Shown piece by piece: positions 1 to 64,000 of a DNA stretch of 64,000 nt. Each line of letters begins with the position of its first letter. The first letter of the stretch is position 1. The notes under the pieces were generated by a model, which was given only the letters and a program-made list of their open reading frames with translations, made no database searches and was not told the DNA's origin. The DNA is from Trichoplax adhaerens (lineage: Eukaryota > Animalia > Placozoa): the NCBI RefSeq assembly GCF_000150275.1, contig NW_002060949.1, positions 1,547,836 through 1,611,835 of the forward strand. Direction: 5' to 3'. Position numbers and translations under genes: made by a program.

Positions 1-2547
1 AAATGATCTCAACAACTGGATAGTACAGTAGATTACCAATCCATTATATCTGTCATGGTGAAAATATAATTATACGCGTTTATCGAATAATTTTCTTCAC
101 TTTAAATAAGATGGCATGGTGATTCTACAGTACTGTACGAGTGAGTACAGTATCCAAGATCATGATTGACATGTTTGGCGTAGATTGCACAGTAAGGGAA
201 AGAAAAAGAATTCCTAAACTAGCAATAAATACTTTCCAAGTTTGTTGTGATAATATCTGTGGAATGATAGCGACGACATGAAGGGTTAAATATTTTCATA
301 ATTGTTACGTCTTCACACTCTACAGCCAAACAAGAATGTAACGCAATAGTATGAAATACTCAAAATTGACTGCGATTCTGGTCTCTATGGACTAAGTGAA
401 TATGAAACTGCTATTGAAAGGGAATGTACGCTATTTTAACATGGTTAACTTGAGGATTGATGTTCTCAAATTTTTATATCGTTCAAATCAGTAGAATCAT
501 CTATGCCACTTTCCCAAATTATAGATAATACTATTAATTTCAGTTATGGAGTAATGATCGTTGAATACATTACTGTCGGCAACAATTGTGCAGCATCGAA
601 ATTTACTGAATTGTTTGCCTGCTCAATGAGTATACGGTAAACTAAAAAATTTTGAACTCTCTTGCTTTATACGATAGGTATACGTAGGTGCAAATTGTAC
701 AGAAGAAGAGAAAAAAAATTCTATGAGAAAAAGTGATTTTAATTGTACCGTAGTGGTCTACTGCATGAGGTTAATGACTGTATAAAAAGTTGGTTTTTCG
801 CACAGGGCTATAGCTATTGTTCAATCAATCTGCATAGTATAATTAATTATAACTAATTGAAGAATAATAAAAAATTTTCTCTTACTCTTTGGGAGCGAGA
901 TGATACAAATTAGTGAGAAAACAGCGATGTCGTGTGTCTTTAATACCATAATACATTCAATACGGAGGTAAAGAAATTAAAGAAATTAAAAAACAGGAAA
1001 AGATAATACATCAAATGAGTAGAAAAAGCTCTGTTTTCTCACACTAGCATCTAGCTTCGATTGGAAATCAATGACGGTAAAAAAAATTCTCATAGAATCG
1101 TTTCGTAAACATATATCATCTCGTTGATTACAAAAGGGAATCTTTAGAAAAATTATTACTATGCTTTTTAATGGTCTCGTCTACGCTATAATTACTAGCG
1201 TCTATTTCGCATTCTTTGCAACATGACGTCAAGTATTATTTTTTCTCTTCCCTTTTCACATAGTATAGTTTAGTTTGCTATCGACTTTGCAAGTGTAAAG
1301 TCTGGTTTCTTCTTACGGGCTTGGATAGTACCTTATTGGGCATTTGACAGTAAAAGAATCTGTGCATAGTAGTGTAGAATTATGGTGGTTAATTAAAGGT
1401 AGATGTTCTCTTGGATATCGTAGTTGATCTACGTTTAGCACAATAAATAATTAATTGTATAATACAGTGAAAATGTGTGGAGGAAAGTAGTTCTCGTTCG
1501 GTTTGAAAAATGATAGAAAAAAAGGTACTTGCTGAGTCAATTCCATCAATAATAGTCTTACTCTTCATAGTACAATATTTGAGAAATCAAAAATAGATAG
1601 TATGCCGTCACGGCGGAAATCTACTTGTACGTCCATCATTACTATATGCTATATGCATGGTTGATTAGAGACGAACAAAATTCTAACAACTCTTAATAAA
1701 TATAAAAATTGAATAATGAATAAGTAAAATGAAAAGTTGACAAAAAAACGGAAAACTTGTTTAAGGAAATACAGTGTACTGTACTGTATCTGCGTATACA
1801 CGCTTAGGCAGCATGGCATTCCTGTAGTTACAGTGAAATAATGAGGCCTGTAAAAACCATATCGGGACGATTAAGGGCAAATCAAGTCAAACGTCTACTC
1901 TTTAAGTTATGACTAACGATCGTTTATATTGTAAAGGAGAAATGGCGCAATTTTTCCCAATCGATTTGAATTCAAGTTGGTGAGAAAACCATGCAAGACC
2001 CGTTTCACCTTCATAAGTACAGTATTGACTTTTTGTTTTTTTGACGTAGAGTATTTACGTACACACTTCGGCAACTAGGACTAAAGACAAATCAACTTTA
2101 ACATCGATCATTCTCATTCAAGTTATGATTACAGATCGTCTATACAAAATGAGAAATTGGATAATTTATTTATTCAATCGTCTCTTAATTCAAGTTGGTA
2201 GGCAAAGGGATAGAATTTATTTTTTTTCAATTGTTGGTGACATAATGATGCAGACAGAGTCTTTCTGTACAACTTTGTGCAGTTTGGAGTTTAAAATTAC
2301 TCTGTTGGCCTGATACAGCGATGACTGCTAGTTGTTGGAGTTTGGAAATGAAGAATGGCAATCACCATTATGATTTGTTGGTAAGCTATCTAATTTATCT
2401 ACATTAATTAATAAAGGTAACAAAGTCAAAATATGCCATGCCGTAGTGCACTTGAGTGATCATCTTCATTACTACAAAGTAGAGTAGGACTTTGTATCGA
2501 TGTCGGCAAAATGGGCAAAGTACAAAGTAAAAACTTGATTGACTTAC

Positions 2548-2773
2548 CGGTAGCACTATCATCGAATGTGCGTAAATCGTAAGCATCGCAACATCGATAA
2601 TTTGCAGCAGTGCCATTATCCCAAACGACAAACGCATCGGATCCTTCCATACTTCTGACGGTGCCAACATGGCCTTCACCGCCATCTTGCTTGCCCCATT
2701 TCCAATCGGGTCCACGAATGACACGAGCACCGATACAAGGTAACAATCCTCTGGTCGAGCTGAGATTGCTCAT
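2548..2773 (-). CDS. MIB1: E3 ubiquitin ligase mind bomb 1, first coding exon (MIB/HERC2 domain); gene continues off the left edge
   Basis: Translation [41 protein letters not shown]...[20 protein letters not shown] matches the MIB1 N-terminus. Phase-1 donor G|GTAAGT at 2547. An upstream in-frame ATG exists at 2818. No exon 2 recognised in 1-2546. Confidence 0.93.
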
Positions 2774-3432
2774 GCTTTCTTCTCCGTTACTGTTTTCCGA
2801 ACCCCGAATAACTATCATATCAAGATGGAAATGATGGATTCACTAACCCATTGACATTTTCAACATCCGTATTGATTTGTATTAAAATATCAAGGAAAAA
2901 AAAAAAAAAAATAGCTCAAAATGAAATTTCTATTAGCAAGTTGATGATACGAACATTTTTTTTTCCCCTTGCTCCTGTCGTATTCCAAAACTTGCAATCA
3001 ATATGTTGAATTAAGAGTTGATTATACGCCTGTATGACCGACGGGATACTTTGATCGTTATTTTCAACAAGCAAATGATGTTGTTACTATTGTATGCTTG
3101 TCCAATATATTCAGAATAAGCGAATTGTTGGATGGCGGATACTACGTTAGTAGATCAAAGACGGCCAATGTTGTCAATCATCATAGCCACAATATGTACA
3201 GTAAATATCAATCGCTTCTTCTCTTGTAAACTGTTGTAACAACAAAATCAAACTATTAATATCCTTCCTCCTCCATTTCAATCCTACCTCTCCAAGGCAA
3301 TCAAATAATGTCGATCTTCTATAAACGAATAGAATAGATGCAATGATGGAAAATAAAAAACAGCGCTTACTAATACTTTAATCTTCCACTCTACAACAAT
3401 CGCCTCGGTAAGCATGATCTTGTTCTACTTAC

Positions 3433-4135
3433 TTCAATTACTGTTCCACCGATCGCAGCTTGACAATACTGGTGATTGACGCGCAAAAGCGCCTCACTAT
3501 GAAATGTGAAATGGACGTGGTCTACAGTCTACAGTCGTGCTCTACAATGTATAGTAGTGTACCAGACTACAATGTACTGTGAAGGTGTACTGTACTCTAC
3601 TCTACAGTGTACAGTACTAGTACTGTATAAAATTCCTTTTGTTTTTCTTGTTCTACAGTACTTACAGTACTGTACAGTACAGTACTTCAATAACTCTATT
3701 CCACCGATCTCAGGTTGACAATACTGGTGACTGAAGCGCTAAAGCGCCTGACTATGAAATGTGAACTGGACGTGGTCTACAGTCTGGAACTCTACAGTGT
3801 ATAGTACTGTACTAGACTACAATGTACAGTACTACAGTACAGTATGGTGAAGTACTGTATGTACAGTATACAGTACTCTACTCTACAGTACTAGTACTGT
3901 AGAAAATGCCTTTTGTTTTTTCATATTCTACAGTACAGTACCTACAGTACTTTCAATAACTCTATTCCACCGATCTTAGGTTGACAATACTGGTGATTGA
4001 TGCGCAAAAGCGCCTGGACTATGAAATGTGAAATGGACGTGGTCTACAGTCTACAGTAGTGCTCTACAGTGTATAGTACTGTGCTAGACTAACATGTATT
4101 GTAGAGGTGTACTGTACAAGTGTACAGTACAGTAT
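3433..4135. repeat. Tandem repeat, about 260-bp unit, about 2.7 copies
   Basis: TTCCACCGATC...TTGACAATACTGGTGA...AAAGCGCCT..ACTATGAAATGTGAA.TGGACGTGGTCTACAGTC recurs near 3443, 3699 and 3965, with TACAGTAC-rich spacers. Confidence 0.9.
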
Positions 4136-4137
4136 AA

Positions 4138-4316
4138 AATTTTTATTTTAAAGCTTAATATCTATAAAAGTACAAAACCTACAGCTTTAAAGTTTTCAGA
4201 TTATGATAGGTTATTTATTACTCTACATTTTGGTACATTTTTTTGGCAAATTACTGCTCGATTTGGCAATAGTAATTTTAAATTTGTGCGCGGGGATAAT
4301 TTCGGGACACCCTGTA
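4138..4316 (-). mobile_element. Relic end of a Tc1/mariner-like non-autonomous element
   Basis: Minus strand begins TA|CAGGGTGTCCCGAAA, a terminus typical of Tc1/mariner elements. The internal 4138-4197 segment has an inverted copy at about 44478-44540. No second TIR or transposase seen. Confidence 0.5.
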
Positions 4317-4538
4317 CAGGCTTTTTTTTTTCGGATTGCCTGTAGGGTAAATTCCACGCAGCGCCGTGCTGTACTGCACCTGTTGTGATAATTAATTTGG
4401 TTACAGATACCAGCATGTCGTCAAGTGGCCGGCCGTTCATTCACAAAAAGTGTCCGTACGTCTGTATTCGTAGCACTCCAATGAAATGAGGAACTACTGT
4501 ACTAAGTAAGAGTCGCTGCTGGTACAGTGGTACTATCT

Positions 4539-4569
4539 AGAGACCCTCTATGACATACAGAGGGTCTCT
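4539..4569. repeat. Perfect 11-bp-stem hairpin
   Basis: AGAGACCCTCT-atgacatac-AGAGGGTCTCT. Confidence 0.8.
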
Positions 4570-7385
4570 TGTACTAACCATGCAATGCAAAACCAGGGAC
4601 TACTCAAAATTGTGAATAACCCCTGACAAAACCAACATGGCAGCTCATTGAGACGACCATCGTAGACAGTATAGTGTACGGTTATAGACATGTAGCTCAC
4701 TTGAAATGCCCAGTATGATGATCGACATTCATATTTGTAGTCCATACAACGTCGATCTCCGGTCCCTCTCTCCTTTTATTGTAGCGACATTGCTTCAGTC
4801 TAAAAGTTAAAATTACACTGTAGGTCTGGTCATCCAATACCGTAGAATGGCGAATTTTACAACAATAACGGTACACTATTAATTGTTCAAAAAGAGGGTT
4901 ATAGACATTGATATCGTCAAAATAAACTATACAGCCATCTTCTTTAGACCTTCCTCTTTTGCCTCATATCAATTCGATACAACTCGTCGCTAAAATTGAT
5001 CACGAGGATATGCACCGATTAATCTGAAATGAAAAACATCACGCTCTACCTCTACAGTATGGTCGACGGAATTGTACCACTGTACATTGTAGTAGTACCA
5101 GTAGACAACCCAAAGCGCCCAAAGGGAAAAAGTAATGGACAACTTGAAAGTTTATTATTCGCACATACTTAAACTAGTACACTGTGGTATTGCCTCATCG
5201 TTGTTATTTGATGTACTAAAACAGTCTGTACCTATTAAAAGCTAGAATAAAAGTATTCATGAATTCATTTACTGCTCTTGAAGCATGGACCATTCTTAGC
5301 AGTATTATACCATTCAAACACAAGTAGAAATTGAATAGAATGGACTTTACTGTAGTATAGGACAGTGATATATCAACATTATATATCACTAATTCACTAT
5401 CGCCATACTCTACAGTGCACATTATACTGTATAATGCACTAGACTGGACTCAGTAACCTGTTGATTGAAATTAGACTCCCTAGTTCCGTATAATATTTTT
5501 CACCCTTTGGAGCGTTATGTACTCACTGTCTTGACTCCTTGAATACTGGACGTGCCATCATTAATAATAATATACACGGGTATATATAATTAATTAATGA
5601 CATCTTGATTAAATCGATAGTACACGAATAACTACAAATAATAATCTCTATACTCATCAACTAACACTGTTAACCATTCCATATTTATCTACCTAGAGTA
5701 ACAACCTATATATACATACGTGTATATATATAACATATACGCATATATGGTATACATAGATTATAATCTTACGTAATATGTCACTAAGCACATGCTGTAC
5801 TTATTCTTATTCAATTCTTTCTAAATAAGTATACGCATGATAATTGACCATATCGAAAGTGTAGTACACATACATATAGATGTTCTGCTACCAAGTATCA
5901 TATCAAACTGTTCATTGATAAAATTACAAATTAATTACAGCCTGTGCACAGTATTTAACCAACGCCTGCCTGTTCAATAATTATATAATTAATGAATGAA
6001 TGATGATATAGAAAAGTAGTCAAATGTACTGTATGACCTACAGTACTATGCTAGCAATGGTTGTAAATTAAGCACAGCTGGGTATTTGGCTTCAAGTAAT
6101 CTTATAATAACAGTCACCTGCAGTAAATTCAACTAGAATCAAGTTGATATAATACATGCTGAAGTCATAATAAATCTCTATGATCTCTCTCCTACCATTC
6201 AATATAAAACAAAAGTCGACAACTTTCCAATCTAACTCTATTAATTTAAATACCAATCTAATGGCTGGTTCATCTAGTTTTATACCATCAATTTAATTGC
6301 TTAAGATTGTAAATCTTATTGTCGGGATACATTTACTCTGATCAATCTCTGGGATTGCTTCAATTTTTAGCTTTTAGCGATGCTATAGATCCATGCTAAT
6401 GTCATTGCATTAAATTGCCTTTCTATGCATTCATATACTAATTCGAGAGCTACTTTATTTAGCTATATACGGTCAATTTAATTAGTTAATATTAGGTATA
6501 TTTATGTCTGGAAGTATGTATTTACTTCGATTAATCTCCTAGATAATTTCAGTTTCACCTTCAAATTATGCGTATACAGTAATACTGTATCGTTGTACTA
6601 AATTTTACTTCTATACATTAACAACAAAACGTGCTGCTATTACCGATTAACTCCATACATTATCCGCCTACGGGTAACCTTTCCTCACTATTCTTATTCA
6701 AGCAATTCAAACGTTTAATACATCTTTAAGCACAAAAACTATTAAATAAATTACTTTTTGAGTAACATTTTGAACGTACAAATGTATGTGAAGTTATTTC
6801 ATTATCAAATCGACATCCATACATAACCTACAATAAATAGTAAACATCATTCAACAACAAGCACATTAACATTACAATGGCTTAATTTTAGGCGATGTCA
6901 TGGTAATACACTATATTGAAATCTATAATATTGTATATAAACCTTTATACCCATTAGTGTCCCTATTGTAACTCATTGCATTATATCGTTCTGTCCTGTC
7001 ATATTTACTGCCAGAATTTTACGTCTGTAAATTTATTGCATTCCGTTTAGGCAACTACTCCAAGGCTACGCTTGGAAGATAAGCTAAAATATTGGTTACC
7101 AAGGTTATAAATTTCGTTATCGCAAAGTAAATTATGATCGGTTCATATTTTACAATATATGACTTATAAACTGCTAGTCCTTTGCCAACAACTTAAAGTT
7201 AATACTTTTCTTATTGGGTTTACTCAAGTTAAACAACTACCATAGATTGATAAGACATGATCGATTTTACGTATTTTGGAATACGCTAAGTTGCGATTGT
7301 TTACCTTCATCTTGAAAAAGTAATTAACCAATCAACCTTATCTTTACCTTGAACGAGATTAGAGAAATTGAGGTAATTATTTAAA

Positions 7386-10300
7386 ATGAGTACAGCAACT
7401 ATTTCCGATCAACTAGTACTGACTACTGAGGCATTCCTTCTTACTTTCAACGTCGATCGAGCCCAATGTCTCCCATACAGTCGATTCAAGGTAATTTCAT
7501 ATTTAAAATATGAGAAGGAAATGGTAGTGATAGTTACCAAGTTACTGTTGTGTGTTTAATAAACAATGTTATATGATAGTTTCAATCAGTGGTTAGGTAC
7601 CATCTAAAAGCAATAATAAGTTATGGAATGGCTAGTGTAGTTAGTATGAATGTTATAAACAAGATTAAGAAGGCAGTGTATCTATAAAATTCATCGGTAA
7701 TACTAATTTAATATTTTAAACGACAATCTCCGGAAGCTAGAAGAGCATTTCAAGATAAGCTTAACTTTACTTATGGTAATATTTTGTTTTTACTGTTACT
7801 ACTTATTTCCGATTATAGAATTCTACTCTTAGCAATTTGGAGAGCATAACAATCATCAACATTACTGGTATAGGACAATTAACCGATATATTTTTAAGCC
7901 TACTACTAAAAAATTGTCCTAAAATAGCGACTTTGATCTGTGATGGATGTAACAACTTAACAGATGCTGTATTTCAGTCATTAATTGAATATTGCCAGGA
8001 TCTAACGACTATTAGCTTCAATTATTGCCCAAAATTAACGCATAAGGCACTACAGATATTAGGCAATTCAACATTAAAGCTCAAGAGTGCGTCATTTGTA
8101 TCTTGTAATATCATATACATCCCCTCAAATTTTGTCACATCAATAGCTAATCAAGATGGAGCTTACGATTTGAAAGGAAATCCAATCCTAAATATCGATC
8201 ATAAATATTTGAAGTGTGTCAATGTCAATTCTATCGAGGATAAAATATTCAAAAATGTTCATAAACAGGATATTAGTTTTAGGTAATTAAAGTCAATCAT
8301 AGTCGTTTATAATTATAAAATGGTAGAGAATGTAGTTACGCTATCGTAGCCATTTCCTCTTACATTGATATAACTTCTTCATCATGCATCTTACTATTCA
8401 TACTTATACAGAATTAATGTTATTGGCAATCGTGGAGTTGGAAAATCAACCTTTATAGCAAATTTATTGTCTTTTGCTAAGCAAACATCCAAAGATACCA
8501 ATAGCAATCATATTCTTCATCAAGAAATTAACTCAAATCTAACTATCGATTGGAATATAACAGAGTGCACAAGTCAGGTATAAATACGCGTATACATGCT
8601 TATATTTATGGTTACATCCTATCGCTTAAGTTTATCCAAAATAAGAGATAATTTCAATATAATAAAATTGAACAAAGAGTGGTAGCGAACAGTAAAAATC
8701 ATTCATTAATTAAATTTTAGTACTGAGATCGTAGTGTCATGAATCAGGAGTAATTGAAAATGAATATAACTACAATCCTGCCAATCTAGATGTACAGTAT
8801 ACGTACGATATTATTGCTTGTAAGGTGACTCATATCATAAATTCAGTATATAAATGTAATATAATCTTTGCAGGTAATCTGTATGGATGAATAGTTTATT
8901 CTTAATGCTATCATATAGTTTGATTATTCTTTGATTATTTTTTCACGATTTTAGGCTATGGCCTATCTTGCAACGGAGGAGTGCCCTCTTAATCTAATTA
9001 TGTTTGATTTGACAAACCCCGAATTCTTACATTGGTTAAATCTCGTAAATTATAAGGTTAATAACTCAACATTGGATAAGATAATGGATTGTTATCGTTA
9101 TTCATACTTACGTATAAAGTTACGTTGCTTCGTTTTATTATCTAGATAGCTAATCACAGATATTAGGAATGGGATTAACTTCATTTCGTATAATATCTTT
9201 CGTCTATCTATCAATAAAAAATTTAAACATTTTCCATTGTCTTGTATTTTTTAATAGTGCCCAAATAGTATAACTATTCTTGTTGGCACTCATGCTGAAG
9301 AATTTAATGACGCCTCCATGGAATGTGAATTAATTTATCAGAAAGTGGCAAACCCCAAAGATAGCCCGATAGAAGATCACTTATCGAAAGATAAATTGGA
9401 TCAGATATTGGCTTCAGCGTAAGTTAATTTCTAACATTGAAACGAAATATAATTGGGCTTCTAAAGATATACCGATGCCTAAGTTCAGTGGCTACGGAAC
9501 GAAACTTACACCTAATCATTATAATTATAATTAGTTTATAATAATTGATTGTTGATATCAATAATTACTATCGGTATAGCACATCAAATTATAACTGGTT
9601 ATTGTTTAGATGAAGAAGTACAGTAAGTATATCCCAACAACCACGCATTTGATAACCATTATTATCGAAACTTTAAGCCTTTTAACAATAAATCATTGAT
9701 TGCTATTGTAGTTATTATGGAGTGTAATTATAATTAATTTACGGGTTAATATTTACTATAAGAGATAATATATCTATCTTGTAATTTAATTAGAGACTGG
9801 ACTGAGGCAGTAGATTCTGACCTTGATAATCAAAGAAATGTGAAAGCTATTTGCGAATTAGCTAAATCTTCGACAAAGATTCACAAAAGCGTTTATGCGG
9901 TTAGCAACAGAAAAAATGACGAGGTTATTTACTAATTTTTATTGGAAAAATTATCTTATAACTGCTATTTGCATTAATAAAATAAATAGTTCATAATGCT
10001 AATGCGATTTAACATTAATATAATGAGAGGTATTAATAATTGATATGATTATAAATAGGAAATGGCAAAAATTTTAGACACTTTCTTACAATGTGGCAAA
10101 GAAATTTTCGATAATCAAGCTCAGCCATCCTATTCAGTATCGAAAGATTATGAAGAGCTCTATGAAGATATCCTGAATCTATCCAATCAATATCCTTACT
10201 TTCGATTTTCTAAACTTCACTTGACCTTATCGGAAAAATATGAATCTACCATGAAAAACAATCTATTGAAACCTATACTAAAGCATTTGCATCTTCAGGT

Positions 10301-13300
10301 TGATAAAACTTTAAAGTGTATTCGGTGTTAAAATATTTGTATTTGTGATTGATACGCACATAAAAGTATTAATACCTAAAAGGCCCGCCAGTAATGAAAA
10401 CTGAATCAAATCGCAATAAAAAATATTTTCAGTGTTATTATTGACTTTGGTCATACAGAATAGATTACATTTGAACTCATAGGATTTAATGGCGCATAAC
10501 CTGCTTATAAATGCAATGTTGTGATATTATTTCTTAAGTTAGGAACAGTGTATTCCAATCGTTTATAAATTATTAACATTCATTTCTGCATTTTTTATTC
10601 TTCTATCAATCAATTAGGGAAAGCTGTTCTTTTTAGACAACTTTGCTGATCCATTTGTTATTTTTAATAAGAGCTGGTTAAACCAATGTCTTACTAGTAA
10701 TATTCCTTACGATCAACATGTTGATGAAACATTCCAGGTATGAACATTAGTGATAGTATTTTAGAATTTTACCGTCACAGTATGCAATAAAGTCGTTCTA
10801 TCCTAAATGCGTCTTTACGTATAGTATATCGCTACTGACACATTTCAAATAATGTCCTGTATTATCTATCATGACGAGATATTAACTATTAATAAGCTAT
10901 TAAACAATAATAATTACTACAGGTGAACATCTCATCATTGTATATTAAATAGTGATAACTTTCTCCAATTGGAAATATAATTATGTGTCGTAGTCTGTTC
11001 TCCATCTTAATACCTGGCATACTACTAAATCATAACTTTTAAATAACATGATAGAGAAATATTGACGAACTGCCAATCAACACTGGAGCTTGTTATATAT
11101 CTTATTTCAACTACGACGCTATTAATGAAAGTAACGGAAAGACATATACTGCAGATTTGCCAGATTCATCGGGGCTAGACATGGTAAATATGAGTAGTTG
11201 ATTTGGATTATATTAGTATTTAAATAAAATAGATATATAAAAAGTAGATTGGAGAATAAAATTTAGTATGTAATCGCAACTACAGAGAATTCTAGCAATA
11301 ATATCTTATCCTATATGGATCTAACTCATCATGAAAGATTTTTTCGTGCTCACTAGATATTTAAATGAACCAAGCACATTAGATGTTACGTCCTAAGGAA
11401 TCTATATTGATTTATATTCAGAGTCTACCCTTAGAAACTTCAAAATATTTATAACTTTGTATAAAAGATTATTAGCGTTTAAACATTTAAATCATCAACA
11501 AAACTATTGAATGTTGTGATTCCAAAAGATGCATAATAATGTAAAGTAGCTATAAGTATTCACAGATTTTCGAAATATCCATAACTTTGCTTCGACAAAT
11601 TATTGGCTTTTAAATATTCAAATTAATGACACTATTGAATATTGGGATGATCAAAATGTGTAATAATTTACCGTGTTAATCAACATTTTAAAGTTTACAA
11701 GATGCTTGCGACTTTTAATTAGGAAAACTGTTGGCCTACAGTAGATGAAGCTGAATTTAGCACTGAAATCAAGTATACGATTTGGAACCTTCCTGTGATA
11801 GTGTTAAATCCTTTACTGGATAAAGCTATAGCACAGTGTTGTCGATTAGCTACTAATATAATTTTATCCTGGAAAGAAGGAGTACTCTTGCGATGTGGTC
11901 ATATTCAATGTCTAATTATAAGAAAAGATAACAGTAAAATCTTGGAAGATAAAAATATGACTTTGCAGTTATTTGCAAAATGTTATGATATCGATGACAA
12001 AGAAGAAATATGCCAAGAAAGTTTCTGGAATGTCGTATTGGATTTGGGATTATGTATCGAAGCAGTTCTGCATACTTCAAAGTTGATAGTCAAGGTAATG
12101 AGTTTATACTTACATCTTCAATATTTATATTTGGTTTCTCAGTTAAAAAATTGCACATTTGTCTTGCGTTATATTGGGCTCCATAATCATTACATAAGTG
12201 TAATAAATTTCCTATGCATGTAGTCATGCGATTAAAACTGATAAATCATGACTTTTAATATAAATTCTATCTAAAGTACATTTTAGTCCTTGGTATCCAA
12301 CTAATGCATGCTAATTAAATGAAAATTTTAGTCAGAGCTCAATCTCAGTCATATTTATGTTCAAATTTACGATCATAAAGAGATAGAGATTTAGATTTTA
12401 CTCAGAAATACCAAGTCATTTTTTAAATTTTGGTCAAATCTCTGACTCAGTCGTATTAGTATGCGAAGATACGTAGAGGAATGGCTACTATACCATAGGA
12501 TCGTAGTCTGCGTATGAATAGGTATTGCCTTTGCTGAGAAAAGGATCTCAAACATGGAGAGATTGAAATAGTACTTCTTACATTATTGTGAGCTGATTAG
12601 GTTAAAGTTGATTCTTCTTTCGTCCTGTTGCTTGTTTCAATGAATACTTGAAGGTTTTAGTATATACTAGTATTCTATTAATTATCGTAACAGTTTAATG
12701 AAAAAATGACTAACGATTGCCGTAGAGTAAAATAAGATCTTTGATTTATTATGCTAGAAAATTCTTTAATCATGAAAAGCTTATACCTTTATCTATAGAA
12801 AGAAGTAGCTTGTCCTAATTGCGTTAAAAATACAACATCGAAAATGCACTACCTTGGTATTAATGAAGTCAAGCAAACTCTGGCAAGCAATTCTGGTAAA
12901 GAATTAGTTTGTCAACAACAGAACAAGAGTATTTCTGTCCGTGATATACAATATTTTGGTAAGATTATCTTACTTCGTAACTATTGCATCATATCTTAAT
13001 GGCTATTTTCGGATATTTTAAGTACGAGCCGCGAGATTTTGTCGTCTGAAACTGATAAATTCTTTACTATTATTTGCCTAATCCTATAAACTTTACTTTC
13101 GAAAAAATAAATTTGATGTAAATCAATAGTATTACTCAGTTAAATTAATGTCATAAATGAGATCTAAAATTAGCAATTCAAGCCGTTTTAACTAAATTCT
13201 AACCCACTTTCAACAATTTTTATTAGTCAATGGCAAATCATCATTTTGCGTAGGCCATCGATTAAGTTATTCTAATGATACTTTAGGCTGTACACTGTGC

Positions 13301-16300
13301 AAAAGGTTTGTTAACATTATCAAAGAAATGCATTATACACTTTTAGAAGATATGAATTACGTTATTGGAACTGCTACTGACCATCTATTTCTCCTAAATT
13401 CAATCGTAGATATCCGAATTCCCTTATACCAGTGCTTTGTTGTCAAGACTGTGGTCGATGTCATCGCTGTCTTACCGACTTTAAAGTAAATCTTTATTTT
13501 TTAAATGATTAAATACATTTTTATACTTTATCCGTTCAATTATAATATTCAAGTAAGTATAGTATTCATTACAGTAATGTGTTTGATGACCTTTGCTGAT
13601 TTTATTTCAGTGGTTGAATAATTTAATCATTTTCTTGTGTAGAAATGTTATTTACTTATGGTTATATTATTTCATATAGGTATTAATGGAAAGTTTAGAA
13701 TGTAAAAAACTAATTAATCGCTCGTTCTGGAGCGAAACTAGCAATATTATAAGCATTGGCTCTGTTTTACAAGCCTGTGGTGAATATGCTTGCAGTGCTA
13801 TTGGTGCAGTCTCACTAGACACAATCTATCCAAATAAATTTGAATTTTCAGTGGATGCGCCGTTGTCTTCCGTCTTTTACTTCTATTTTGGCTTAGTATC
13901 GGAGCATCATGATAGTAGATTACCTCCAGGATTTACTGATAAATCTATTGGCTTCTCTTTAATCGATAATAAACTTTTTATTAACGCTAAAGAAACCGAT
14001 TACAGTCACCATGATACATCATTTCAATTGGGATCACATAATAAACTTTCTTGTTGTTTAGATCGGATATCACAAACTGAGGTAATGGGATAACAGTAGG
14101 ATGTGAAATTTTCTGAACAGCTCACGAAATATTAATTCTCATTTATATTTAATAGTATTTCTGTGGCATGGTCTTCCTATTTTATTCTATTGATCCTTAG
14201 CTTCGTTATGTTTAAATTTTATTTTATTTTAGGTTCGCGTATCATTCGTAGTGGACAGTATCATTATCGCATCTTTTGTGCATGAATATCACAATCAAGG
14301 GTATTACCCAATGATATTTTGTTCTCATGACTGTTCTCGATTATTTATTCATTCAACTATACCTGCAGTAAGTGTTGAAATTAGATTTTAAGTTGGACTT
14401 ATAGCATTAAATATTATAAAGGGCAGATATATATGTCATTAATATACAGATATGACATATAATCTAATAATTGTGATCATTTTCCGACTCTTTCGCACGG
14501 CAGATTGACCAAGTAGGAAAGCGAGCTGCTATACCGGTATCAAAAAGGAAAAATTATGTTGATATTGGTGTAGTTATTAAAGACTACAGCAAATTGGTAA
14601 GCTGTACATACATTAAGACTAGTATTTTTTAATATTTTCTGTATCCAGACTACTGATGATTTTAGTGAAAACCGATGATATATCATCAATCAATGACATC
14701 AATCTCAAAATAAATACAGTAATAGCCTTAACAGCGTACTTTACATGGACTAAATATCGCAGTGGATTAGATTCCTATTTCATCAAGATTGTCGCTATAT
14801 TGACAGAATTCCCTCTAGATACAAAATATAAATATAAACTCATTTCCTGCGACCTTTCCTGATATAAAAAGATATATTAAAATATGTTACTCTCTAATTA
14901 TATAAAAAATGATAAGATTGTCTATATTAGATTAGAATAAAATTGATCAATGATGATTGCAGTCATTACAAGTCAATCGTATGCCAATTTAGCTACTAAA
15001 TTGCTATACTATATTAATTAAAAGATTGGACTTTGATTGATACACGATAGAAGAAAATAGAGATAATTAATTAAAAAAGTCAGGCACTGAGTTGCCTGCT
15101 TGAGGCAATTTACATCTACGTAGTTTACTGTATTTTCTTCTCTACGATATTCGTCTTTCATAAAATGGTTTTCACGATTGGAATAATCATATTTATTTTA
15201 GTAAAATTATAAACCAAACAAGAAATATGACCGCTAATTGTTATTTATTTAGAATACCAATTATATAGCATCTTCGATTGGAGAGATTGTTCATATATTA
15301 GAAAAGACAAATAATGACCACTATAAAGCGAAAAATTTATCTGAACAGAGCGGTTTAATTCCTATAGACTGCATCAAGGTTTTATCCTCAAATAGTATTA
15401 GATAAAGATTTTAATGATTGAATTTAATATCATTATCATAACCTCTACTACTAAATGACTAATTTCAGAAAATATTGGCCATTGAGAAAGCTAGCTTACA
15501 AAAAGGAGATTGGATAGAATTTTTTGATGCAGCTGATAAAAGCAATGCTGAGGTCCACATCCTTCAAGTGAGTGCTGTTAAATTGCAAGAAATTGATGTT
15601 GAAATCCAAGTAGACTTGCAAAAAAAAGAGAAGCGAACGATTCCTATTGACAGTCCTAATATCCATCCACTTGGATGGGCTCTCTCAACAAAATATGAAG
15701 TCACTTCACCTACAGGTCTTTACTTTAATACCATATCAGCAGAATTTAGATTTCTGAAGGACTTGAGTTTTGTTCATTTAAGCTAAAGTATACTCTATCC
15801 TCTTATTAAACTAAACATGTCCCTTTATTTTCATTTGATATAGGTTATGTCTCCAAACTTACTAACGCTATTAGTGACGGTAAACTCTATTATAAGGGTC
15901 AACGAGTTGAAATAAAGTATTCCAGTAGTTGGTATAAAGGAACTGTGTTAAAGACGAGATATTGCGATACATTCAAGGTATGATAAATAAATGCAATATG
16001 ATAGCTTGCAGAATTGATATACAAACTTGATAAACTGTTAGAGAATTTCAATCGAGATATAAGTTTGATCTACTAGTGGTGTAGTTGATTTATATATAGG
16101 ATCTTTTCCATACCTTATTCACGTAAGGATTGAAAATGTGATATCTTTAATAGACGAGTTATGTGGATTCAGAATGGCATAGCGTAGCCAGAGTAAATTA
16201 ATTACTAGCATGAACCACAAGAAGTTTTCTTTTAGTATTTCGTATTTGTGATGGAGGGTTCAATATCTCAGAGTATTGAGATTTAGTCGCCATTTACAAT

Positions 16301-19300
16301 TATTACACCAAAGGGTTTATAAAAGTTATGCTTTATTGTAGGTTAGTAATGTGAAGTACAGTGAGGTAGTTACGGTAGATCAGCGTGCAAGCTGTCGTGA
16401 GTAACGAGTAGAAGTATTAGACTGTGAGAGGCAAACTAGAAGACTAACTGAGAGGCTAACGAACTCTGAGGTAGAAATCGCCGGTATTTATAGTTTTAAA
16501 GATAGAGCACATGCAGAGAATAGGATTGTGGAATTAGATACAACATATACCATAACAGGTTACAAAATAGCAGATGATTGTAGAAAAAAGCGAGTACCCT
16601 AATAACTAAATACAGTAGTCTATATATGAGTGTAGAGTAAGCGGACTGTAGATCTGTCTAAATATTAGAGCAATACAACATGTCTATATTTAAGAGTAGA
16701 ATATAGTTACAGTATATTCTAAATACACTACAATATTAATTGCTCCGGCATATTAACATGCAGTATAAAGGCTATTTATGCATAGAAGCACTAAACCCTA
16801 AAATCTTTCTCAGGTAAATCGATGCATTCAGAACACTATAAGGCAATCAAAATAAATCAATAGCGCGGATTATTAGAAGATTTGTTCTAGTACTCTCTAC
16901 TGATAGATACAGTTTACTAAGAAACAGTATAAAGCCTTTTGCAATATACAGCGATTAAATACTTTAGTCTTTTCAGACAATTCCATGTGTTTAATCTTTA
17001 ACTGTATTATGTAGCTAAGGTAAATTAATAGACAGACCATGCATGATTTTCTTCTAGTAGGCTATGCTAATAATTACAGTAAGCTAACATATAAAGCTAT
17101 TGTATAGAATGATTATGTATTTATTGTATATGAGCACAGCTTTATTGATTTAGTTAAGCATCAAAGTACTTTCCAACTCCTTGCTGTATCGAGAATACAC
17201 ATCTTATACTGTATATGCTATTCTAAGTACATATTAATCTACATAATACTATGTTAGGCTACAGTGCTGCATCATAATATGAAAGTAGCACTTCGTCTTA
17301 ATTATGTATAAATTGTATGTATGTATAGATATACGTCTAATTAGTTATACCATGGCTATACAATTACACGTTAATTACATATACTCGTACGTAAATCTTA
17401 ATAGCGTTTTTCACTACAATATTAAAGTTATTTTTCAGACAAATGCATCAGTAATAATATACAGCTGTCAAAGAAGATTATCATGCAAAAATTGTATCTA
17501 TGGATTTGTAACTGTAAATGTTGTCAACAATAATAAATGCTATTAAATTGGCGCATATAAAATACGAAAATACACGTATGCTGTTATAAGTAAATGATTA
17601 AAATTCTTTCATTCGTTGCTGAAATCATTTTTTATCAGATTCATTACGATGGCTGGCAAGATTCTTATGATGAGACGATAAGTCGAGAAGTATTAAGGGG
17701 TAGAGATAAGACAGCAATTTCACCCGATACTCCTATTAAAGTTGGCGATAAGGTGGAGGCTAAGTGGCATTCTACTTGGTATAAAGCAACAATTTTGCAG
17801 TGTTTCGAGAAAGAACAGGCAGCCTTCGTTAGATATGATGGTTATAGCTCCAGCTGGGATACTTGGTTCTCCGGTGATAGTCTTAAACCGTTAAAATCAA
17901 AGGATGATAGCGAAGGTAATAAAACTATAGACAATGCTTATCAGAATTTTGATAACGTAATTGCATCCTATCCTTCGTCCCATTATATATTTCTGATACA
18001 TAATGTAAATGACTATTGAATAATATCAGAGCGTAAAGGAAAACCATTAAATCTTATTGAATGTATACAAGCTGAAAATGGACGTCCAGCTCCGTGCTAC
18101 GCCTTTAATGAGGTTTGCATTTGCTTTCATTATTTCATATATTGGTACTTTATATATTTTGATACTTTATATATGTGTTATACTAAATGAAAATGTAAGT
18201 ATATAGCTATTATTCATTCTCGTTTCTGCTTTTAAATAGGAGCAAATAAGAATTAATCCAAAAAACTATCAATCTTGTCGTAGTATTCAAGGAAATTACT
18301 CAGGTTTGAAAGAAGATAATCGTATCCTAATATTCTACAACTAAGGTTACTTAATTTAGCGCTAATTTTTTATATCTATTAGCTGTACTACTAATAATGC
18401 TATCTCAGACACTGACCTAAACTATGATTATATGCCTACAATATATCAACTTAGAAAACTTTGTATATCATCTTTTTGCTTCATATGACGGATATTCTGC
18501 TTAGACGACAATATTAGCCCTTAATATAAAGATGATACAATAACGCCCGTGTTTAAAGAATATTCAGGGTGACAGAAATATTTTACTTCTGACTTTCAAC
18601 GTAATGAGCAGAACATCGATTACTTTTTATCGTTATCAGTAGATCGAGTTGTAATACTAATCTAGTTCGAGCCCTCCAAGTAATTGCATTGTAGCAGTTA
18701 ATTTACATTATTAAGAGTAGATTAAGTTTCAATCAGATAGCTTAAGTCCTTTGAATAGTAAAATATTTTGCAACAGCTGTACTTTAGATTGATATGAAAG
18801 CTCTCAGAGTATTTACTTCGTATATTGTAATTTCGTAGCGCCTACTATTCGTTGGTAGAATAGATCGAGTTCAAACTATCCAAGTGATTTGCTTTGCATA
18901 CACACAATTAAATTAGATATCTAATAGTTACTGTAAGTTCTCCGAGTACAAATTATATTGCCATAGAAATTGCTTTATATTATTACGTTTACATGAATTT
19001 TTCAAGAAACAAAAGTCTTATGCAATTATTATTAACTGTTAGTGATCGAGAGACTGTCAGAAAGAAACTTAGCTATCGTTCTGAAAGAGATACTGGATGC
19101 TAGACGGTGGCAATATCCTATTATGATGTTAACATTACCAGAATTTACTGATTTAATCCAATTAAGCTGCCCTATGCTGTCCCAGTTACAATATTGCCAA
19201 AGTTCAGTTGTTCACTGCTTATGCTATTCTCCAGGTAAATCGAAATAAATTTTTCTAGACAATTTTAAATCACATCTAGCCCTACGCTACATATATTCTC

Positions 19301-22300
19301 ATAATATCGCCCTACCCTAAATATTCTATGACAATTTAGCTAGTAAAAAATGCCGACCAATTTATCACAGGGTAGTACGTATTGGTTTACTTATTATGTA
19401 TTCTTAATTATATGCATTCTATGTAGGATTTCAACGTGGAATATCTCCGGCATTAGACCTGCATTTTCTTGCTAAGGAAGGTGATAAACTGGCTAAGAAA
19501 ATTAATTTTTTAAATCCTAGCCAAGAAGATGCTCCTCTTCTGTGGTTTATAACGACCCTTTGCAAAACTTCTGCAATGGTATAAAAAATTACTTGATACA
19601 GTATTTGTGTTGTCTGAGCTAGAAATACTTAACCTTCAAATAGTAATTAAAAAATTTTTCTCATATTTATGGTAATTGCACATTCTTGTAAATTTTCAGG
19701 ATTTAGTTGCCAGTACTGACGTTGCTGATGCGTTAGTAGGTACTAGCCTGGGACAAAACCCTGGTTTATCATTTCATCAAGTAAGGGCTGCACCTGTCTA
19801 CACATTATTACATTTATGTGTATACCAATAGCATCATTTACCTTTGGACCTGCAATTTAAAAATTTTTTAATCTTGTATCTATTCAGAAGTACTATTAAC
19901 AAAGCTATAGCGAATAAGTTTAACAATTATATATTTTAATTTAGATCCAAAGGGCAATCAGGGAAACTATTGATATGATTAAAGCTCAAACCCAATTTAG
20001 CATGTATTGCTACAATTTATTAGATAGAGCTTCCCGGCTACGGAAGGAAATCAAAGACAGCATTATGGTAAACGAGACTTAAACATACAATTATGAGAGA
20101 AACGTCACGTAGGACGAATAGACTATAATGGCAATACTTTCAAGTTATATGATAATTTAGCCACCATTAAGGAACGAAAAATCAATAATAGTTTTAGCCT
20201 TTACGTGTGGCTATTAAATTTCACACACTCATAAAGATTTGATCTATTTATAATTTTAACTTAATGTATAGGAAATAGCGGAATATTCACCACGAACTGC
20301 AGATAAATCTCATAGCCTTTTAAACAAGTATGATACTGGATATGGGCGCATTTTTGCATGTAACATTCACCATCAAGCAACTTTAAGCAGCAATTAACAA
20401 TTAGAACATTTCCCTATGTCACAGTGTACTTCTATGCCGACTTTGACTTATATTAACTTTTCTGATAATTGTATTACTCATCTACCAGCAGAATTCTTTC
20501 AGACATTTACTCAACTTCTGTCCTTGAACTTGAACGGAAATTTACTCTCTTGTTTACCTAAAGGGATTAGTAAATTGAAAAAATTAAAATATTTGAATTT
20601 ATCCAACAATAAATTGACCGATTTGCCCGACGATTTCAAAGATTGCAGTCGAAATTTGCAGGAGTTAAATCTTGCCAGCAATTACTTAACATCTTTACCT
20701 AATTATATTGGCAGCTTTATAAGCCTATTGGAGCTTGATCTTAGCTATAATCTCATTTCATCTTTACCCACCTCTCTATGCCGATTAACATCGTTAATAA
20801 CCTTAAATTTAGCAGGTCATCAACTCAAAGTACTACCATCGGGCTTAGATCAGTTATCATTATTGAAAAATTTAAATTTAAGTGGCATGCCAGTCATGGA
20901 GATTACTGAAGCATCGGTTTTACATCGAAATAACATGAGGGTTACATTAACCAAAGGTCAACCGAATCGACCTGTTAACGGATATGATAACGATGTAAGT
21001 AAATACAATATTCAAACGAATCTAATATAAAATTTTGGGTACCGTTACAATACAAGATATCATACAAGTATCGCTCGTATATGGTATCTCAAGGAGTATT
21101 AACCATTATTAACTTATTAACAGGATTATATAGATCTCTTTCAAGCTTGTGATGAAGATGGCAATCATGTTCTGGATTATCTAGAGTTAAATAAGCTGAA
21201 TAACCTGCTATTTACTAAAATTGTCCGTTTGAACGAAATGTTTGATGAGAATAATGACAATCAGCAAAATGCATGGCCAATATTGGGACTTAAGAATCTG
21301 GAGAATTTAACGCTAGATTACTTGCCTATAAGATCAATCCCTGAAGATTTTGGAAACTGTTTAACCAATTTGAAAACATTAAGTTTACGCCATTGCTTAC
21401 TATTGGAATCGTTACCAGCATCATTAGGGGGATTGCATCTAACAAAGCTAGAAATTGTTGGTACAGAAAAAATGAGAACTCCGCCACCTGAAATCACAGC
21501 TAGAGGATTAAATTCAGTGATGGCCTACTTAAAGCGCTTATCATATGGATCATCAGAATGTAAGCGTACCAAACTTATGATGGTAGGACTTGGAGGAGCT
21601 GGCAAAACTAGGTATAAAGGCGTATACATCTTATATAGTTTTATAGTAATCTTAACTGAATTTATAACATCTACTATGGCCGCGAAATTACGTTACTGAT
21701 ACTGTATATTTGTTCTATTCTTGCTATCATTTGTCCGGTGTATATATATACTTGTCTAATGTCTATCTTAATTCATTAATATTATTACATAAATACCTGA
21801 TAAATTTATGCCAGTAATTAGTTCTTGCCTCTTAAGGCAGTTATTAGTATAGTGTAAAATATGACAGAAATTTACCAATGACATTTTTTAATTAAAATTT
21901 TTTCCAGTCTGTCTCGGTCGTTAAGATCAGCTTCCTTTAGTGATAAAACAACTGGTGAAGAAGCCATTACTGATGGAATTGATATTGCCATTTGGACTGT
22001 TGAAACACCTGATAAACAAAAAATTGAATATAGTTTATGGGATTTCGCAGGACAGACATTATATTATAATACACATCAGGTTAGAATAGAATTAATTTGA
22101 AATAGCTTATCTTTATTAACTAATTAATATACAGTATTCTCTGATAACAGACATACTATACGTTGCAATGATAAAACTTAATGATAATATCTTAATATTA
22201 TTTATTATCCATATATAGTTTTTCTTATCCAATCGTGCAGTGTACCTGCTGGTTTGGAATACACGTCTTGGCTACGAGCATGCTGGTTTGGAATTTTGGC

Positions 22301-25300
22301 TTAGCTCTATATCTTGTCATGCCCCAGAAGCTCCGATTTTTGTTGTTGGTACACATTGTGATAAAGTAAGTACGGAAGAAAATGAAAACTAAAATAGACC
22401 AGAAGTTAAACTATCAAAATTTTATTAGTATTAATTGTAAAGTAAGCTTTAGTTCTGAACAATTAACAAGGTTGAAAAAAGTGAAATACCAAAAGGTCGC
22501 CTCCAAAAGTTTTATCCGCAGATCCAAGGCTTTTTTACAGTTAGCTCAGCAACTGGCCAAGTTAGTATTATAGATTAGCAGTGCCCTAATGAATTCATTA
22601 TAGGAACAAAATCTTTGACTTTTACTAAATCGCATTCTTTAGACCTTCCTAAAAACTTTGTCATAGAGCGATACCACGATAGAGTCAATTAGTAAACTGG
22701 AAGGCATAAATAGTCTCTAATTACATAATTAAATTTCTAGTTTATCTTCGTCGTAAACGATATCATTTTTCAATTTACGGAGCAAGTTTTGCATCATCTG
22801 GTCTTGTAAGTCCAATTATTTTGATACCTTTAGGGCATCCAAAAACTTTATGGCGATTTAATCGCTGTTACGTTGAAGCAAAAGTACATGGGTGAAAAAA
22901 TTCCAAACATTTGGTTGGAGTATGAGAACTCTATTATAAGGTGAAATAGTTTGGAAGTCCTGTAAATTAAATTCATTATGAGATGTAAATATAGAAATTA
23001 CTTAAAATAATTTTCCAGTAAGAGGTTTACTATCAGGCTTAATCTTTGATATTTGCCTATTCTAGATAAGCTTTAGATGGTACATGACTTTACATTTATA
23101 AAAATGAAAATATTAATATATTAAATCGTTAAATAAATTAATAGCTGCCGTAATAGGAGTAGTGTCCTATCGTGGAAGGAGATAACAGAAATTGCTTGCA
23201 ACCATGGAATTTTCCAAGATGATGAAGTAATTTCTATATGATAATTAATTGGATTCTCATGTATGTGTTTGAAACTGAAATTTATAGAGATAGTAAAACA
23301 ACAAATCTCCTTCTCGGTTGCCCTCTTTAGCATCTTAAGTAGTTCAGTGACATCCCATTTTAATTACCGTAAAGCAAGTGTAGAAACAGCTTTGCAGTAT
23401 TGCTTATACATGAACCAACGCCAATTTGATTAGGTATACAAATAAATAGCATACGCATTATGAAAATAAACCTCATGTTTAATCATAGGAGAGAGCATGT
23501 GAAAACACGAGCAGTTTAATGGAGTCCGTTGTGTAACTCGGAATGCTAACAATTGCTCATCATCAACTACAGTAATCGCATATTTCCATTGCATTAACTA
23601 TATAGACATAAAATTAGACTAAAATATGCGCAGATAATATTAGAAAAATTACCATTACCTAAATGCGATCGATACTAATCAACTACTTCTATACGTTATT
23701 AACTATCACTTCTTAATTAAAATTATTACGATATGTTATTAGATTCGCGAAGCTGTCAAGTTACTAACAGATCTTGGATCAATCCAACATTTCGATACGG
23801 AAATGTTAAGAGAGGTAGTTGTAATCAATCCTCAGTGGATTGTAGATGTTATGGCTTGCGTTGTATCGGTCCACGATAGCCCTATAAAGGTAATTATGTA
23901 AGGGAAATCAACCATTACCTTTTAAAATATTTAACTTACAGTTATACCTATCGGCAACTTCTATCTAACAGTGAATGTTGTAACTGAATTCATGTTTGCA
24001 TTGCTTCTTATTAATGGTAAAAGACCGACTTCATATAATTCATTATTTTATAGAATGGTCGATTTCATCATAGTGACATGCAAAAGATTTGGTCAAAATA
24101 TAATTCCAACTTACATAAATGGTTATTGGGCCTGACTGAACAATTCGATCTAAGCTTCTCACTACCTAATAAAAGCACTAATTTAGTTCCATGCTTGTTA
24201 AACGATGATGACGAAGAAGTAAGTATTTTATTTTTCAATACAAGTGCTTGAAAGTTTTAAAAATCGGATGCAAATTATAAGATTGAATCCAAACTTGTTT
24301 TATTTCACGTTCTTCAAATTTTACTTCGTTATTAGACTGATGATTTAGATAAAGAAACCTTAGAAATGGACGGTATGAAGGAAACTAAAATGGTTTATAC
24401 TTTTCAGTATCTGCCAGCAGGTTTATTTAATCGACTGCAGGTATGACCATGTTATAACGTTACTTTTCACATCCAGCTATAGTTAAAAGGATTTAGAATT
24501 TTGATGAACGAATCATAACATTAGGTCATAATGCAAATTTTGTTACTTTGTAAATGTTAGGTTCGGCTATGTGAATTTACTGAAGACCAAACTATTAGCA
24601 AGCGAGGATCCAAATTAAAGAAGAATGGAAATTTTGCCGTCTTAAAACAATCAGAGTTAGTGATATAGCTAAAATTTCTTGTTTGACCTTTTTAGATATT
24701 AGATTAAACCTTTCATGGCTGTCATGTGAGAAATTAATTTTTTATATAGTCTTTTGAAACTCATATGGTCTCAAATAGCTAAAATTTCCCATTTAATTCT
24801 TTCTAGACTTGAAATTAAGAGTTTTTTAGTTCTATTTAAATGTATTGATTTATTTATAAGTACTTAGCCTCAAGGTAAAACTTGCATTATCAAGATTTAT
24901 CAGAATTTCACGTTTAATCTTCTCTAGAAGCAGAGTTAAAAGTTTTGCTTACTTGAAAGCAATAGATTTATTTATATACAGTTCATTTAAGATAGTAAAT
25001 ATAATGTAAAAGAAAACAATCTATCAATTTACTGACATCTCCCAATCTATATGACTAACATTACTACCTTATCGATAATATCATGAATACCGAAATTAGG
25101 GCATTAAAATACGAGTATTGATTACAGTCGCACTCGGCTAACAGCCAGATTTACTGGAATTATTTAAGATTTCTTAGTAAATAAGAGTTTGATAATTAGC
25201 ATTTAATTATATCTGGAACATTCATACGCCTATAATCACAAATTGCCTTCCTTGCGACAACTGAAATTATATGTCCAAAATTAGAATTTCATTTTAATTT

Positions 25301-28300
25301 ATTTGCACACTTATCAGTTTGAAATTCACTCATAATCAGCTGTTTACGAGTTAATGACGAATTACCATGCGTTTGCTTACCTTCTTGTGTCATAAGAGAT
25401 TACTCACCTTTAATAACTGGAATTATTGATCAGAGAATGATTTAAGATTATAAAGTATACTTACTGATCTATTTATTTCATATAATGGCAATAGAAATAA
25501 CTTAATAGACCTTAACGTCAATGGTTTACGACCTGAAAATATGCTGTATCTAGTCAATGAGGTTTTGGAATCGTTAACTGCAGACGCTTTTCATGGCGTT
25601 CATTTTTACTATTTGGTACCTTGCCCTCACTGTTTACAAAATGTAAAGTTAACAAGTTTTATTTACTTTAGAGCTAGATTATAATTGAGTTTTGAAATGT
25701 TAAATGCTAATATGAGATCATGTTTTTGCATGATGGCGTAGGGATCTCGCGATCCATCCATGTTTTCTTCTAAGCGAATACGTAGGGCAAGAGAAGTCAA
25801 GGCGATATTTCTGCAATGCGATGCCAATTTCCATACAGTTTCCATTTCAGAGTTAGAAAGTATGGCATTATTTCTACTTAAAACTATGTTATAACTTAAT
25901 CTTGTGATCCTGATTACACAAATTTTGCAAGATGGAGATGCTTGAATGCATACTAAGATTATAAATACAATATATATACTATATTTGATACCAAAATCAA
26001 GGAATCTTACCACCAACATCCAGTGATGAATTCGACGTTCACTTACAAAATGCAATGCAAGGCTTGGATGCTTTAAGCGATAGTATTATGACAGACGTAT
26101 ACGTAAGTTACTGCGAAGATGATTTACCTGCAGAAGAAAATTCTAATGAAACATTACATGTCAAGAGACTGATGAAATCACTAGAGGGTGAAGGCTATAA
26201 ATGGTAAACAGAATAGCGATTTTAATAATACTCTCCAGTAAAATGAAATATTAAGAGTTTCTACATAGAAAACAGATGTTGGCTAATGTCATTTAATATT
26301 TAAAATTAATTTATGATTAAGCTATTCTCTAAGAATACGTTGCTTTTTATTGCTCCTGTGAACAAAGTGTTTCTAATAAAAATCTTACCTTTATTAACTC
26401 ATGAGTTGTTAAAAATTATATCAATGTAGACGATGGAGATATGTAAAAATTGATATTGATATAAATTTTGATTTAATAGCGATGCTAGAGATTATCGAGA
26501 AAACTATAGCCTAGAAAATATAGCTGTTGGAATGAAACAGTCACGAGTAAGTTCGTAGTCTATCCCTAGATAGCTTCTAGGTTACAACTTTCATGAAATA
26601 ATTTCGAATGCATCTAACCCACTTACGCTATTTTAATGAGAGTCTAAATCAAAATATGTTTGATGTTGAAGAAATAATATCTATTTTAGGTCGATAATAG
26701 CTACTTTAATGTTAATAATAGTGCGCAAATTTTAGCCAAATATCCATGTGAATGTTTCTTTATTTAAACTGAAAATTCGAGGAGATAATAATCAATCAAT
26801 CTGATTTCTAATCATTGCTCAATTTAGGCTATTATAATTATGTTGTCTGATAATTATGAACGTAATGAACAGTGCCGATCTGAATTCTCTCATGCTTATG
26901 AACTGTTAAAAAAACCAATCATTTTAGCGGTTATTGGTAAAACTAATAATTGGACAAAAACAAATCTTGGCTTTCTTGTATCTAGTATGGTAAGAAGTGA
27001 ATATCATAAGCCTAAAACTGTTTTCTTTGTTCATACATAGGCATTCTTTAAAAATTTTATATGTTATTTCACATAATGCTGTTACTAATATGATATATTT
27101 TATCTACCAGTTATATATAGATTTTTCCAATATGCAATTATACAATGAGAAACTAGATGAAATTATTGATCAAGTAGAAAAAAAGACCCATAAGAAAGTG
27201 GTAAGCATATAATCATTAGTTAATTTAAATAAACATATTAAATGGAAGGCTTTCATCACGAGTAATAACACCTACTAATTGGGTTTCATTATTGATTTTA
27301 TACGTGAATATATATTATTGATTTCTTTCCTTTAGCAACATTTGCAGCAGACGGATTGCTTTATTAGTTACTGCTGGAAAAATTCAGCCAATGCTTGCGA
27401 ATTAGGAATTCAGCAGGTGGATGGTGCAATTGGAAAAGGTTTGTGAACTATCCGGCTAATATAATGTAAATCTATATTGAACTCACACTTTCAACTAATA
27501 AATTGAACGCGTCTAAGTTTTCAAAGTCTTTTGTAGCCGATATAGACGGGATTAACTTTAAATTATGTGTCTTGAACTGCTAATAGCTAAATTGTTTATA
27601 TGAATTAATATAATTAATCTAATTTGCACATTTACTATAATTCTCATAATGGCAGTTGATCCTAGAGACTTGAAGGATCAACTGAAAGCAAAGGGAATAA
27701 CTTGTTGGATGGACATAGAACAGCTAGGAAAGGTATTAGCACATCCATTACTCAGAAGAAATAAGTTTTTATAAAAACTTGCAGATGATTCATTATGAAT
27801 TTTCTATACTTTTTTTAAAAGATTAAATACTTGAAAGTTATCGTAATTGACTTGATCTACTTATATGCAAACTAACCAACGTTTAAATATTTGTGGTATT
27901 GGTATAACTTTCTTCAGGCGGGTTTATTTGAAGAAATTTCCATTGGTCTACGGAAATCAAAATTGTTTGTAGCTTGTGTTTCCGATGAGGTAAAGCTAGC
28001 TTTGACATAATAGTTTATGTATGTTATATTATCGGTTGCAGATGGTTTTATAACATAATATTAATTTACTAGAACTTCTCTAATAACTTTGCTTTATAAC
28101 AATAATTTGCTCTATTAGATTAGGTATCATTTATTAAATTTCTTCGTTCGCTTTTAATAGTACGTGAAATCCAATAATTGCATAATGGAATTTCGGTTTG
28201 CTGTGACTACATTACGACTACCAACCGTTTTAGCCATTATAGGAACAGGCATCAAATGGCAGTATTCAGAAGTACGAATAGGATGAGATTACTTTAATTT

Positions 28301-30619
28301 TTTATTATAAGTTTATGTAAGGGTTTCAATTAAAAAACTTTAAAGTATAGCTAGCTGAAGAATAATTTTATTGTCGACGGGTATTTTATAGGTTGGAATG
28401 TTGGCAGCTAATTTGCCCATGGTAAGTGCCATATTCTTTTACAGTAATTAATTAAGTTAAATTAAATAAATGAATAAAAAATAATTATTAAATCCTTAAA
28501 ATCTTTTTATATATACTTGTACAGTTCAATTTGCAAGGAAATGATTCAGAAATGTCGTCCGAAAAACTTCTATCATTCATAGTGGAGAAAATTTCTACTT
28601 TAATCAAGCCCGAAGACAATCTATTGACAACAGCCCCTAATATTGGAAAGGAAAGGAAATTACAGGACCGATCAGCCCAATTTCAGGTAAATTTAATGGA
28701 TAGTAAATAACTGCAGTGAAAGTTACATTGTTACGTAAAATCATTATTACTGCTGATAAAATTTGCGACATGATACTACGAGACACAGTATATCGACATC
28801 TGATATGCTGACACTGCTAGATACAGAAATAATTTTGAATTTTATCGCTATAAGAATATCAAGTGGTTGATTCTTAATATTATAATGTTTAAGAGATTAA
28901 TCTGGCATGATTTAGATTATTGTATCAAATTCATAACTTACGCTAAGTGATATTGTTTTATTTATAAAATCTTGATTAAGTAATTGCTTTCTCTACGATT
29001 TAATTACATATTATCGATGCAATATTCACTTATATTTTGTAAGGTAAAATGATATCATTGAGAAATATTGCGGTGAATTTAAGAAATTTTTATTCTTATA
29101 GGAAATGCTTGAATTAGCACAGCGAAATTTAATTCGCCAAGTCAGCAGTGTAGCTAATAGAATATCGACATCGTACCCTCGGCTATTCCTCATCGATTGG
29201 GAAGATAAACATGACGTAATATACGTATATTGCGGATAACTTATTTGACTGAATTTTCATTTAACTATGATATTAAAATACGGTTAACAAGCATTTTAAA
29301 TCGCATTAAATTCGAGATGTGTTGTTACTATTTAGTAATTGATACTAAAAATTGTGTATTAAACAATCAATAGATTTACAAACTGCTTTCAACTATCGTC
29401 TGTGTCAGTCTGATAGTCATAATTAATGAAGTAAAATTAAAATTTACTCCATCATGAATACTATCAATATCGAAATAGGAATCTTTGCAACTGATCCAAT
29501 TTTATCAACTTAGGGATCAGCAAATTTGGAATCCTCTAGAGAGTATTACATAAAAGTATTATGTGAGCATGAAGAGGTAAATTGCGTTACAGATATTATT
29601 ATGATGTCTTATGTCGCATTTAGTGCAGATAACTGGATGATTTTCTAATAGACAAAAATATTAATAGATTAAAAGGCAAGCGTAAAATGAGTAAAGGTTA
29701 CGCATAGAATTGCTATATATTATTCATACGATTAATTGGATAATTTTTATTTCAGGGTTGGCATTGTCCAGAAAGTGGAGGCACATTTCCCATCCCAGGT
29801 GGTTCATCACAAATGAAATTGTTGGTAAAAAATACAGCAAAACATTTACTTCGAGTTATGTCTATCATGAAGCACAACAATACAGGATTTAATTCACTTA
29901 ATCAATCGAATGAAGATGAATTTTTTGATTATGTAGCATCGGTATGTTACAGAGTTTATATTATAAATGTTATAAATTCCAACTTTCAACAAAATTAATT
30001 TATAATCAAATGATTAACCAATTATCCCTCCCTCCTTTACTAGGCTGCTAAATCAAGTGATCTTAATATCGGACTTAATTTTACATCTTTCATATCATTT
30101 ATGGATGAATTAAAAATTGAAAATATCGGATTATCAAGGTTAGTAGATAGATTCACTAACTATAGCTCGCTAACCATAAAAATTTTAAGTACGTATAACT
30201 GGTGTTGACTTCTGTCTTTAACTGTTCTTTTCTTGTTTCTATGCAAATAACTAGTATGTGTGCTTTATATCCAGTTTGTGCACTGCTCCACTGTGATCAT
30301 CTTCAATCATACTAAAGCTATTAATTGTAGTAATCAATTTCAATTTTGTTGTTCTATCAAATATAGGACTCATCTTCCGAATGGTAAAGTGTTATGGTTA
30401 TGCGACAAGCATAAAGCTGCTAAACATTTTACTTTAGATCATCTAGGTAGTGACTCATCGAATCAACAAGCCAAGCAGATTAATCATGTCGCTGATGTTC
30501 AACAACCAAGTGTTACATTGGCAAAGCCAAGGACTAAATTTGCAGCAGCTGCAGTTACTGTAGCGGCATCCCAGGGATTATCCAAGAGTTCAAAGTCTAG
30601 CGTTTGCTCTGTTATGTAA
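7386..30619 (+). CDS. Giant multidomain kinase-less ROCO protein (two Roc-COR modules, SPRY, SH3, MBT, Tudor x2, LRR/EF-hand, TIR x2, CaaX); about 54 exons, about 2,900 aa
   Basis: Manual exon chain with GT-AG introns and compatible phases: 7386-7490, 7819-8282, 8412-8577, 8955-9056, 9258-9418, 9794-9923, 10059-10298, 10618-10737, 11055-11183, 11723-12094, 12799-12958, 13287-13305, 13410-13485, 13680-14081, 14233-14367, 14504-14596, 15253-15378, 15469-15715, 15844-15977, 17639-17915, 18030-18112, 18240-18303, 19043-19234, 19427-19578, 19700-19780, 19945-20067, 20272-20994, 21124-21611, 21908-22079, 22219-22365, 22471-22560, 22834-22940, 23145-23226, 23743-23889, 24054-24218, 24336-24440, 24561-24655, 25495-25642, 25742-25859, 26002-26203, 26480-26546, 26828-26989, 27111-27200, 27336-27438, 27656-27732, 27918-27989, 28161-28271, 28392-28421, 28525-28686, 29102-29215, 29514-29576, 29756-29941, 30044-30138, 30367-30619. 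Sum is 8727 nt, divisible by 3. The first exon is the least certain. Confidence 0.85.
7819..8282 (+). other. N-terminal Cys-containing (FBXL/AMN1-type) leucine-rich repeats of the ROCO gene
   Basis: NCPKIATLICDGCNNLTD / YCQDLTTISFNYCPKLTH repeats of about 26 aa, ending LKGNPI just before the Roc-like domain. Confidence 0.75.
8412..12958 (+). other. First (degenerate) Roc-COR module
   Basis: P-loop RINVIGNRGVGKST (8425-8451); G3 position reads ITECTSQ; G4 ILVGTHAE; G5 YAVSN; COR-like marks LKHLHLQGKL, VIFNKSWL, WKEGVLL, VACPNC. Confidence 0.7.
13680..14367 (+). other. SPRY-like domain
   Basis: KFEFSV...FYFGLV...LPPGFTDKSIGFSLIDNKLF...KLSCCLD...VSFVVD...YYPMI follows the SPRY pattern YFEV..IGL..LPGW..SxGY..IGCGxD..FFxxNG..LYPxV. 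Confidence 0.7.
14564..15378 (+). other. SH3-like domain (two exons)
   Basis: GVVIKDYSKL|NTNYIASSIGEIVHILEKTNNDHYKAKNLSEQSGLIPIDCIK. Confidence 0.65.
15469..15715 (+). other. MBT-like repeat
   Basis: LQKGDWIEFFD...IDSPNIHPLGWALSTKYEVTSP matches the MBT signature DSPxIHPVGWC. Confidence 0.65.
15844..17915 (+). other. Tandem Tudor/Agenet (chromo-barrel-like) domains
   Basis: YYKGQRVEIKYSSSWYKGTVL...KIHYDGWQDSYDETI and KVGDKVEAKWHSTWYKATIL...FVRYDGYSSSWDTWF. Confidence 0.75.
20416..21540 (+). other. Typical 23-aa LRR array with an inserted EF-hand
   Basis: LxxLxxLNLSxNxLxxLP repeats; EF loop DEDGNHVLDYLE at 21151-21186; ends TPPPEITARGLNSVMAYLKRL, the usual ROCO LRR-to-Roc hinge. Confidence 0.9.
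21565..25859 (+). other. Second (canonical) Roc GTPase and COR domain
   Basis: [107 protein letters not shown]. Confidence 0.93.
24665..24985. repeat. Degenerate intronic tandem repeat, about 110-120-bp period
   Basis: ATAGCTAAAATTTC... recurs near 24665 and 24775, with a diverged third copy near 24900. Confidence 0.5.
26090..28421 (+). other. Two tandem TIR (TIR_2-like) domains
   Basis: TIR1: DVYVSYC...IAVGMKQSRAIIIMLSDNYERNEQCRSEF...PIILAVIG. TIR2: DCFISYCW...GITCWMDIE...EEISIGLRKSKLFVACVSDEYVKSNNCIMEF. Confidence 0.85.
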
Positions 30620-32024
30620 AATTTGGCTGTATATTTTTGTTACAATTACATAGACAAACTCGACTAGGAACTCCTTAAAATAATTCTCCTTTTTAAAAAA
30701 CTTTCAAGTATTCCTTATTAATGAGTAAAACTGTTTCAAGAGTACCAGACTCGATTCTGTTCGACATCTTTTAAACTTATTTATCATAATTTAAATATGA
30801 TTACTATTTCAACATCAGCTCTACTAATAATAGATACAATACTCTGTCATGTTGGATAAGTGATTGACTATTGATCAATAATTTGAGTATAGCATCTCCG
30901 AATAGATTATTCACACGATATTCACCCCAAATTGTCAATAGATTGTTTGACTTAACTAGCGATGATATAATATTTACTTTATTTTTTCCTTTAATGAAAC
31001 TTTATCTGTACTATTCATTTATAAACTAACTGTAGATTCTAGACCAGACGAAAATGATTGAGAAAAATCATTTAAAATGTAACATTGCCTTTACCGATAA
31101 GTACATCTAACGTAATGTAAGTGAACTTGTATTCATATAACTTGATCTTACCTTATTGTTTATAGCATCGTCATAATATTTCATAGCGCAACGTATTTGT
31201 ACTCTTGATTATTCATAGTGGTTGATTGTAGATTATAGACCAAGCAGAATAACTATATAATGTCGATTTAGACGCAATTTATTCTTGTTGATCAGTCGGT
31301 CAAGGTATCATAAGTGAGCTTGGATTACATGATTGTATCATATCCTGTATAACGGCACTTGCCACTCTATTTAATGTTAGGAATCATAAATTAATTATTA
31401 TAGATCAACGAAACGATTGGACAAGATTATTGTTTAAAATACAGTTTATTGCTACTGATGACTTGGTCTAATGTACTGTAAATGAGTTTGGATTGATATG
31501 ATGGCATCTTTGTTGTGTTACTGATATTTATCATGAAGTTTTATGACAGTAATCATAAATTATAGGTCAACAAACCATCTAGATAGGATCGTTTAAAATG
31601 ATATTTATCCCTACGGATGAGTTGATCTAATGTGCTACAGTTATGCTTGTATTGACGCAATTGCATCTTGTGGTGTTTATATCGTTTGTTATGACATTTT
31701 ATGGCATCTTTATATCCTCGATTATTTGTAGAGGATGACTAATGAAGATAATAAGCATAATTTGGTAATAGTTTTGATATACCATAATAACCTCTAAACT
31801 CATGTTCCAAAGGAACTTGTACTGTTTATCCATGAGAATTAAGTGATTCTAATTACAAGCTTTTAACCGTGGATATTTCGATCGTCTATTTTCCTTGTTA
31901 TATTATTATTTCATTATGCTCATATTTTCTTTGTCATGTATTACGTATGATAACAATTATACACTCATACTAAAAATAAAATATATAGATTAGAACAACG
32001 AATAAAGTACTATTATAAGAGGAT

Positions 32025-32600
32025 TGATAACTATAGTGTCGACCAACTTCTGGTGATATCCTTTTGTGTTCAAATGTGCTGTAGTAAAGCTATAATAATT
32101 AGGACTGATTTATACATTTAACCTACGATGTATCAATATAGTATTACTATTTATATGTATGCTATGGTATAGACCAACTTCTACTGATATCATTTTATGT
32201 TCAAATGTAGAGTATTCAAGTTTTAAGAATATTAGGATTAACTTATACATCCAACCTACAATGACGACGTTCGGTAGTGTTATAAGGTATACATGCACAA
32301 TAGTACATATAGTCTAGTTAACGTAAGATGAGCTGGATACAATTACATGGAAATCAAGCTTGAGTTTGTAATATTTCAATATACTGTACGTGACAAAATA
32401 CTGCATATCATTAAGTGAAAATCCAGTTTTAAATTTGTGATATTCCAATAGATACGATGAAATACTATATACAATTATATGGAAATCAAGATTGAATTTA
32501 TAATATTTCGATAGATGCGGCAAGATACTGCATATCTAGTACAGTGAATTATATACTTTAAATTTACAATATTCCGATATATGCGGCATCCAGATGATTA
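32025..32600. repeat. Two adjacent degenerate duplications of about 130-bp period upstream of RIOK1
   Basis: GACCAACTTCT..TGATATC.TTTT.TGTTCAAATGT at about 32041 and 32172; TACAATTA.ATGGAAATCAAG.TTGA.TTT at about 32338 and 32470. Confidence 0.7.
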
Positions 32601-33051
32601 CAATTAGTCACTGATTGCTATTGCCATGCTAGGCAATCTGATCATTCTAATGCAATTTGTAGTTCCACTTGTAGTCACGATAATTTACTATAGTATATAT
32701 AATTGCTGTAAAGTATACACTAGATCCTTAAAGAACTTACTCCATTCACAGTACTACTACCGATACACTAGACCGCGTGCTATACTGTGGCCTATAAACG
32801 ATCTGGAATGTATATCTTCTGTACTAAGACCCTATCGTAGTTCACTAGTGTAAAGCTAGTACAAATACTATACTGTAACCAGACGAGGACACCTCTTGCT
32901 CCATTCGTCTTATTAAATTGCAGGAAGAGGCAGTTTTGGGAGAAGATTCCGTCCTAAAAAGTATTTTTAATATTAAATTACATCGTTCATTGCAATCTCC
33001 TGGTACTGTAGTAAGGCGAGTTGAGCTGTAAAAACCGCTATAGCAGCTACG

Positions 33052-36000
33052 ATGGAAGATACATATAAATTAGAAAGAAATGATCATCAACAGGATGATG
33101 AGAGGTAAGCTAAAGAGTAGGTTAGTAGTCGTTTTTGCGTTGTTGCATGGGAGGAAATGAGATATCACTGCTATTAATTGGAAAATTGCACAGATACTTT
33201 CATCAATATTGCGTGAGATAGAGCTATTCTTGAGTCCTTAACGACAAAACTTGGATATGACAGATGTAGATAGATACCTTGAAGCCAGTACTGTATTGTT
33301 CATGGTCTTGATTACTCTTTGCCATCGTTGGTATTCGTTTTGCGTTGCCAAATAGGAAGAAATGAACTATCACTACATTCATTACATGATTGCACAGTTA
33401 CGAGTACATTTATCAACATCGAATGAGATAGAGCTATTCTTGAGTCCCTGATGACAGAACTTGGATATGATAGATGTAGATAAATACCTTAACGACAGTA
33501 CTGTATTGTCCATACTCTTGATTTCCTATTCTATGCTATCGTTAGCATTCGTTTTGCGTTGCCAAATGAGAAGAAGTTACCTATTGATACTTTGCAATGC
33601 TTAGATTAAAAGTACTGCATTGCCCATGGTCTAGATTTCCTACTCTATTCTATCGTGTACACATATGCAGCAGACTTAAGCCACGAATGTAGTTAATAGC
33701 ATGTTGCATAGTGGCCTCCTTTTATACTTGACTATTCCCTAATTCATTGCAATATTATTATTAATAATAACGGTTGCAGGAGATCTGACATAACCCGATA
33801 CTTTATTATCTGCAGTGCCAAGATTTAAAACCTCTGAAGGTTCAACAACATCCAATAGACATAACTCAGTTTTATACAAATTATTCGTACAGTTTATACC
33901 ATTCAGTATAAACAGGAACTAATCAATTATAGTCTTATGCTACTATTATCTTGATTTAGTGGCTACAATTTGGTGCGAAGCTAAAGAATTCATCGTTCAC
34001 AATATATTATTGCTGCTGAGGCAGTCTTGACTGCCGATTCTTCGTTGATCATTTAAAGATTACATCGCGTACTTGAATCAACTTATCTTCGATATCCCAT
34101 CACCTTATAGCGTATATAAAATGTTATTTATAGCCACTGATTTCAGATGCTTTGCTTCTATAGTTTATAAAAATTTATGGCAATTAATCGTTTTCAAGAT
34201 TACTACTATAGTATAATCATACAATGCAATCGATATGACTACAAGTAGCTTACACTACACATGACTGTGTTAACCATTTAAAAATTTTTTCTTCTTTTTA
34301 TAGATTCCAAGCTGGTTAGTGTTATGCTAGATTAGGATAAGTATTGGGGTTCAGCTGATTTATATCAAAGATCGAAGCTTCTTTATGTCTTACGAGATAT
34401 ACGTATCACACTAATTATTAATATTGTCCTGTTGCTCTTTATATCTATGGTCGAAAGAGCATGAAGATGACTACGAACAGTGGGATGAAGAAGAAGATGA
34501 AGATTTCGAAATAGATTGGACCCGATCTAGTGGTAAACCTGAACCTAATACTCGTATACTAGTAAAATTCTTTCAACGTAGATTTCAAGCTAGGGTATAC
34601 AGTACGGTAGATTTGTTTTTATCTATACTAATGTAAATTTTTACTATCATTTCTTTCCTATATAATATTATGATAGATTTGACCAAAAAGCTTAACACTT
34701 CCACTAATTTTAAGGTATGTACCGTACCGTATGTGTTTCTTATGAGACTTTCTTTTTTGCAGCCTATACTAATTTTCCTATGATTTACTAACTGTTTAAT
34801 TGCACCACTTTGTCGTGAAGTAGATATTAATTGACTATTAATTTTATACATGTATCCTATCCTTGGAAAAATTAACTCACTTATCTGATTCTAAATATCA
34901 GACTAATGGTAATACGTTGCAGGTACTCTTGATAATTTTCAATTTTTAGTTGTATCCATTAGTATTCTTGGTTTCTTACCATTTTATTTAAACCACCTCT
35001 GCACTGTGTAGATGCAAGACCTTCAAAGCTATTTGTTAATTTATTCGATGTCTTTCATTGTTTAATAGCCAAAGCAAAAATCGTACGGAAAATATGCAAA
35101 TCGAATTTGTTTAGGTATTTATTTTAAAAATATTTCCTTAAATTGAGGTGTTATTATTTTATAGTAATTATTAGTTGCATCCTATCTTTCAACTCCCAAC
35201 CTTACCCTTATTTGCTAGATAAACTTGATGTCACTTTATCTAAGGAAGCCGCAAATTTGGTTCTAGAAACAGAAAAGAGAAATTCGTCTTCTCGGTTAGT
35301 AAACTTAATCCATCTAGAAACCTCTGCAATATTGACATACGAATGCAATAGAATAGAAAAAGATATTATTTATACTATAGAATCAGATGTTTGTTGCAGA
35401 TATAATTTAGCACTTTCTTTAAACTAGTTCATTCGATTAAGGGATAAAATTTCTCTTAGTAGCAATTGATATGTTCTAATTGAATATAACTAATAATTAT
35501 ATATTATTAATTTCAGACTGCGTGAGAAAGATAAGGCTGATCGAGCTACTGTTGAACAGGTATGAGCTAAAGATTATGTTAGCATTTTACTTATCGGCCG
35601 GGTTTTATAGTGTTATGTTATCTAATCCACTATCTGTTAGGTACTCGATCCGAGGACAAGAATGATCCTTTTTAAACTACTTGACCGAAATATCATAAGC
35701 AGCATAAACGGTTGTGTTAGTACAGGGAAGGAGGTAAAAGTTTAACTCAATATGAACGTACTAAAATTAAATTCTCCATTTCTATACCGTGATTACATCA
35801 TTATATTACAGGCTAACGTTTATCACGCATCTGTTAATAATGGAGAAGAAAGAGCAATAAAGGTTTGTATGTCACTGTAGTTTTTTAAATGACTCTTTAA
35901 GTGCAATTTGTCATCAAGTGTTAAAATATCTTTTTCTATAGATCTATAAAACCTCAATATTAGTCTTTAAGGATCGCGATAAATATGTTAGCGGAGAATT

Positions 36001-38036
36001 TAGGTATTACTTGTTGATGCTTCACAGTAAAATATATAGCCTACTTCAAGAAAATCGTTCTTTGTAAACTTGCTATTAAAACTGAATAGGTTTCGACATG
36101 GTTATTCCAAACACAATCCTCGTAAAATGGTGAAAACTTGGGCGGAAAAGGAAATGAGAAATTTGCATAGGCAAGACTTACTCTCTAGGGCGAAATAATA
36201 TTTAAATTAATAATTATGTGGGCATTGCAGCCATGATAATACTGAATGATATTGAATAATAATATTTCATTACAGACTGTATACTGCTGAGATTCCTTGT
36301 CCAAAACCACTATTACTCAAGAGCCATGTTTTACTTATGGAGTTTATAGGAACTAATGGATGGTAAATATTGTAATTTTACTTGTGGTTTGATGATACAA
36401 TTGTAATTGATAAGCTTTAATTAAAAAGCTTGGCTTGTAATCACGTTTAGGGCATCTCCAAGGTTAAAAGATGTGCAAATATCAGAAAGCAAAGCTAGGG
36501 AGTTATACATGCAGTGTATTAATATTATGAGACGAATGTACTGGAAATGTAAATTGGTTCATGCTGATTTAAGTGAATTTAATATTTTGTAAGTTATATG
36601 CAATACGTAAAATATTTTGAGAAATTATGTAATACTGAATATTTCTACCTCCTTATATATGTAGATACCATAAAGGTAGCTTAATCATAATTGATGTATC
36701 ACAGTCAGTGGAACATGATCATCCGCACGCTTTGGAATTTTTAAGAAAGGACTGTTCGAATATAACTGGTATAAGCGATATTAATATTTCATTGATACGT
36801 GAAAAATGGATTAATTATCATTCTATTTAAAATTATTTTTGGTCTAGATTATTTTCGAAAAAGACAAGTTTGTACAATGACTGTTAAAGAGCTTTTTGAT
36901 TTCATCACTGATCCTAATATCACGGATGATAATATTGATGACTATCTTGAAAAGGTTAATAACAATTGTTTGCATCACTAAGTAATTTAATTTCATTAAA
37001 TTAATCTTTTTGAAGTGACTATGTACAGGCACTATTAACTCGAATCTAGCTATTGTATGGGTGATTTTTTCAATTTCTAAAAAATCTTACAGTAAATTCT
37101 TACGTCCCGTAGGCTCAAGAAATTGCAGCTGCCCGTGGATTTAGTGAAGCTCATCCGGAAGACGCAGTAAATGAGGAAGTGTTTATGCGTACCTTTATTC
37201 CCAATAGATTAGATGAAGTAGCGGACTTTGAATCTGATATTATGAAAGTACAATCTGGGGACACCGAGGATGTTAGTGAATGTATAATAGCATACAATAA
37301 TTTTCTGTGTAAAACTTCTTTTTATATTACTTCTAATTTTTTAAGAGTATATACTCATTAATAATCCTATTATTTGCTAGATTCACTACCAAACCATCAC
37401 AGGTTTAAGAAAAGATCTTAGTGGTCCATCGCAGGTATTTGGGTTATAAATTGTGCTAAAAAATGAAACCTTTAGAATTTTAGATTAGAACAAATATATA
37501 AAAGCTTCACTCTAGTGTCCACGGAGGTAGAATTTTTAACTATCGTTCCATAACGAATGGAATTAGTTCTTATTCAGTTTAATTGATATCGTTTCAACTT
37601 GACCTAACAAATAGGAACCATCAATCCTTACAGAACAAGCAATCGAAGATGATTCGGAAGATAGTTCAAGTACAGAATCTTCGGATGATAGTGATACTGA
37701 AACAGTCAGATCCGCGAAAGAAGAAAAAGGTCCAAAATGTAAAAGGAACGAAGATAAAGATAGCAAAAGGGTAAGTTGTACATTATCACGCGTGAGTAAG
37801 TGTAATTTTTCTAATTTTGCAATCAGTTAGCTAGGATAATAGTACTACTGGAATAACAATCTCTATATACGCGTATTTGACTTAATTTATTTGATTGATA
37901 ATTATGCAAAAACATCAATTTTAAGGAACGAAAGAAATTAGCGAAGGAAGCCCAGAGAGAGAAAAGAAAAAACAAAACTCCGAAACACGTTAAGAAAAGG
38001 AAAGAAAAGGTTGCTAGAATGAAGAAAGGAAAATAA
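33052..38036 (+). CDS. RIOK1: Serine/threonine-protein kinase RIO1 (atypical kinase, 40S maturation)
   Basis: [102 protein letters not shown], Lys-rich tail. Exons: 33052-33104, 34304-34314, 34458-34532, 34677-34714, 35069-35114, 35219-35294, 35517-35559, 35641-35733, 35812-35862, 35942-36003, 36090-36170, 36276-36362, 36451-36588, 36665-36768, 36848-36954, 37113-37271, 37381-37434, 37615-37770, 37926-38036. The first two exons are tentative. Confidence 0.95.
33130..33655. repeat. Tandem repeat of about 210-bp unit in RIOK1 intron 1
   Basis: GAGATAGAGCTATTCTTGAGTCC...AACTTGGATATGA.AGATGTAGATA at about 33215 and 33425, with partial flanking copies. Confidence 0.85.
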
Positions 38037-39392
38037 ATTGTGTCTTGTAAATGGATCAAGTAATCGTGTCGTTATACGCACAATATGCATTACCATATTT
38101 GCTGTAAACATGGAATGGATATATGCAACATTTGTCGCTTGAAGTGAAAGATTCGTATAAAATATGATACGATTAAATCGGTGTTCCGGTTTGAACTCTG
38201 TATTACTTGTTAAAGCTTTAAATAGAAAAAAGATCCTACTGTCTTTAAAATTCAATTTTAAGATAACAATAATTGAAGGAATTAGTGTAAAATGAGAGAC
38301 ACAGTTAATTAAATCAATGTTCAGGTTTGGACTCTGTATTAATTATTCATTAAGGTCAATACTGAAATGCCATAAGGCCTTGCTACCGGTACGCTACACA
38401 TTCACTCTTAGAAGTAATAGCTGTGTTATTAACCATTCTCTATGGTCACATAGTATTTTTTAAAGACCACCTAATCTGAAGTTCAATACAGTCAGGAAGG
38501 CAATAAAATGTGAAAATAACTTTATTAAAATATTAGCATCAACATTATACTAACTAATGTACTACTTGAAAGTATACAAGTACAAGAAGACGCAGCCTAG
38601 TAACAATGCCATGTGTAGCTTGTCGTTCGAGAATCATAGCTACGCGCGTGCAATCCTAATGACTATTTTAACACATAAGAATAATTTACACACTTTAGTA
38701 TTACAGTTCTAACTGTATATAAATTAGTCATCATGAGCTGACGTAATAAACGTTATAGAAGCAAGAATAAAGTAAAGTCATAACTTCTTTCCTTAAGGAT
38801 GTAACAGAAATGGTTACCTGAGTATTTAAATTATTATATAGCTTCAATCCTATTGATTTTATATCATCAATAATAAACATATGCGTTCCATTGCATATTA
38901 ACTTAATATATTCGAGGAACGATAGTCAGTTAATTCTTGCCAAAAGCTGGTTAGGCAAATCTTATACAATAATTATCACATGATAAAATTAGTAAGTTTG
39001 ATAAATTGGACATTTCTGTTAGTTTCATAAAATTAGTACTGTAGCTTACCCGTTATTGTAACGTAAATATTAAGTAATTATTGAACGTAGAAATTCATCA
39101 TGAACTGATGAATTACAGATAGATTTTTATTGAAACAAATAGCACAATTTTAGATTTGAAACATTTTTAAGCAGAGAATGTACAAATAGTGTTCAATATT
39201 CATCTTAATTCTTGCTTGTTAGGCAGAATTTGGCATTATTGTTGAGTCGGAGTTTAATCACATTCGTCGATAACTGGAGCTTCTTAATTATACAAAGGCA
39301 TAAAGAGTATGAGCTGAATTTTATTATTCAGCAGAGATCAATGCAGCCCTTGCATAGTTTACTCTTTCATTTGTTGTTCAACCATATCTTAC

Positions 39393-42817
<3,425 letters not shown>

Positions 42818-43070
42818 CTACAATTTCAACGTTTGAAGGGAATCACAAACTTTTCTCAGTTAATTTCTGACTACTTGTGAGTCAGAAAGAGAAACGCCAT
42901 TGAGTGCGCCATCAAGGCAATGCTCCATTTCCTATGGTGGGACGCTTGTTGTTGTTGATGTTTTTGTTGATATTATTTTTAATACCGAAGGGAGAGGCTG
43001 ATTGGAATGTAAAGGAGTAGACTGTTGCAAACCGCGCACAGGATCGATACGATACCATGAACTAGATAGG

Positions 43071-43369
43071 ACAATCCAATACAGCAAAGAGAGAGAGAGA
43101 AAATGGTGGGTACTGGTACGATACTGGTACTGATCGCCAGTCTGGCGTCCAATGGAAAAGAGTACTATACACTGTAGGAGAGAGTACTATGTATTGTAGA
43201 ACTCGATAGCACAATCCAATACAGTACAGTACAGTACTGTACTGTACTGTACAGCAAAGACTGAGAGAGAAAATGGTGGGTACTGGTATTATGCTGGTAC
43301 TGATCGCCAGTCTGGTATCCAATGGAAAAGAGTACTATACACTGTAGAAGAGAGTACTATGTATTGTAG
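43071..43369. repeat. Two-copy tandem duplication upstream of PCMTD
   Basis: GAGAGAGAAAATGGTGGGTACTGGTA...GGTACTGATCGCCAGTCTGG..TCCAATGGAAAAGAGTACTATACACTGTAG occurs twice, near 43093 and 43263. Confidence 0.9.
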
Positions 43370-43799
43370 CACAGCCGTCTCATTGGCCATCACTTTCTTT
43401 CTAGGAAGTCGAGTGTACAGTACGTACACAAAGGCCACGACTGCGCCTGAGTCACCGGCTGACAATACTCTTCTTGTACTAGGTAAGTGTTGAATCATCA
43501 GTAACGACAGTATAGCTGTGTAGTGGATGCAACATGGACTTTCCTTTTGTTATGGTAACATCTTGCCTATCGTAGAGTAGAAATAATCGACGAGAAACCA
43601 GCGGAATTTACACTGCTGTGCAGTGTACACTAGTAGTCATCGACAGTACAGTATTATTAGTTGATGTCGTTGAAAATATCAATTTGGAAAAAGCTCTCCT
43701 AGGTCTAGACAGCGGGCTCCAACTATTCTGCAGGACAATATCGACCTAACAGATTAAGTCAACACACTATCGTGACGTGTGTTCATAAAGTTGACAGTA

Positions 43800-43809
43800 G
43801 TCACGTGAC
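43800..43809. promoter_or_regulatory. GTCACGTGAC palindrome (extended E-box/CLEAR-like) between divergent genes
   Basis: Exact 10-bp palindrome; function inferred from position only. Confidence 0.25.
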
Positions 43810-43869
43810 ATGAAGTCATTCATCATGATCTTACCTCAAGATCTCCAAACCAGAAATTGTAGCTGCTGA

Positions 43870-44815
43870 CAGTGTACTGTACTGTACACTGTACAGTAGC
43901 AAAACGATCGTTGAATACAGTACTGTATACTGTACACTATACTGTATAGCTCTACCCATTGGGAATTGACATCGAAATTACAGGGACTACTAGAGCTGCA
44001 GATCCCTGCCATGGGACTCAACCCCACAATATATCCGAACATTTTGCAAAAGCTGGAACCGAAATGCTGATAGTGCTAGACATCGACTTTGTTTTTGTGC
44101 ATTTATTCAATTACTTGGACAGCGTTGAGTAAAATAAGTGAAGAAAAAATGGAGCACATCGGCAGCTCCACCTCGTACAGTACATGATGTCGACCTGAAG
44201 TGAAGGCTGAACTTTCAACTATGGATATACTGTACAGTACCTGGACGTACAGTACTGTACATACAGTACTGTACTGTACAGTACAGTAAAACTGCATGGC
44301 GTAAAGTACAGTACAGTACTGTACTGTACTGTATCCAACTTCCTACAGTACTCTCCATTTTGTCTCGTACTGTACTGTGGTGAGGACGCATAAAACCAAG
44401 GTTGCCAGGACAGGACATGCTTCGCTGTGGATGAAATAATGTACAATTTAGCCACGACAGTTGGAGCGATCGAATATGAAAACTTTAAAGCTGTAAGTTT
44501 TGTACTTTTAGAGACATTAAGCTTTAAAATATAAAAGTTTAAATAAACTATGCTACCTATTCTACTGTACAGTGTACAGTACAGTACAGTACCTTCTTAA
44601 CAGGATTTGACTAGATTTACGAGTGTGCGGGTAAACCTACAGTACCGTAGAATCCCCTCCCCGTACCGGCAACCCTCACGAAAACATTGACCCGTCGTCG
44701 GGTTTGACCGGCTTCTACGGTACAGTACGGTACTGCACACAGTGTACAGTACTGTACCTTACAGTACATTTTACTGTATCGTACTGTACGGTACCGTATA
44801 GCGATTTGTACTGTG
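43870..44815. repeat. TACAG/CTGTA pentamer-rich low-complexity tracts in the PCMTD-PEX3 divergent intergenic region
   Basis: Runs such as GTACAGTACAGTACTGTACTGTACTGTA at about 44305-44335 and 44565-44592. Confidence 0.85.
44478..44540 (+). repeat. Dispersed-repeat fragment, inverted copy of 4138-4197
   Basis: GAAAACTTTAAAGCTGTAAGTTTTGTACTTTTAGAGACATTAAGCTTTAAAATA is the reverse complement, with few mismatches, of TATTTTAAAGCTTAATATCTATAAAAGTACAAAACCTACAGCTTTAAAGTTTTC. Confidence 0.85.
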
Positions 44816-44934
44816 TTGTAGATGAGCTTGAGGTATCAAGGCTTGAGCTATCACAAACCGAGCAAGAACTTGCCTTGAAGAGATCTCAAAACAATTTCAG
44901 CTTGGCATCTTGTGCCGTTCTACTGGATTTCAAG

Positions 44935-47900
44935 ATGACTTTCATGAATGCAATGTACAACTTTTTCAATCGTCATCGCCGAAAAATTATCATTTCGTCA
45001 GCCATTGCTGGAGGTATGTATTGCTCAAGAATCGTTGATAAGGGACTGTTAACCGATTGCAATTTTATAGTTGGATGCATACCAATACTAGGCTCAAAAA
45101 GATGCCAATGCTTTTCTTATCCACATGCAGTAATTCTATTTGTCTAATCGATAGCATTGTCCAATTAACTTACCATTCATTCTATTATTATTCAGAGTCT
45201 TGTTGCATCATCTACGATAATAGTACAACTACAAGATTCACCGTAGTAATAGGCAATCAAATCATAACGATGATAATACGAAGATGGATAGACTACGATC
45301 AGTTGTTCGAAAGCACGCAATTGTAAATTGCGGTCCGTACACACTGACATACCTTAACAACTTTCAAAGTCTTTTCATCTTATATACATGTATCGAGTGT
45401 AGGCTTAGCATATCATAGATACTCTATGTTGTAACCATGTCATAGTTTTGACTTAGTAGCGCAAGAAACACGGTATCATTATCTTAACTCCTATACAGTA
45501 CACTGTAGATGCAGTAGGTAAAGTGGTGAAATAGACAGCAAGCAAGCGGTCGAACGCTTTTACTATCAGTCTATCAACTTGAAATGCTCTGACCAAAGTC
45601 CAAAACAGTCCAAGCTCTTGTCATCATTATCATCCCCAGAATCTGCTCATTTAGATATCATAGATGATGACCGAGATAGATTAAGTCGATAAGTGGATTG
45701 AAATGTTCACCTTTAAATGAAGTTGAAAAGGATAAACAGACACATTAGCTAAATGACATTTCTTATAAATACAGACAGTAATTTGTAGTACTGTATAGAA
45801 AACGGAACACTTGTCAATATAGGCAACGCATTGTGAGATGTAAAACAGAAAACAGCATTTTTTTCTTATAAATACAGTACAAATAGTAATTTAAACTATT
45901 CAAGAAACTCGTCTATGCAGCCAACGTATTAGAACATGTAAAAAAGGATAGATTGTCATAGAACGAATCTGCAGCAACTTCACTTAATTTCGTGCAATTT
46001 AATCCTAATAATGTAAGCTAGAAACCATAGGGGTCACTAGTGCAAAGCATGTCTTATAGACATCTCCTTGTTTCTAGAGGAAATGAAGGTATAGCTGAAG
46101 CCCGTAAGATATACTTAATTAATCGTACTATGAAGTATGTACTGTACAACAGCACTTTATCGGACACGATTTTGTATTGCTGCCACAGACCCTGACAAAA
46201 ATCGAAGCAGGCTTTTTCTCCTAAAACTATAAAATAATCTCTCCATTATAATAAACTTGTTTCTCCATCTCATGACAGCTAGATACTAACAATTTTAGGT
46301 ACTATAGAATCTAATCTACAATCCTAAATTAATAGCAATATATTTATAACCAAGGTGTTGTTGTCTTGGTCAAATATTCACAATGGCGATTGCAAAAATA
46401 TATTGAAGGCGAAACAACGTTACAAATGACACGAGCAAGGTATGTACAATTGATACGATCACAAAGTACCTTTTCAATAAGGGATTTAGTAATTAATTAC
46501 TGTATTCGCCTATTCCAAAATTAGTAGTCACCGCTATACTGCTGGCGTAAATCGCTTCTTCTGTTACTTGATTAGGATATAAACCATTATATCCTAAATC
46601 TTATTCATCTTTATCGCTTTTATAGGATGGAGAATCATTTTAACAACAATCAAAAGACTTGCCATTTAACAAGTAAAACTAATAGTAGTATTCATACTCT
46701 TATATCTATCTTGACAAGTAAAATTACTCATATGAAATGTATGATACCTGACCAATTTTCCTGTAAAGTTTACCTGCATATCTATTTTATATTCTTACGT
46801 ATAGTTATATCATTACTGCCAAATCTAAGTGAAGCAATCGAAAAAGAAATCAATTTGGATGAGTTAACAGAAAAACTGAAAGCAAGGTAGATTCAGAACA
46901 AAAATACTAGGTTAAATGGTGTCCGTTTATTTATCAGTAAAACACTTTGTGCAAAATTCTTATTTGATAAAAATGATTATCATTCCATAATCATTAAATT
47001 AATTTTTTTAATATTCATCCGTTAGACCTCCAAATCGTCTGCAAATCTGGGAAAATTTAAAGACGCTAAGTAATAAACTTGAACTGCTATTCTTTCGTTA
47101 GACAGGATATTGTATCTTAGATATGTTATATCCATTTATTACATAGCATTTACACAAGTGGTAACCAAGTTATACAGCGTATGCATGCTAACGATTTTGG
47201 TTCGTATTCAACTAAATATTATTGGTGGTTATATGTACCTTGATAGCACAAATGATAAAGAGACAAAAAATGTAAGTTGCTATTATTGTAATCACTTATA
47301 TGACAATAACTTAAAAGCATTCGTATGAAGAGAATTCTTCTAATTCATAATTGCAGGCAGATAGCGATCAAACTTACGCCTCTGCACGATTACAACAGCG
47401 CTATCTTTCCGTGGTCTATTATTTATTGGGAGATGGTATTGCGCTAATATCAATAAAAGATAATACAGTAATAGCCAAACGTTATCTACATTATATAACT
47501 CCAAATCAATTTGTTTATATTAGGAATGAAAGAGTTTATAAAAGTTGTGAAAGATACCATAAGTGATATTGTTACAAAGTAAGTTATATGAATATTCGAG
47601 ATATTATAATACAACTATATTTAAGAATCTTTATACTTATGCAATACTGAGTACAGTAGATGACCAATAAGGATGATTGCCAATAGATAAAGTAAACTTG
47701 TAAATAAACTCATTTTCAATTTCGATGTCAATCAATTCAAACAGCTTAAGCCTAAAGAAAGAAGTATCACTTGGCGATATTAGTCAATTGTTTCAAAGAA
47801 TAAGGATGGTTTTACATGATAAATTATGTCAAGCTAATCAAGATTCGAAAAGGTATAGTCATAGTTTACCCTATAATTTCAATTCCTGTTAATGTAATCA

Positions 47901-48781
47901 AAGATTCACTTACAATGTCTCATTATATTCATTTTTGACACTATATCTAGCTTTTTAACCTCGTTCATGATACCTCCTAACGATGAAATAAGTGACTCGG
48001 TATTTAGCTATGCTTCACTATGAAACTGACCTACCTTGTTAATCGTCAATAGTTTCTGCGATATTTTTGCAATCTTCAGGAATATGATATATTTTAACTA
48101 ATTACTGAACCATTGTTTATTTACGTATAGTTTGAATCCCTTCAAGAGAATCAATTATTTAGTAAACTGATGTCAGAAACTAGAGATATGATAGAAAGTC
48201 AAGATTGCATTAAAGTAATGAACCATTGTTTAGATTTTGGTTTTAATACTTTTATGGACAAGGTTGATGAGGCTGTTAAACAGCAAGTGACTTCGAAGAA
48301 TATTGAGTAAGCTTCCTTACATTCGATAACATAAATTAGTTATTATCAATTGTTACTTTTCTTGTAGTACTTTGTAATGAATCTTTATTTGATTACTATA
48401 TTACAGAATTACTTTGGCAGTTGCAAAATTATTGCCAGTTGTAACGAGTCAACTTAAAGTCATGATGAAAGAATCAAGTAACACTTCCAATTCATTCTTG
48501 CAGGTATACAGTACTATTGTTTAAAGAATCCTATTTTAAACTTTTAGTAGCTATTAATGCCGTTAGAGATGGAATAACTTTAAATTCTTTGTGTTATTAA
48601 TGCCTGTTACTAACAGTTAATCAGATTAATTGTATGTAATTATGCTCAAAATACCCGTAAAATGAGCAGAGGTAAATTGTAATTCTTGATTACTTTTGAA
48701 CAATTTTAGAAATTGATGGATCACAAATTAATTGAAATGTTATCATTGAACATATATGAAGCATTTGCGCAGCCTATTTAA
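44935..48781 (+). CDS. PEX3: Peroxisomal biogenesis factor 3 (peroxin-3)
   Basis: [99 protein letters not shown]. Approximate exons: 44935-45013, 46355-46439, 46626-46672, 46805-46886, 47026-47069, 47147-47271, 47357-47435, 47524-47578, 47744-47852, 47951-47999, 48131-48306, 48407-48503, 48710-48781. Confidence 0.94.
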
Positions 48782-50032
48782 AGAAAATGCACAATAAGGA
48801 TATCATTATAAAATGTGTTAGATGTTACAGCCCCATACGGAGAATTTACAACTTAATCTAAACATAATTTCGATTTTCGTATTGTAAACACATCTCCCAT
48901 GCAATTATCAATGCCATTTTTTAACATTTCTTATCATTTATGTACAATCAACAAATGTATTAAGTCTATTATAAGAACTGATAGATTATACTCGTAAATG
49001 CAATGATGCGATCATAGCAAATTCTTTTTTATTGCATATTACTAGTCATGTCTATATGACAATCGCCATAGTTTTATTTCTTCGCCCATAGCTAATTTAG
49101 GGTATGTTCAGAAACTATCTAAATAAGGTAATCTTATGGTACTACTGTAAACTCCATAAATCTTTCCACTACGGTGTATTTCTCTTAGTCGCTACGGTAC
49201 ATAAATATTTACTTGCAAAAAATTTTCATTAATTTTCGATAGCACTATTATAAATGCAGTGACTACTACTAGCTTATATCGCCCATGGTTATAAACTTTA
49301 ATCATAATATTAATTATAACCGAGTGACCTATAAATGTATAATAAATGAATGATTAATTCTTTCAACACATTCTTTGGACTTCGAAAGGATTTCTTAAAA
49401 CCGTGTTGCTCATTCTTATCAAACCTGTGTTTGATTGAATATTAGAATATACGAGTAGTCCTTCGTAGTAGTAATCTAATGGAATACTACTTAATCCCAA
49501 TTGCACGATAATTTTAATGATAATGGCAACGAGCAGCCCTCATTTATTTTATTTAGTATAATGAACGAAAGCATAAGTGAAATGTTTAAGTAATGTAATA
49601 TACTGCCTTTTGATTGTCCTATCCATTTTCATGTATTCTCATCAAGAAAGATCATTATGTTTCATTAACATCACACATGCAATTATTAGGCAACAATCAA
49701 TCAAATGGTTTACACATATATATATCCATTAAAGAAATGTAAATGATTTTAACATTTTATGAGATATGATTTTTACATCCTAGAGAATTTAAAATAAGTA
49801 TCGTTAATATATATATATACCTTATTTAATGTAGTAAACATGATCTTAGAGTGGTATTTTAAAATTCTAATGCCGCACAATTGATTTATTACTGTCTTCA
49901 ATTGTATGCATGAAAACTGTGATATCAGAATGCGCGTAGTAGAATACTTTTCGTAATGTATGATCGAACTAGATTAATTCAGTGAACTAATTGAAATTAC
50001 TTTTTCGTATAATAGTATGTATTATAGCAAAA

Positions 50033-50388
50033 TTATGATCTGTTAGCCTTTTTCTTCTCATCCATCACTTCTCTTCGACAACACTTGGTAAAGGTTTTAT
50101 GGAAGTCTTTACATTTGTTCATTTCTTTAATTTCGTTTATATGTCGATTGATGCTAGTTTTTGATTCTAACTTCATTTTCTTAGTTGTAATCATATTGAA
50201 TAATCTATCGATACTGATAGATTTTAGATGACAACGATAGCCTTTCTTAGCAGCTAGGATACCCCATTTGCAGCAATTGCGAACTTTATTGACTAATCTT
50301 CTTTCATATGTTGTTAAAACGTCTTCCTCTTCATGTTTTGCCCCATGACCAGACGTAGCCATAGTAGGTGAACTTTTATTGTCTGCTG
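50033..50388 (-). CDS. Probable terminal exon of a small basic Cys-rich protein with an anaphylatoxin-like CC-C-C-CC pattern
   Basis: ORF contains NCCKWGILAAKKGYRC-(basic insert)-CKDFHKTFTKCC. TAG acceptor at 50390-50389 is in frame (phase 1). Upstream exon(s) uncertain. Confidence 0.6.
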
Positions 50389-53300
50389 CTATTGCAAATT
50401 ATATAAAATAGCAATAAGTATTTAAATAATATATTTCAATTTAACGATTTCGAGTTGAAATAGACCTACTAAGATAATTCATAAAAAGAAAATTAAAGCT
50501 AAAATGCTTTATTTAATTACTACCCACTAGCATGGCAAAGTGAACAACACAAAGCATATCTAGTTATGTCCTGTTCGAGTCATAGTTTTATCCTAGTAAG
50601 TACAGCATACTATCAAATTGATACCTATTTGATAGTAATCTGATAAGCAAATTTTTTAGCTACCATTTGTTTCCATATTCAATTTCAAATATTAAAAAGG
50701 AACAAATTCAGTACTCCAGACTTATAGTTGAATAAATTTTGAATAGACCCTAACATGTAATGAATTACATTTTTGTCACTGCAATTTAAAGAAGTAACCC
50801 TTACATCGTTTAATGGCTTTCTCATAAATATGAGATAATACAGTAGCTTAACTAAATTGCAACATTCAAAACTTTAAAGCCTTAGGTAATACTGCTACGA
50901 TATTAGATGTTCATTTGTTGAATTCCTTTGGTTGTAGTTTTCCTTTGTGCTCGAGCAAGAACTGAGATAATAATCGATTGCTATCCATAAATAGATTAAG
51001 TCCATTTTATAATTTTCTGTTTAGTTACTGTAAGGATTAGTAAATGAAAGGACCAAGTTTTCTAGCCCTCGACGTACCTCGGATTATTATATTACACTTT
51101 ATTAACTTTAAATAGTTGCTCATTGATGAAAGATAGTTATATGAGATTTATCATGTGTTTGTACTGTATATCGGTAAAACTAGGATATTATAATGTTTAC
51201 GGTAAAGATAGCAAATAGAGCGGTAATTCATATATTAGAATATGGTTAGTTCATCATATTCTGACTAGTAGAAATAATGTCTAAGTAACTACTGTATTAA
51301 TTTCCATATTGGATTAATGATGGTCCGCTGTAAAATGCTGTTACTAATAATAATATGAATATGTATAAAATATGGTAGAATGTTGCTTTGCTGATTGCAG
51401 CTGTGAATGCTACGCTACGAAAGGTATTAAGGTGGAAACTTAGATTATTCTAGTAATTCTTTCTAAAAGTGCTTAGAAGTTGTATTCCTCTAGAGTAGAG
51501 CTGTGCATACGTTGTCTTTGTATAAGATCTAGTAAAGTTCTAATTTTTATAAATTTTGAATTTTCGTGATTGCTTATATCACAATAGCATATCGGAAGTC
51601 TTTCTCTTTACTAGAGATAGCATTACACTACTAATATATGTTGAATTGAATGTTCAAAATATATCACGCTTATATATATAATCATTGAGACCATAATTTT
51701 ATCTATGGATTACTCGCAGTAGAGCTACTGTACTACCGTCCTTCATAAAGTAAACTTCTTTTCTAAATATTTTGTTTCTAAGAAAATCGGCTAGATACAG
51801 TAGCAATTACTATTCCCTATTTTGAAAATGTATAATAGCGATGAATTATTTCTTAATTAAAATTCAATTATGCTTTGTATTGACGCGCAGTATAGTAGAA
51901 TATTCACAGATCTAGCGTATTTTAGATTTAAAATGTGATACTTTATGTCATCGGCAATCTATTTTTTGTGACTTTAACTTCGGAGATTAGAGTTAGCTTT
52001 ATTTCTACAATGAAAATTGCTTGTAAAACAGAAGTTAAGTTGTTTTCACTAGAATGTAATCCTACTCATAATTTATTCTATTTGATTTATGCGTTGCTTC
52101 AATATCAAAGTATCAATCAAGCATATGTTGATCTTTAGTCTATATCGCTATACATAACTCGAACGTTTAACTTTAATATCTACCTTACAACGTAATCATG
52201 GTTGTTATGTATAAATACGATATAATATCTCCTCAATAAAATGAATAAAGTGTGTATCTAGATAGCGTTTATTATCGTTAATGTCAACAGACTAGCTGCA
52301 ATTCGTACACTTATCGTTATAGTAATATGATTACAATCTACTCTATCATGGCTAATTAATTGAAAAATATTACGTAAACTGAAACTTAATGAATCATAAA
52401 ATATTTATACTCTATATTGTTACAGTTTTACGTCAATCTAATTAATGTTATGCGCGTACTCGGTCAAGGTCAACTATGTAATTTTTTATGTTCATATGAA
52501 CTAATTAATTAATGGCATAAAAACATGAAGTAATACGTAGGTAAGTACAATAGTTAATATATAAATAAAAATAAAATTAGACCAAACGGTCATTTATGTT
52601 ACTCGTTTAAGGAATAATAAGATGAGATTTTGACACTAGTGCTTGTTCAATTTCATGCCAACTAGGTACTGTACTGCGTATCTTTTGAACAAATAAACAG
52701 GCATGGTCATTGTAGTAGGTCATTGAATTCTAGCAATATCCGAAAATCTTATAATTTAAACTTTTAGTTGAGTAATGAGGAAAAAAAAGTGTGAAAAATA
52801 ACAATACTTACTCACGTTATTTTTAAGTGAGTTAGAAATGATATTTAAGTGATAGCAGCTACGTGGATCTTTTATCTGCATGGCTTTGAAACTGATCAAT
52901 AATAGCCAAATATCTCTTTGTACACATAAGTAAATAGTAATAATTCATCATGAAAGTAATTTCTATTGTCTTTCTCAGAAGTTTTTAAATACTGCACTAT
53001 TTCATCTTCAATATTGCAGATAAAATTATTATTTTATAATCCCATTAAAATCTAACTACGACTAAAAATCGCATTGAAATTTTAGCTCTAAAGGCAGATT
53101 TTCTATTATTATTATCATATCACATATTCTCTTTTTGGGTATCAAGTAGAATATTGATAGGCATGCTTCCCTTTCCTTTTTTGTTAATTTGATAAATTTT
53201 CATCTACATAGGGTCTTGTTGATAGAATATTGTCGATTTTAAGAGTGATTGCTATATTAATCGTCATAACAATATAATGTAGTTGAAAATTTATAAAAGC

Positions 53301-56300
53301 GATTTAAATTCAATTCAATGAAGTTGATTCATTATGTATCGATCTCGATCCCTAGACAAGTATTTATCAATTAATTTTTTACATCTGATTTCGTAGAAAG
53401 TATCGGTGGTGCATACAGTAATTTGATGGTGCTATTTTTCTCCTAAATTCATTATAATAATAAATATAATGTTAAATATTAAGCTCTCTCTATCAAAATG
53501 CAAAAATATGATAATTTTTTCAATTTGCTAGCAATTAGGGCCATAAATTATTTCATAATTTTCATTAACTAATAATCCATTCTATATTCTTATGCTGTAC
53601 TTTTATACTTTATTTTGGAAAGATGCTAGTCTACATGATAGCTATTATAACTGAATTTTTCAAGTAATAGATAGTTATAAGCCCCTTTTTTAAATAATTC
53701 TAATGTGCGACATCTTGTTTATAAAGTAAGCTCCATGAATAACTATTATATTGATAGAAATTGGACTCTCACCAAAGGTTACACAGAAAAGGAAATAAAT
53801 GTTTTAACAATGATGATAGTCTATTAATGTGCGTTTTAGTTGTGAAAAAGAGTAAGAGGTGTTAGATTCGATGACGATCAAAGTACTAACGTAGGAATTA
53901 AGTAACATAGTCATGAAGTATTTTGGTAGTATTTCATTAGAAATAAGAAGCCCAAACATTTAATGATGAAACGTTGTTGTCACATCACTTGGATATACAA
54001 CAGATCTTTAAGACCGTATAAGTAAGGTAATATGAAGTCTTCTAGTCAATGATAACTAATTAAACGTTATATCATGTTATAATAACTTATGATGTATATA
54101 AGTTTATAGTCATGTTGGTGGGGAATTAATGCCTTGTATTTCACCATTAGATACTATAAACAAGTCATAAAATAACTAACTTGCACGAAAAATAGACTGT
54201 ATAGCGTACAGTATGATCAATTTTCATGATTAGCAAACAGCGTGGATGTACATATCTATCATCATATTAGAAGAAAACAAAAGTTCCCATTTTAAGCACT
54301 AAAGAATAAATGTATAAACACGTGATGAAAAACTATAAACGCAAGTTGGCGATAAGTTAAAATATTACAAATGACTGACAATAATGAATAGCATAATGTA
54401 TGTGGTAAAAGGCTATAAAGTATTGTGTATGGCAAATTAATATGAAAAAGTCAGGGAATTAGAGTTGATCAAACCCATGGAGAAGAAGTCGATTTGTTGA
54501 TTCTCATTACTCATTATAATTAAGGATTTGAATAGTAGGCGGGGCTAAATAAATAGTGATCGTCTAATTTTTCTTCATTGAAATTAAAATTACTTTAGAC
54601 GATTAACCTCTACGAGAGACAGAAGTAAACTGTTGGATAGGCTTACCTAAACTAAAATAGTTATAGTCAATCAATGCCTTAGAGATTTCGCTTTTTAAAG
54701 AGTTCCACAAGTAATCTTAACGATCATAGCTACCGTCGCAATAATGTAGACATAATAGCATATCCATTTTAATACCGTAAGATATAGATAAAAAGTGACA
54801 ATTGAACACTACCCAAATTGAAGGAGATTGTACATGTGCGTTTATATCTTTATAGATTATCTAAAAACGCTCCCTTATTATTTAGATTGACTATTTTGAT
54901 GTAAACAATACAAAAAATTTCATTACATATTAGTAAATTGTACAGAGTAAGTGCATATGTACAAGAGAGAGAGGAGAGAACATGTCTAAAAAGACTTATT
55001 CTGTTATCCGAGTTGACTTAGTGTGCATATTTAACAAATAAGAATATCTCGATTACTATATGTACCGTAGATGACGAGTACAAATTCGTTTGATTACTCA
55101 GTTGCTATATTCATTTTTACTTACTACTTGGAGCAATAAATTAAATAGGAAAGTTGAAATTGGTGAAAGAAAATTGTTAAATAGGAAGATTTTGTCATTA
55201 GTACTGATAGAATATTAGCTAGAAAGCTATCAAAATGATCTTTAGTATCTTTCGTCAGTTTAAACTTTAATTAAACGCTCTTGCTATTGGAAGTGGTATT
55301 CTGTAAGTATTTCTTAAAGTTAAAGTAATATAGAAACATTGAATTTTTGATTTCATAAGAGAGGGTAACAATTTGGTTAAAACTTGCTATATAGACTCAT
55401 TTATCACTTAAAATGCTGTTATCAATTGTCAGATATTTTCTTATAAGAACTATTATACATGAAAATAAACTTAACCCATACTTATTCAGAGTAATCGTTT
55501 ATTGTGAGAAAATTAATAGCTATGATGAAGATAGTTTATATCTGTTCTTACCTTTGGCTAAAGTTGGTAAAGCTACGGCTACCATTATAGTCAATGCTAA
55601 AATTGTAAACGATAGTTTCATTTCGACGACAAAGAAATTGAAGAATAGATGCCTTGCAATTGATGGTAATCAATTTTTCTTGATTAGTAGTTAGTTTGCC
55701 AGATAGTACAACTAATGTTGGCCTTATTTAGTATAAGATTAATTTCGAAAAAAGGACGAGGAAGAGAGCGATAGAGGGGAAAACTTCAGACTATAATTAT
55801 GTAATGATCTATCGAGTAAAGGGTAACCCGACTTCTTTTATTTACTGCCTTAATTGATCTAAAGTAATTATACTCGTATGATTTGGATCCTAGATAACAC
55901 GTATACATATACATATACAGTATATAGAAACTGTTATTGTTTTATTTCATGGCATGATCATGGTATTATTTATTTTATCGATTGTGTCTCGACAACACTG
56001 CAATCTATTTCCTTCATCAACTTATAGAATAGATAATAAAATCAGCTATTCTAAGACATACAACATGATTGGACGATTATTGACCACAAAACAAGTTTAA
56101 AATAATCATCCGTAGTCCTTATCAGTAACGAGAACCCTAATTAGCCTATTGGATAAAAGTCTTGACATCGCCTATTGAACAAAATTAAGATGCAACTGGA
56201 AATAAAGCCTATCCTATAAACACCAGTAATACAATGCGAATAATTTGCATTGTATATCTTTTAATTATTGTACGGTCTTATGTAGTCTTATGCATATATA

Positions 56301-57425
56301 TTCATTTTGATGTATTTCCAAGCAAATAAAAATCAATATTGTTTTATTCACGATAGAGAAGTTAATTGCAGGAGGTGCAGATTTCTTGTCTTTTATGTTT
56401 TCAAAGATAAATAATACGTTTGTACATGCTTAAACTAGAAACACAATCTAAACATGGACTTCCTTACTAGCATTAAGAGTAGAAGTTTTTTGTATATATT
56501 TTAATATCAACAGAGCAGGTTGATAATGATGAATGTTAATTAATTTCCAGCATGCTTGGACTGCAACATAAAATCAAACCATGTAATGTTCATTGGTAAA
56601 CTAGTATGTACATAAATAAATCCTTTCTTGCATGATTTTTTTATCATTAAGAGTTGAGGCTAAGTTAGTTTAACCTCCATTCTATAAAGGTTATGTATTG
56701 TTCCATTTCCAACATTAGATCGATTCGTTCATTATTAATTGGCCAGATGACAGATGAAATAAATTATACTCTTTATATCCGATTGAGTAGAATAGAAGTT
56801 GGCAGATATTACTAATAGCATTGGTATTTGTAACATGATAAAGGATTTAATCCCATGAGAGAATCTTTGCATCATTCATGGCATTGCATGCAGATTGATA
56901 TCAAGACGTGATCTCATATCACGATTTTAATTAATAGAATGTAATATTGTACATAAGGACTACAAATGGCGCCGAATAATCAGTTGGATCTCCAGCCTTG
57001 CCATTTATTATAAGATCGGCGCCTTTATGACTCACACCAATATATGCCATCTATGCAACAGTATGACATGGAAAAATTGGATAATAGAACTCGATCACGG
57101 TAGAACTAGAATTATTATCTTCGTTCCAATTTTGATTTCGGTATGTAAATAAATCAAACTTCCGTTTCAACGATCCTTAAGATGTTCGAGTTAAGGGCCA
57201 TTTCTAATCATAGCTATCATTTGAATTGTTGGAATCTACTGCACAGGCAAAATAGACCATGCTATAGCGTCAATCTATATATACTTGCCAATTGGATAAT
57301 TAAAGAATTAGAAAATGTGTAAAACAATATACCAGGTGAATAAGTATTAATATTGTGTTTTTACCGTCAGACATGGGGCGTATTACGGTTTATACCTATA
57401 CTATTATTTATTCATAATTAGGGAT

Positions 57426-57475
57426 NNNNNNNNNNNNNNNNNNNNNNNNNNNNNNNNNNNNNNNNNNNNNNNNNN
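57426..57475. other. Assembly gap (50 N)
   Basis: Run of N characters. Confidence 0.99.
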
Positions 57476-59869
57476 AAATCAAATACGATGTTATCTTCCG
57501 CAGTATTGGTTGGTTATTTTCTTCTGACGTATAATAACCTTGTGAAATTAAGAGTTGCTTCGATAAATCAGTAAACACAAAGTGATTTATCGTTCTCTTT
57601 ACCGTGAGCGTTTGTTCTACTATTAATAATCAAATCATTAATGTTCTTTCATTAAAAAGCTGAGAGAAAACGATGCTATAGCGTTTGAAGAAAAAAGTAC
57701 TGAATTCTATTGTTTTTAAAGAGTAAATTATATGACAATTAACAGTTTGATTCCAATACAACGTTATAAATCTATTCCTATTGAAAATTATTTTAAATAA
57801 AACTGAACTTACCACTATATATCTGCGTTCATTACGTACTCTATACATAACTGCCAAAGAAATACTTTCTGAGAAGTTAAAATGAGGGTGATATAATTAA
57901 TTCACAAATTGGGAATGGGCTAAATTATTTCTATAGCTAACGTATCGTTAATTTAGCATACTAATTAATTCATTGGTTCTTTATAGGATATTTACCTTTT
58001 TGATTTGGTAGCTTTTAAACTGAGTTTGCGTCCAATTACGATATGGTTATCGTTACGATTAATTTTATATGATACGTGGTAGACAGTTTATTTTGAAATT
58101 TAGAACGTATGCGTCCCGAATTACGGTAACCATCCACTTCAGATTTTTAGATAGCGCCCAAGTTCTTATTAACGATTAGCCATTCAATTAAATTCTTTCC
58201 ATACGGTATGGTAGTTAATTACGATTATCGTATTTTCTTCAAGGGCTATAAATATTCGTTCCTAATGATTTTATCCGTAAAATTTAAATTTATTAATTGA
58301 ATTCTCTCGTCAGTTATATTTAGAATTTGTTTCGTAATATTCATCGTCCTTCTGTCACCTATTGAGCAGTTCCTGCTTGCAGATAGGACATTCTTAACTG
58401 AAGTTTACCTGTGCAATGAGCAGTATATAATTTGTGATAGAGTGGCCAACTCGACTAATATATTCTTCACTCAGCGTATAGCTTGGATCAGAAAGCTTCC
58501 GCGTTGAGATTCGCTATCGAATACTAACGTAGACATTAGCAACATTAGGATTAGTATTGCAATCCATGCGACAATAGAAAGCTTACAGTTATCGCATCGT
58601 CTTCAGAAAGTTATTTACAACCATGTTTAATAATACCGGTCTTTACTATCCCATGGTAACCTGGTGTATAGCGTGCACATAATTATCCTCGCATACCACT
58701 GCTTGATATAGCAATTACGATAGGATAATAATTATAATTGGTAACAAAACGAGATGACAGATAGAATGATTTAAAAAAATTGGACAATTAACAAAGGCTG
58801 GCGTTAGTCGTAATTAGATATATTGTGCTGTAGATTGTAGGCAAGTCTAGATACTGATAGGACTCTTGTGCTCTTCAGTCTCTAGTGTCTCTTTGCGAAG
58901 CAGATTGCATGCAAATACGGTCTGCAGAAGAGGAAAGAGAACTAACAACAATAAAAACAAAAACAACTACCCTAGCGATAGCCCTCGCAAAATTAATACA
59001 AGTAGACAGTTCTCACATAATATCGTGATTTACATCAAAATTATTTTATTGCGCATGTATACGAGCTTATTGAAAATTTGAATTGTTTACTACACTCGCA
59101 GTCAAGTCTTATACACTTTGAAGAACTCACTATAATTGATTGGAAATAAAATAGTAAATACCAGGGACTATATTAGGAAGGAGGAAAATATTAATCGAGC
59201 AATCCTTGTAAATTCCCCCATTCTATAATCACGCAATAGAACGATCTGATGGATAAAATGTTGTACCATGATTCTGCATTAAGATGAGTAAAGCTCTTCT
59301 ATTCTATATACTAGGTATTGTTTATTTGTTTTACAGGACACATTGAAAAATGGCCATATCTTCATTGATACCATTTTCGTCTTTTTATTCTCTTTGATAG
59401 ATCAAGAATAATCAAAGATATTGTCTTGTATTAAGCTATAGAATGTTTTTAAATGCAAAATAGTTTGTGTATTAGAGATTTGAATTGTAAGGTATTGGAG
59501 AGAATAAAGCAACTTACGGTTAGACAAGTGAACTGAAACAGTTTATTATTCCGCTGTGTGTACAATGCTACAGCATATCACAGGTGCATCATGTATAAAT
59601 ATCATAGGTCAAAAAGCAAATTATAAACAACACTTAATGCTTATATCCGACTACCGCATACCTTTGAAGCTGTTATTTAAACATCTGACTTAGCTACTAC
59701 CTGAATATCGTGAAATAAAATGTGCAAGTACTTGCAGTACACGAAGTATAACGAGCGTGGGTTCTACTATTTATTTTTTATTTTGAGGCAAGATGGTGTT
59801 CCAAGGTCCGTCAGTCGCCTACAGCGGCCAATAGGACTGATAGAGACTTAAGTCAGCTGATTTTTAATC

Positions 59870-60025
59870 AATAATGACGCGATATTTTTAGCTGTCAGCA
59901 TCTTTGACTTATTATGCAGACTGCCATCAGTCTCTTTTCCACACAAGTGATCCTTGTGGAAAGTTTTGTCAGCCTATTTTCTAATAATGATGTGACATAT
60001 TAGCTGTCAGTCCCTTTGACTTATT
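59870..60025. repeat. Short degenerate direct repeat, about 115-bp period
   Basis: ATAATGA...TTAGCTGTCAG..CTTTGACTTATT near 59871 and 59984. Confidence 0.65.
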
Positions 60026-60236
60026 TTATTGCGAAGTAGAAAATAACTTGAGTACTAAGGTAGTGTATTACCCAAATCGAGAATTAAGAGTCAAACTACG
60101 TATAAAAATACATAATCTAATATAGCCTAACGTATAATTACAACTAATGAGTCAGCGATCACTCGTGCCGAAAAGAGAGACAGAGACAGATGACCTACAA
60201 AAGCCAAGTTAGGTATTTTTCAGGTTTCATTTGGCA

Positions 60237-61205
60237 TAATACTTTATATAATATAGTCGGTTAATAGAGTAAAATCCAATCTACGGTATAACAAATGAAT
60301 TCCGATAGAACGACCAAGGAGTAATAAAAGAACTACCGTCTAGAATACCTTATTGTTATTGAAACAAAATTGAAAAAAAAATTAAAAATTGATACATAGC
60401 AATGGCCGTATATACGCGCTGTGTATTCTACCTCACACGTGTATCATAGCTAAGTCCAATACTGTGTCCTTACTTCTCAGTAATACTTTGTATAATTAAT
60501 GTAGACGCTTAATAATAGAATAAAATATAACTTACAGTACAATAAATGAATTTCTATAGGATGGCCAGGAAAAATAAGAGAACTGCTATCTAAAATATCT
60601 TATTGTTGTTAAAACAAAATCGGCCATCAAATTGCTAGATAATGCATAGCAGCGGCTGTCCATAGTGTATTCTATCTCGCATGTGTATTATACCGGAGTC
60701 CAATACTGTGCCCTCAGTTCTCAGTAATACTTTATGTAATTAATTGATATAGACGGTTAATAGAAGAAAATATAAGTTACAATACAGTAAATGAATTTGG
60801 ATAGGATAATCAAGGAGTAATTAAAAGAACTGCTATCTAAAATATCTCAATATTGTTAAAATAAAATCGGACATCAAATTGCTAGCTAATGCATAGCAAC
60901 GGCTGTCCATAGTGTTATATAACCGAGTCCAATACTGTGCCCTCAGTTCTCAGTAATACTTTATATAATTAATTGATATAGACGGTTAATAGAAGAATAT
61001 AGTACTTATAGTACAATAAATGAATTTTGGATAGGATAACCAAGGAGTAATTAAAAGAACTGCTATCTAAAATATCTTAATATTGTTAAAAAAAGTCGGA
61101 CAAAAAATTGCAAGCTAATGCATAGCAACAGCTGCACATTGAGTGCACATGGTGTATTCTACCTTGCACGTGTATCATAACCGAGTCATACACTGTTTTC
61201 TGAGT
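60237..61205. repeat. Tandem repeat of about 230-245-bp unit, about 4 copies
   Basis: TAATACTTT.T.TAATTAAT...AGACG.TTAAT...AAATGAATTT...AGAACTGCTATCTAAAATATCT near 60237, 60481, 60726 and 60954. Confidence 0.9.
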
Positions 61206-64000
61206 GCTCCACTCAGAAGCAAAAACACGCACATAACTAAGGCTATATAAGAAAATGAACAGGCAGTGAAAATATCATATCGTTATTCCAATCAAAACAT
61301 GACGCAGGTTATTGCACGACGCAGTCGTTATGCAATAGTAAATCCAGGTACCGGGTCCGGTACCTTTTATCGAGAGATCTGTCACGATACGAAACGTAGC
61401 TGAAATTGGACTGGTGATTTCAGCTAATTACGGTAGCAACATGGAGCAGCAGCACTCAATTTCCAGGTAATGGATTGCGAACCAAGAAGGGATTATTAAG
61501 CCCATTCATTTCAGGAAATTACCGCAAAATTGCAAAACTAGAACCATTTACCTGAGTATTTCTTATTAACAGGTTATTATTTGGATAAGCCGTTAATGAA
61601 AATACGGATAATTGTCATTGTTTGAGAAGTTAATATTACAGGTTGATGAAATTATATAGGGCTGAATTGTTGTAGTTTAAATGTCATTTTCATACATATT
61701 AGTGCGAGACATTATGATACTAATTGTCAAGCTGTTGTTGTAAGTGCATAAAATTAATGAATAAGATTCTATTTCATATTAATTTAGATAAGATTTATCT
61801 TATAGAAATTATACTCGTACATTTTAGATGTAATAGATTACTTGTTTTGCATATATGGGTTATAATTAATTAGTTACAGAGGGTCATGGAACTGGCGTAA
61901 CAGAAACGTTTTTGAAATAAAACATTTTATTTCATTGTAAAAGCGATTTTGGAGTAATGAATTGATTTAGAATGAAACCTGGCCGAAAATAATACCTGAT
62001 GATAACCAGGAAGTCGGTAGCGTAGGTGCCGAGTATGATATACAGTAGATGTAAAAGTCTAGATAAATTTAATTCTTTGGCCAATAATTATCGAGCTTTA
62101 TGGAAAATTTAAAATCAACATATAAGGAAACTGCTGTAAGTTATGCTAGTTGATAAAGTCTACGATTTTTCTGAAAAATACGCCATGCTAACTATATATC
62201 TTGAAATAGAAAATATAAATCCAAATAAAAACATAGATTTTTCGGTATATAGATATATTACTTTCACATCCCTACCTTGTTTATATGCAATGTATGATCT
62301 TGCTGGTCTAATAACTTAACGTTTCTAAAAAAGTTATCATTCTTTTGATTGTAGATTTGAAAAAAGCAAATCATACGCAGTTTCCTATATAAGTTATATG
62401 AAAATAATAAATATGGGTATTGAATGCCTTTAAGTAGCTCTAATGCTGATACAGTTAGTATTCAGCTAAAACATTTCAATTTAGCTGCTGAATTGATATG
62501 AATAAGAGGGTAATTTAGTAAGTAAGGACATTGCAGAAGATAATATCTCATCTGCAACATGATTCGCTATTTCTGTAATTATGATATTCATCTAAGGGCT
62601 CGAGGTAAGTTTTACTCAGCATCGCTCACAAGGTAAACAGTGTCGTGCATTTTCGCTGATTTGATTCTAATAGCAATTTATGAATTGAGGATATATTAAG
62701 GGTTGCTATAAAATCGTAAAATCGCATACGCAAATATATAGCCAAATCGCAACGTTACCAGCATTCTATTTTATTTTCCAGATAGTTTTGTAGCTAATCA
62801 ATTATTTTACTTTGTCAGCATCGATAATTAACATTATTAAAATGGATTAATATTATTAATGCAATAATTACTCATTTACTTATTATTCAATTTTAAAATG
62901 GCAGTCTTATGTACTTATGATGACTCACAAAGTAATAAAAAGAATCATTGTATTAATTACCTATCTTTTCGCTATAGTACTGTACTGCACATCATTTGCA
63001 TATGAATCCTGCAAATAGTTTACCTAAATATTGCAAATATTGAACTTTACCCAGAATATCACTTAGACAAGCGGTTGATTGACTAAAGATATTTCAGATG
63101 ATTCAATTAGTCATTTTTATTGGTATAATTACTATTTATATCAAGAGAGTGCTACGCATGGATGATGTGTAATAAGATTTTAATGCAAGATATAATTGAT
63201 AATAGGAAACGTTATTTAAATTTAGTATTTACAGACCAGTAAAGTTTTAACAGTGATACAATTTCAAAATGTTTATTATAATATTTAAATAAACCTGAGC
63301 TATTCCTACAATCTATTTTATCATCTATGCAGCAGCCTAAATAGTGATATCTAAAAACATGTAATCAGTTTCCGACTACGATAAACACATATTCTGTTTG
63401 TTCTAATAAGTTCATATACACAACGTCATTGACCATAAAATAAAATCTGTAAGTACCTCTAATGACGGTCAGATATCATGCATAGCAGAGATAATATCTT
63501 GGCGACACGACCATAATGAAAAAATTTCGATTTCATTATGAGCGTGAAATATAGGACCAATTACTTCAATATATAATATAATCTATTCTTTAAATGAATT
63601 TGCTATGAAAAGTATTTGACATACGTATGTCTATACTGTAATACTCTATCTTTAAATAAGCAGACGCAAAGGAATACTTAAATTAAATATTAGTAAATGG
63701 AGTGGTAGTAGAATTAATTTAAAATATTTAGTTTTATATCTTAAATAAGGATGAATTTACGTAAAATTCTTTTATGGTACCAATGAATAAGACCTTATCT
63801 TTTTACTTATCTACTCGTACTTAGCAAATCTAAAGTCTGACAGTGTTACTTGGCTCTGGAGAATTAATAACTCTTCCAATATTGGCTGAGCGATAATGAA
63901 GATAGATATTCTGGTCATATCAGTTTATTAATTTGATATATATTTAAGATATTGACGCAGTTAACCATACGTTTTGTCCATTTACGATGCAAAACTATAA

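Follow-up and report, generated by a model that had tools for sequence, protein, structure and literature searches.

The locus described here is, with a probability that we put at roughly 85 to 90%, one spliced placozoan gene encoding a cytosolic ROCO-family protein of about 2,900 residues, with its domains in the order listed below. This multi-exon gene lies on the + strand and fills positions 7386-30619 of the window, the whole 64,000-nucleotide stretch of Trichoplax adhaerens DNA that was analyzed. Several lines of evidence argue for a single gene: splice joints in RNA, a domain barrel that is split by an intron, a reading phase that is kept, a collinear paralog and the flanking genes. Neighboring genes bound the locus, the upstream one being a minus-strand MIB_HERC2 gene (2429-2839). 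The final exon model, built with the joints seen in RNA fixed and with the help of homology, comprises 52 exons that total 8,712 nt (2,903 codons and a stop). Each of its 51 introns is GT..AG, with a median length of 194 nt, and none of the codons divided between exons forms a stop; outside 14597-21123, small exons are possibly absent or misplaced. The first-pass annotation had given about 54 exons and about 2,900 aa. The features of the locus are as follows.

7386-7490, + strand: predicted first exon, with the ATG at 7386 (exon model alone).
7819-8282, + strand: Cys-containing (CC-type) LRR exon, a 155-codon open frame, its type read from the sequence.
8412-9418, + strand: putative degenerate Ras/Roc-like G domain (exons 8412-8577, 8955-9056 and 9258-9418), from a Walker A motif and a weak Roc match.
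9794-11183, + strand: four conserved exons at the expected position of COR-A, without a family match.
11723-12094, + strand: COR-B-like domain of the N-terminal module, from an AF2 model and structural matches.
12799-13485, + strand: Cys-rich region (CPNC, CTLC and a C-x2-C-x2-C-x2-C cluster), read from exon translations.
13680-14367, + strand: candidate SPRY/Neuralized-like beta domain (exons 13680-14081 and 14233-14367), from Atlas neighbors.
14504-15378, + strand: SH3 domain (exons 14504-14596 and 15253-15378), from SH3_2, with joint 14596|15253 in RNA.
15469-15715, + strand: MBT repeat in an RNA-confirmed exon (Pfam MBT, 30.6 bits against a cutoff of 22).
15844-17915, + strand: two Royal-family barrels, the first split by intron 15978-17638, from Pfam and RNA joint 15977|17639.
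16247-16733, no strand assigned: dispersed, nonprotein repeat of ~487 bp in the long intron, from genome-wide copies and contig depth.
18030-20067, + strand: six exons confirmed by splice joints in RNA contigs.
20272-20994, + strand: LRR array exon (LRR_8, 78.6 bits) with an in-frame TAA at 20395-20397, contiguous in RNA contigs.
21124-21611, + strand: candidate EF-hand loop, further LRRs (LRR_1/LRR_8) and, at the exon end, the Roc P-loop GLGGAGKT, from motif reading.
21908-22560, + strand: canonical Roc GTPase with G3 DFAGQ and G4 GTHCD, from Pfam Roc on two exons.
22834-25859, + strand: COR-A and COR-B, from Pfam, COR-A also by a whole-genome scan.
26002-26989, + strand: TIR domain 1 (exons 26002-26203, 26480-26546 and 26828-26989), from TIR_2 and hhalign.
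27336-28271, + strand: TIR domain 2 (exons 27336-27438, 27656-27732, 27918-27989 and 28161-28271), from TIR_2 and collinearity.
28525-30138, + strand: conserved C-terminal module (exon 29102-29215, 57%, and exon 29756-29941, 26%, against the paralog).
30367-30619, + strand: last exon, with CaaX motif CSVM at 30605-30616 and the stop at 30617-30619, from translation.

Contigs from three RNA runs of three studies (X7, X10 and X8) document spliced expression of the locus, the comparison with reads covering 15230-21200. Twelve GT..AG introns have RNA support: 11 joints lie between 15376 and 21124, and the 12th (14596|15253) was inferred by matching loose ends of contigs from all three runs to the window. 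The 11 RNA-confirmed exons are phase-compatible. A 3,879-nt contig of X10 (record 1) is spliced from 15252 through to 20625, linking the SH3 exon to the second LRR array, and joint 15977|17639 occurs in both X10 and X8 (X8 record 16). The two introns that the first-pass annotation had singled out for a junction check (15977-17639 and 18303-19043) are both spliced in RNA contigs, which agree to the base on their extents (15978-17638 and 18304-19042). Its reading of a single gene is borne out by one spliced RNA linking the Royal-domain region with the LRR-Roc-COR part and by a full-length, collinear paralog. It is very improbable that two neighboring genes were falsely fused here by chimeric RNA assembly. 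The RNA data are assembled contigs rather than raw reads, and a contig that spans two genes is not the same as a transcript, but joint 15977|17639 shows up as a canonical GT..AG splice in two runs, each from a different study, falls within one Royal barrel and preserves the reading phase, and the paralog has an identical order of parts.

The long intron at 15978-17638 (1,661 nt) splits the first Royal barrel. The ~487-bp repeat within it has 225 first-look candidates in the genome, and 39 copies lying outside the window were scored, at 96-98% identity; its contig depth is very high, with many loose ends, and neither inverted repeats nor a match to an Rfam family was found in it. An alternative that we consider possible, although doubtful, is that the gene has two promoters, a second transcript beginning in this intron at or before 17350. 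From an in-frame ATG at 17594, such a transcript would encode a protein of ~1,770 residues comprising half a barrel, the Tudor, LRR, Roc-COR, TIR-TIR and CaaX parts, which might even be the main product, with the 2,900-residue form minor. In line with this, a contig of X7 (record 15) is unspliced over 17350-17913 and spliced further downstream, the ATG at 17594 shares the frame of exon 17639, and downstream contigs are deeper, by 3.7x in X8 (100 versus 27.3) and 6.9x in X7 (51.8 versus 7.5). However, transcript starts are not visible in contigs, depth is one figure per contig, the unspliced stretch may be a retained intron, and the contig breaks in X8 adjoin a polymorphic site at 17665. Moreover, X10 has both halves in one evenly deep contig, and the shorter isoform would start with a truncated Royal barrel.

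A second qualification to the single full-length product comes from the LRR array exon. The first-pass annotation held that the exons run without a stop, which is incorrect for the reference assembly: exon 20272-20994 carries an in-frame TAA (20395-20397) at about codon 1519 of the working model. Wherever contigs of X7, X10 and X8 cover position 20396, they have T rather than A there, so that RNA reads TTA (Leu). The TAA could mark a nonsense allele or a decaying gene, truncated at ~1,519 residues, ahead of the main LRR array, the Roc-COR and both TIRs; it lies inside an RNA-confirmed exon in a confirmed frame, and the assembly holds no second copy of that exon. We nevertheless regard this as unlikely, as every covering contig, in three runs and two organism codes, has the Leu codon, and the 1,385 codons downstream are open in the model and conserved with the paralog. 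A one-base assembly error or a heterozygous site is the simpler account.

The canonical ROCO unit of the protein lies downstream of this exon. Canonical Roc has intact G1 (GLGGAGKT), G3 and THxD-type G4 motifs, matches Pfam Roc on two exons (27.4 and 24.6 bits; profile positions 20-75 and 75-119), has the LRRK2 Roc domain as its top PDB match (E = 1.5e-5) and is 67-80% identical to the paralog. COR-A scores 37.9 and 45.2 bits (cutoff, 35.3), and COR-B scores 43.1 bits (cutoff, 27), with 19.3 bits on another exon. A phmmer match of the COR-A exon in PDB was dismissed as a chance match. LRR_8, Roc, COR-A and COR-B are all supported exon by exon, and the canonical LRR-Roc-COR core had been called correctly. 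The genome-wide COR-A scan returned 54 matches, more than 50 of them at other loci. Ahead of the P-loop, the loop DEDGNHVLDYLE fits the EF-hand pattern DxDxN...D..E (DxDxNxxxDxxE), and the paralog keeps a corresponding loop, DTNANGILDTQE. This is a single hand and not a pair, with a Pfam E value of 0.11-0.14; the canonical motif stands, and the EF-hand call itself is a lead only.

Upstream, the protein appears to carry a second, degenerate G/COR module. The CC-type LRR exon that precedes it is 29-31% identical to the paralog (E = 1.7e-11), with a weak Pfam match (LRR_RPS2, E = 0.05). The G domain combines an intact Walker A motif (GNRGVGKS) with G3-like FDLTN and G4-like VGTHAEE motifs that we read as degenerate. 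Its P-loop exon matches Pfam Roc with E = 0.01 (16.5 bits against a cutoff of 27; profile positions 1-57), its top PDB sequence matches are the N-termini of Rab GTPases (E = 0.011-0.3), and its exon 8955 is conserved in the paralog; the VGTHAEE exon matched nothing in Pfam or, by phmmer, in PDB. The four exons at 9794-11183 show 40-54% aa identity in contigs L001/L002 of a relative, have no Pfam COR-A match and are absent from the whole-genome COR-A scan. For the COR-B-like domain, an AF2 model (pLDDT 74, pTM 0.68) has COR-B of Chlorobium tepidum Roco as its top three structural matches (6hlu, 3dpt and 3dpu; Z 9.9-10.1, rmsd 2.4-2.5 over 96-99 residues), only ~0.4 Z above an unrelated fold, and it matches LRRK2 COR-B at Z 8.3-8.6. 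Foldseek returned nothing for this model at E <= 0.001, and the COR-B matches were separated only by VIA re-alignment; the exon has no Pfam COR-B match and no usable match in an Atlas feature search. Identity of the domain is 59-65% with the relative and 27% with the paralog. A HMMER search of 1.84 billion representative proteins with exon 11723-12220 found one relative, a 139-aa fragment; among the records available to that search, which may exclude close neighbors of the window, there was no full-length model of this gene or of a sister-strain counterpart. A comparison profile of 20 intronless Roc-COR open reading frames from the Trichoplax genome proved too remote to serve even for the canonical Roc-COR (best E = 2e-4), and it gave nothing significant in the N-terminal module. 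The model and the motifs thus lend moderate support to an N-terminal degenerate G domain and COR-B-like fold; of the full degenerate Roc-COR that had been proposed, COR-A was not found. With G3 and G4 apparently lost, and the P-loop lost too in the paralog, this module would most likely be a noncatalytic scaffold or an intramolecular partner of the active Roc-COR.

Between the two G/COR modules lies a series of putative binding domains. The Cys-rich region is conserved in the relative, the paralog has a similar CxxCGRCxxC cluster, and the Pfam match is weak (Zn_ribbon_ZPR1, E = 0.004). Among Atlas clusters, the SPRY-like exons lie closest to Neuralized (0.93) and SPRY (0.89); the exons are 67% identical in the relative and have a paralogous counterpart, but they have no Pfam match and their AF2 model, all-beta, is of low confidence (pLDDT 48), leaving the SPRY call as a lead only. 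SH3_2 scores 21.8 bits, equal to its cutoff, on the second SH3 exon alone (the C-terminal two-thirds), the start of the domain lying in the preceding exon. The first half of barrel 1, in exon 15844-15977, matches Chromo_MORC2 (E = 6e-4), and its second half, from the first codon of exon 17639, is MSL3_chromo-like (34.4 bits versus 28); barrel 2 is a Tudor-knot (26.7 bits against a cutoff of 20.8). The earlier calls in this region are therefore of unequal standing, with MBT and the two barrels (called as two Tudors) above cutoff, SH3 at cutoff and the Cys-rich region read from the sequence. Three of the six exons of 18030-20067 were scanned with Pfam (19043-19234, 19427-19578 and 19945-20067) and gave no match.

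At the C-terminal end, the twin TIR domains are each below the Pfam cutoff per exon, and the claim of two TIRs is carried instead by collinearity and by profile comparison. TIR 1 matches TIR_2 with E = 0.011 (16.7 bits against a cutoff of 28; positions 54-94), the corresponding paralog exon does so with E = 0.015 (16.3 bits; positions 50-93), and hhalign of the exon profile (A4) against a bona fide Trichoplax TIR gives E = 1.2e-5 with a probability of 81% (positions 54-94). A PDB search with TIR 1 gave only four matches, the TIRs of TLR10 and TLR2 among them. TIR 2 matches TIR_2 with E = 0.13 (13.2 bits; positions 15-34), and its beta-A exon aligns to TIR positions 1-14. The TIR exons map in order to profile positions 1-14, 15-34 and 54-94, and exon 28161 cross-matches TIR 1 of the paralog, which shows an internal TIR duplication. 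Single TIR exons found nothing in PDB by phmmer, and the window locus is not among the matches of a whole-genome TIR_2 scan. Both TIRs have a Glu in the alpha-C region (CRSEF and CIMEF) that aligns with the Glu of the bona fide reference TIR. TLR TIRs not known to be NADases have this Glu as well, and it is no proof of enzyme activity. The C-terminal module beyond the TIRs has no Pfam match in the window or the paralog. The predicted CaaX end was confirmed, with CSVM directly followed by the stop and the Cys fourth from the C-terminus, and the working model has no transmembrane-like stretch outside domain cores.

The Trichoplax genome holds exactly two collinear loci of this ~3,000-aa LRR+TIR kind, the second lying 2.7 Mb away (G000:C1408:~4241200-4258400; L003/L007/L004/L008). 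The paralog repeats, in the same order, the CC-LRR, degenerate G module, COR-B-like domain, Cys cluster, SPRY-like domain, MBT, LRR, EF-hand, Roc, COR-A/B, both TIRs, the tail module and CaaX. It differs in having lost the P-loop of the N-terminal module, in an MBT nearer consensus (97.2 bits versus 30.6 in the window gene), in having no match to the window gene's Tudor exon and in a long acidic tail. The tails of the two proteins are otherwise unrelated, yet each ends in CaaX: CILL in the paralog, which we take to have a geranylgeranyl-type X residue, and CSVM in the window gene, presumably of the farnesyl type. That both paralogs keep CaaX on such tails supports a lipid anchor.

The novelty suggested for this architecture was overstated. 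Civiero et al. (2014; PMC4104024, Fig. 1) already drew T. adhaerens ROC-COR proteins with MBT, SH3, LRR and TIR, some carrying a Ras-like domain N-terminal of ROC and thus two G domains per chain. Their set was built on the 2008 gene models and counts "at least 17" ROCO genes, compared with 54 COR-A matches here; according to Kamm et al. (2019; PMC6321704), the 2008 models are less complete for multidomain genes. Kamm, Schierwater and DeSalle describe, in Trichoplax sp. H2, two LRR+TIR proteins of ~3,000 aa without a TM domain and with "several other domains," filed as "ecTIR-DC 14 II" in the scheme of Gerdol et al. (2017), a family described as widespread among invertebrates. The window gene is most likely the sister-strain counterpart of one of these, matched by description and not by accession. 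The text of that paper neither reads the proteins as ROCO nor gives a mechanism, and it has no mention of a lipid anchor or an N-terminal pseudo-module. The gene and its architecture are already catalogued, while the protein itself is unstudied.

Among known systems, the window protein shares the LRR-Roc-COR-A-COR-B order of human MFHAS1/MASL1 and LRRK2, but no kinase, WD40, ANK or ARM domain was detected in it, and it adds to their plan two TIRs, Royal domains, SH3, a SPRY-like domain, a degenerate G/COR module and CaaX. Like SARM1 and plant TIR-NLRs, it is a large multidomain regulator with its TIR domains toward one end, and a Glu aligns with the TIR alpha-C Glu; the switch, however, would be a Roc GTPase, compared with a STAND ATPase in TNLs and an ARM/SAM octamer in SARM1. 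NACHT and NB-ARC were not found in a Pfam scan of the exons, the sole NACHT match being at the level of the P-loop (E = 0.12), and the protein is therefore not a member of the NLR/STAND class. Outside animals, Teng et al. (2024; PMC11378527) described brown-algal LRR-ROCO candidate immune receptors and a TPR-ROCO-TIR protein of Chondrus crispus. These likewise pair ROCO with a proposed immune receptor role or fuse it to TIR, but they are far simpler, belong to unrelated lineages, and their descriptions mention neither Royal domains nor SH3, nor a second G/COR module or CaaX.

Taken together, the best explanation, and one that we think rather probable, is a multidomain ROCO protein that is GTP switched, lipid anchored and has TIR as its output; the mechanism within it is more tentative. 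Prenylation of the CaaX end would hold the protein at a membrane, and the intact Roc-COR could act as a GTP-dependent conformational and dimerization switch, as in other ROCO proteins, which the binding modules (two LRR sets, SPRY-like, SH3 and Royal domains, and Ca2+ via the EF-hand) may set or read. The output would be the state of the tandem TIR pair, which might nucleate TIR-TIR assemblies with other TIR proteins or cleave NAD+ like SARM1. The first-pass reading of a sensor, a GTP switch and a TIR effector, analogous to TIR-NLRs, is plausible on these terms.

A possible, though less favored, alternative is that the protein is an LRRK2-like membrane-trafficking or scaffolding ROCO rather than an immune or death receptor, its TIRs, SH3, SPRY-like and Royal domains being plain interaction modules with neither pathogen sensing nor NADase activity. 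To our knowledge, no tested animal ROCO protein is a pathogen receptor, and a CaaX anchor suits membrane biology. Only two paralogs exist and the exons of the relative are 40-67% identical at the protein level, a pattern unlike that of large, fast-turnover immune-receptor families or of the more than 50 other COR-A loci in this genome. On the other hand, animal TIR domains are almost confined to immune and death signaling. Kamm et al. (2019; PMC6321704) also file the protein with TIR proteins that are candidates for immune adaptor or regulator roles.

Returning to the GTP-switched, TIR-output reading, we speculate on a bolder and improbable version of it, in which the protein is a lipid-anchored TIR executioner or signaling enzyme whose state is set by a Roc GTPase and not a STAND ATPase. 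Its MBT/Tudor methyl-lysine readers would be cytosolic sensors, and its degenerate G/COR-B module would replace the second ROCO protomer in an intramolecular pseudo-dimer. If true, animals would have their own equivalent of TIR-NLRs, one that relies on another kind of switch. ROCO GTPases (LRRK2 and DAPK1) and TIR enzymes (SARM1 and plant TNLs) are central to disease and immunity, and how both are switched is still debated. The additions made here are incremental. Transcript data prove that there is one gene, its exons are modeled to the base, an in-frame stop has been located in the reference assembly, a second, degenerate G/COR-B module gains structural support, and both paralogs are seen to keep a CaaX end. 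Together, these points make the protein ready for experiments. With a Roc-COR wired to a TIR pair in an animal of few cell types, it may serve to find out whether TIR assembly or NAD+ cleavage can be put under the control of a G-protein switch.

Spliced RNA argues that the ROCO-family gene at 7386-30619 on the plus strand is one gene. The first-pass annotation had proposed this, and it had named as the competing reading two genes parted between the Tudor region and the second LRR array. RNA contigs from four runs (X5, X7, X8, and X10), each belonging to a different study, were aligned to 15230-21200. Spliced contigs of X7, X10, and X8 contained 11 joints, all of them GT..AG after stated offsets; X5 yielded short unspliced contigs only. 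A 12th joint, 14596|15253, was inferred from loose contig ends matching the window at 14566-14595. Two introns predicted by eye proved exact to the base, 15978-17638 in X10 and X8 contigs and 18304-19042 in X7, X10, and X8 contigs. Record 1 of X10 (3,879 nt) crosses all of the joints between the SH3 exon (15252) and the second LRR array (20625), and ~2,045 nt of it lie upstream of the aligned 15230-21200; if collinear with the exon model, this upstream part would reach the N-terminal G domain. Phase is kept across the 11 RNA-confirmed exons. The first Royal-family barrel is interrupted by a 1,661-nt intron, with its first half in exon 15844-15977 and the 'HYDGW' half starting at codon 1 of exon 17639. 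The spliced contigs and the split barrel, together with a collinear paralog, favor one gene over two.

A shorter transcript may also arise within this gene. Record 15 of X7 enters exon 17639 straight from the intron, unspliced from 17350 onward, and is spliced further downstream; contig depth is 3.7 to 6.9 times higher downstream than upstream (X8, X7), and an ATG at 17594 is in frame with the downstream coding sequence. An internal promoter in 17350-17638 may therefore produce a Tudor-LRR-Roc-COR-TIR-TIR isoform. Alternatively, record 15 may represent a retained intron, and the contigs do not separate the two.

An exon model was built by dynamic programming, with the RNA joints fixed and a bonus given for homology to the paralog and to the genomic contigs of a relative. 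It comprises 52 exons (8,712 nt; 2,903 codons plus stop) from the ATG at 7386 to the stop at 30617-30619, consistent with the earlier estimate of ~54 exons and ~2,900 amino acids; apart from one overlooked stop, the exons and introns had been called very well by eye. All 51 introns are GT..AG (median, 194 nt), and none of the split codons forms a stop. Exon boundaries outside 14597-21123 are predicted, and the first exon is itself a product of the model. The window is AT-rich (~31% G+C), and the chance open length at this composition is ~13 codons, far exceeded by plus-strand frames at 7.4-30.6 kb (e.g., 155, 166, 137, 141, 210, and 192 codons). The claim that the exons run without a stop has to be withdrawn for the window sequence: exon 20272-20994, unbroken in RNA, contains a TAA (20395-20397) in the frame that the RNA confirms (approximately codon 1519), so the window's exons are not free of stops. 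This is the only in-frame stop of the model besides the terminal one. At 20396, every X7, X10, and X8 contig that spans the position has T (TTA, Leu), and no second copy was found in the assembly. The likeliest explanation is that the reference has an erroneous base or is heterozygous here (nonsense allele).

Other genes flank the locus on both sides and bound it. Features of the window outside the coding exons are as follows:

2429-2839, minus strand: MIB_HERC2-domain gene (57.8 bits), upstream neighbor
16247-16733: dispersed repeat of ~487 bp, inside the long intron 15978-17638
36425-36827, plus strand: RIO1 kinase gene (51 and 44 bits), downstream neighbor
39396-41251, minus strand: PCMT-like methyltransferase with SOCS box (55 bits), downstream neighbor
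57426-57475: run of 50 N (assembly gap)

Whole-genome scans covered an assembly of 105.6 Mb in 1,414 contigs, in which the window occupies C1408:1547836-1611835. The ~487-bp repeat gave 225 first-look candidates genome-wide; identity was 96-98% for the 39 that were scored beyond the window, and the repeat is also highly abundant among contigs of the RNA runs. Neither inverted repeats nor an Rfam family was found for it, which makes it a young, unclassified interspersed element.

Database searches, family scans, and fold predictions used exons taken singly, not the joined protein. The clearest domains are listed here with their per-exon Pfam matches.

Clear domains of the window gene
MBT: 30.6 bits (cut-off, 22)
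MSL3 chromo-like: 34.4 bits (cut-off, 28)
Tudor-knot: 26.7 bits (cut-off, 20.8)
LRR_8: 78.6 bits
Roc: two exons, profile positions 20-119
COR-A: 37.9 and 45.2 bits
COR-B: 43.1 bits

Most of the domains first read by eye were thus upheld, including the MBT, Royal barrels, LRR, and canonical Roc-COR. In the canonical Roc, motifs G1 (GLGGAGKT), G3 (DFAGQ), and G4 (GTHCD) are all intact, and its best solved relatives are LRRK2 Roc domains (E = 1.5e-5). The SH3 scores at the cut-off, as a partial domain in a single exon. The putative EF-hand has a canonical loop in both window gene and paralog but a Pfam E value of only 0.1. For the SPRY-like exon no Pfam match was found, its AF2 model is poor yet all-beta, and among Atlas clusters it lies nearest to Neuralized (0.93) and SPRY (0.89), so that SPRY identity is a lead only.

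The N-terminal module (8412-12094), initially read as a degenerate Roc-COR, probably keeps a G domain with Walker A and a COR-B-like fold; a complete second Roc-COR is not upheld, and COR-A was found neither by per-exon Pfam searches nor by the whole-genome COR-A scan. Walker A is intact in its P-loop exon, which has a weak Roc match (E = 0.01) and finds its best solved relatives in Rab N-termini (E = 0.011 onwards). The module reads FDLTN in place of G3 and VGTHAEE in place of the Roc-typical THxD; the corresponding module of the paralog is without a P-loop. For exon 11723-12094, the predicted fold (pLDDT, 74) had C. tepidum Roco COR-B as its top three structural matches (Z = 9.9-10.1; rmsd, 2.4-2.5) and also matched LRRK2 COR-B (Z = 8.3-8.6), with a small margin above unrelated alpha/beta folds; Foldseek alone returned nothing significant with this model. 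The following exon starts with CPNC, mirroring the CPHC that comes behind the canonical COR-B. We consider it probable, at roughly three chances in four, that the module combines a degenerate G domain with a COR-B-like domain.

A HMMER search with exon 11723-12220 against 1.84 billion representative proteins, a set from which close records seem to be absent, recovered one 139-aa fragment, 62% identical. It lies on the genomic contigs L001 and L002, both from another sample. These keep exons 9762 to 14090 in the same order at 40-67% amino acid identity, an argument that the N-terminal exons lacking recognized domains are coding. In the window's own genome, exon 11723-12220 had one distant match, 2.7 Mb downstream. 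The paralog locus on the window's contig (C1408, ~4241200-4258400) is collinear with the window gene: CC-type LRR, degenerate G module, COR-B-like exon, Cys cluster, and SPRY-like exon, followed by MBT (97 bits), LRR, EF-hand, Roc, COR-A, COR-B, two TIRs, and tail module.

Per-exon scores for the two putative TIRs fall below cut-off, and the call draws on coherent sequence evidence across exons and the paralog. TIR_2 matched 26828-27037 with an E value of 0.011 (profile positions 54-94; below cut-off for a single exon), the paralog's orthologous exon with 0.015 (positions 50-93), and a TIR2 exon with 0.13 (positions 15-34). A profile of the beta-C/alpha-C exon (four sequences) gave four PDB hits, including the TLR10 and TLR2 TIRs, and aligned at positions 54-94 (hhalign E = 1.2e-5) with a bona fide TIR of the same genome, itself scoring 86 bits in the whole-genome scan. 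The beta-A exons align at TIR positions 1-14, and TIR1 and TIR2 exons cross-match, revealing the duplication. Both TIRs have Glu at the alpha-C position; because TLR TIRs carry Glu there too, this does not demonstrate NADase activity.

Between TIR2 and the C-terminus lies a module (28525-30138) with a paralog counterpart (L004:8957-9637) up to 57% identical; Pfam matches were found for neither. As first noted, the protein ends in a CaaX motif, CSVM; the paralog ends in CILL on a long, unrelated acidic tail. That a CaaX box persists although the tails have diverged is the strongest indication in this analysis that a putative lipid anchor matters. No transmembrane segments were evident in the model.

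Several other loci of the genome share parts of this architecture. The window's Tudor exon has its closest relative, 42% identical and with matches to Agenet, Tudor_4, and MSL3 chromo-like, at an unrelated locus (C1380:385721-386008; L005:7724-8011, minus strand); this is possibly the source or a sibling of the Royal cassette, for which the paralog shows no match. At another ROCO-TIR locus, C1410:4252004-4254959 (minus strand; L006), a strong single-exon TIR_2 (86 bits) lies 2.4 kb downstream of a COR-A exon (38.6 bits), and close similarity to the window gene was not seen. A further twin-TIR gene may lie 1.1 Mb downstream of the window on the same contig, where C1408:2667871-2670635 (plus strand) holds three TIR_2 matches in 2.8 kb. 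The COR-A scan gave 54 matches on many contigs (e.g., C1392:14373-38210, C1404:939555-969314, C1372, C1389, C1383, and C1375), several of them in tandem clusters. Most lie in uninterrupted frames of 700-800 aa, and about half of the 20 frames retrieved start at or near a P-loop. The total far exceeds the "at least 17" T. adhaerens ROCO genes of Civiero et al. 2014 (PMC4104024).

That paper also comments on proteins in which a Ras-like domain precedes ROC on the N-terminal side, and its Fig. 1 legend names MBT, SH3, LRR, CARD, and TIR among domains attached to ROCO. According to Kamm et al. 2019 (PMC6321704), only two placozoan proteins join TIR and LRR (~3,000 aa, without a TM domain, with several other domains); both are assigned to "ecTIR-DC 14 II," within a class described as widespread among invertebrates. 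The window gene and its paralog fit these two tightly, as matched by locus number, size, and domains rather than accession. The gene and its broad architecture were thus already known from these descriptions, and the novelty suggested by the first-pass annotation was overstated. ROCO-TIR fusions occur in a red alga, and LRR-ROCO proteins have been proposed as immune receptors (Teng et al. 2024, PMC11378527). Within the text of these three papers, we found no description of the COR-B-like fold of the N-terminal module, CaaX in both paralogs, the barrel split by a long intron, or the reference TAA and possible internal start.

The anatomy first proposed, with LRR, SPRY-like, and Royal domains, Roc-COR, and TIR on one chain, holds through the RNA joints, split barrel, and paralog. 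We speculate that the product is a cytosolic ROCO protein tethered by a prenyl group, in which the intact Roc-COR would act as a GTP-dependent conformational and dimerization switch, the mode known from bacterial Roco and LRRK2. Both LRR sets, the SPRY-like domain, SH3, Royal domains, and EF-hand could bind partners or signals, the degenerate N-terminal module could serve as a scaffold, and the tandem TIR pair might provide the output via TIR-TIR assembly or NAD+ cleavage. An immune role is a guess, one that the literature also makes. The interest of the protein lies in its being a natural, as yet unstudied joining of a Roc switch to TIRs, and it does not amount to a new kind of discovery.

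What the first reader, a model, noticed from the sequence alone, without database searches (positions are those of the whole stretch)
26090..28421. Both TIR domains keep the NADase catalytic glutamate
Seen: TIR1 has SDNYERNEQCRSEF (Glu codon 26882-26884) and TIR2 has SDEYVKSNNCIMEF (Glu codon 28188-28190), each with an (F/Y)(I/V)SY first strand. Known: the SxxYxxSxWCxxEL Glu is the catalytic residue of enzymatic TIRs (SARM1 E642, plant TIR-NLRs, bacterial Thoeris ThsB). Inference: Roc-COR dimerisation could cluster four TIRs and switch on NAD+ cleavage or cyclic ADPR-type signal synthesis, occupying the slot held by the kinase in LRRK2. The Glu is necessary but not sufficient for activity.
Basis: partly seen in the sequence, partly recalled or inferred. 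Interest (0 to 1): 0.82.

Follow-up and report, generated by a model that had tools for sequence, protein, structure and literature searches.

The report
Tandem TIR domains of Trichoplax ROCO
These are real exons of an already annotated giant Trichoplax signalling gene whose two TIR domains both carry the "enzyme" glutamate, a fact already tabulated in a 2026 preprint; only the second domain looks like a conserved NAD+-cleaving module, and no activity has yet been shown.

Summary
The Glu codons GAA 26882-26884 and 28188-28190 sit in ten short GT-AG exons. These exons match residues 2276-2616 of TRIADDRAFT_57945 (UniProt B3S268, Trichoplax adhaerens, 2814 aa) exactly. The protein reads MBT/chromo-like, LRR, Roc, COR-A, COR-B, TIR1, TIR2, unnamed C-terminal domain, CaaX.

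It is not new. The family is ecTIR-DC 14. Hurieva et al. (bioRxiv 2026) already list both B3S268 TIRs as having Glu at the catalytic position. The scan also reached the same verdict on this gene's paralogue, on other DNA of the same genome.

What I add is an asymmetry between the two domains.
- **TIR2:** Glu is kept in 89/89 homologues. So are the strand-A Ser, an Asp and a Ser that align with the mutationally validated Cat1 NADase residues D33, S68 and E74.
- **TIR1:** Glu is kept in only 3/89 (Leu/Ile/Met elsewhere). In Trichoplax it also lacks the second Ser, the AA-loop motif and the BB-loop Gly/Phe.

Two orthologous TIR2 domains gave no cADPR isomers in that preprint's E. coli screen, but known active plant TIRs also failed there.

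Best reading: TIR2 is the likely catalytic unit and TIR1 a diverged partner. The GTPase-driven four-TIR switch remains inference. Interest is modest.

The parts
26004..26203 (+). TIR1 exon 1 (aa 2259-2324 plus 2 nt of Cys2325): linker after COR-B, strand A D-V-Y-V-S-Y-C, helix A. Box-1 Ser S2293 is codon 26106-26108.
26480..26546 (+). TIR1 exon 2 (aa 2325-2347): diverged BB-loop region, one to two residues shorter than in TIR2, without the Trp, Gly and Phe conserved in TIR2.
26828..26989 (+). TIR1 exon 3 (aa 2348-2401): strand C, helix C, strand D. Glu E2366 is GAA 26882-26884. N2360 (26864-26866) replaces the Ser that is invariant in TIR2.
27111..27200 (+). TIR1 exon 4 (aa 2402-2431): strand E, helix E and the linker to TIR2.
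27336..27438 (+). TIR2 exon 1 (aa 2432-2465 plus 1 nt): strand A C-F-I-S-Y-C-W-K-N-S. Box-1 Ser S2442 is codon 27366-27368. Includes the W-x-N-S AA-loop motif conserved in the family (W 86/89, N and S 89/89).
27656..27732 (+). TIR2 exon 2 (aa 2466-2491): invariant D-P-R, strand B, C-W-M-D-I-E-Q. D2485 (27712-27714) aligns with Cat1 D33.
27918..27989 (+). TIR2 exon 3 (aa 2492-2515): BB loop G-L-F, helix B, strand C ending in S-D-E. The catalytic motif is split by the next intron.
28161..28271 (+). TIR2 exon 4 (aa 2516-2552): Y-V-K-S-N-N-C-I-M-E-F, helix C, strand D. S2519 is 28170-28172. Glu E2525 is GAA 28188-28190, invariant in 89/89.
28392..28421 (+). TIR2 exon 5 (aa 2553-2562), a 10-codon micro-exon.
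28525..28686 (+). TIR2 exon 6 (aa 2563-2616): strand E, helix E and linker. Its upstream intron lies at the same position and phase as the intron before TIR1 exon 4.
21903..25864 (+). Roc (aa 1786-1904), COR-A (1959-2096) and COR-B (2117-2257) exons immediately upstream of the TIR pair.
29514..30619 (+). Exons for the conserved C-terminal domain without a Pfam name (aa 2617-2814), ending in C-S-V-M and the stop codon.

Best explanation
The region encodes the TIR1-TIR2 cassette of TRIADDRAFT_57945 (B3S268). This is a cytosolic ROCO protein of the metazoan ecTIR-DC 14 family. The cassette is ancient and has a fixed order. TIR2 is the conserved, Glu-dependent unit and most probably an NAD+-processing enzyme that needs assembly to work. 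TIR1 is a fast-evolving partner TIR that serves in TIR-TIR packing rather than catalysis. Placozoans happen to retain Glu at the TIR1 position, probably as an ancestral state. Shown: gene model, domain order, residue conservation, and alignment to validated NADase residues. Inferred: that Roc-COR nucleotide state or ligand binding to the LRR/MBT parts drives self-association, that TIR1 and TIR2 form an asymmetric pair which opens the TIR2 site, and that a nucleotide product or NAD+ loss is the output.
For: All ten exons equal P0108 aa 2276-2616, and its accessions are XP_002113972.1 and B3S268. Pfam domain order is MBT, LRR, Roc, COR-A, COR-B, then TIR_2 twice. An HMM built from TIR1 and one built from TIR2 find the order TIR1 then TIR2 in 107 proteins, including a choanoflagellate, a coral and acoels. 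In 89 aligned homologues TIR2 keeps E2525, S2442, Y2443, D2485, S2513, Y2516 and S2519 in 89/89. It has 45 of 125 columns at 80% or more one residue and 52% mean identity to Trichoplax. TIR1 has 11 of 133 such columns, 27% identity, and Glu in 3/89. The family profile hits the Cat1 NADase (9mud) at E 1.4e-8. That alignment pairs D2485, S2519 and E2525 with Cat1 D33, S68 and E74, whose alanine mutants lose function (PMC12162218). The TIR1 part of the profile instead hits TLR and MyD88 TIRs, with Leu opposite their Glu. An AlphaFold2 model of the oyster homologue P0009 (pLDDT 84) shows two complete TIR folds with the Glu inside helix C. TIR2 aligns to the SARM1 TIR at Z 15.3, rmsd 2.4 A over 126 residues, 21% identity. 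The missing Trp four residues before Glu is not disqualifying: active fish TIRs in Hurieva Table S4 (rows 145, 146) have S-R-N/S-C-K-K-E-L.
Against: No activity has been shown for this protein. Two orthologous TIR2 domains are left blank in the 'Active' column of Hurieva et al. Table S4. They are Dimorphilus A0A7I8VYT1, whose cluster representative is B3S268_2, and Rotaria A0A818LFL5. A conserved Glu also occurs in TLR TIRs that show no activity. The fold search matches scaffold TIRs (Hydra TRR-2, MyD88) as well as it matches enzymes. I could not model the Trichoplax domains themselves. I also had no coordinates to check pocket geometry or TIR1-TIR2 packing.
Confidence: 0.5

Rival explanations
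1. Both TIRs are non-enzymatic adaptor domains. The ROCO protein is a cytosolic sensor that recruits other TIR proteins, such as the placozoan MyD88-like CARD-TIR proteins, by homotypic TIR assembly. The conserved Glu serves structure or binding.
For: The TIR1 profile resembles TLR and MyD88 TIRs. The top structural matches include Hydra TRR-2 and MyD88. Two orthologous TIR2 domains were inactive in E. coli. Kamm et al. 2019 and Gerdol et al. 2017 proposed adaptor or regulator roles for ecTIR-DC proteins.
Against: Glu, two Ser and an Asp are invariant in 89/89 TIR2 domains and align with validated Cat1 active-site residues. A pure scaffold does not explain this. The same screen missed the known enzymes RUN1, RPS4 and RPP1.
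Confidence: 0.3
2. One reading: in Trichoplax both TIR1 and TIR2 are active NADases, so a Roc-COR dimer brings together four catalytic TIRs.
For: Both domains have the Glu and the strand-A Ser. Both Trichoplax paralogues keep the TIR1 Glu, although their TIR1 core exons are only about 36% identical. Hurieva Table S3 scores B3S268_1 and B3S268_2 both as GLU by structural alignment.
Against: In Trichoplax TIR1, Asn replaces the Ser equivalent to Cat1 S68. The W-x-N-S AA-loop motif and the D-P-R motif are absent. The BB loop is shortened and lacks the Gly and Phe. Across the family the position is Leu, Ile or Met in 77 of 89, so the TIR1 pocket is not under catalytic constraint.
Confidence: 0.15

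Closest known systems
ecTIR-DC 14 ROCO-TIR proteins of invertebrates (Gerdol et al. 2017; placozoan members noted by Kamm et al. 2019, PMC6321704; Aplysia ROCO-TIR-MBT, PMC9334734; actiniarian 'NG1', PMC5094078)
   Same: This is a member. It is a large cytosolic protein of about 3000 aa with MBT, LRR, Roc, COR and TIR_2. PMC5094078 explicitly mentions the Trichoplax TIR_2 + GTPase + MBT architecture. Orthologues were retrieved from amphioxus, hemichordate, molluscs, annelids, nemerteans, brachiopods and rotifers.
   Different: Nothing in the architecture differs. The one peculiarity is that the placozoan proteins keep Glu in TIR1, where bilaterian members have Leu, Ile or Met.
Cat1 (CRISPR-associated TIR NADase; PDB 9mud; PMC12162218)
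   Same: It is the best sequence-profile match to TIR2 (E 1.4e-8). Cat1 active-site residues D33, S68 and E74 align with the invariant D2485, S2519 and E2525. Its active site forms only between two TIRs on assembly.
   Different: Cat1 is a prokaryotic CARF-TIR activated by cA4 that forms filaments. It has Trp four residues before the Glu, where TIR2 has Asn. It has no tandem TIR and no GTPase.
SARM1 TIR domain
   Same: It is an animal NADase TIR. The oyster TIR2 model superposes on it at Z 15.3, rmsd 2.4 A, 21% identity. The strand-A Ser (S567 in SARM1) and the Glu (E642) are present, and the BB loop is of the similar x-D-x-E-x-L...G-x-F type (my reading of the SARM1 sequence in Hurieva Table S4).
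   Different: This protein has no ARM or SAM domains, so it is not a SARM1 orthologue. The SARM1-specific insertion before the Glu and W638 are absent. Activity is unproven.
LRRK2 / LRRK1 / MFHAS1 (animal ROCO proteins)
   Same: It shares the LRR-Roc-COR-A-COR-B core. The effector module sits directly after COR-B, followed by a further C-terminal domain.
   Different: No kinase domain was found (no Pkinase hit), although UniProt's automatic name is 'non-specific serine/threonine protein kinase'. A TIR pair takes the kinase's place.
Plant TIR-NLR resistosomes (RPP1, ROQ1) and the RRS1/RPS4 pair
   Same: This is an analogy only. An NTPase-controlled assembly brings four TIRs together as two asymmetric pairs, and only one TIR of each pair is catalytic. 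RRS1/RPS4 pairs an inactive TIR with an active one.
   Different: The switch here is a Roc GTPase rather than a STAND ATPase, and the two TIR types are fused in one chain. No assembly data exist.

Membership tests
TIR domain (Pfam PF13676 TIR_2 / PF01582 TIR) | Profile match above the curated cut-off | tested here: met
   For P0108, TIR_2 scores 77.8 bits against a cut-off of 28, in two stretches. TIR scores 33.1 bits against 21.3. Single exons reach only E 0.008-0.04.
TIR domain (Pfam PF13676 TIR_2 / PF01582 TIR) | Flavodoxin-like five-strand, five-helix fold | tested here: inconclusive
   Tested only on a 36%-identical oyster homologue, P0009. It shows two complete TIR folds at pLDDT 84, with Z 13-16.5 to many solved TIRs. 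The Trichoplax piece itself could not be handed to the predictor.
Catalytic (NAD+-cleaving) TIR domains | Glu in helix C at the catalytic position | tested here: met
   E2366 (TIR1) and E2525 (TIR2) by motif and profile alignment. Hurieva Table S3 lists both B3S268 TIRs as GLU by structural alignment.
Catalytic (NAD+-cleaving) TIR domains | Strand-A Ser next to the Glu (SARM1 S567; bioRxiv 10.1101/2025.04.09.647920) | tested here: met
   S2293 and S2442 are present. In the family it is 89/89 in TIR2 and 38/89 in TIR1.
Catalytic (NAD+-cleaving) TIR domains | Remaining pocket residues (equivalents of Cat1 D33, S68 and N10; BB-loop Gly) | tested here: inconclusive
   Met in TIR2: D2485, S2519 and N2447 are invariant in 89/89, and the BB-loop Gly G2493 is kept in 76/89. 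Not met in TIR1: N2360 replaces the Ser, the AA-loop motif is missing and the BB loop has no Gly.
Catalytic (NAD+-cleaving) TIR domains | Glu-dependent NAD+ turnover or cADPR-type product | not testable with these tools
   The only available data concern two orthologous TIR2 domains that were negative in an E. coli screen. That screen also missed RUN1, RPS4 and RPP1.
ROCO proteins | Roc GTPase directly followed by COR | tested here: met
   Roc 1786-1904 (E 7e-26), COR-A 1959-2096 (E 6e-36), COR-B 2117-2257 (E 4e-38).
LRRK-type ROCO kinases | Protein kinase domain after COR | tested here: not met
   No kinase family appears among the Pfam hits at E 0.01. TIR1 begins at about residue 2288.
SARM1 orthologues | ARM-SAM-SAM-TIR architecture | tested here: not met
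   There are no ARM or SAM hits, and the architecture is ROCO.

The most novel reading that the evidence does not exclude
The TIR1-TIR2 cassette is an obligate intramolecular heterotypic TIR pair. It would be a single-chain equivalent of the asymmetric TIR dimer of plant TIR-NLR resistosomes. TIR1 has become a non-catalytic activator that opens the TIR2 site, and a Roc GTPase rather than a STAND ATPase controls assembly. Placozoans would preserve the ancestral state in which both halves still carry the Glu, so they could show how an enzyme/pseudo-enzyme pair arose.
Probability: 0.25. Interest if true: 0.7.

Novelty: already known. Interest (0 to 1): 0.35.

Why it matters
If TIR2 is an enzyme, this family would be a GTPase-gated nucleotide-signal or NAD+-depletion switch. 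It is found across many invertebrate phyla and its cassette reaches back to choanoflagellates. That would extend the emerging view that enzymatic TIR signalling is ancestral in animals. As a finding, however, it adds little. The gene, its architecture and the Glu in both TIRs are on record, and the obvious first experiment has been run on two orthologues with a negative, though weak, result. The useful new points are three. The two TIRs are not equivalent. TIR2 is the one to assay. Trichoplax is one of the few species where TIR1 still has the Glu.

Tried and rejected
- **Exon-wise searches.** Pfam on single exons gave only marginal TIR_2 hits. A PDB sequence search with the TIR1 core exon found nothing. 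A six-frame TIR_2 scan of the genome did not list this locus at all. Small exons hide the domain.
- **A separate BB-loop exon.** I first looked for an extra TIR1 exon around 26405-26443. I rejected it because no acceptor keeps the frame. Direct splicing from 26203 to 26480 gives Cys2325 and matches the database protein.
- **The C-terminal domain.** The ESM Atlas search gave no usable match. A first call failed because the protein was too long.
- **Fold search as a discriminator.** Scaffold and enzyme TIRs score alike, so it cannot separate enzyme from scaffold.
- **Absence of Trp before the Glu.** I considered it evidence against activity. I rejected that because active fish and rotifer TIRs in Hurieva Table S4 also lack it.
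- **The ROCO-type active protein in Hurieva Fig. 3.** The figure legend lists Roc, COR and LRR among the domain abbreviations for its architecture panel. The stored tables do not say which protein that is.
- I gave no joined spliced model to any tool. Exons were searched one by one by reference. For whole-protein work I used the database entry P0108 that a search returned. Pieces of P0108 were cut only inside scripts for local BLAST, HMM and MAFFT work. The Trichoplax TIR pair itself was not folded: the protein exceeds the predictor's length limit and the piece has no reference.

Full report
**What the window is.** The window is G000:C1408:1547836-1611835 of a 105.6 Mb, 1414-contig genome. It has about 31% G+C, few long ORFs and many short GT-AG exons. 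A database protein returned by a search fixes the source. P0108 is TRIADDRAFT_57945 (XP_002113972.1, UniProt B3S268) of Trichoplax adhaerens, and it lies on a 5,881,857-base contig, the length of C1408. It matches the window from 7386 to 30616 on the + strand. The contig is not human.

**Check of the observation.**
- The TIR1 motif is contiguous at 26846-26887.
- The TIR2 motif is split by a 171-base intron. S-D-E ends at 27989 and Y-V-K-S-N-N-C-I-M-E-F begins at 28161.
- The strand-A motifs are at 26094-26114 and 27357-27374.
- I derived a ten-exon model from frames, splice sites and phases. Every exon is found exactly and contiguously in P0108, at residues 2276-2616.
- The Glu residues are therefore E2366 and E2525.

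**Handling of the spliced model.** I handed no joined model to any tool. Exons were searched singly by reference. For whole-protein questions I used the database entry P0108.

**Domain context.** Pfam on P0108 gives the following.
- MBT and chromo-like hits at about 1035-1220.
- LRRs at about 1494-1750.
- Roc at 1786-1904, COR-A at 1959-2096 and COR-B at 2117-2257.
- TIR_2 in two stretches (E 1.2e-21) plus TIR.
- No kinase.

After TIR2 comes a 200-residue region with no Pfam match that is conserved across the family. It ends in C-S-V-M.

**What is already known.**
- Kamm et al. 2019 (PMC6321704) describe two placozoan LRR+TIR proteins of about 3000 aa, classed as ecTIR-DC 14 after Gerdol et al. 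2017.
- van der Burg et al. 2016 (PMC5094078) mention the Trichoplax TIR_2 + GTPase + MBT architecture.
- ROCO-TIR-MBT proteins are reported in Aplysia.
- Hurieva et al. (bioRxiv 10.64898/2026.04.20.719644) assigned the catalytic-position residue of about 16,000 eukaryotic TIRs by structural alignment. Their Table S3 lists B3S268_1 as GLU and B3S268_2 as GLU. That is exactly this observation.
- Their Table S4 tested two orthologous TIR2-type domains. Row 137 is Dimorphilus A0A7I8VYT1, my P0040, whose cluster representative is B3S268_2. Row 136 is Rotaria A0A818LFL5, whose representative is Capitella R7TDS1_2, my P0123. Both have a blank 'Active' column.
- That negative result is weak. The domains were expressed alone and only three cADPR isomers were measured. 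The known enzymes RUN1, RPS4 and RPP1 are also blank in the same table.

**What I add: the two TIRs are not equivalent.** A full HMMER search with the TIR1 core exon found 85 proteins, most with two matched stretches. A word search with the amphioxus orthologue's TIR region added 68 large ROCO proteins from many invertebrate phyla. Ninety-odd proteins could be aligned over the whole TIR pair.

| Measure (89 aligned homologues) | TIR1 | TIR2 |
|---|---|---|
| Glu at the catalytic position | 3/89 | 89/89 (E2525) |
| Strand-A Ser | 38/89 | 89/89 (S2442) |
| Columns with one residue in at least 80% | 11 of 133 | 45 of 125 |
| Mean identity to Trichoplax | 27% | 52% |

- TIR2 also keeps Y2443, N2447, S2448, D2485, S2513, Y2516 and S2519 in 89/89.
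- The three proteins with Glu in TIR1 are P0108, its Trichoplax sp. H2 counterpart P0157, and one ROCO protein of unknown species from a EukProt transcriptome, P0036.
- Elsewhere the TIR1 position is Leu (43), Ile (21) or Met (13).
- HMMs built separately from each domain find the order TIR1-type then TIR2-type in 107 proteins.
- These include short Tudor-TIR-TIR proteins of a coral, acoels and the choanoflagellate Salpingoeca infusionum. There TIR1 has Glu or Gln.
- A quick midpoint-rooted FastTree of TIR1 puts Trichoplax with these Glu/Gln forms, outside the large bilaterian ROCO clade, which lacks Glu and is almost entirely hydrophobic at this position. This suggests Glu is ancestral and was lost once. 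I did not test support or rooting.
- The Trichoplax paralogue, at about 4.25 Mb on the same contig, also has Glu in both TIRs. Its TIR1 core exon is only about 36% identical to this one.

**Does either domain look catalytic?**
- A profile of 42 family members searched against PDB sequences hits the Cat1 NADase with its TIR2 part (9mud, E 1.4e-8). It hits TLR1/2/10/15 and MyD88 TIRs with its TIR1 part (E 7e-5 to 2e-3).
- Counting along the printed alignment, Cat1 D33, S68 and E74 pair with D2485, S2519 and E2525.
- The Cat1 paper names these among the residues lining the NADase site. Their alanine mutants lose function (PMC12162218).
- Aligning Trichoplax TIR1 to the TIR2 model shows what it keeps and lacks. 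It keeps the strand-A Ser, the Asp (D2326) and the Glu. It has Asn (N2360) for the Ser. It lacks the W-x-N-S AA-loop and D-P-R motifs. Its BB loop is shorter and has no Gly or Phe.
- The strand-A Ser matters because it hydrogen-bonds the catalytic Glu in SARM1 and SNC1 (bioRxiv 10.1101/2025.04.09.647920).
- Trp four residues before the Glu (W638 in SARM1, W70 in Cat1) is absent from both domains: Gln in TIR1, Asn in TIR2. Active TIRs in Hurieva Table S4 with S-R-N-C-K-K-E-L (coelacanth, NAD+ depletion) and S-R-S-C-K-K-E-L (herring, cADPR) show it is dispensable.

**Structure.**
- The Trichoplax protein is too long for the predictor and the TIR piece has no reference. I therefore modelled the 608-aa pearl-oyster homologue P0009, which is TIR1-TIR2-C-terminal domain and 36% identical, with a 42-sequence alignment.
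- The model has mean pLDDT 83.9 and pTM 0.61.
- Both domains have the full strand and helix order of a TIR. The nearly invariant Glu (E273 there) lies inside helix C (268-280), just after strand C (255-260).
- The VIA-align second look gives Z 13-16.5 for both domains against enzymes (SARM1 at Z 15.3, rmsd 2.4 A, 126 residues, 21% identity; RUN1; SPARTA; AbTir). It gives the same range against scaffolds (Hydra TRR-2, MyD88, IL-1RAcP).
- The fold therefore confirms TIR identity but does not decide enzyme versus scaffold. I had no coordinates to measure pocket geometry or TIR1-TIR2 contacts.

**Verdict.**
TIR2 is a strong candidate for a Glu-dependent, assembly-activated NAD+-processing domain (about 0.5). 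TIR1 is more likely a diverged partner than a second enzyme (about 0.15 that it is active).
- A purely adaptor role for both remains a serious rival (about 0.3).
- The Roc-COR-driven four-TIR switch is a reasonable analogy with plant TIR-NLR tetramers, but no evidence bears on it.

Noticed in passing
window 29514-30619 (+); P0108 aa 2617-2814; P0009 aa 384-597: A domain after TIR2 is conserved across the whole ROCO-TIR-TIR family (local BLAST E 1e-22 to 1e-10). It has no Pfam match. In the oyster model it is a confident alpha/beta fold (pLDDT above 90). The ESM Atlas gave no usable neighbour. It could be an effector, a ligand sensor or a membrane-proximal module.
   Followed up: partly
window 30605-30619 (+): The protein ends in C-S-V-M followed by a stop, a CaaX-like end, as another first-stage note says. 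I only confirmed the letters.
   Followed up: partly
G000:C1408:4248000-4257999 (L003), about 2.64 Mb downstream of the window: A paralogous LRR-Roc-COR-TIR-TIR gene lies here. TIR2 exons are 52-65% identical to this gene and the TIR1 core exon about 36%. Glu is present in both TIRs. TIR1 has Thr for the strand-C Ser and I-S-T for the strand-A motif.
   Followed up: partly
P0010 (Salpingoeca infusionum, 800 aa), P0004/P0090 (Stylophora), P0016/P0019 (acoels): The fixed-order TIR1-TIR2 cassette also occurs after a Tudor domain in short proteins, including one from a choanoflagellate. The cassette therefore predates animals and was later joined to ROCO.
   Followed up: partly
window 26989/27111 and 28421/28525: The introns before the last exon of TIR1 and of TIR2 lie at equivalent positions and are both phase 0. 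This fits an origin of the pair by tandem duplication. The other intron positions differ.
   Followed up: no
P0108 (2814 aa) versus P0157 (Trichoplax sp. H2, 2928 aa): The sister-strain model is 114 residues longer but 99.7% identical over the TIR pair. The T. adhaerens model may miss or shorten exons further upstream. UniProt's automatic name 'non-specific serine/threonine protein kinase' is misleading, since no kinase domain is found.
   Followed up: no
whole genome G000: A six-frame TIR_2 scan of the genome lists 17 places but not this locus, because each TIR is cut into four to six small exons. Exon-wise scans therefore undercount TIR genes in this genome.
   Followed up: no
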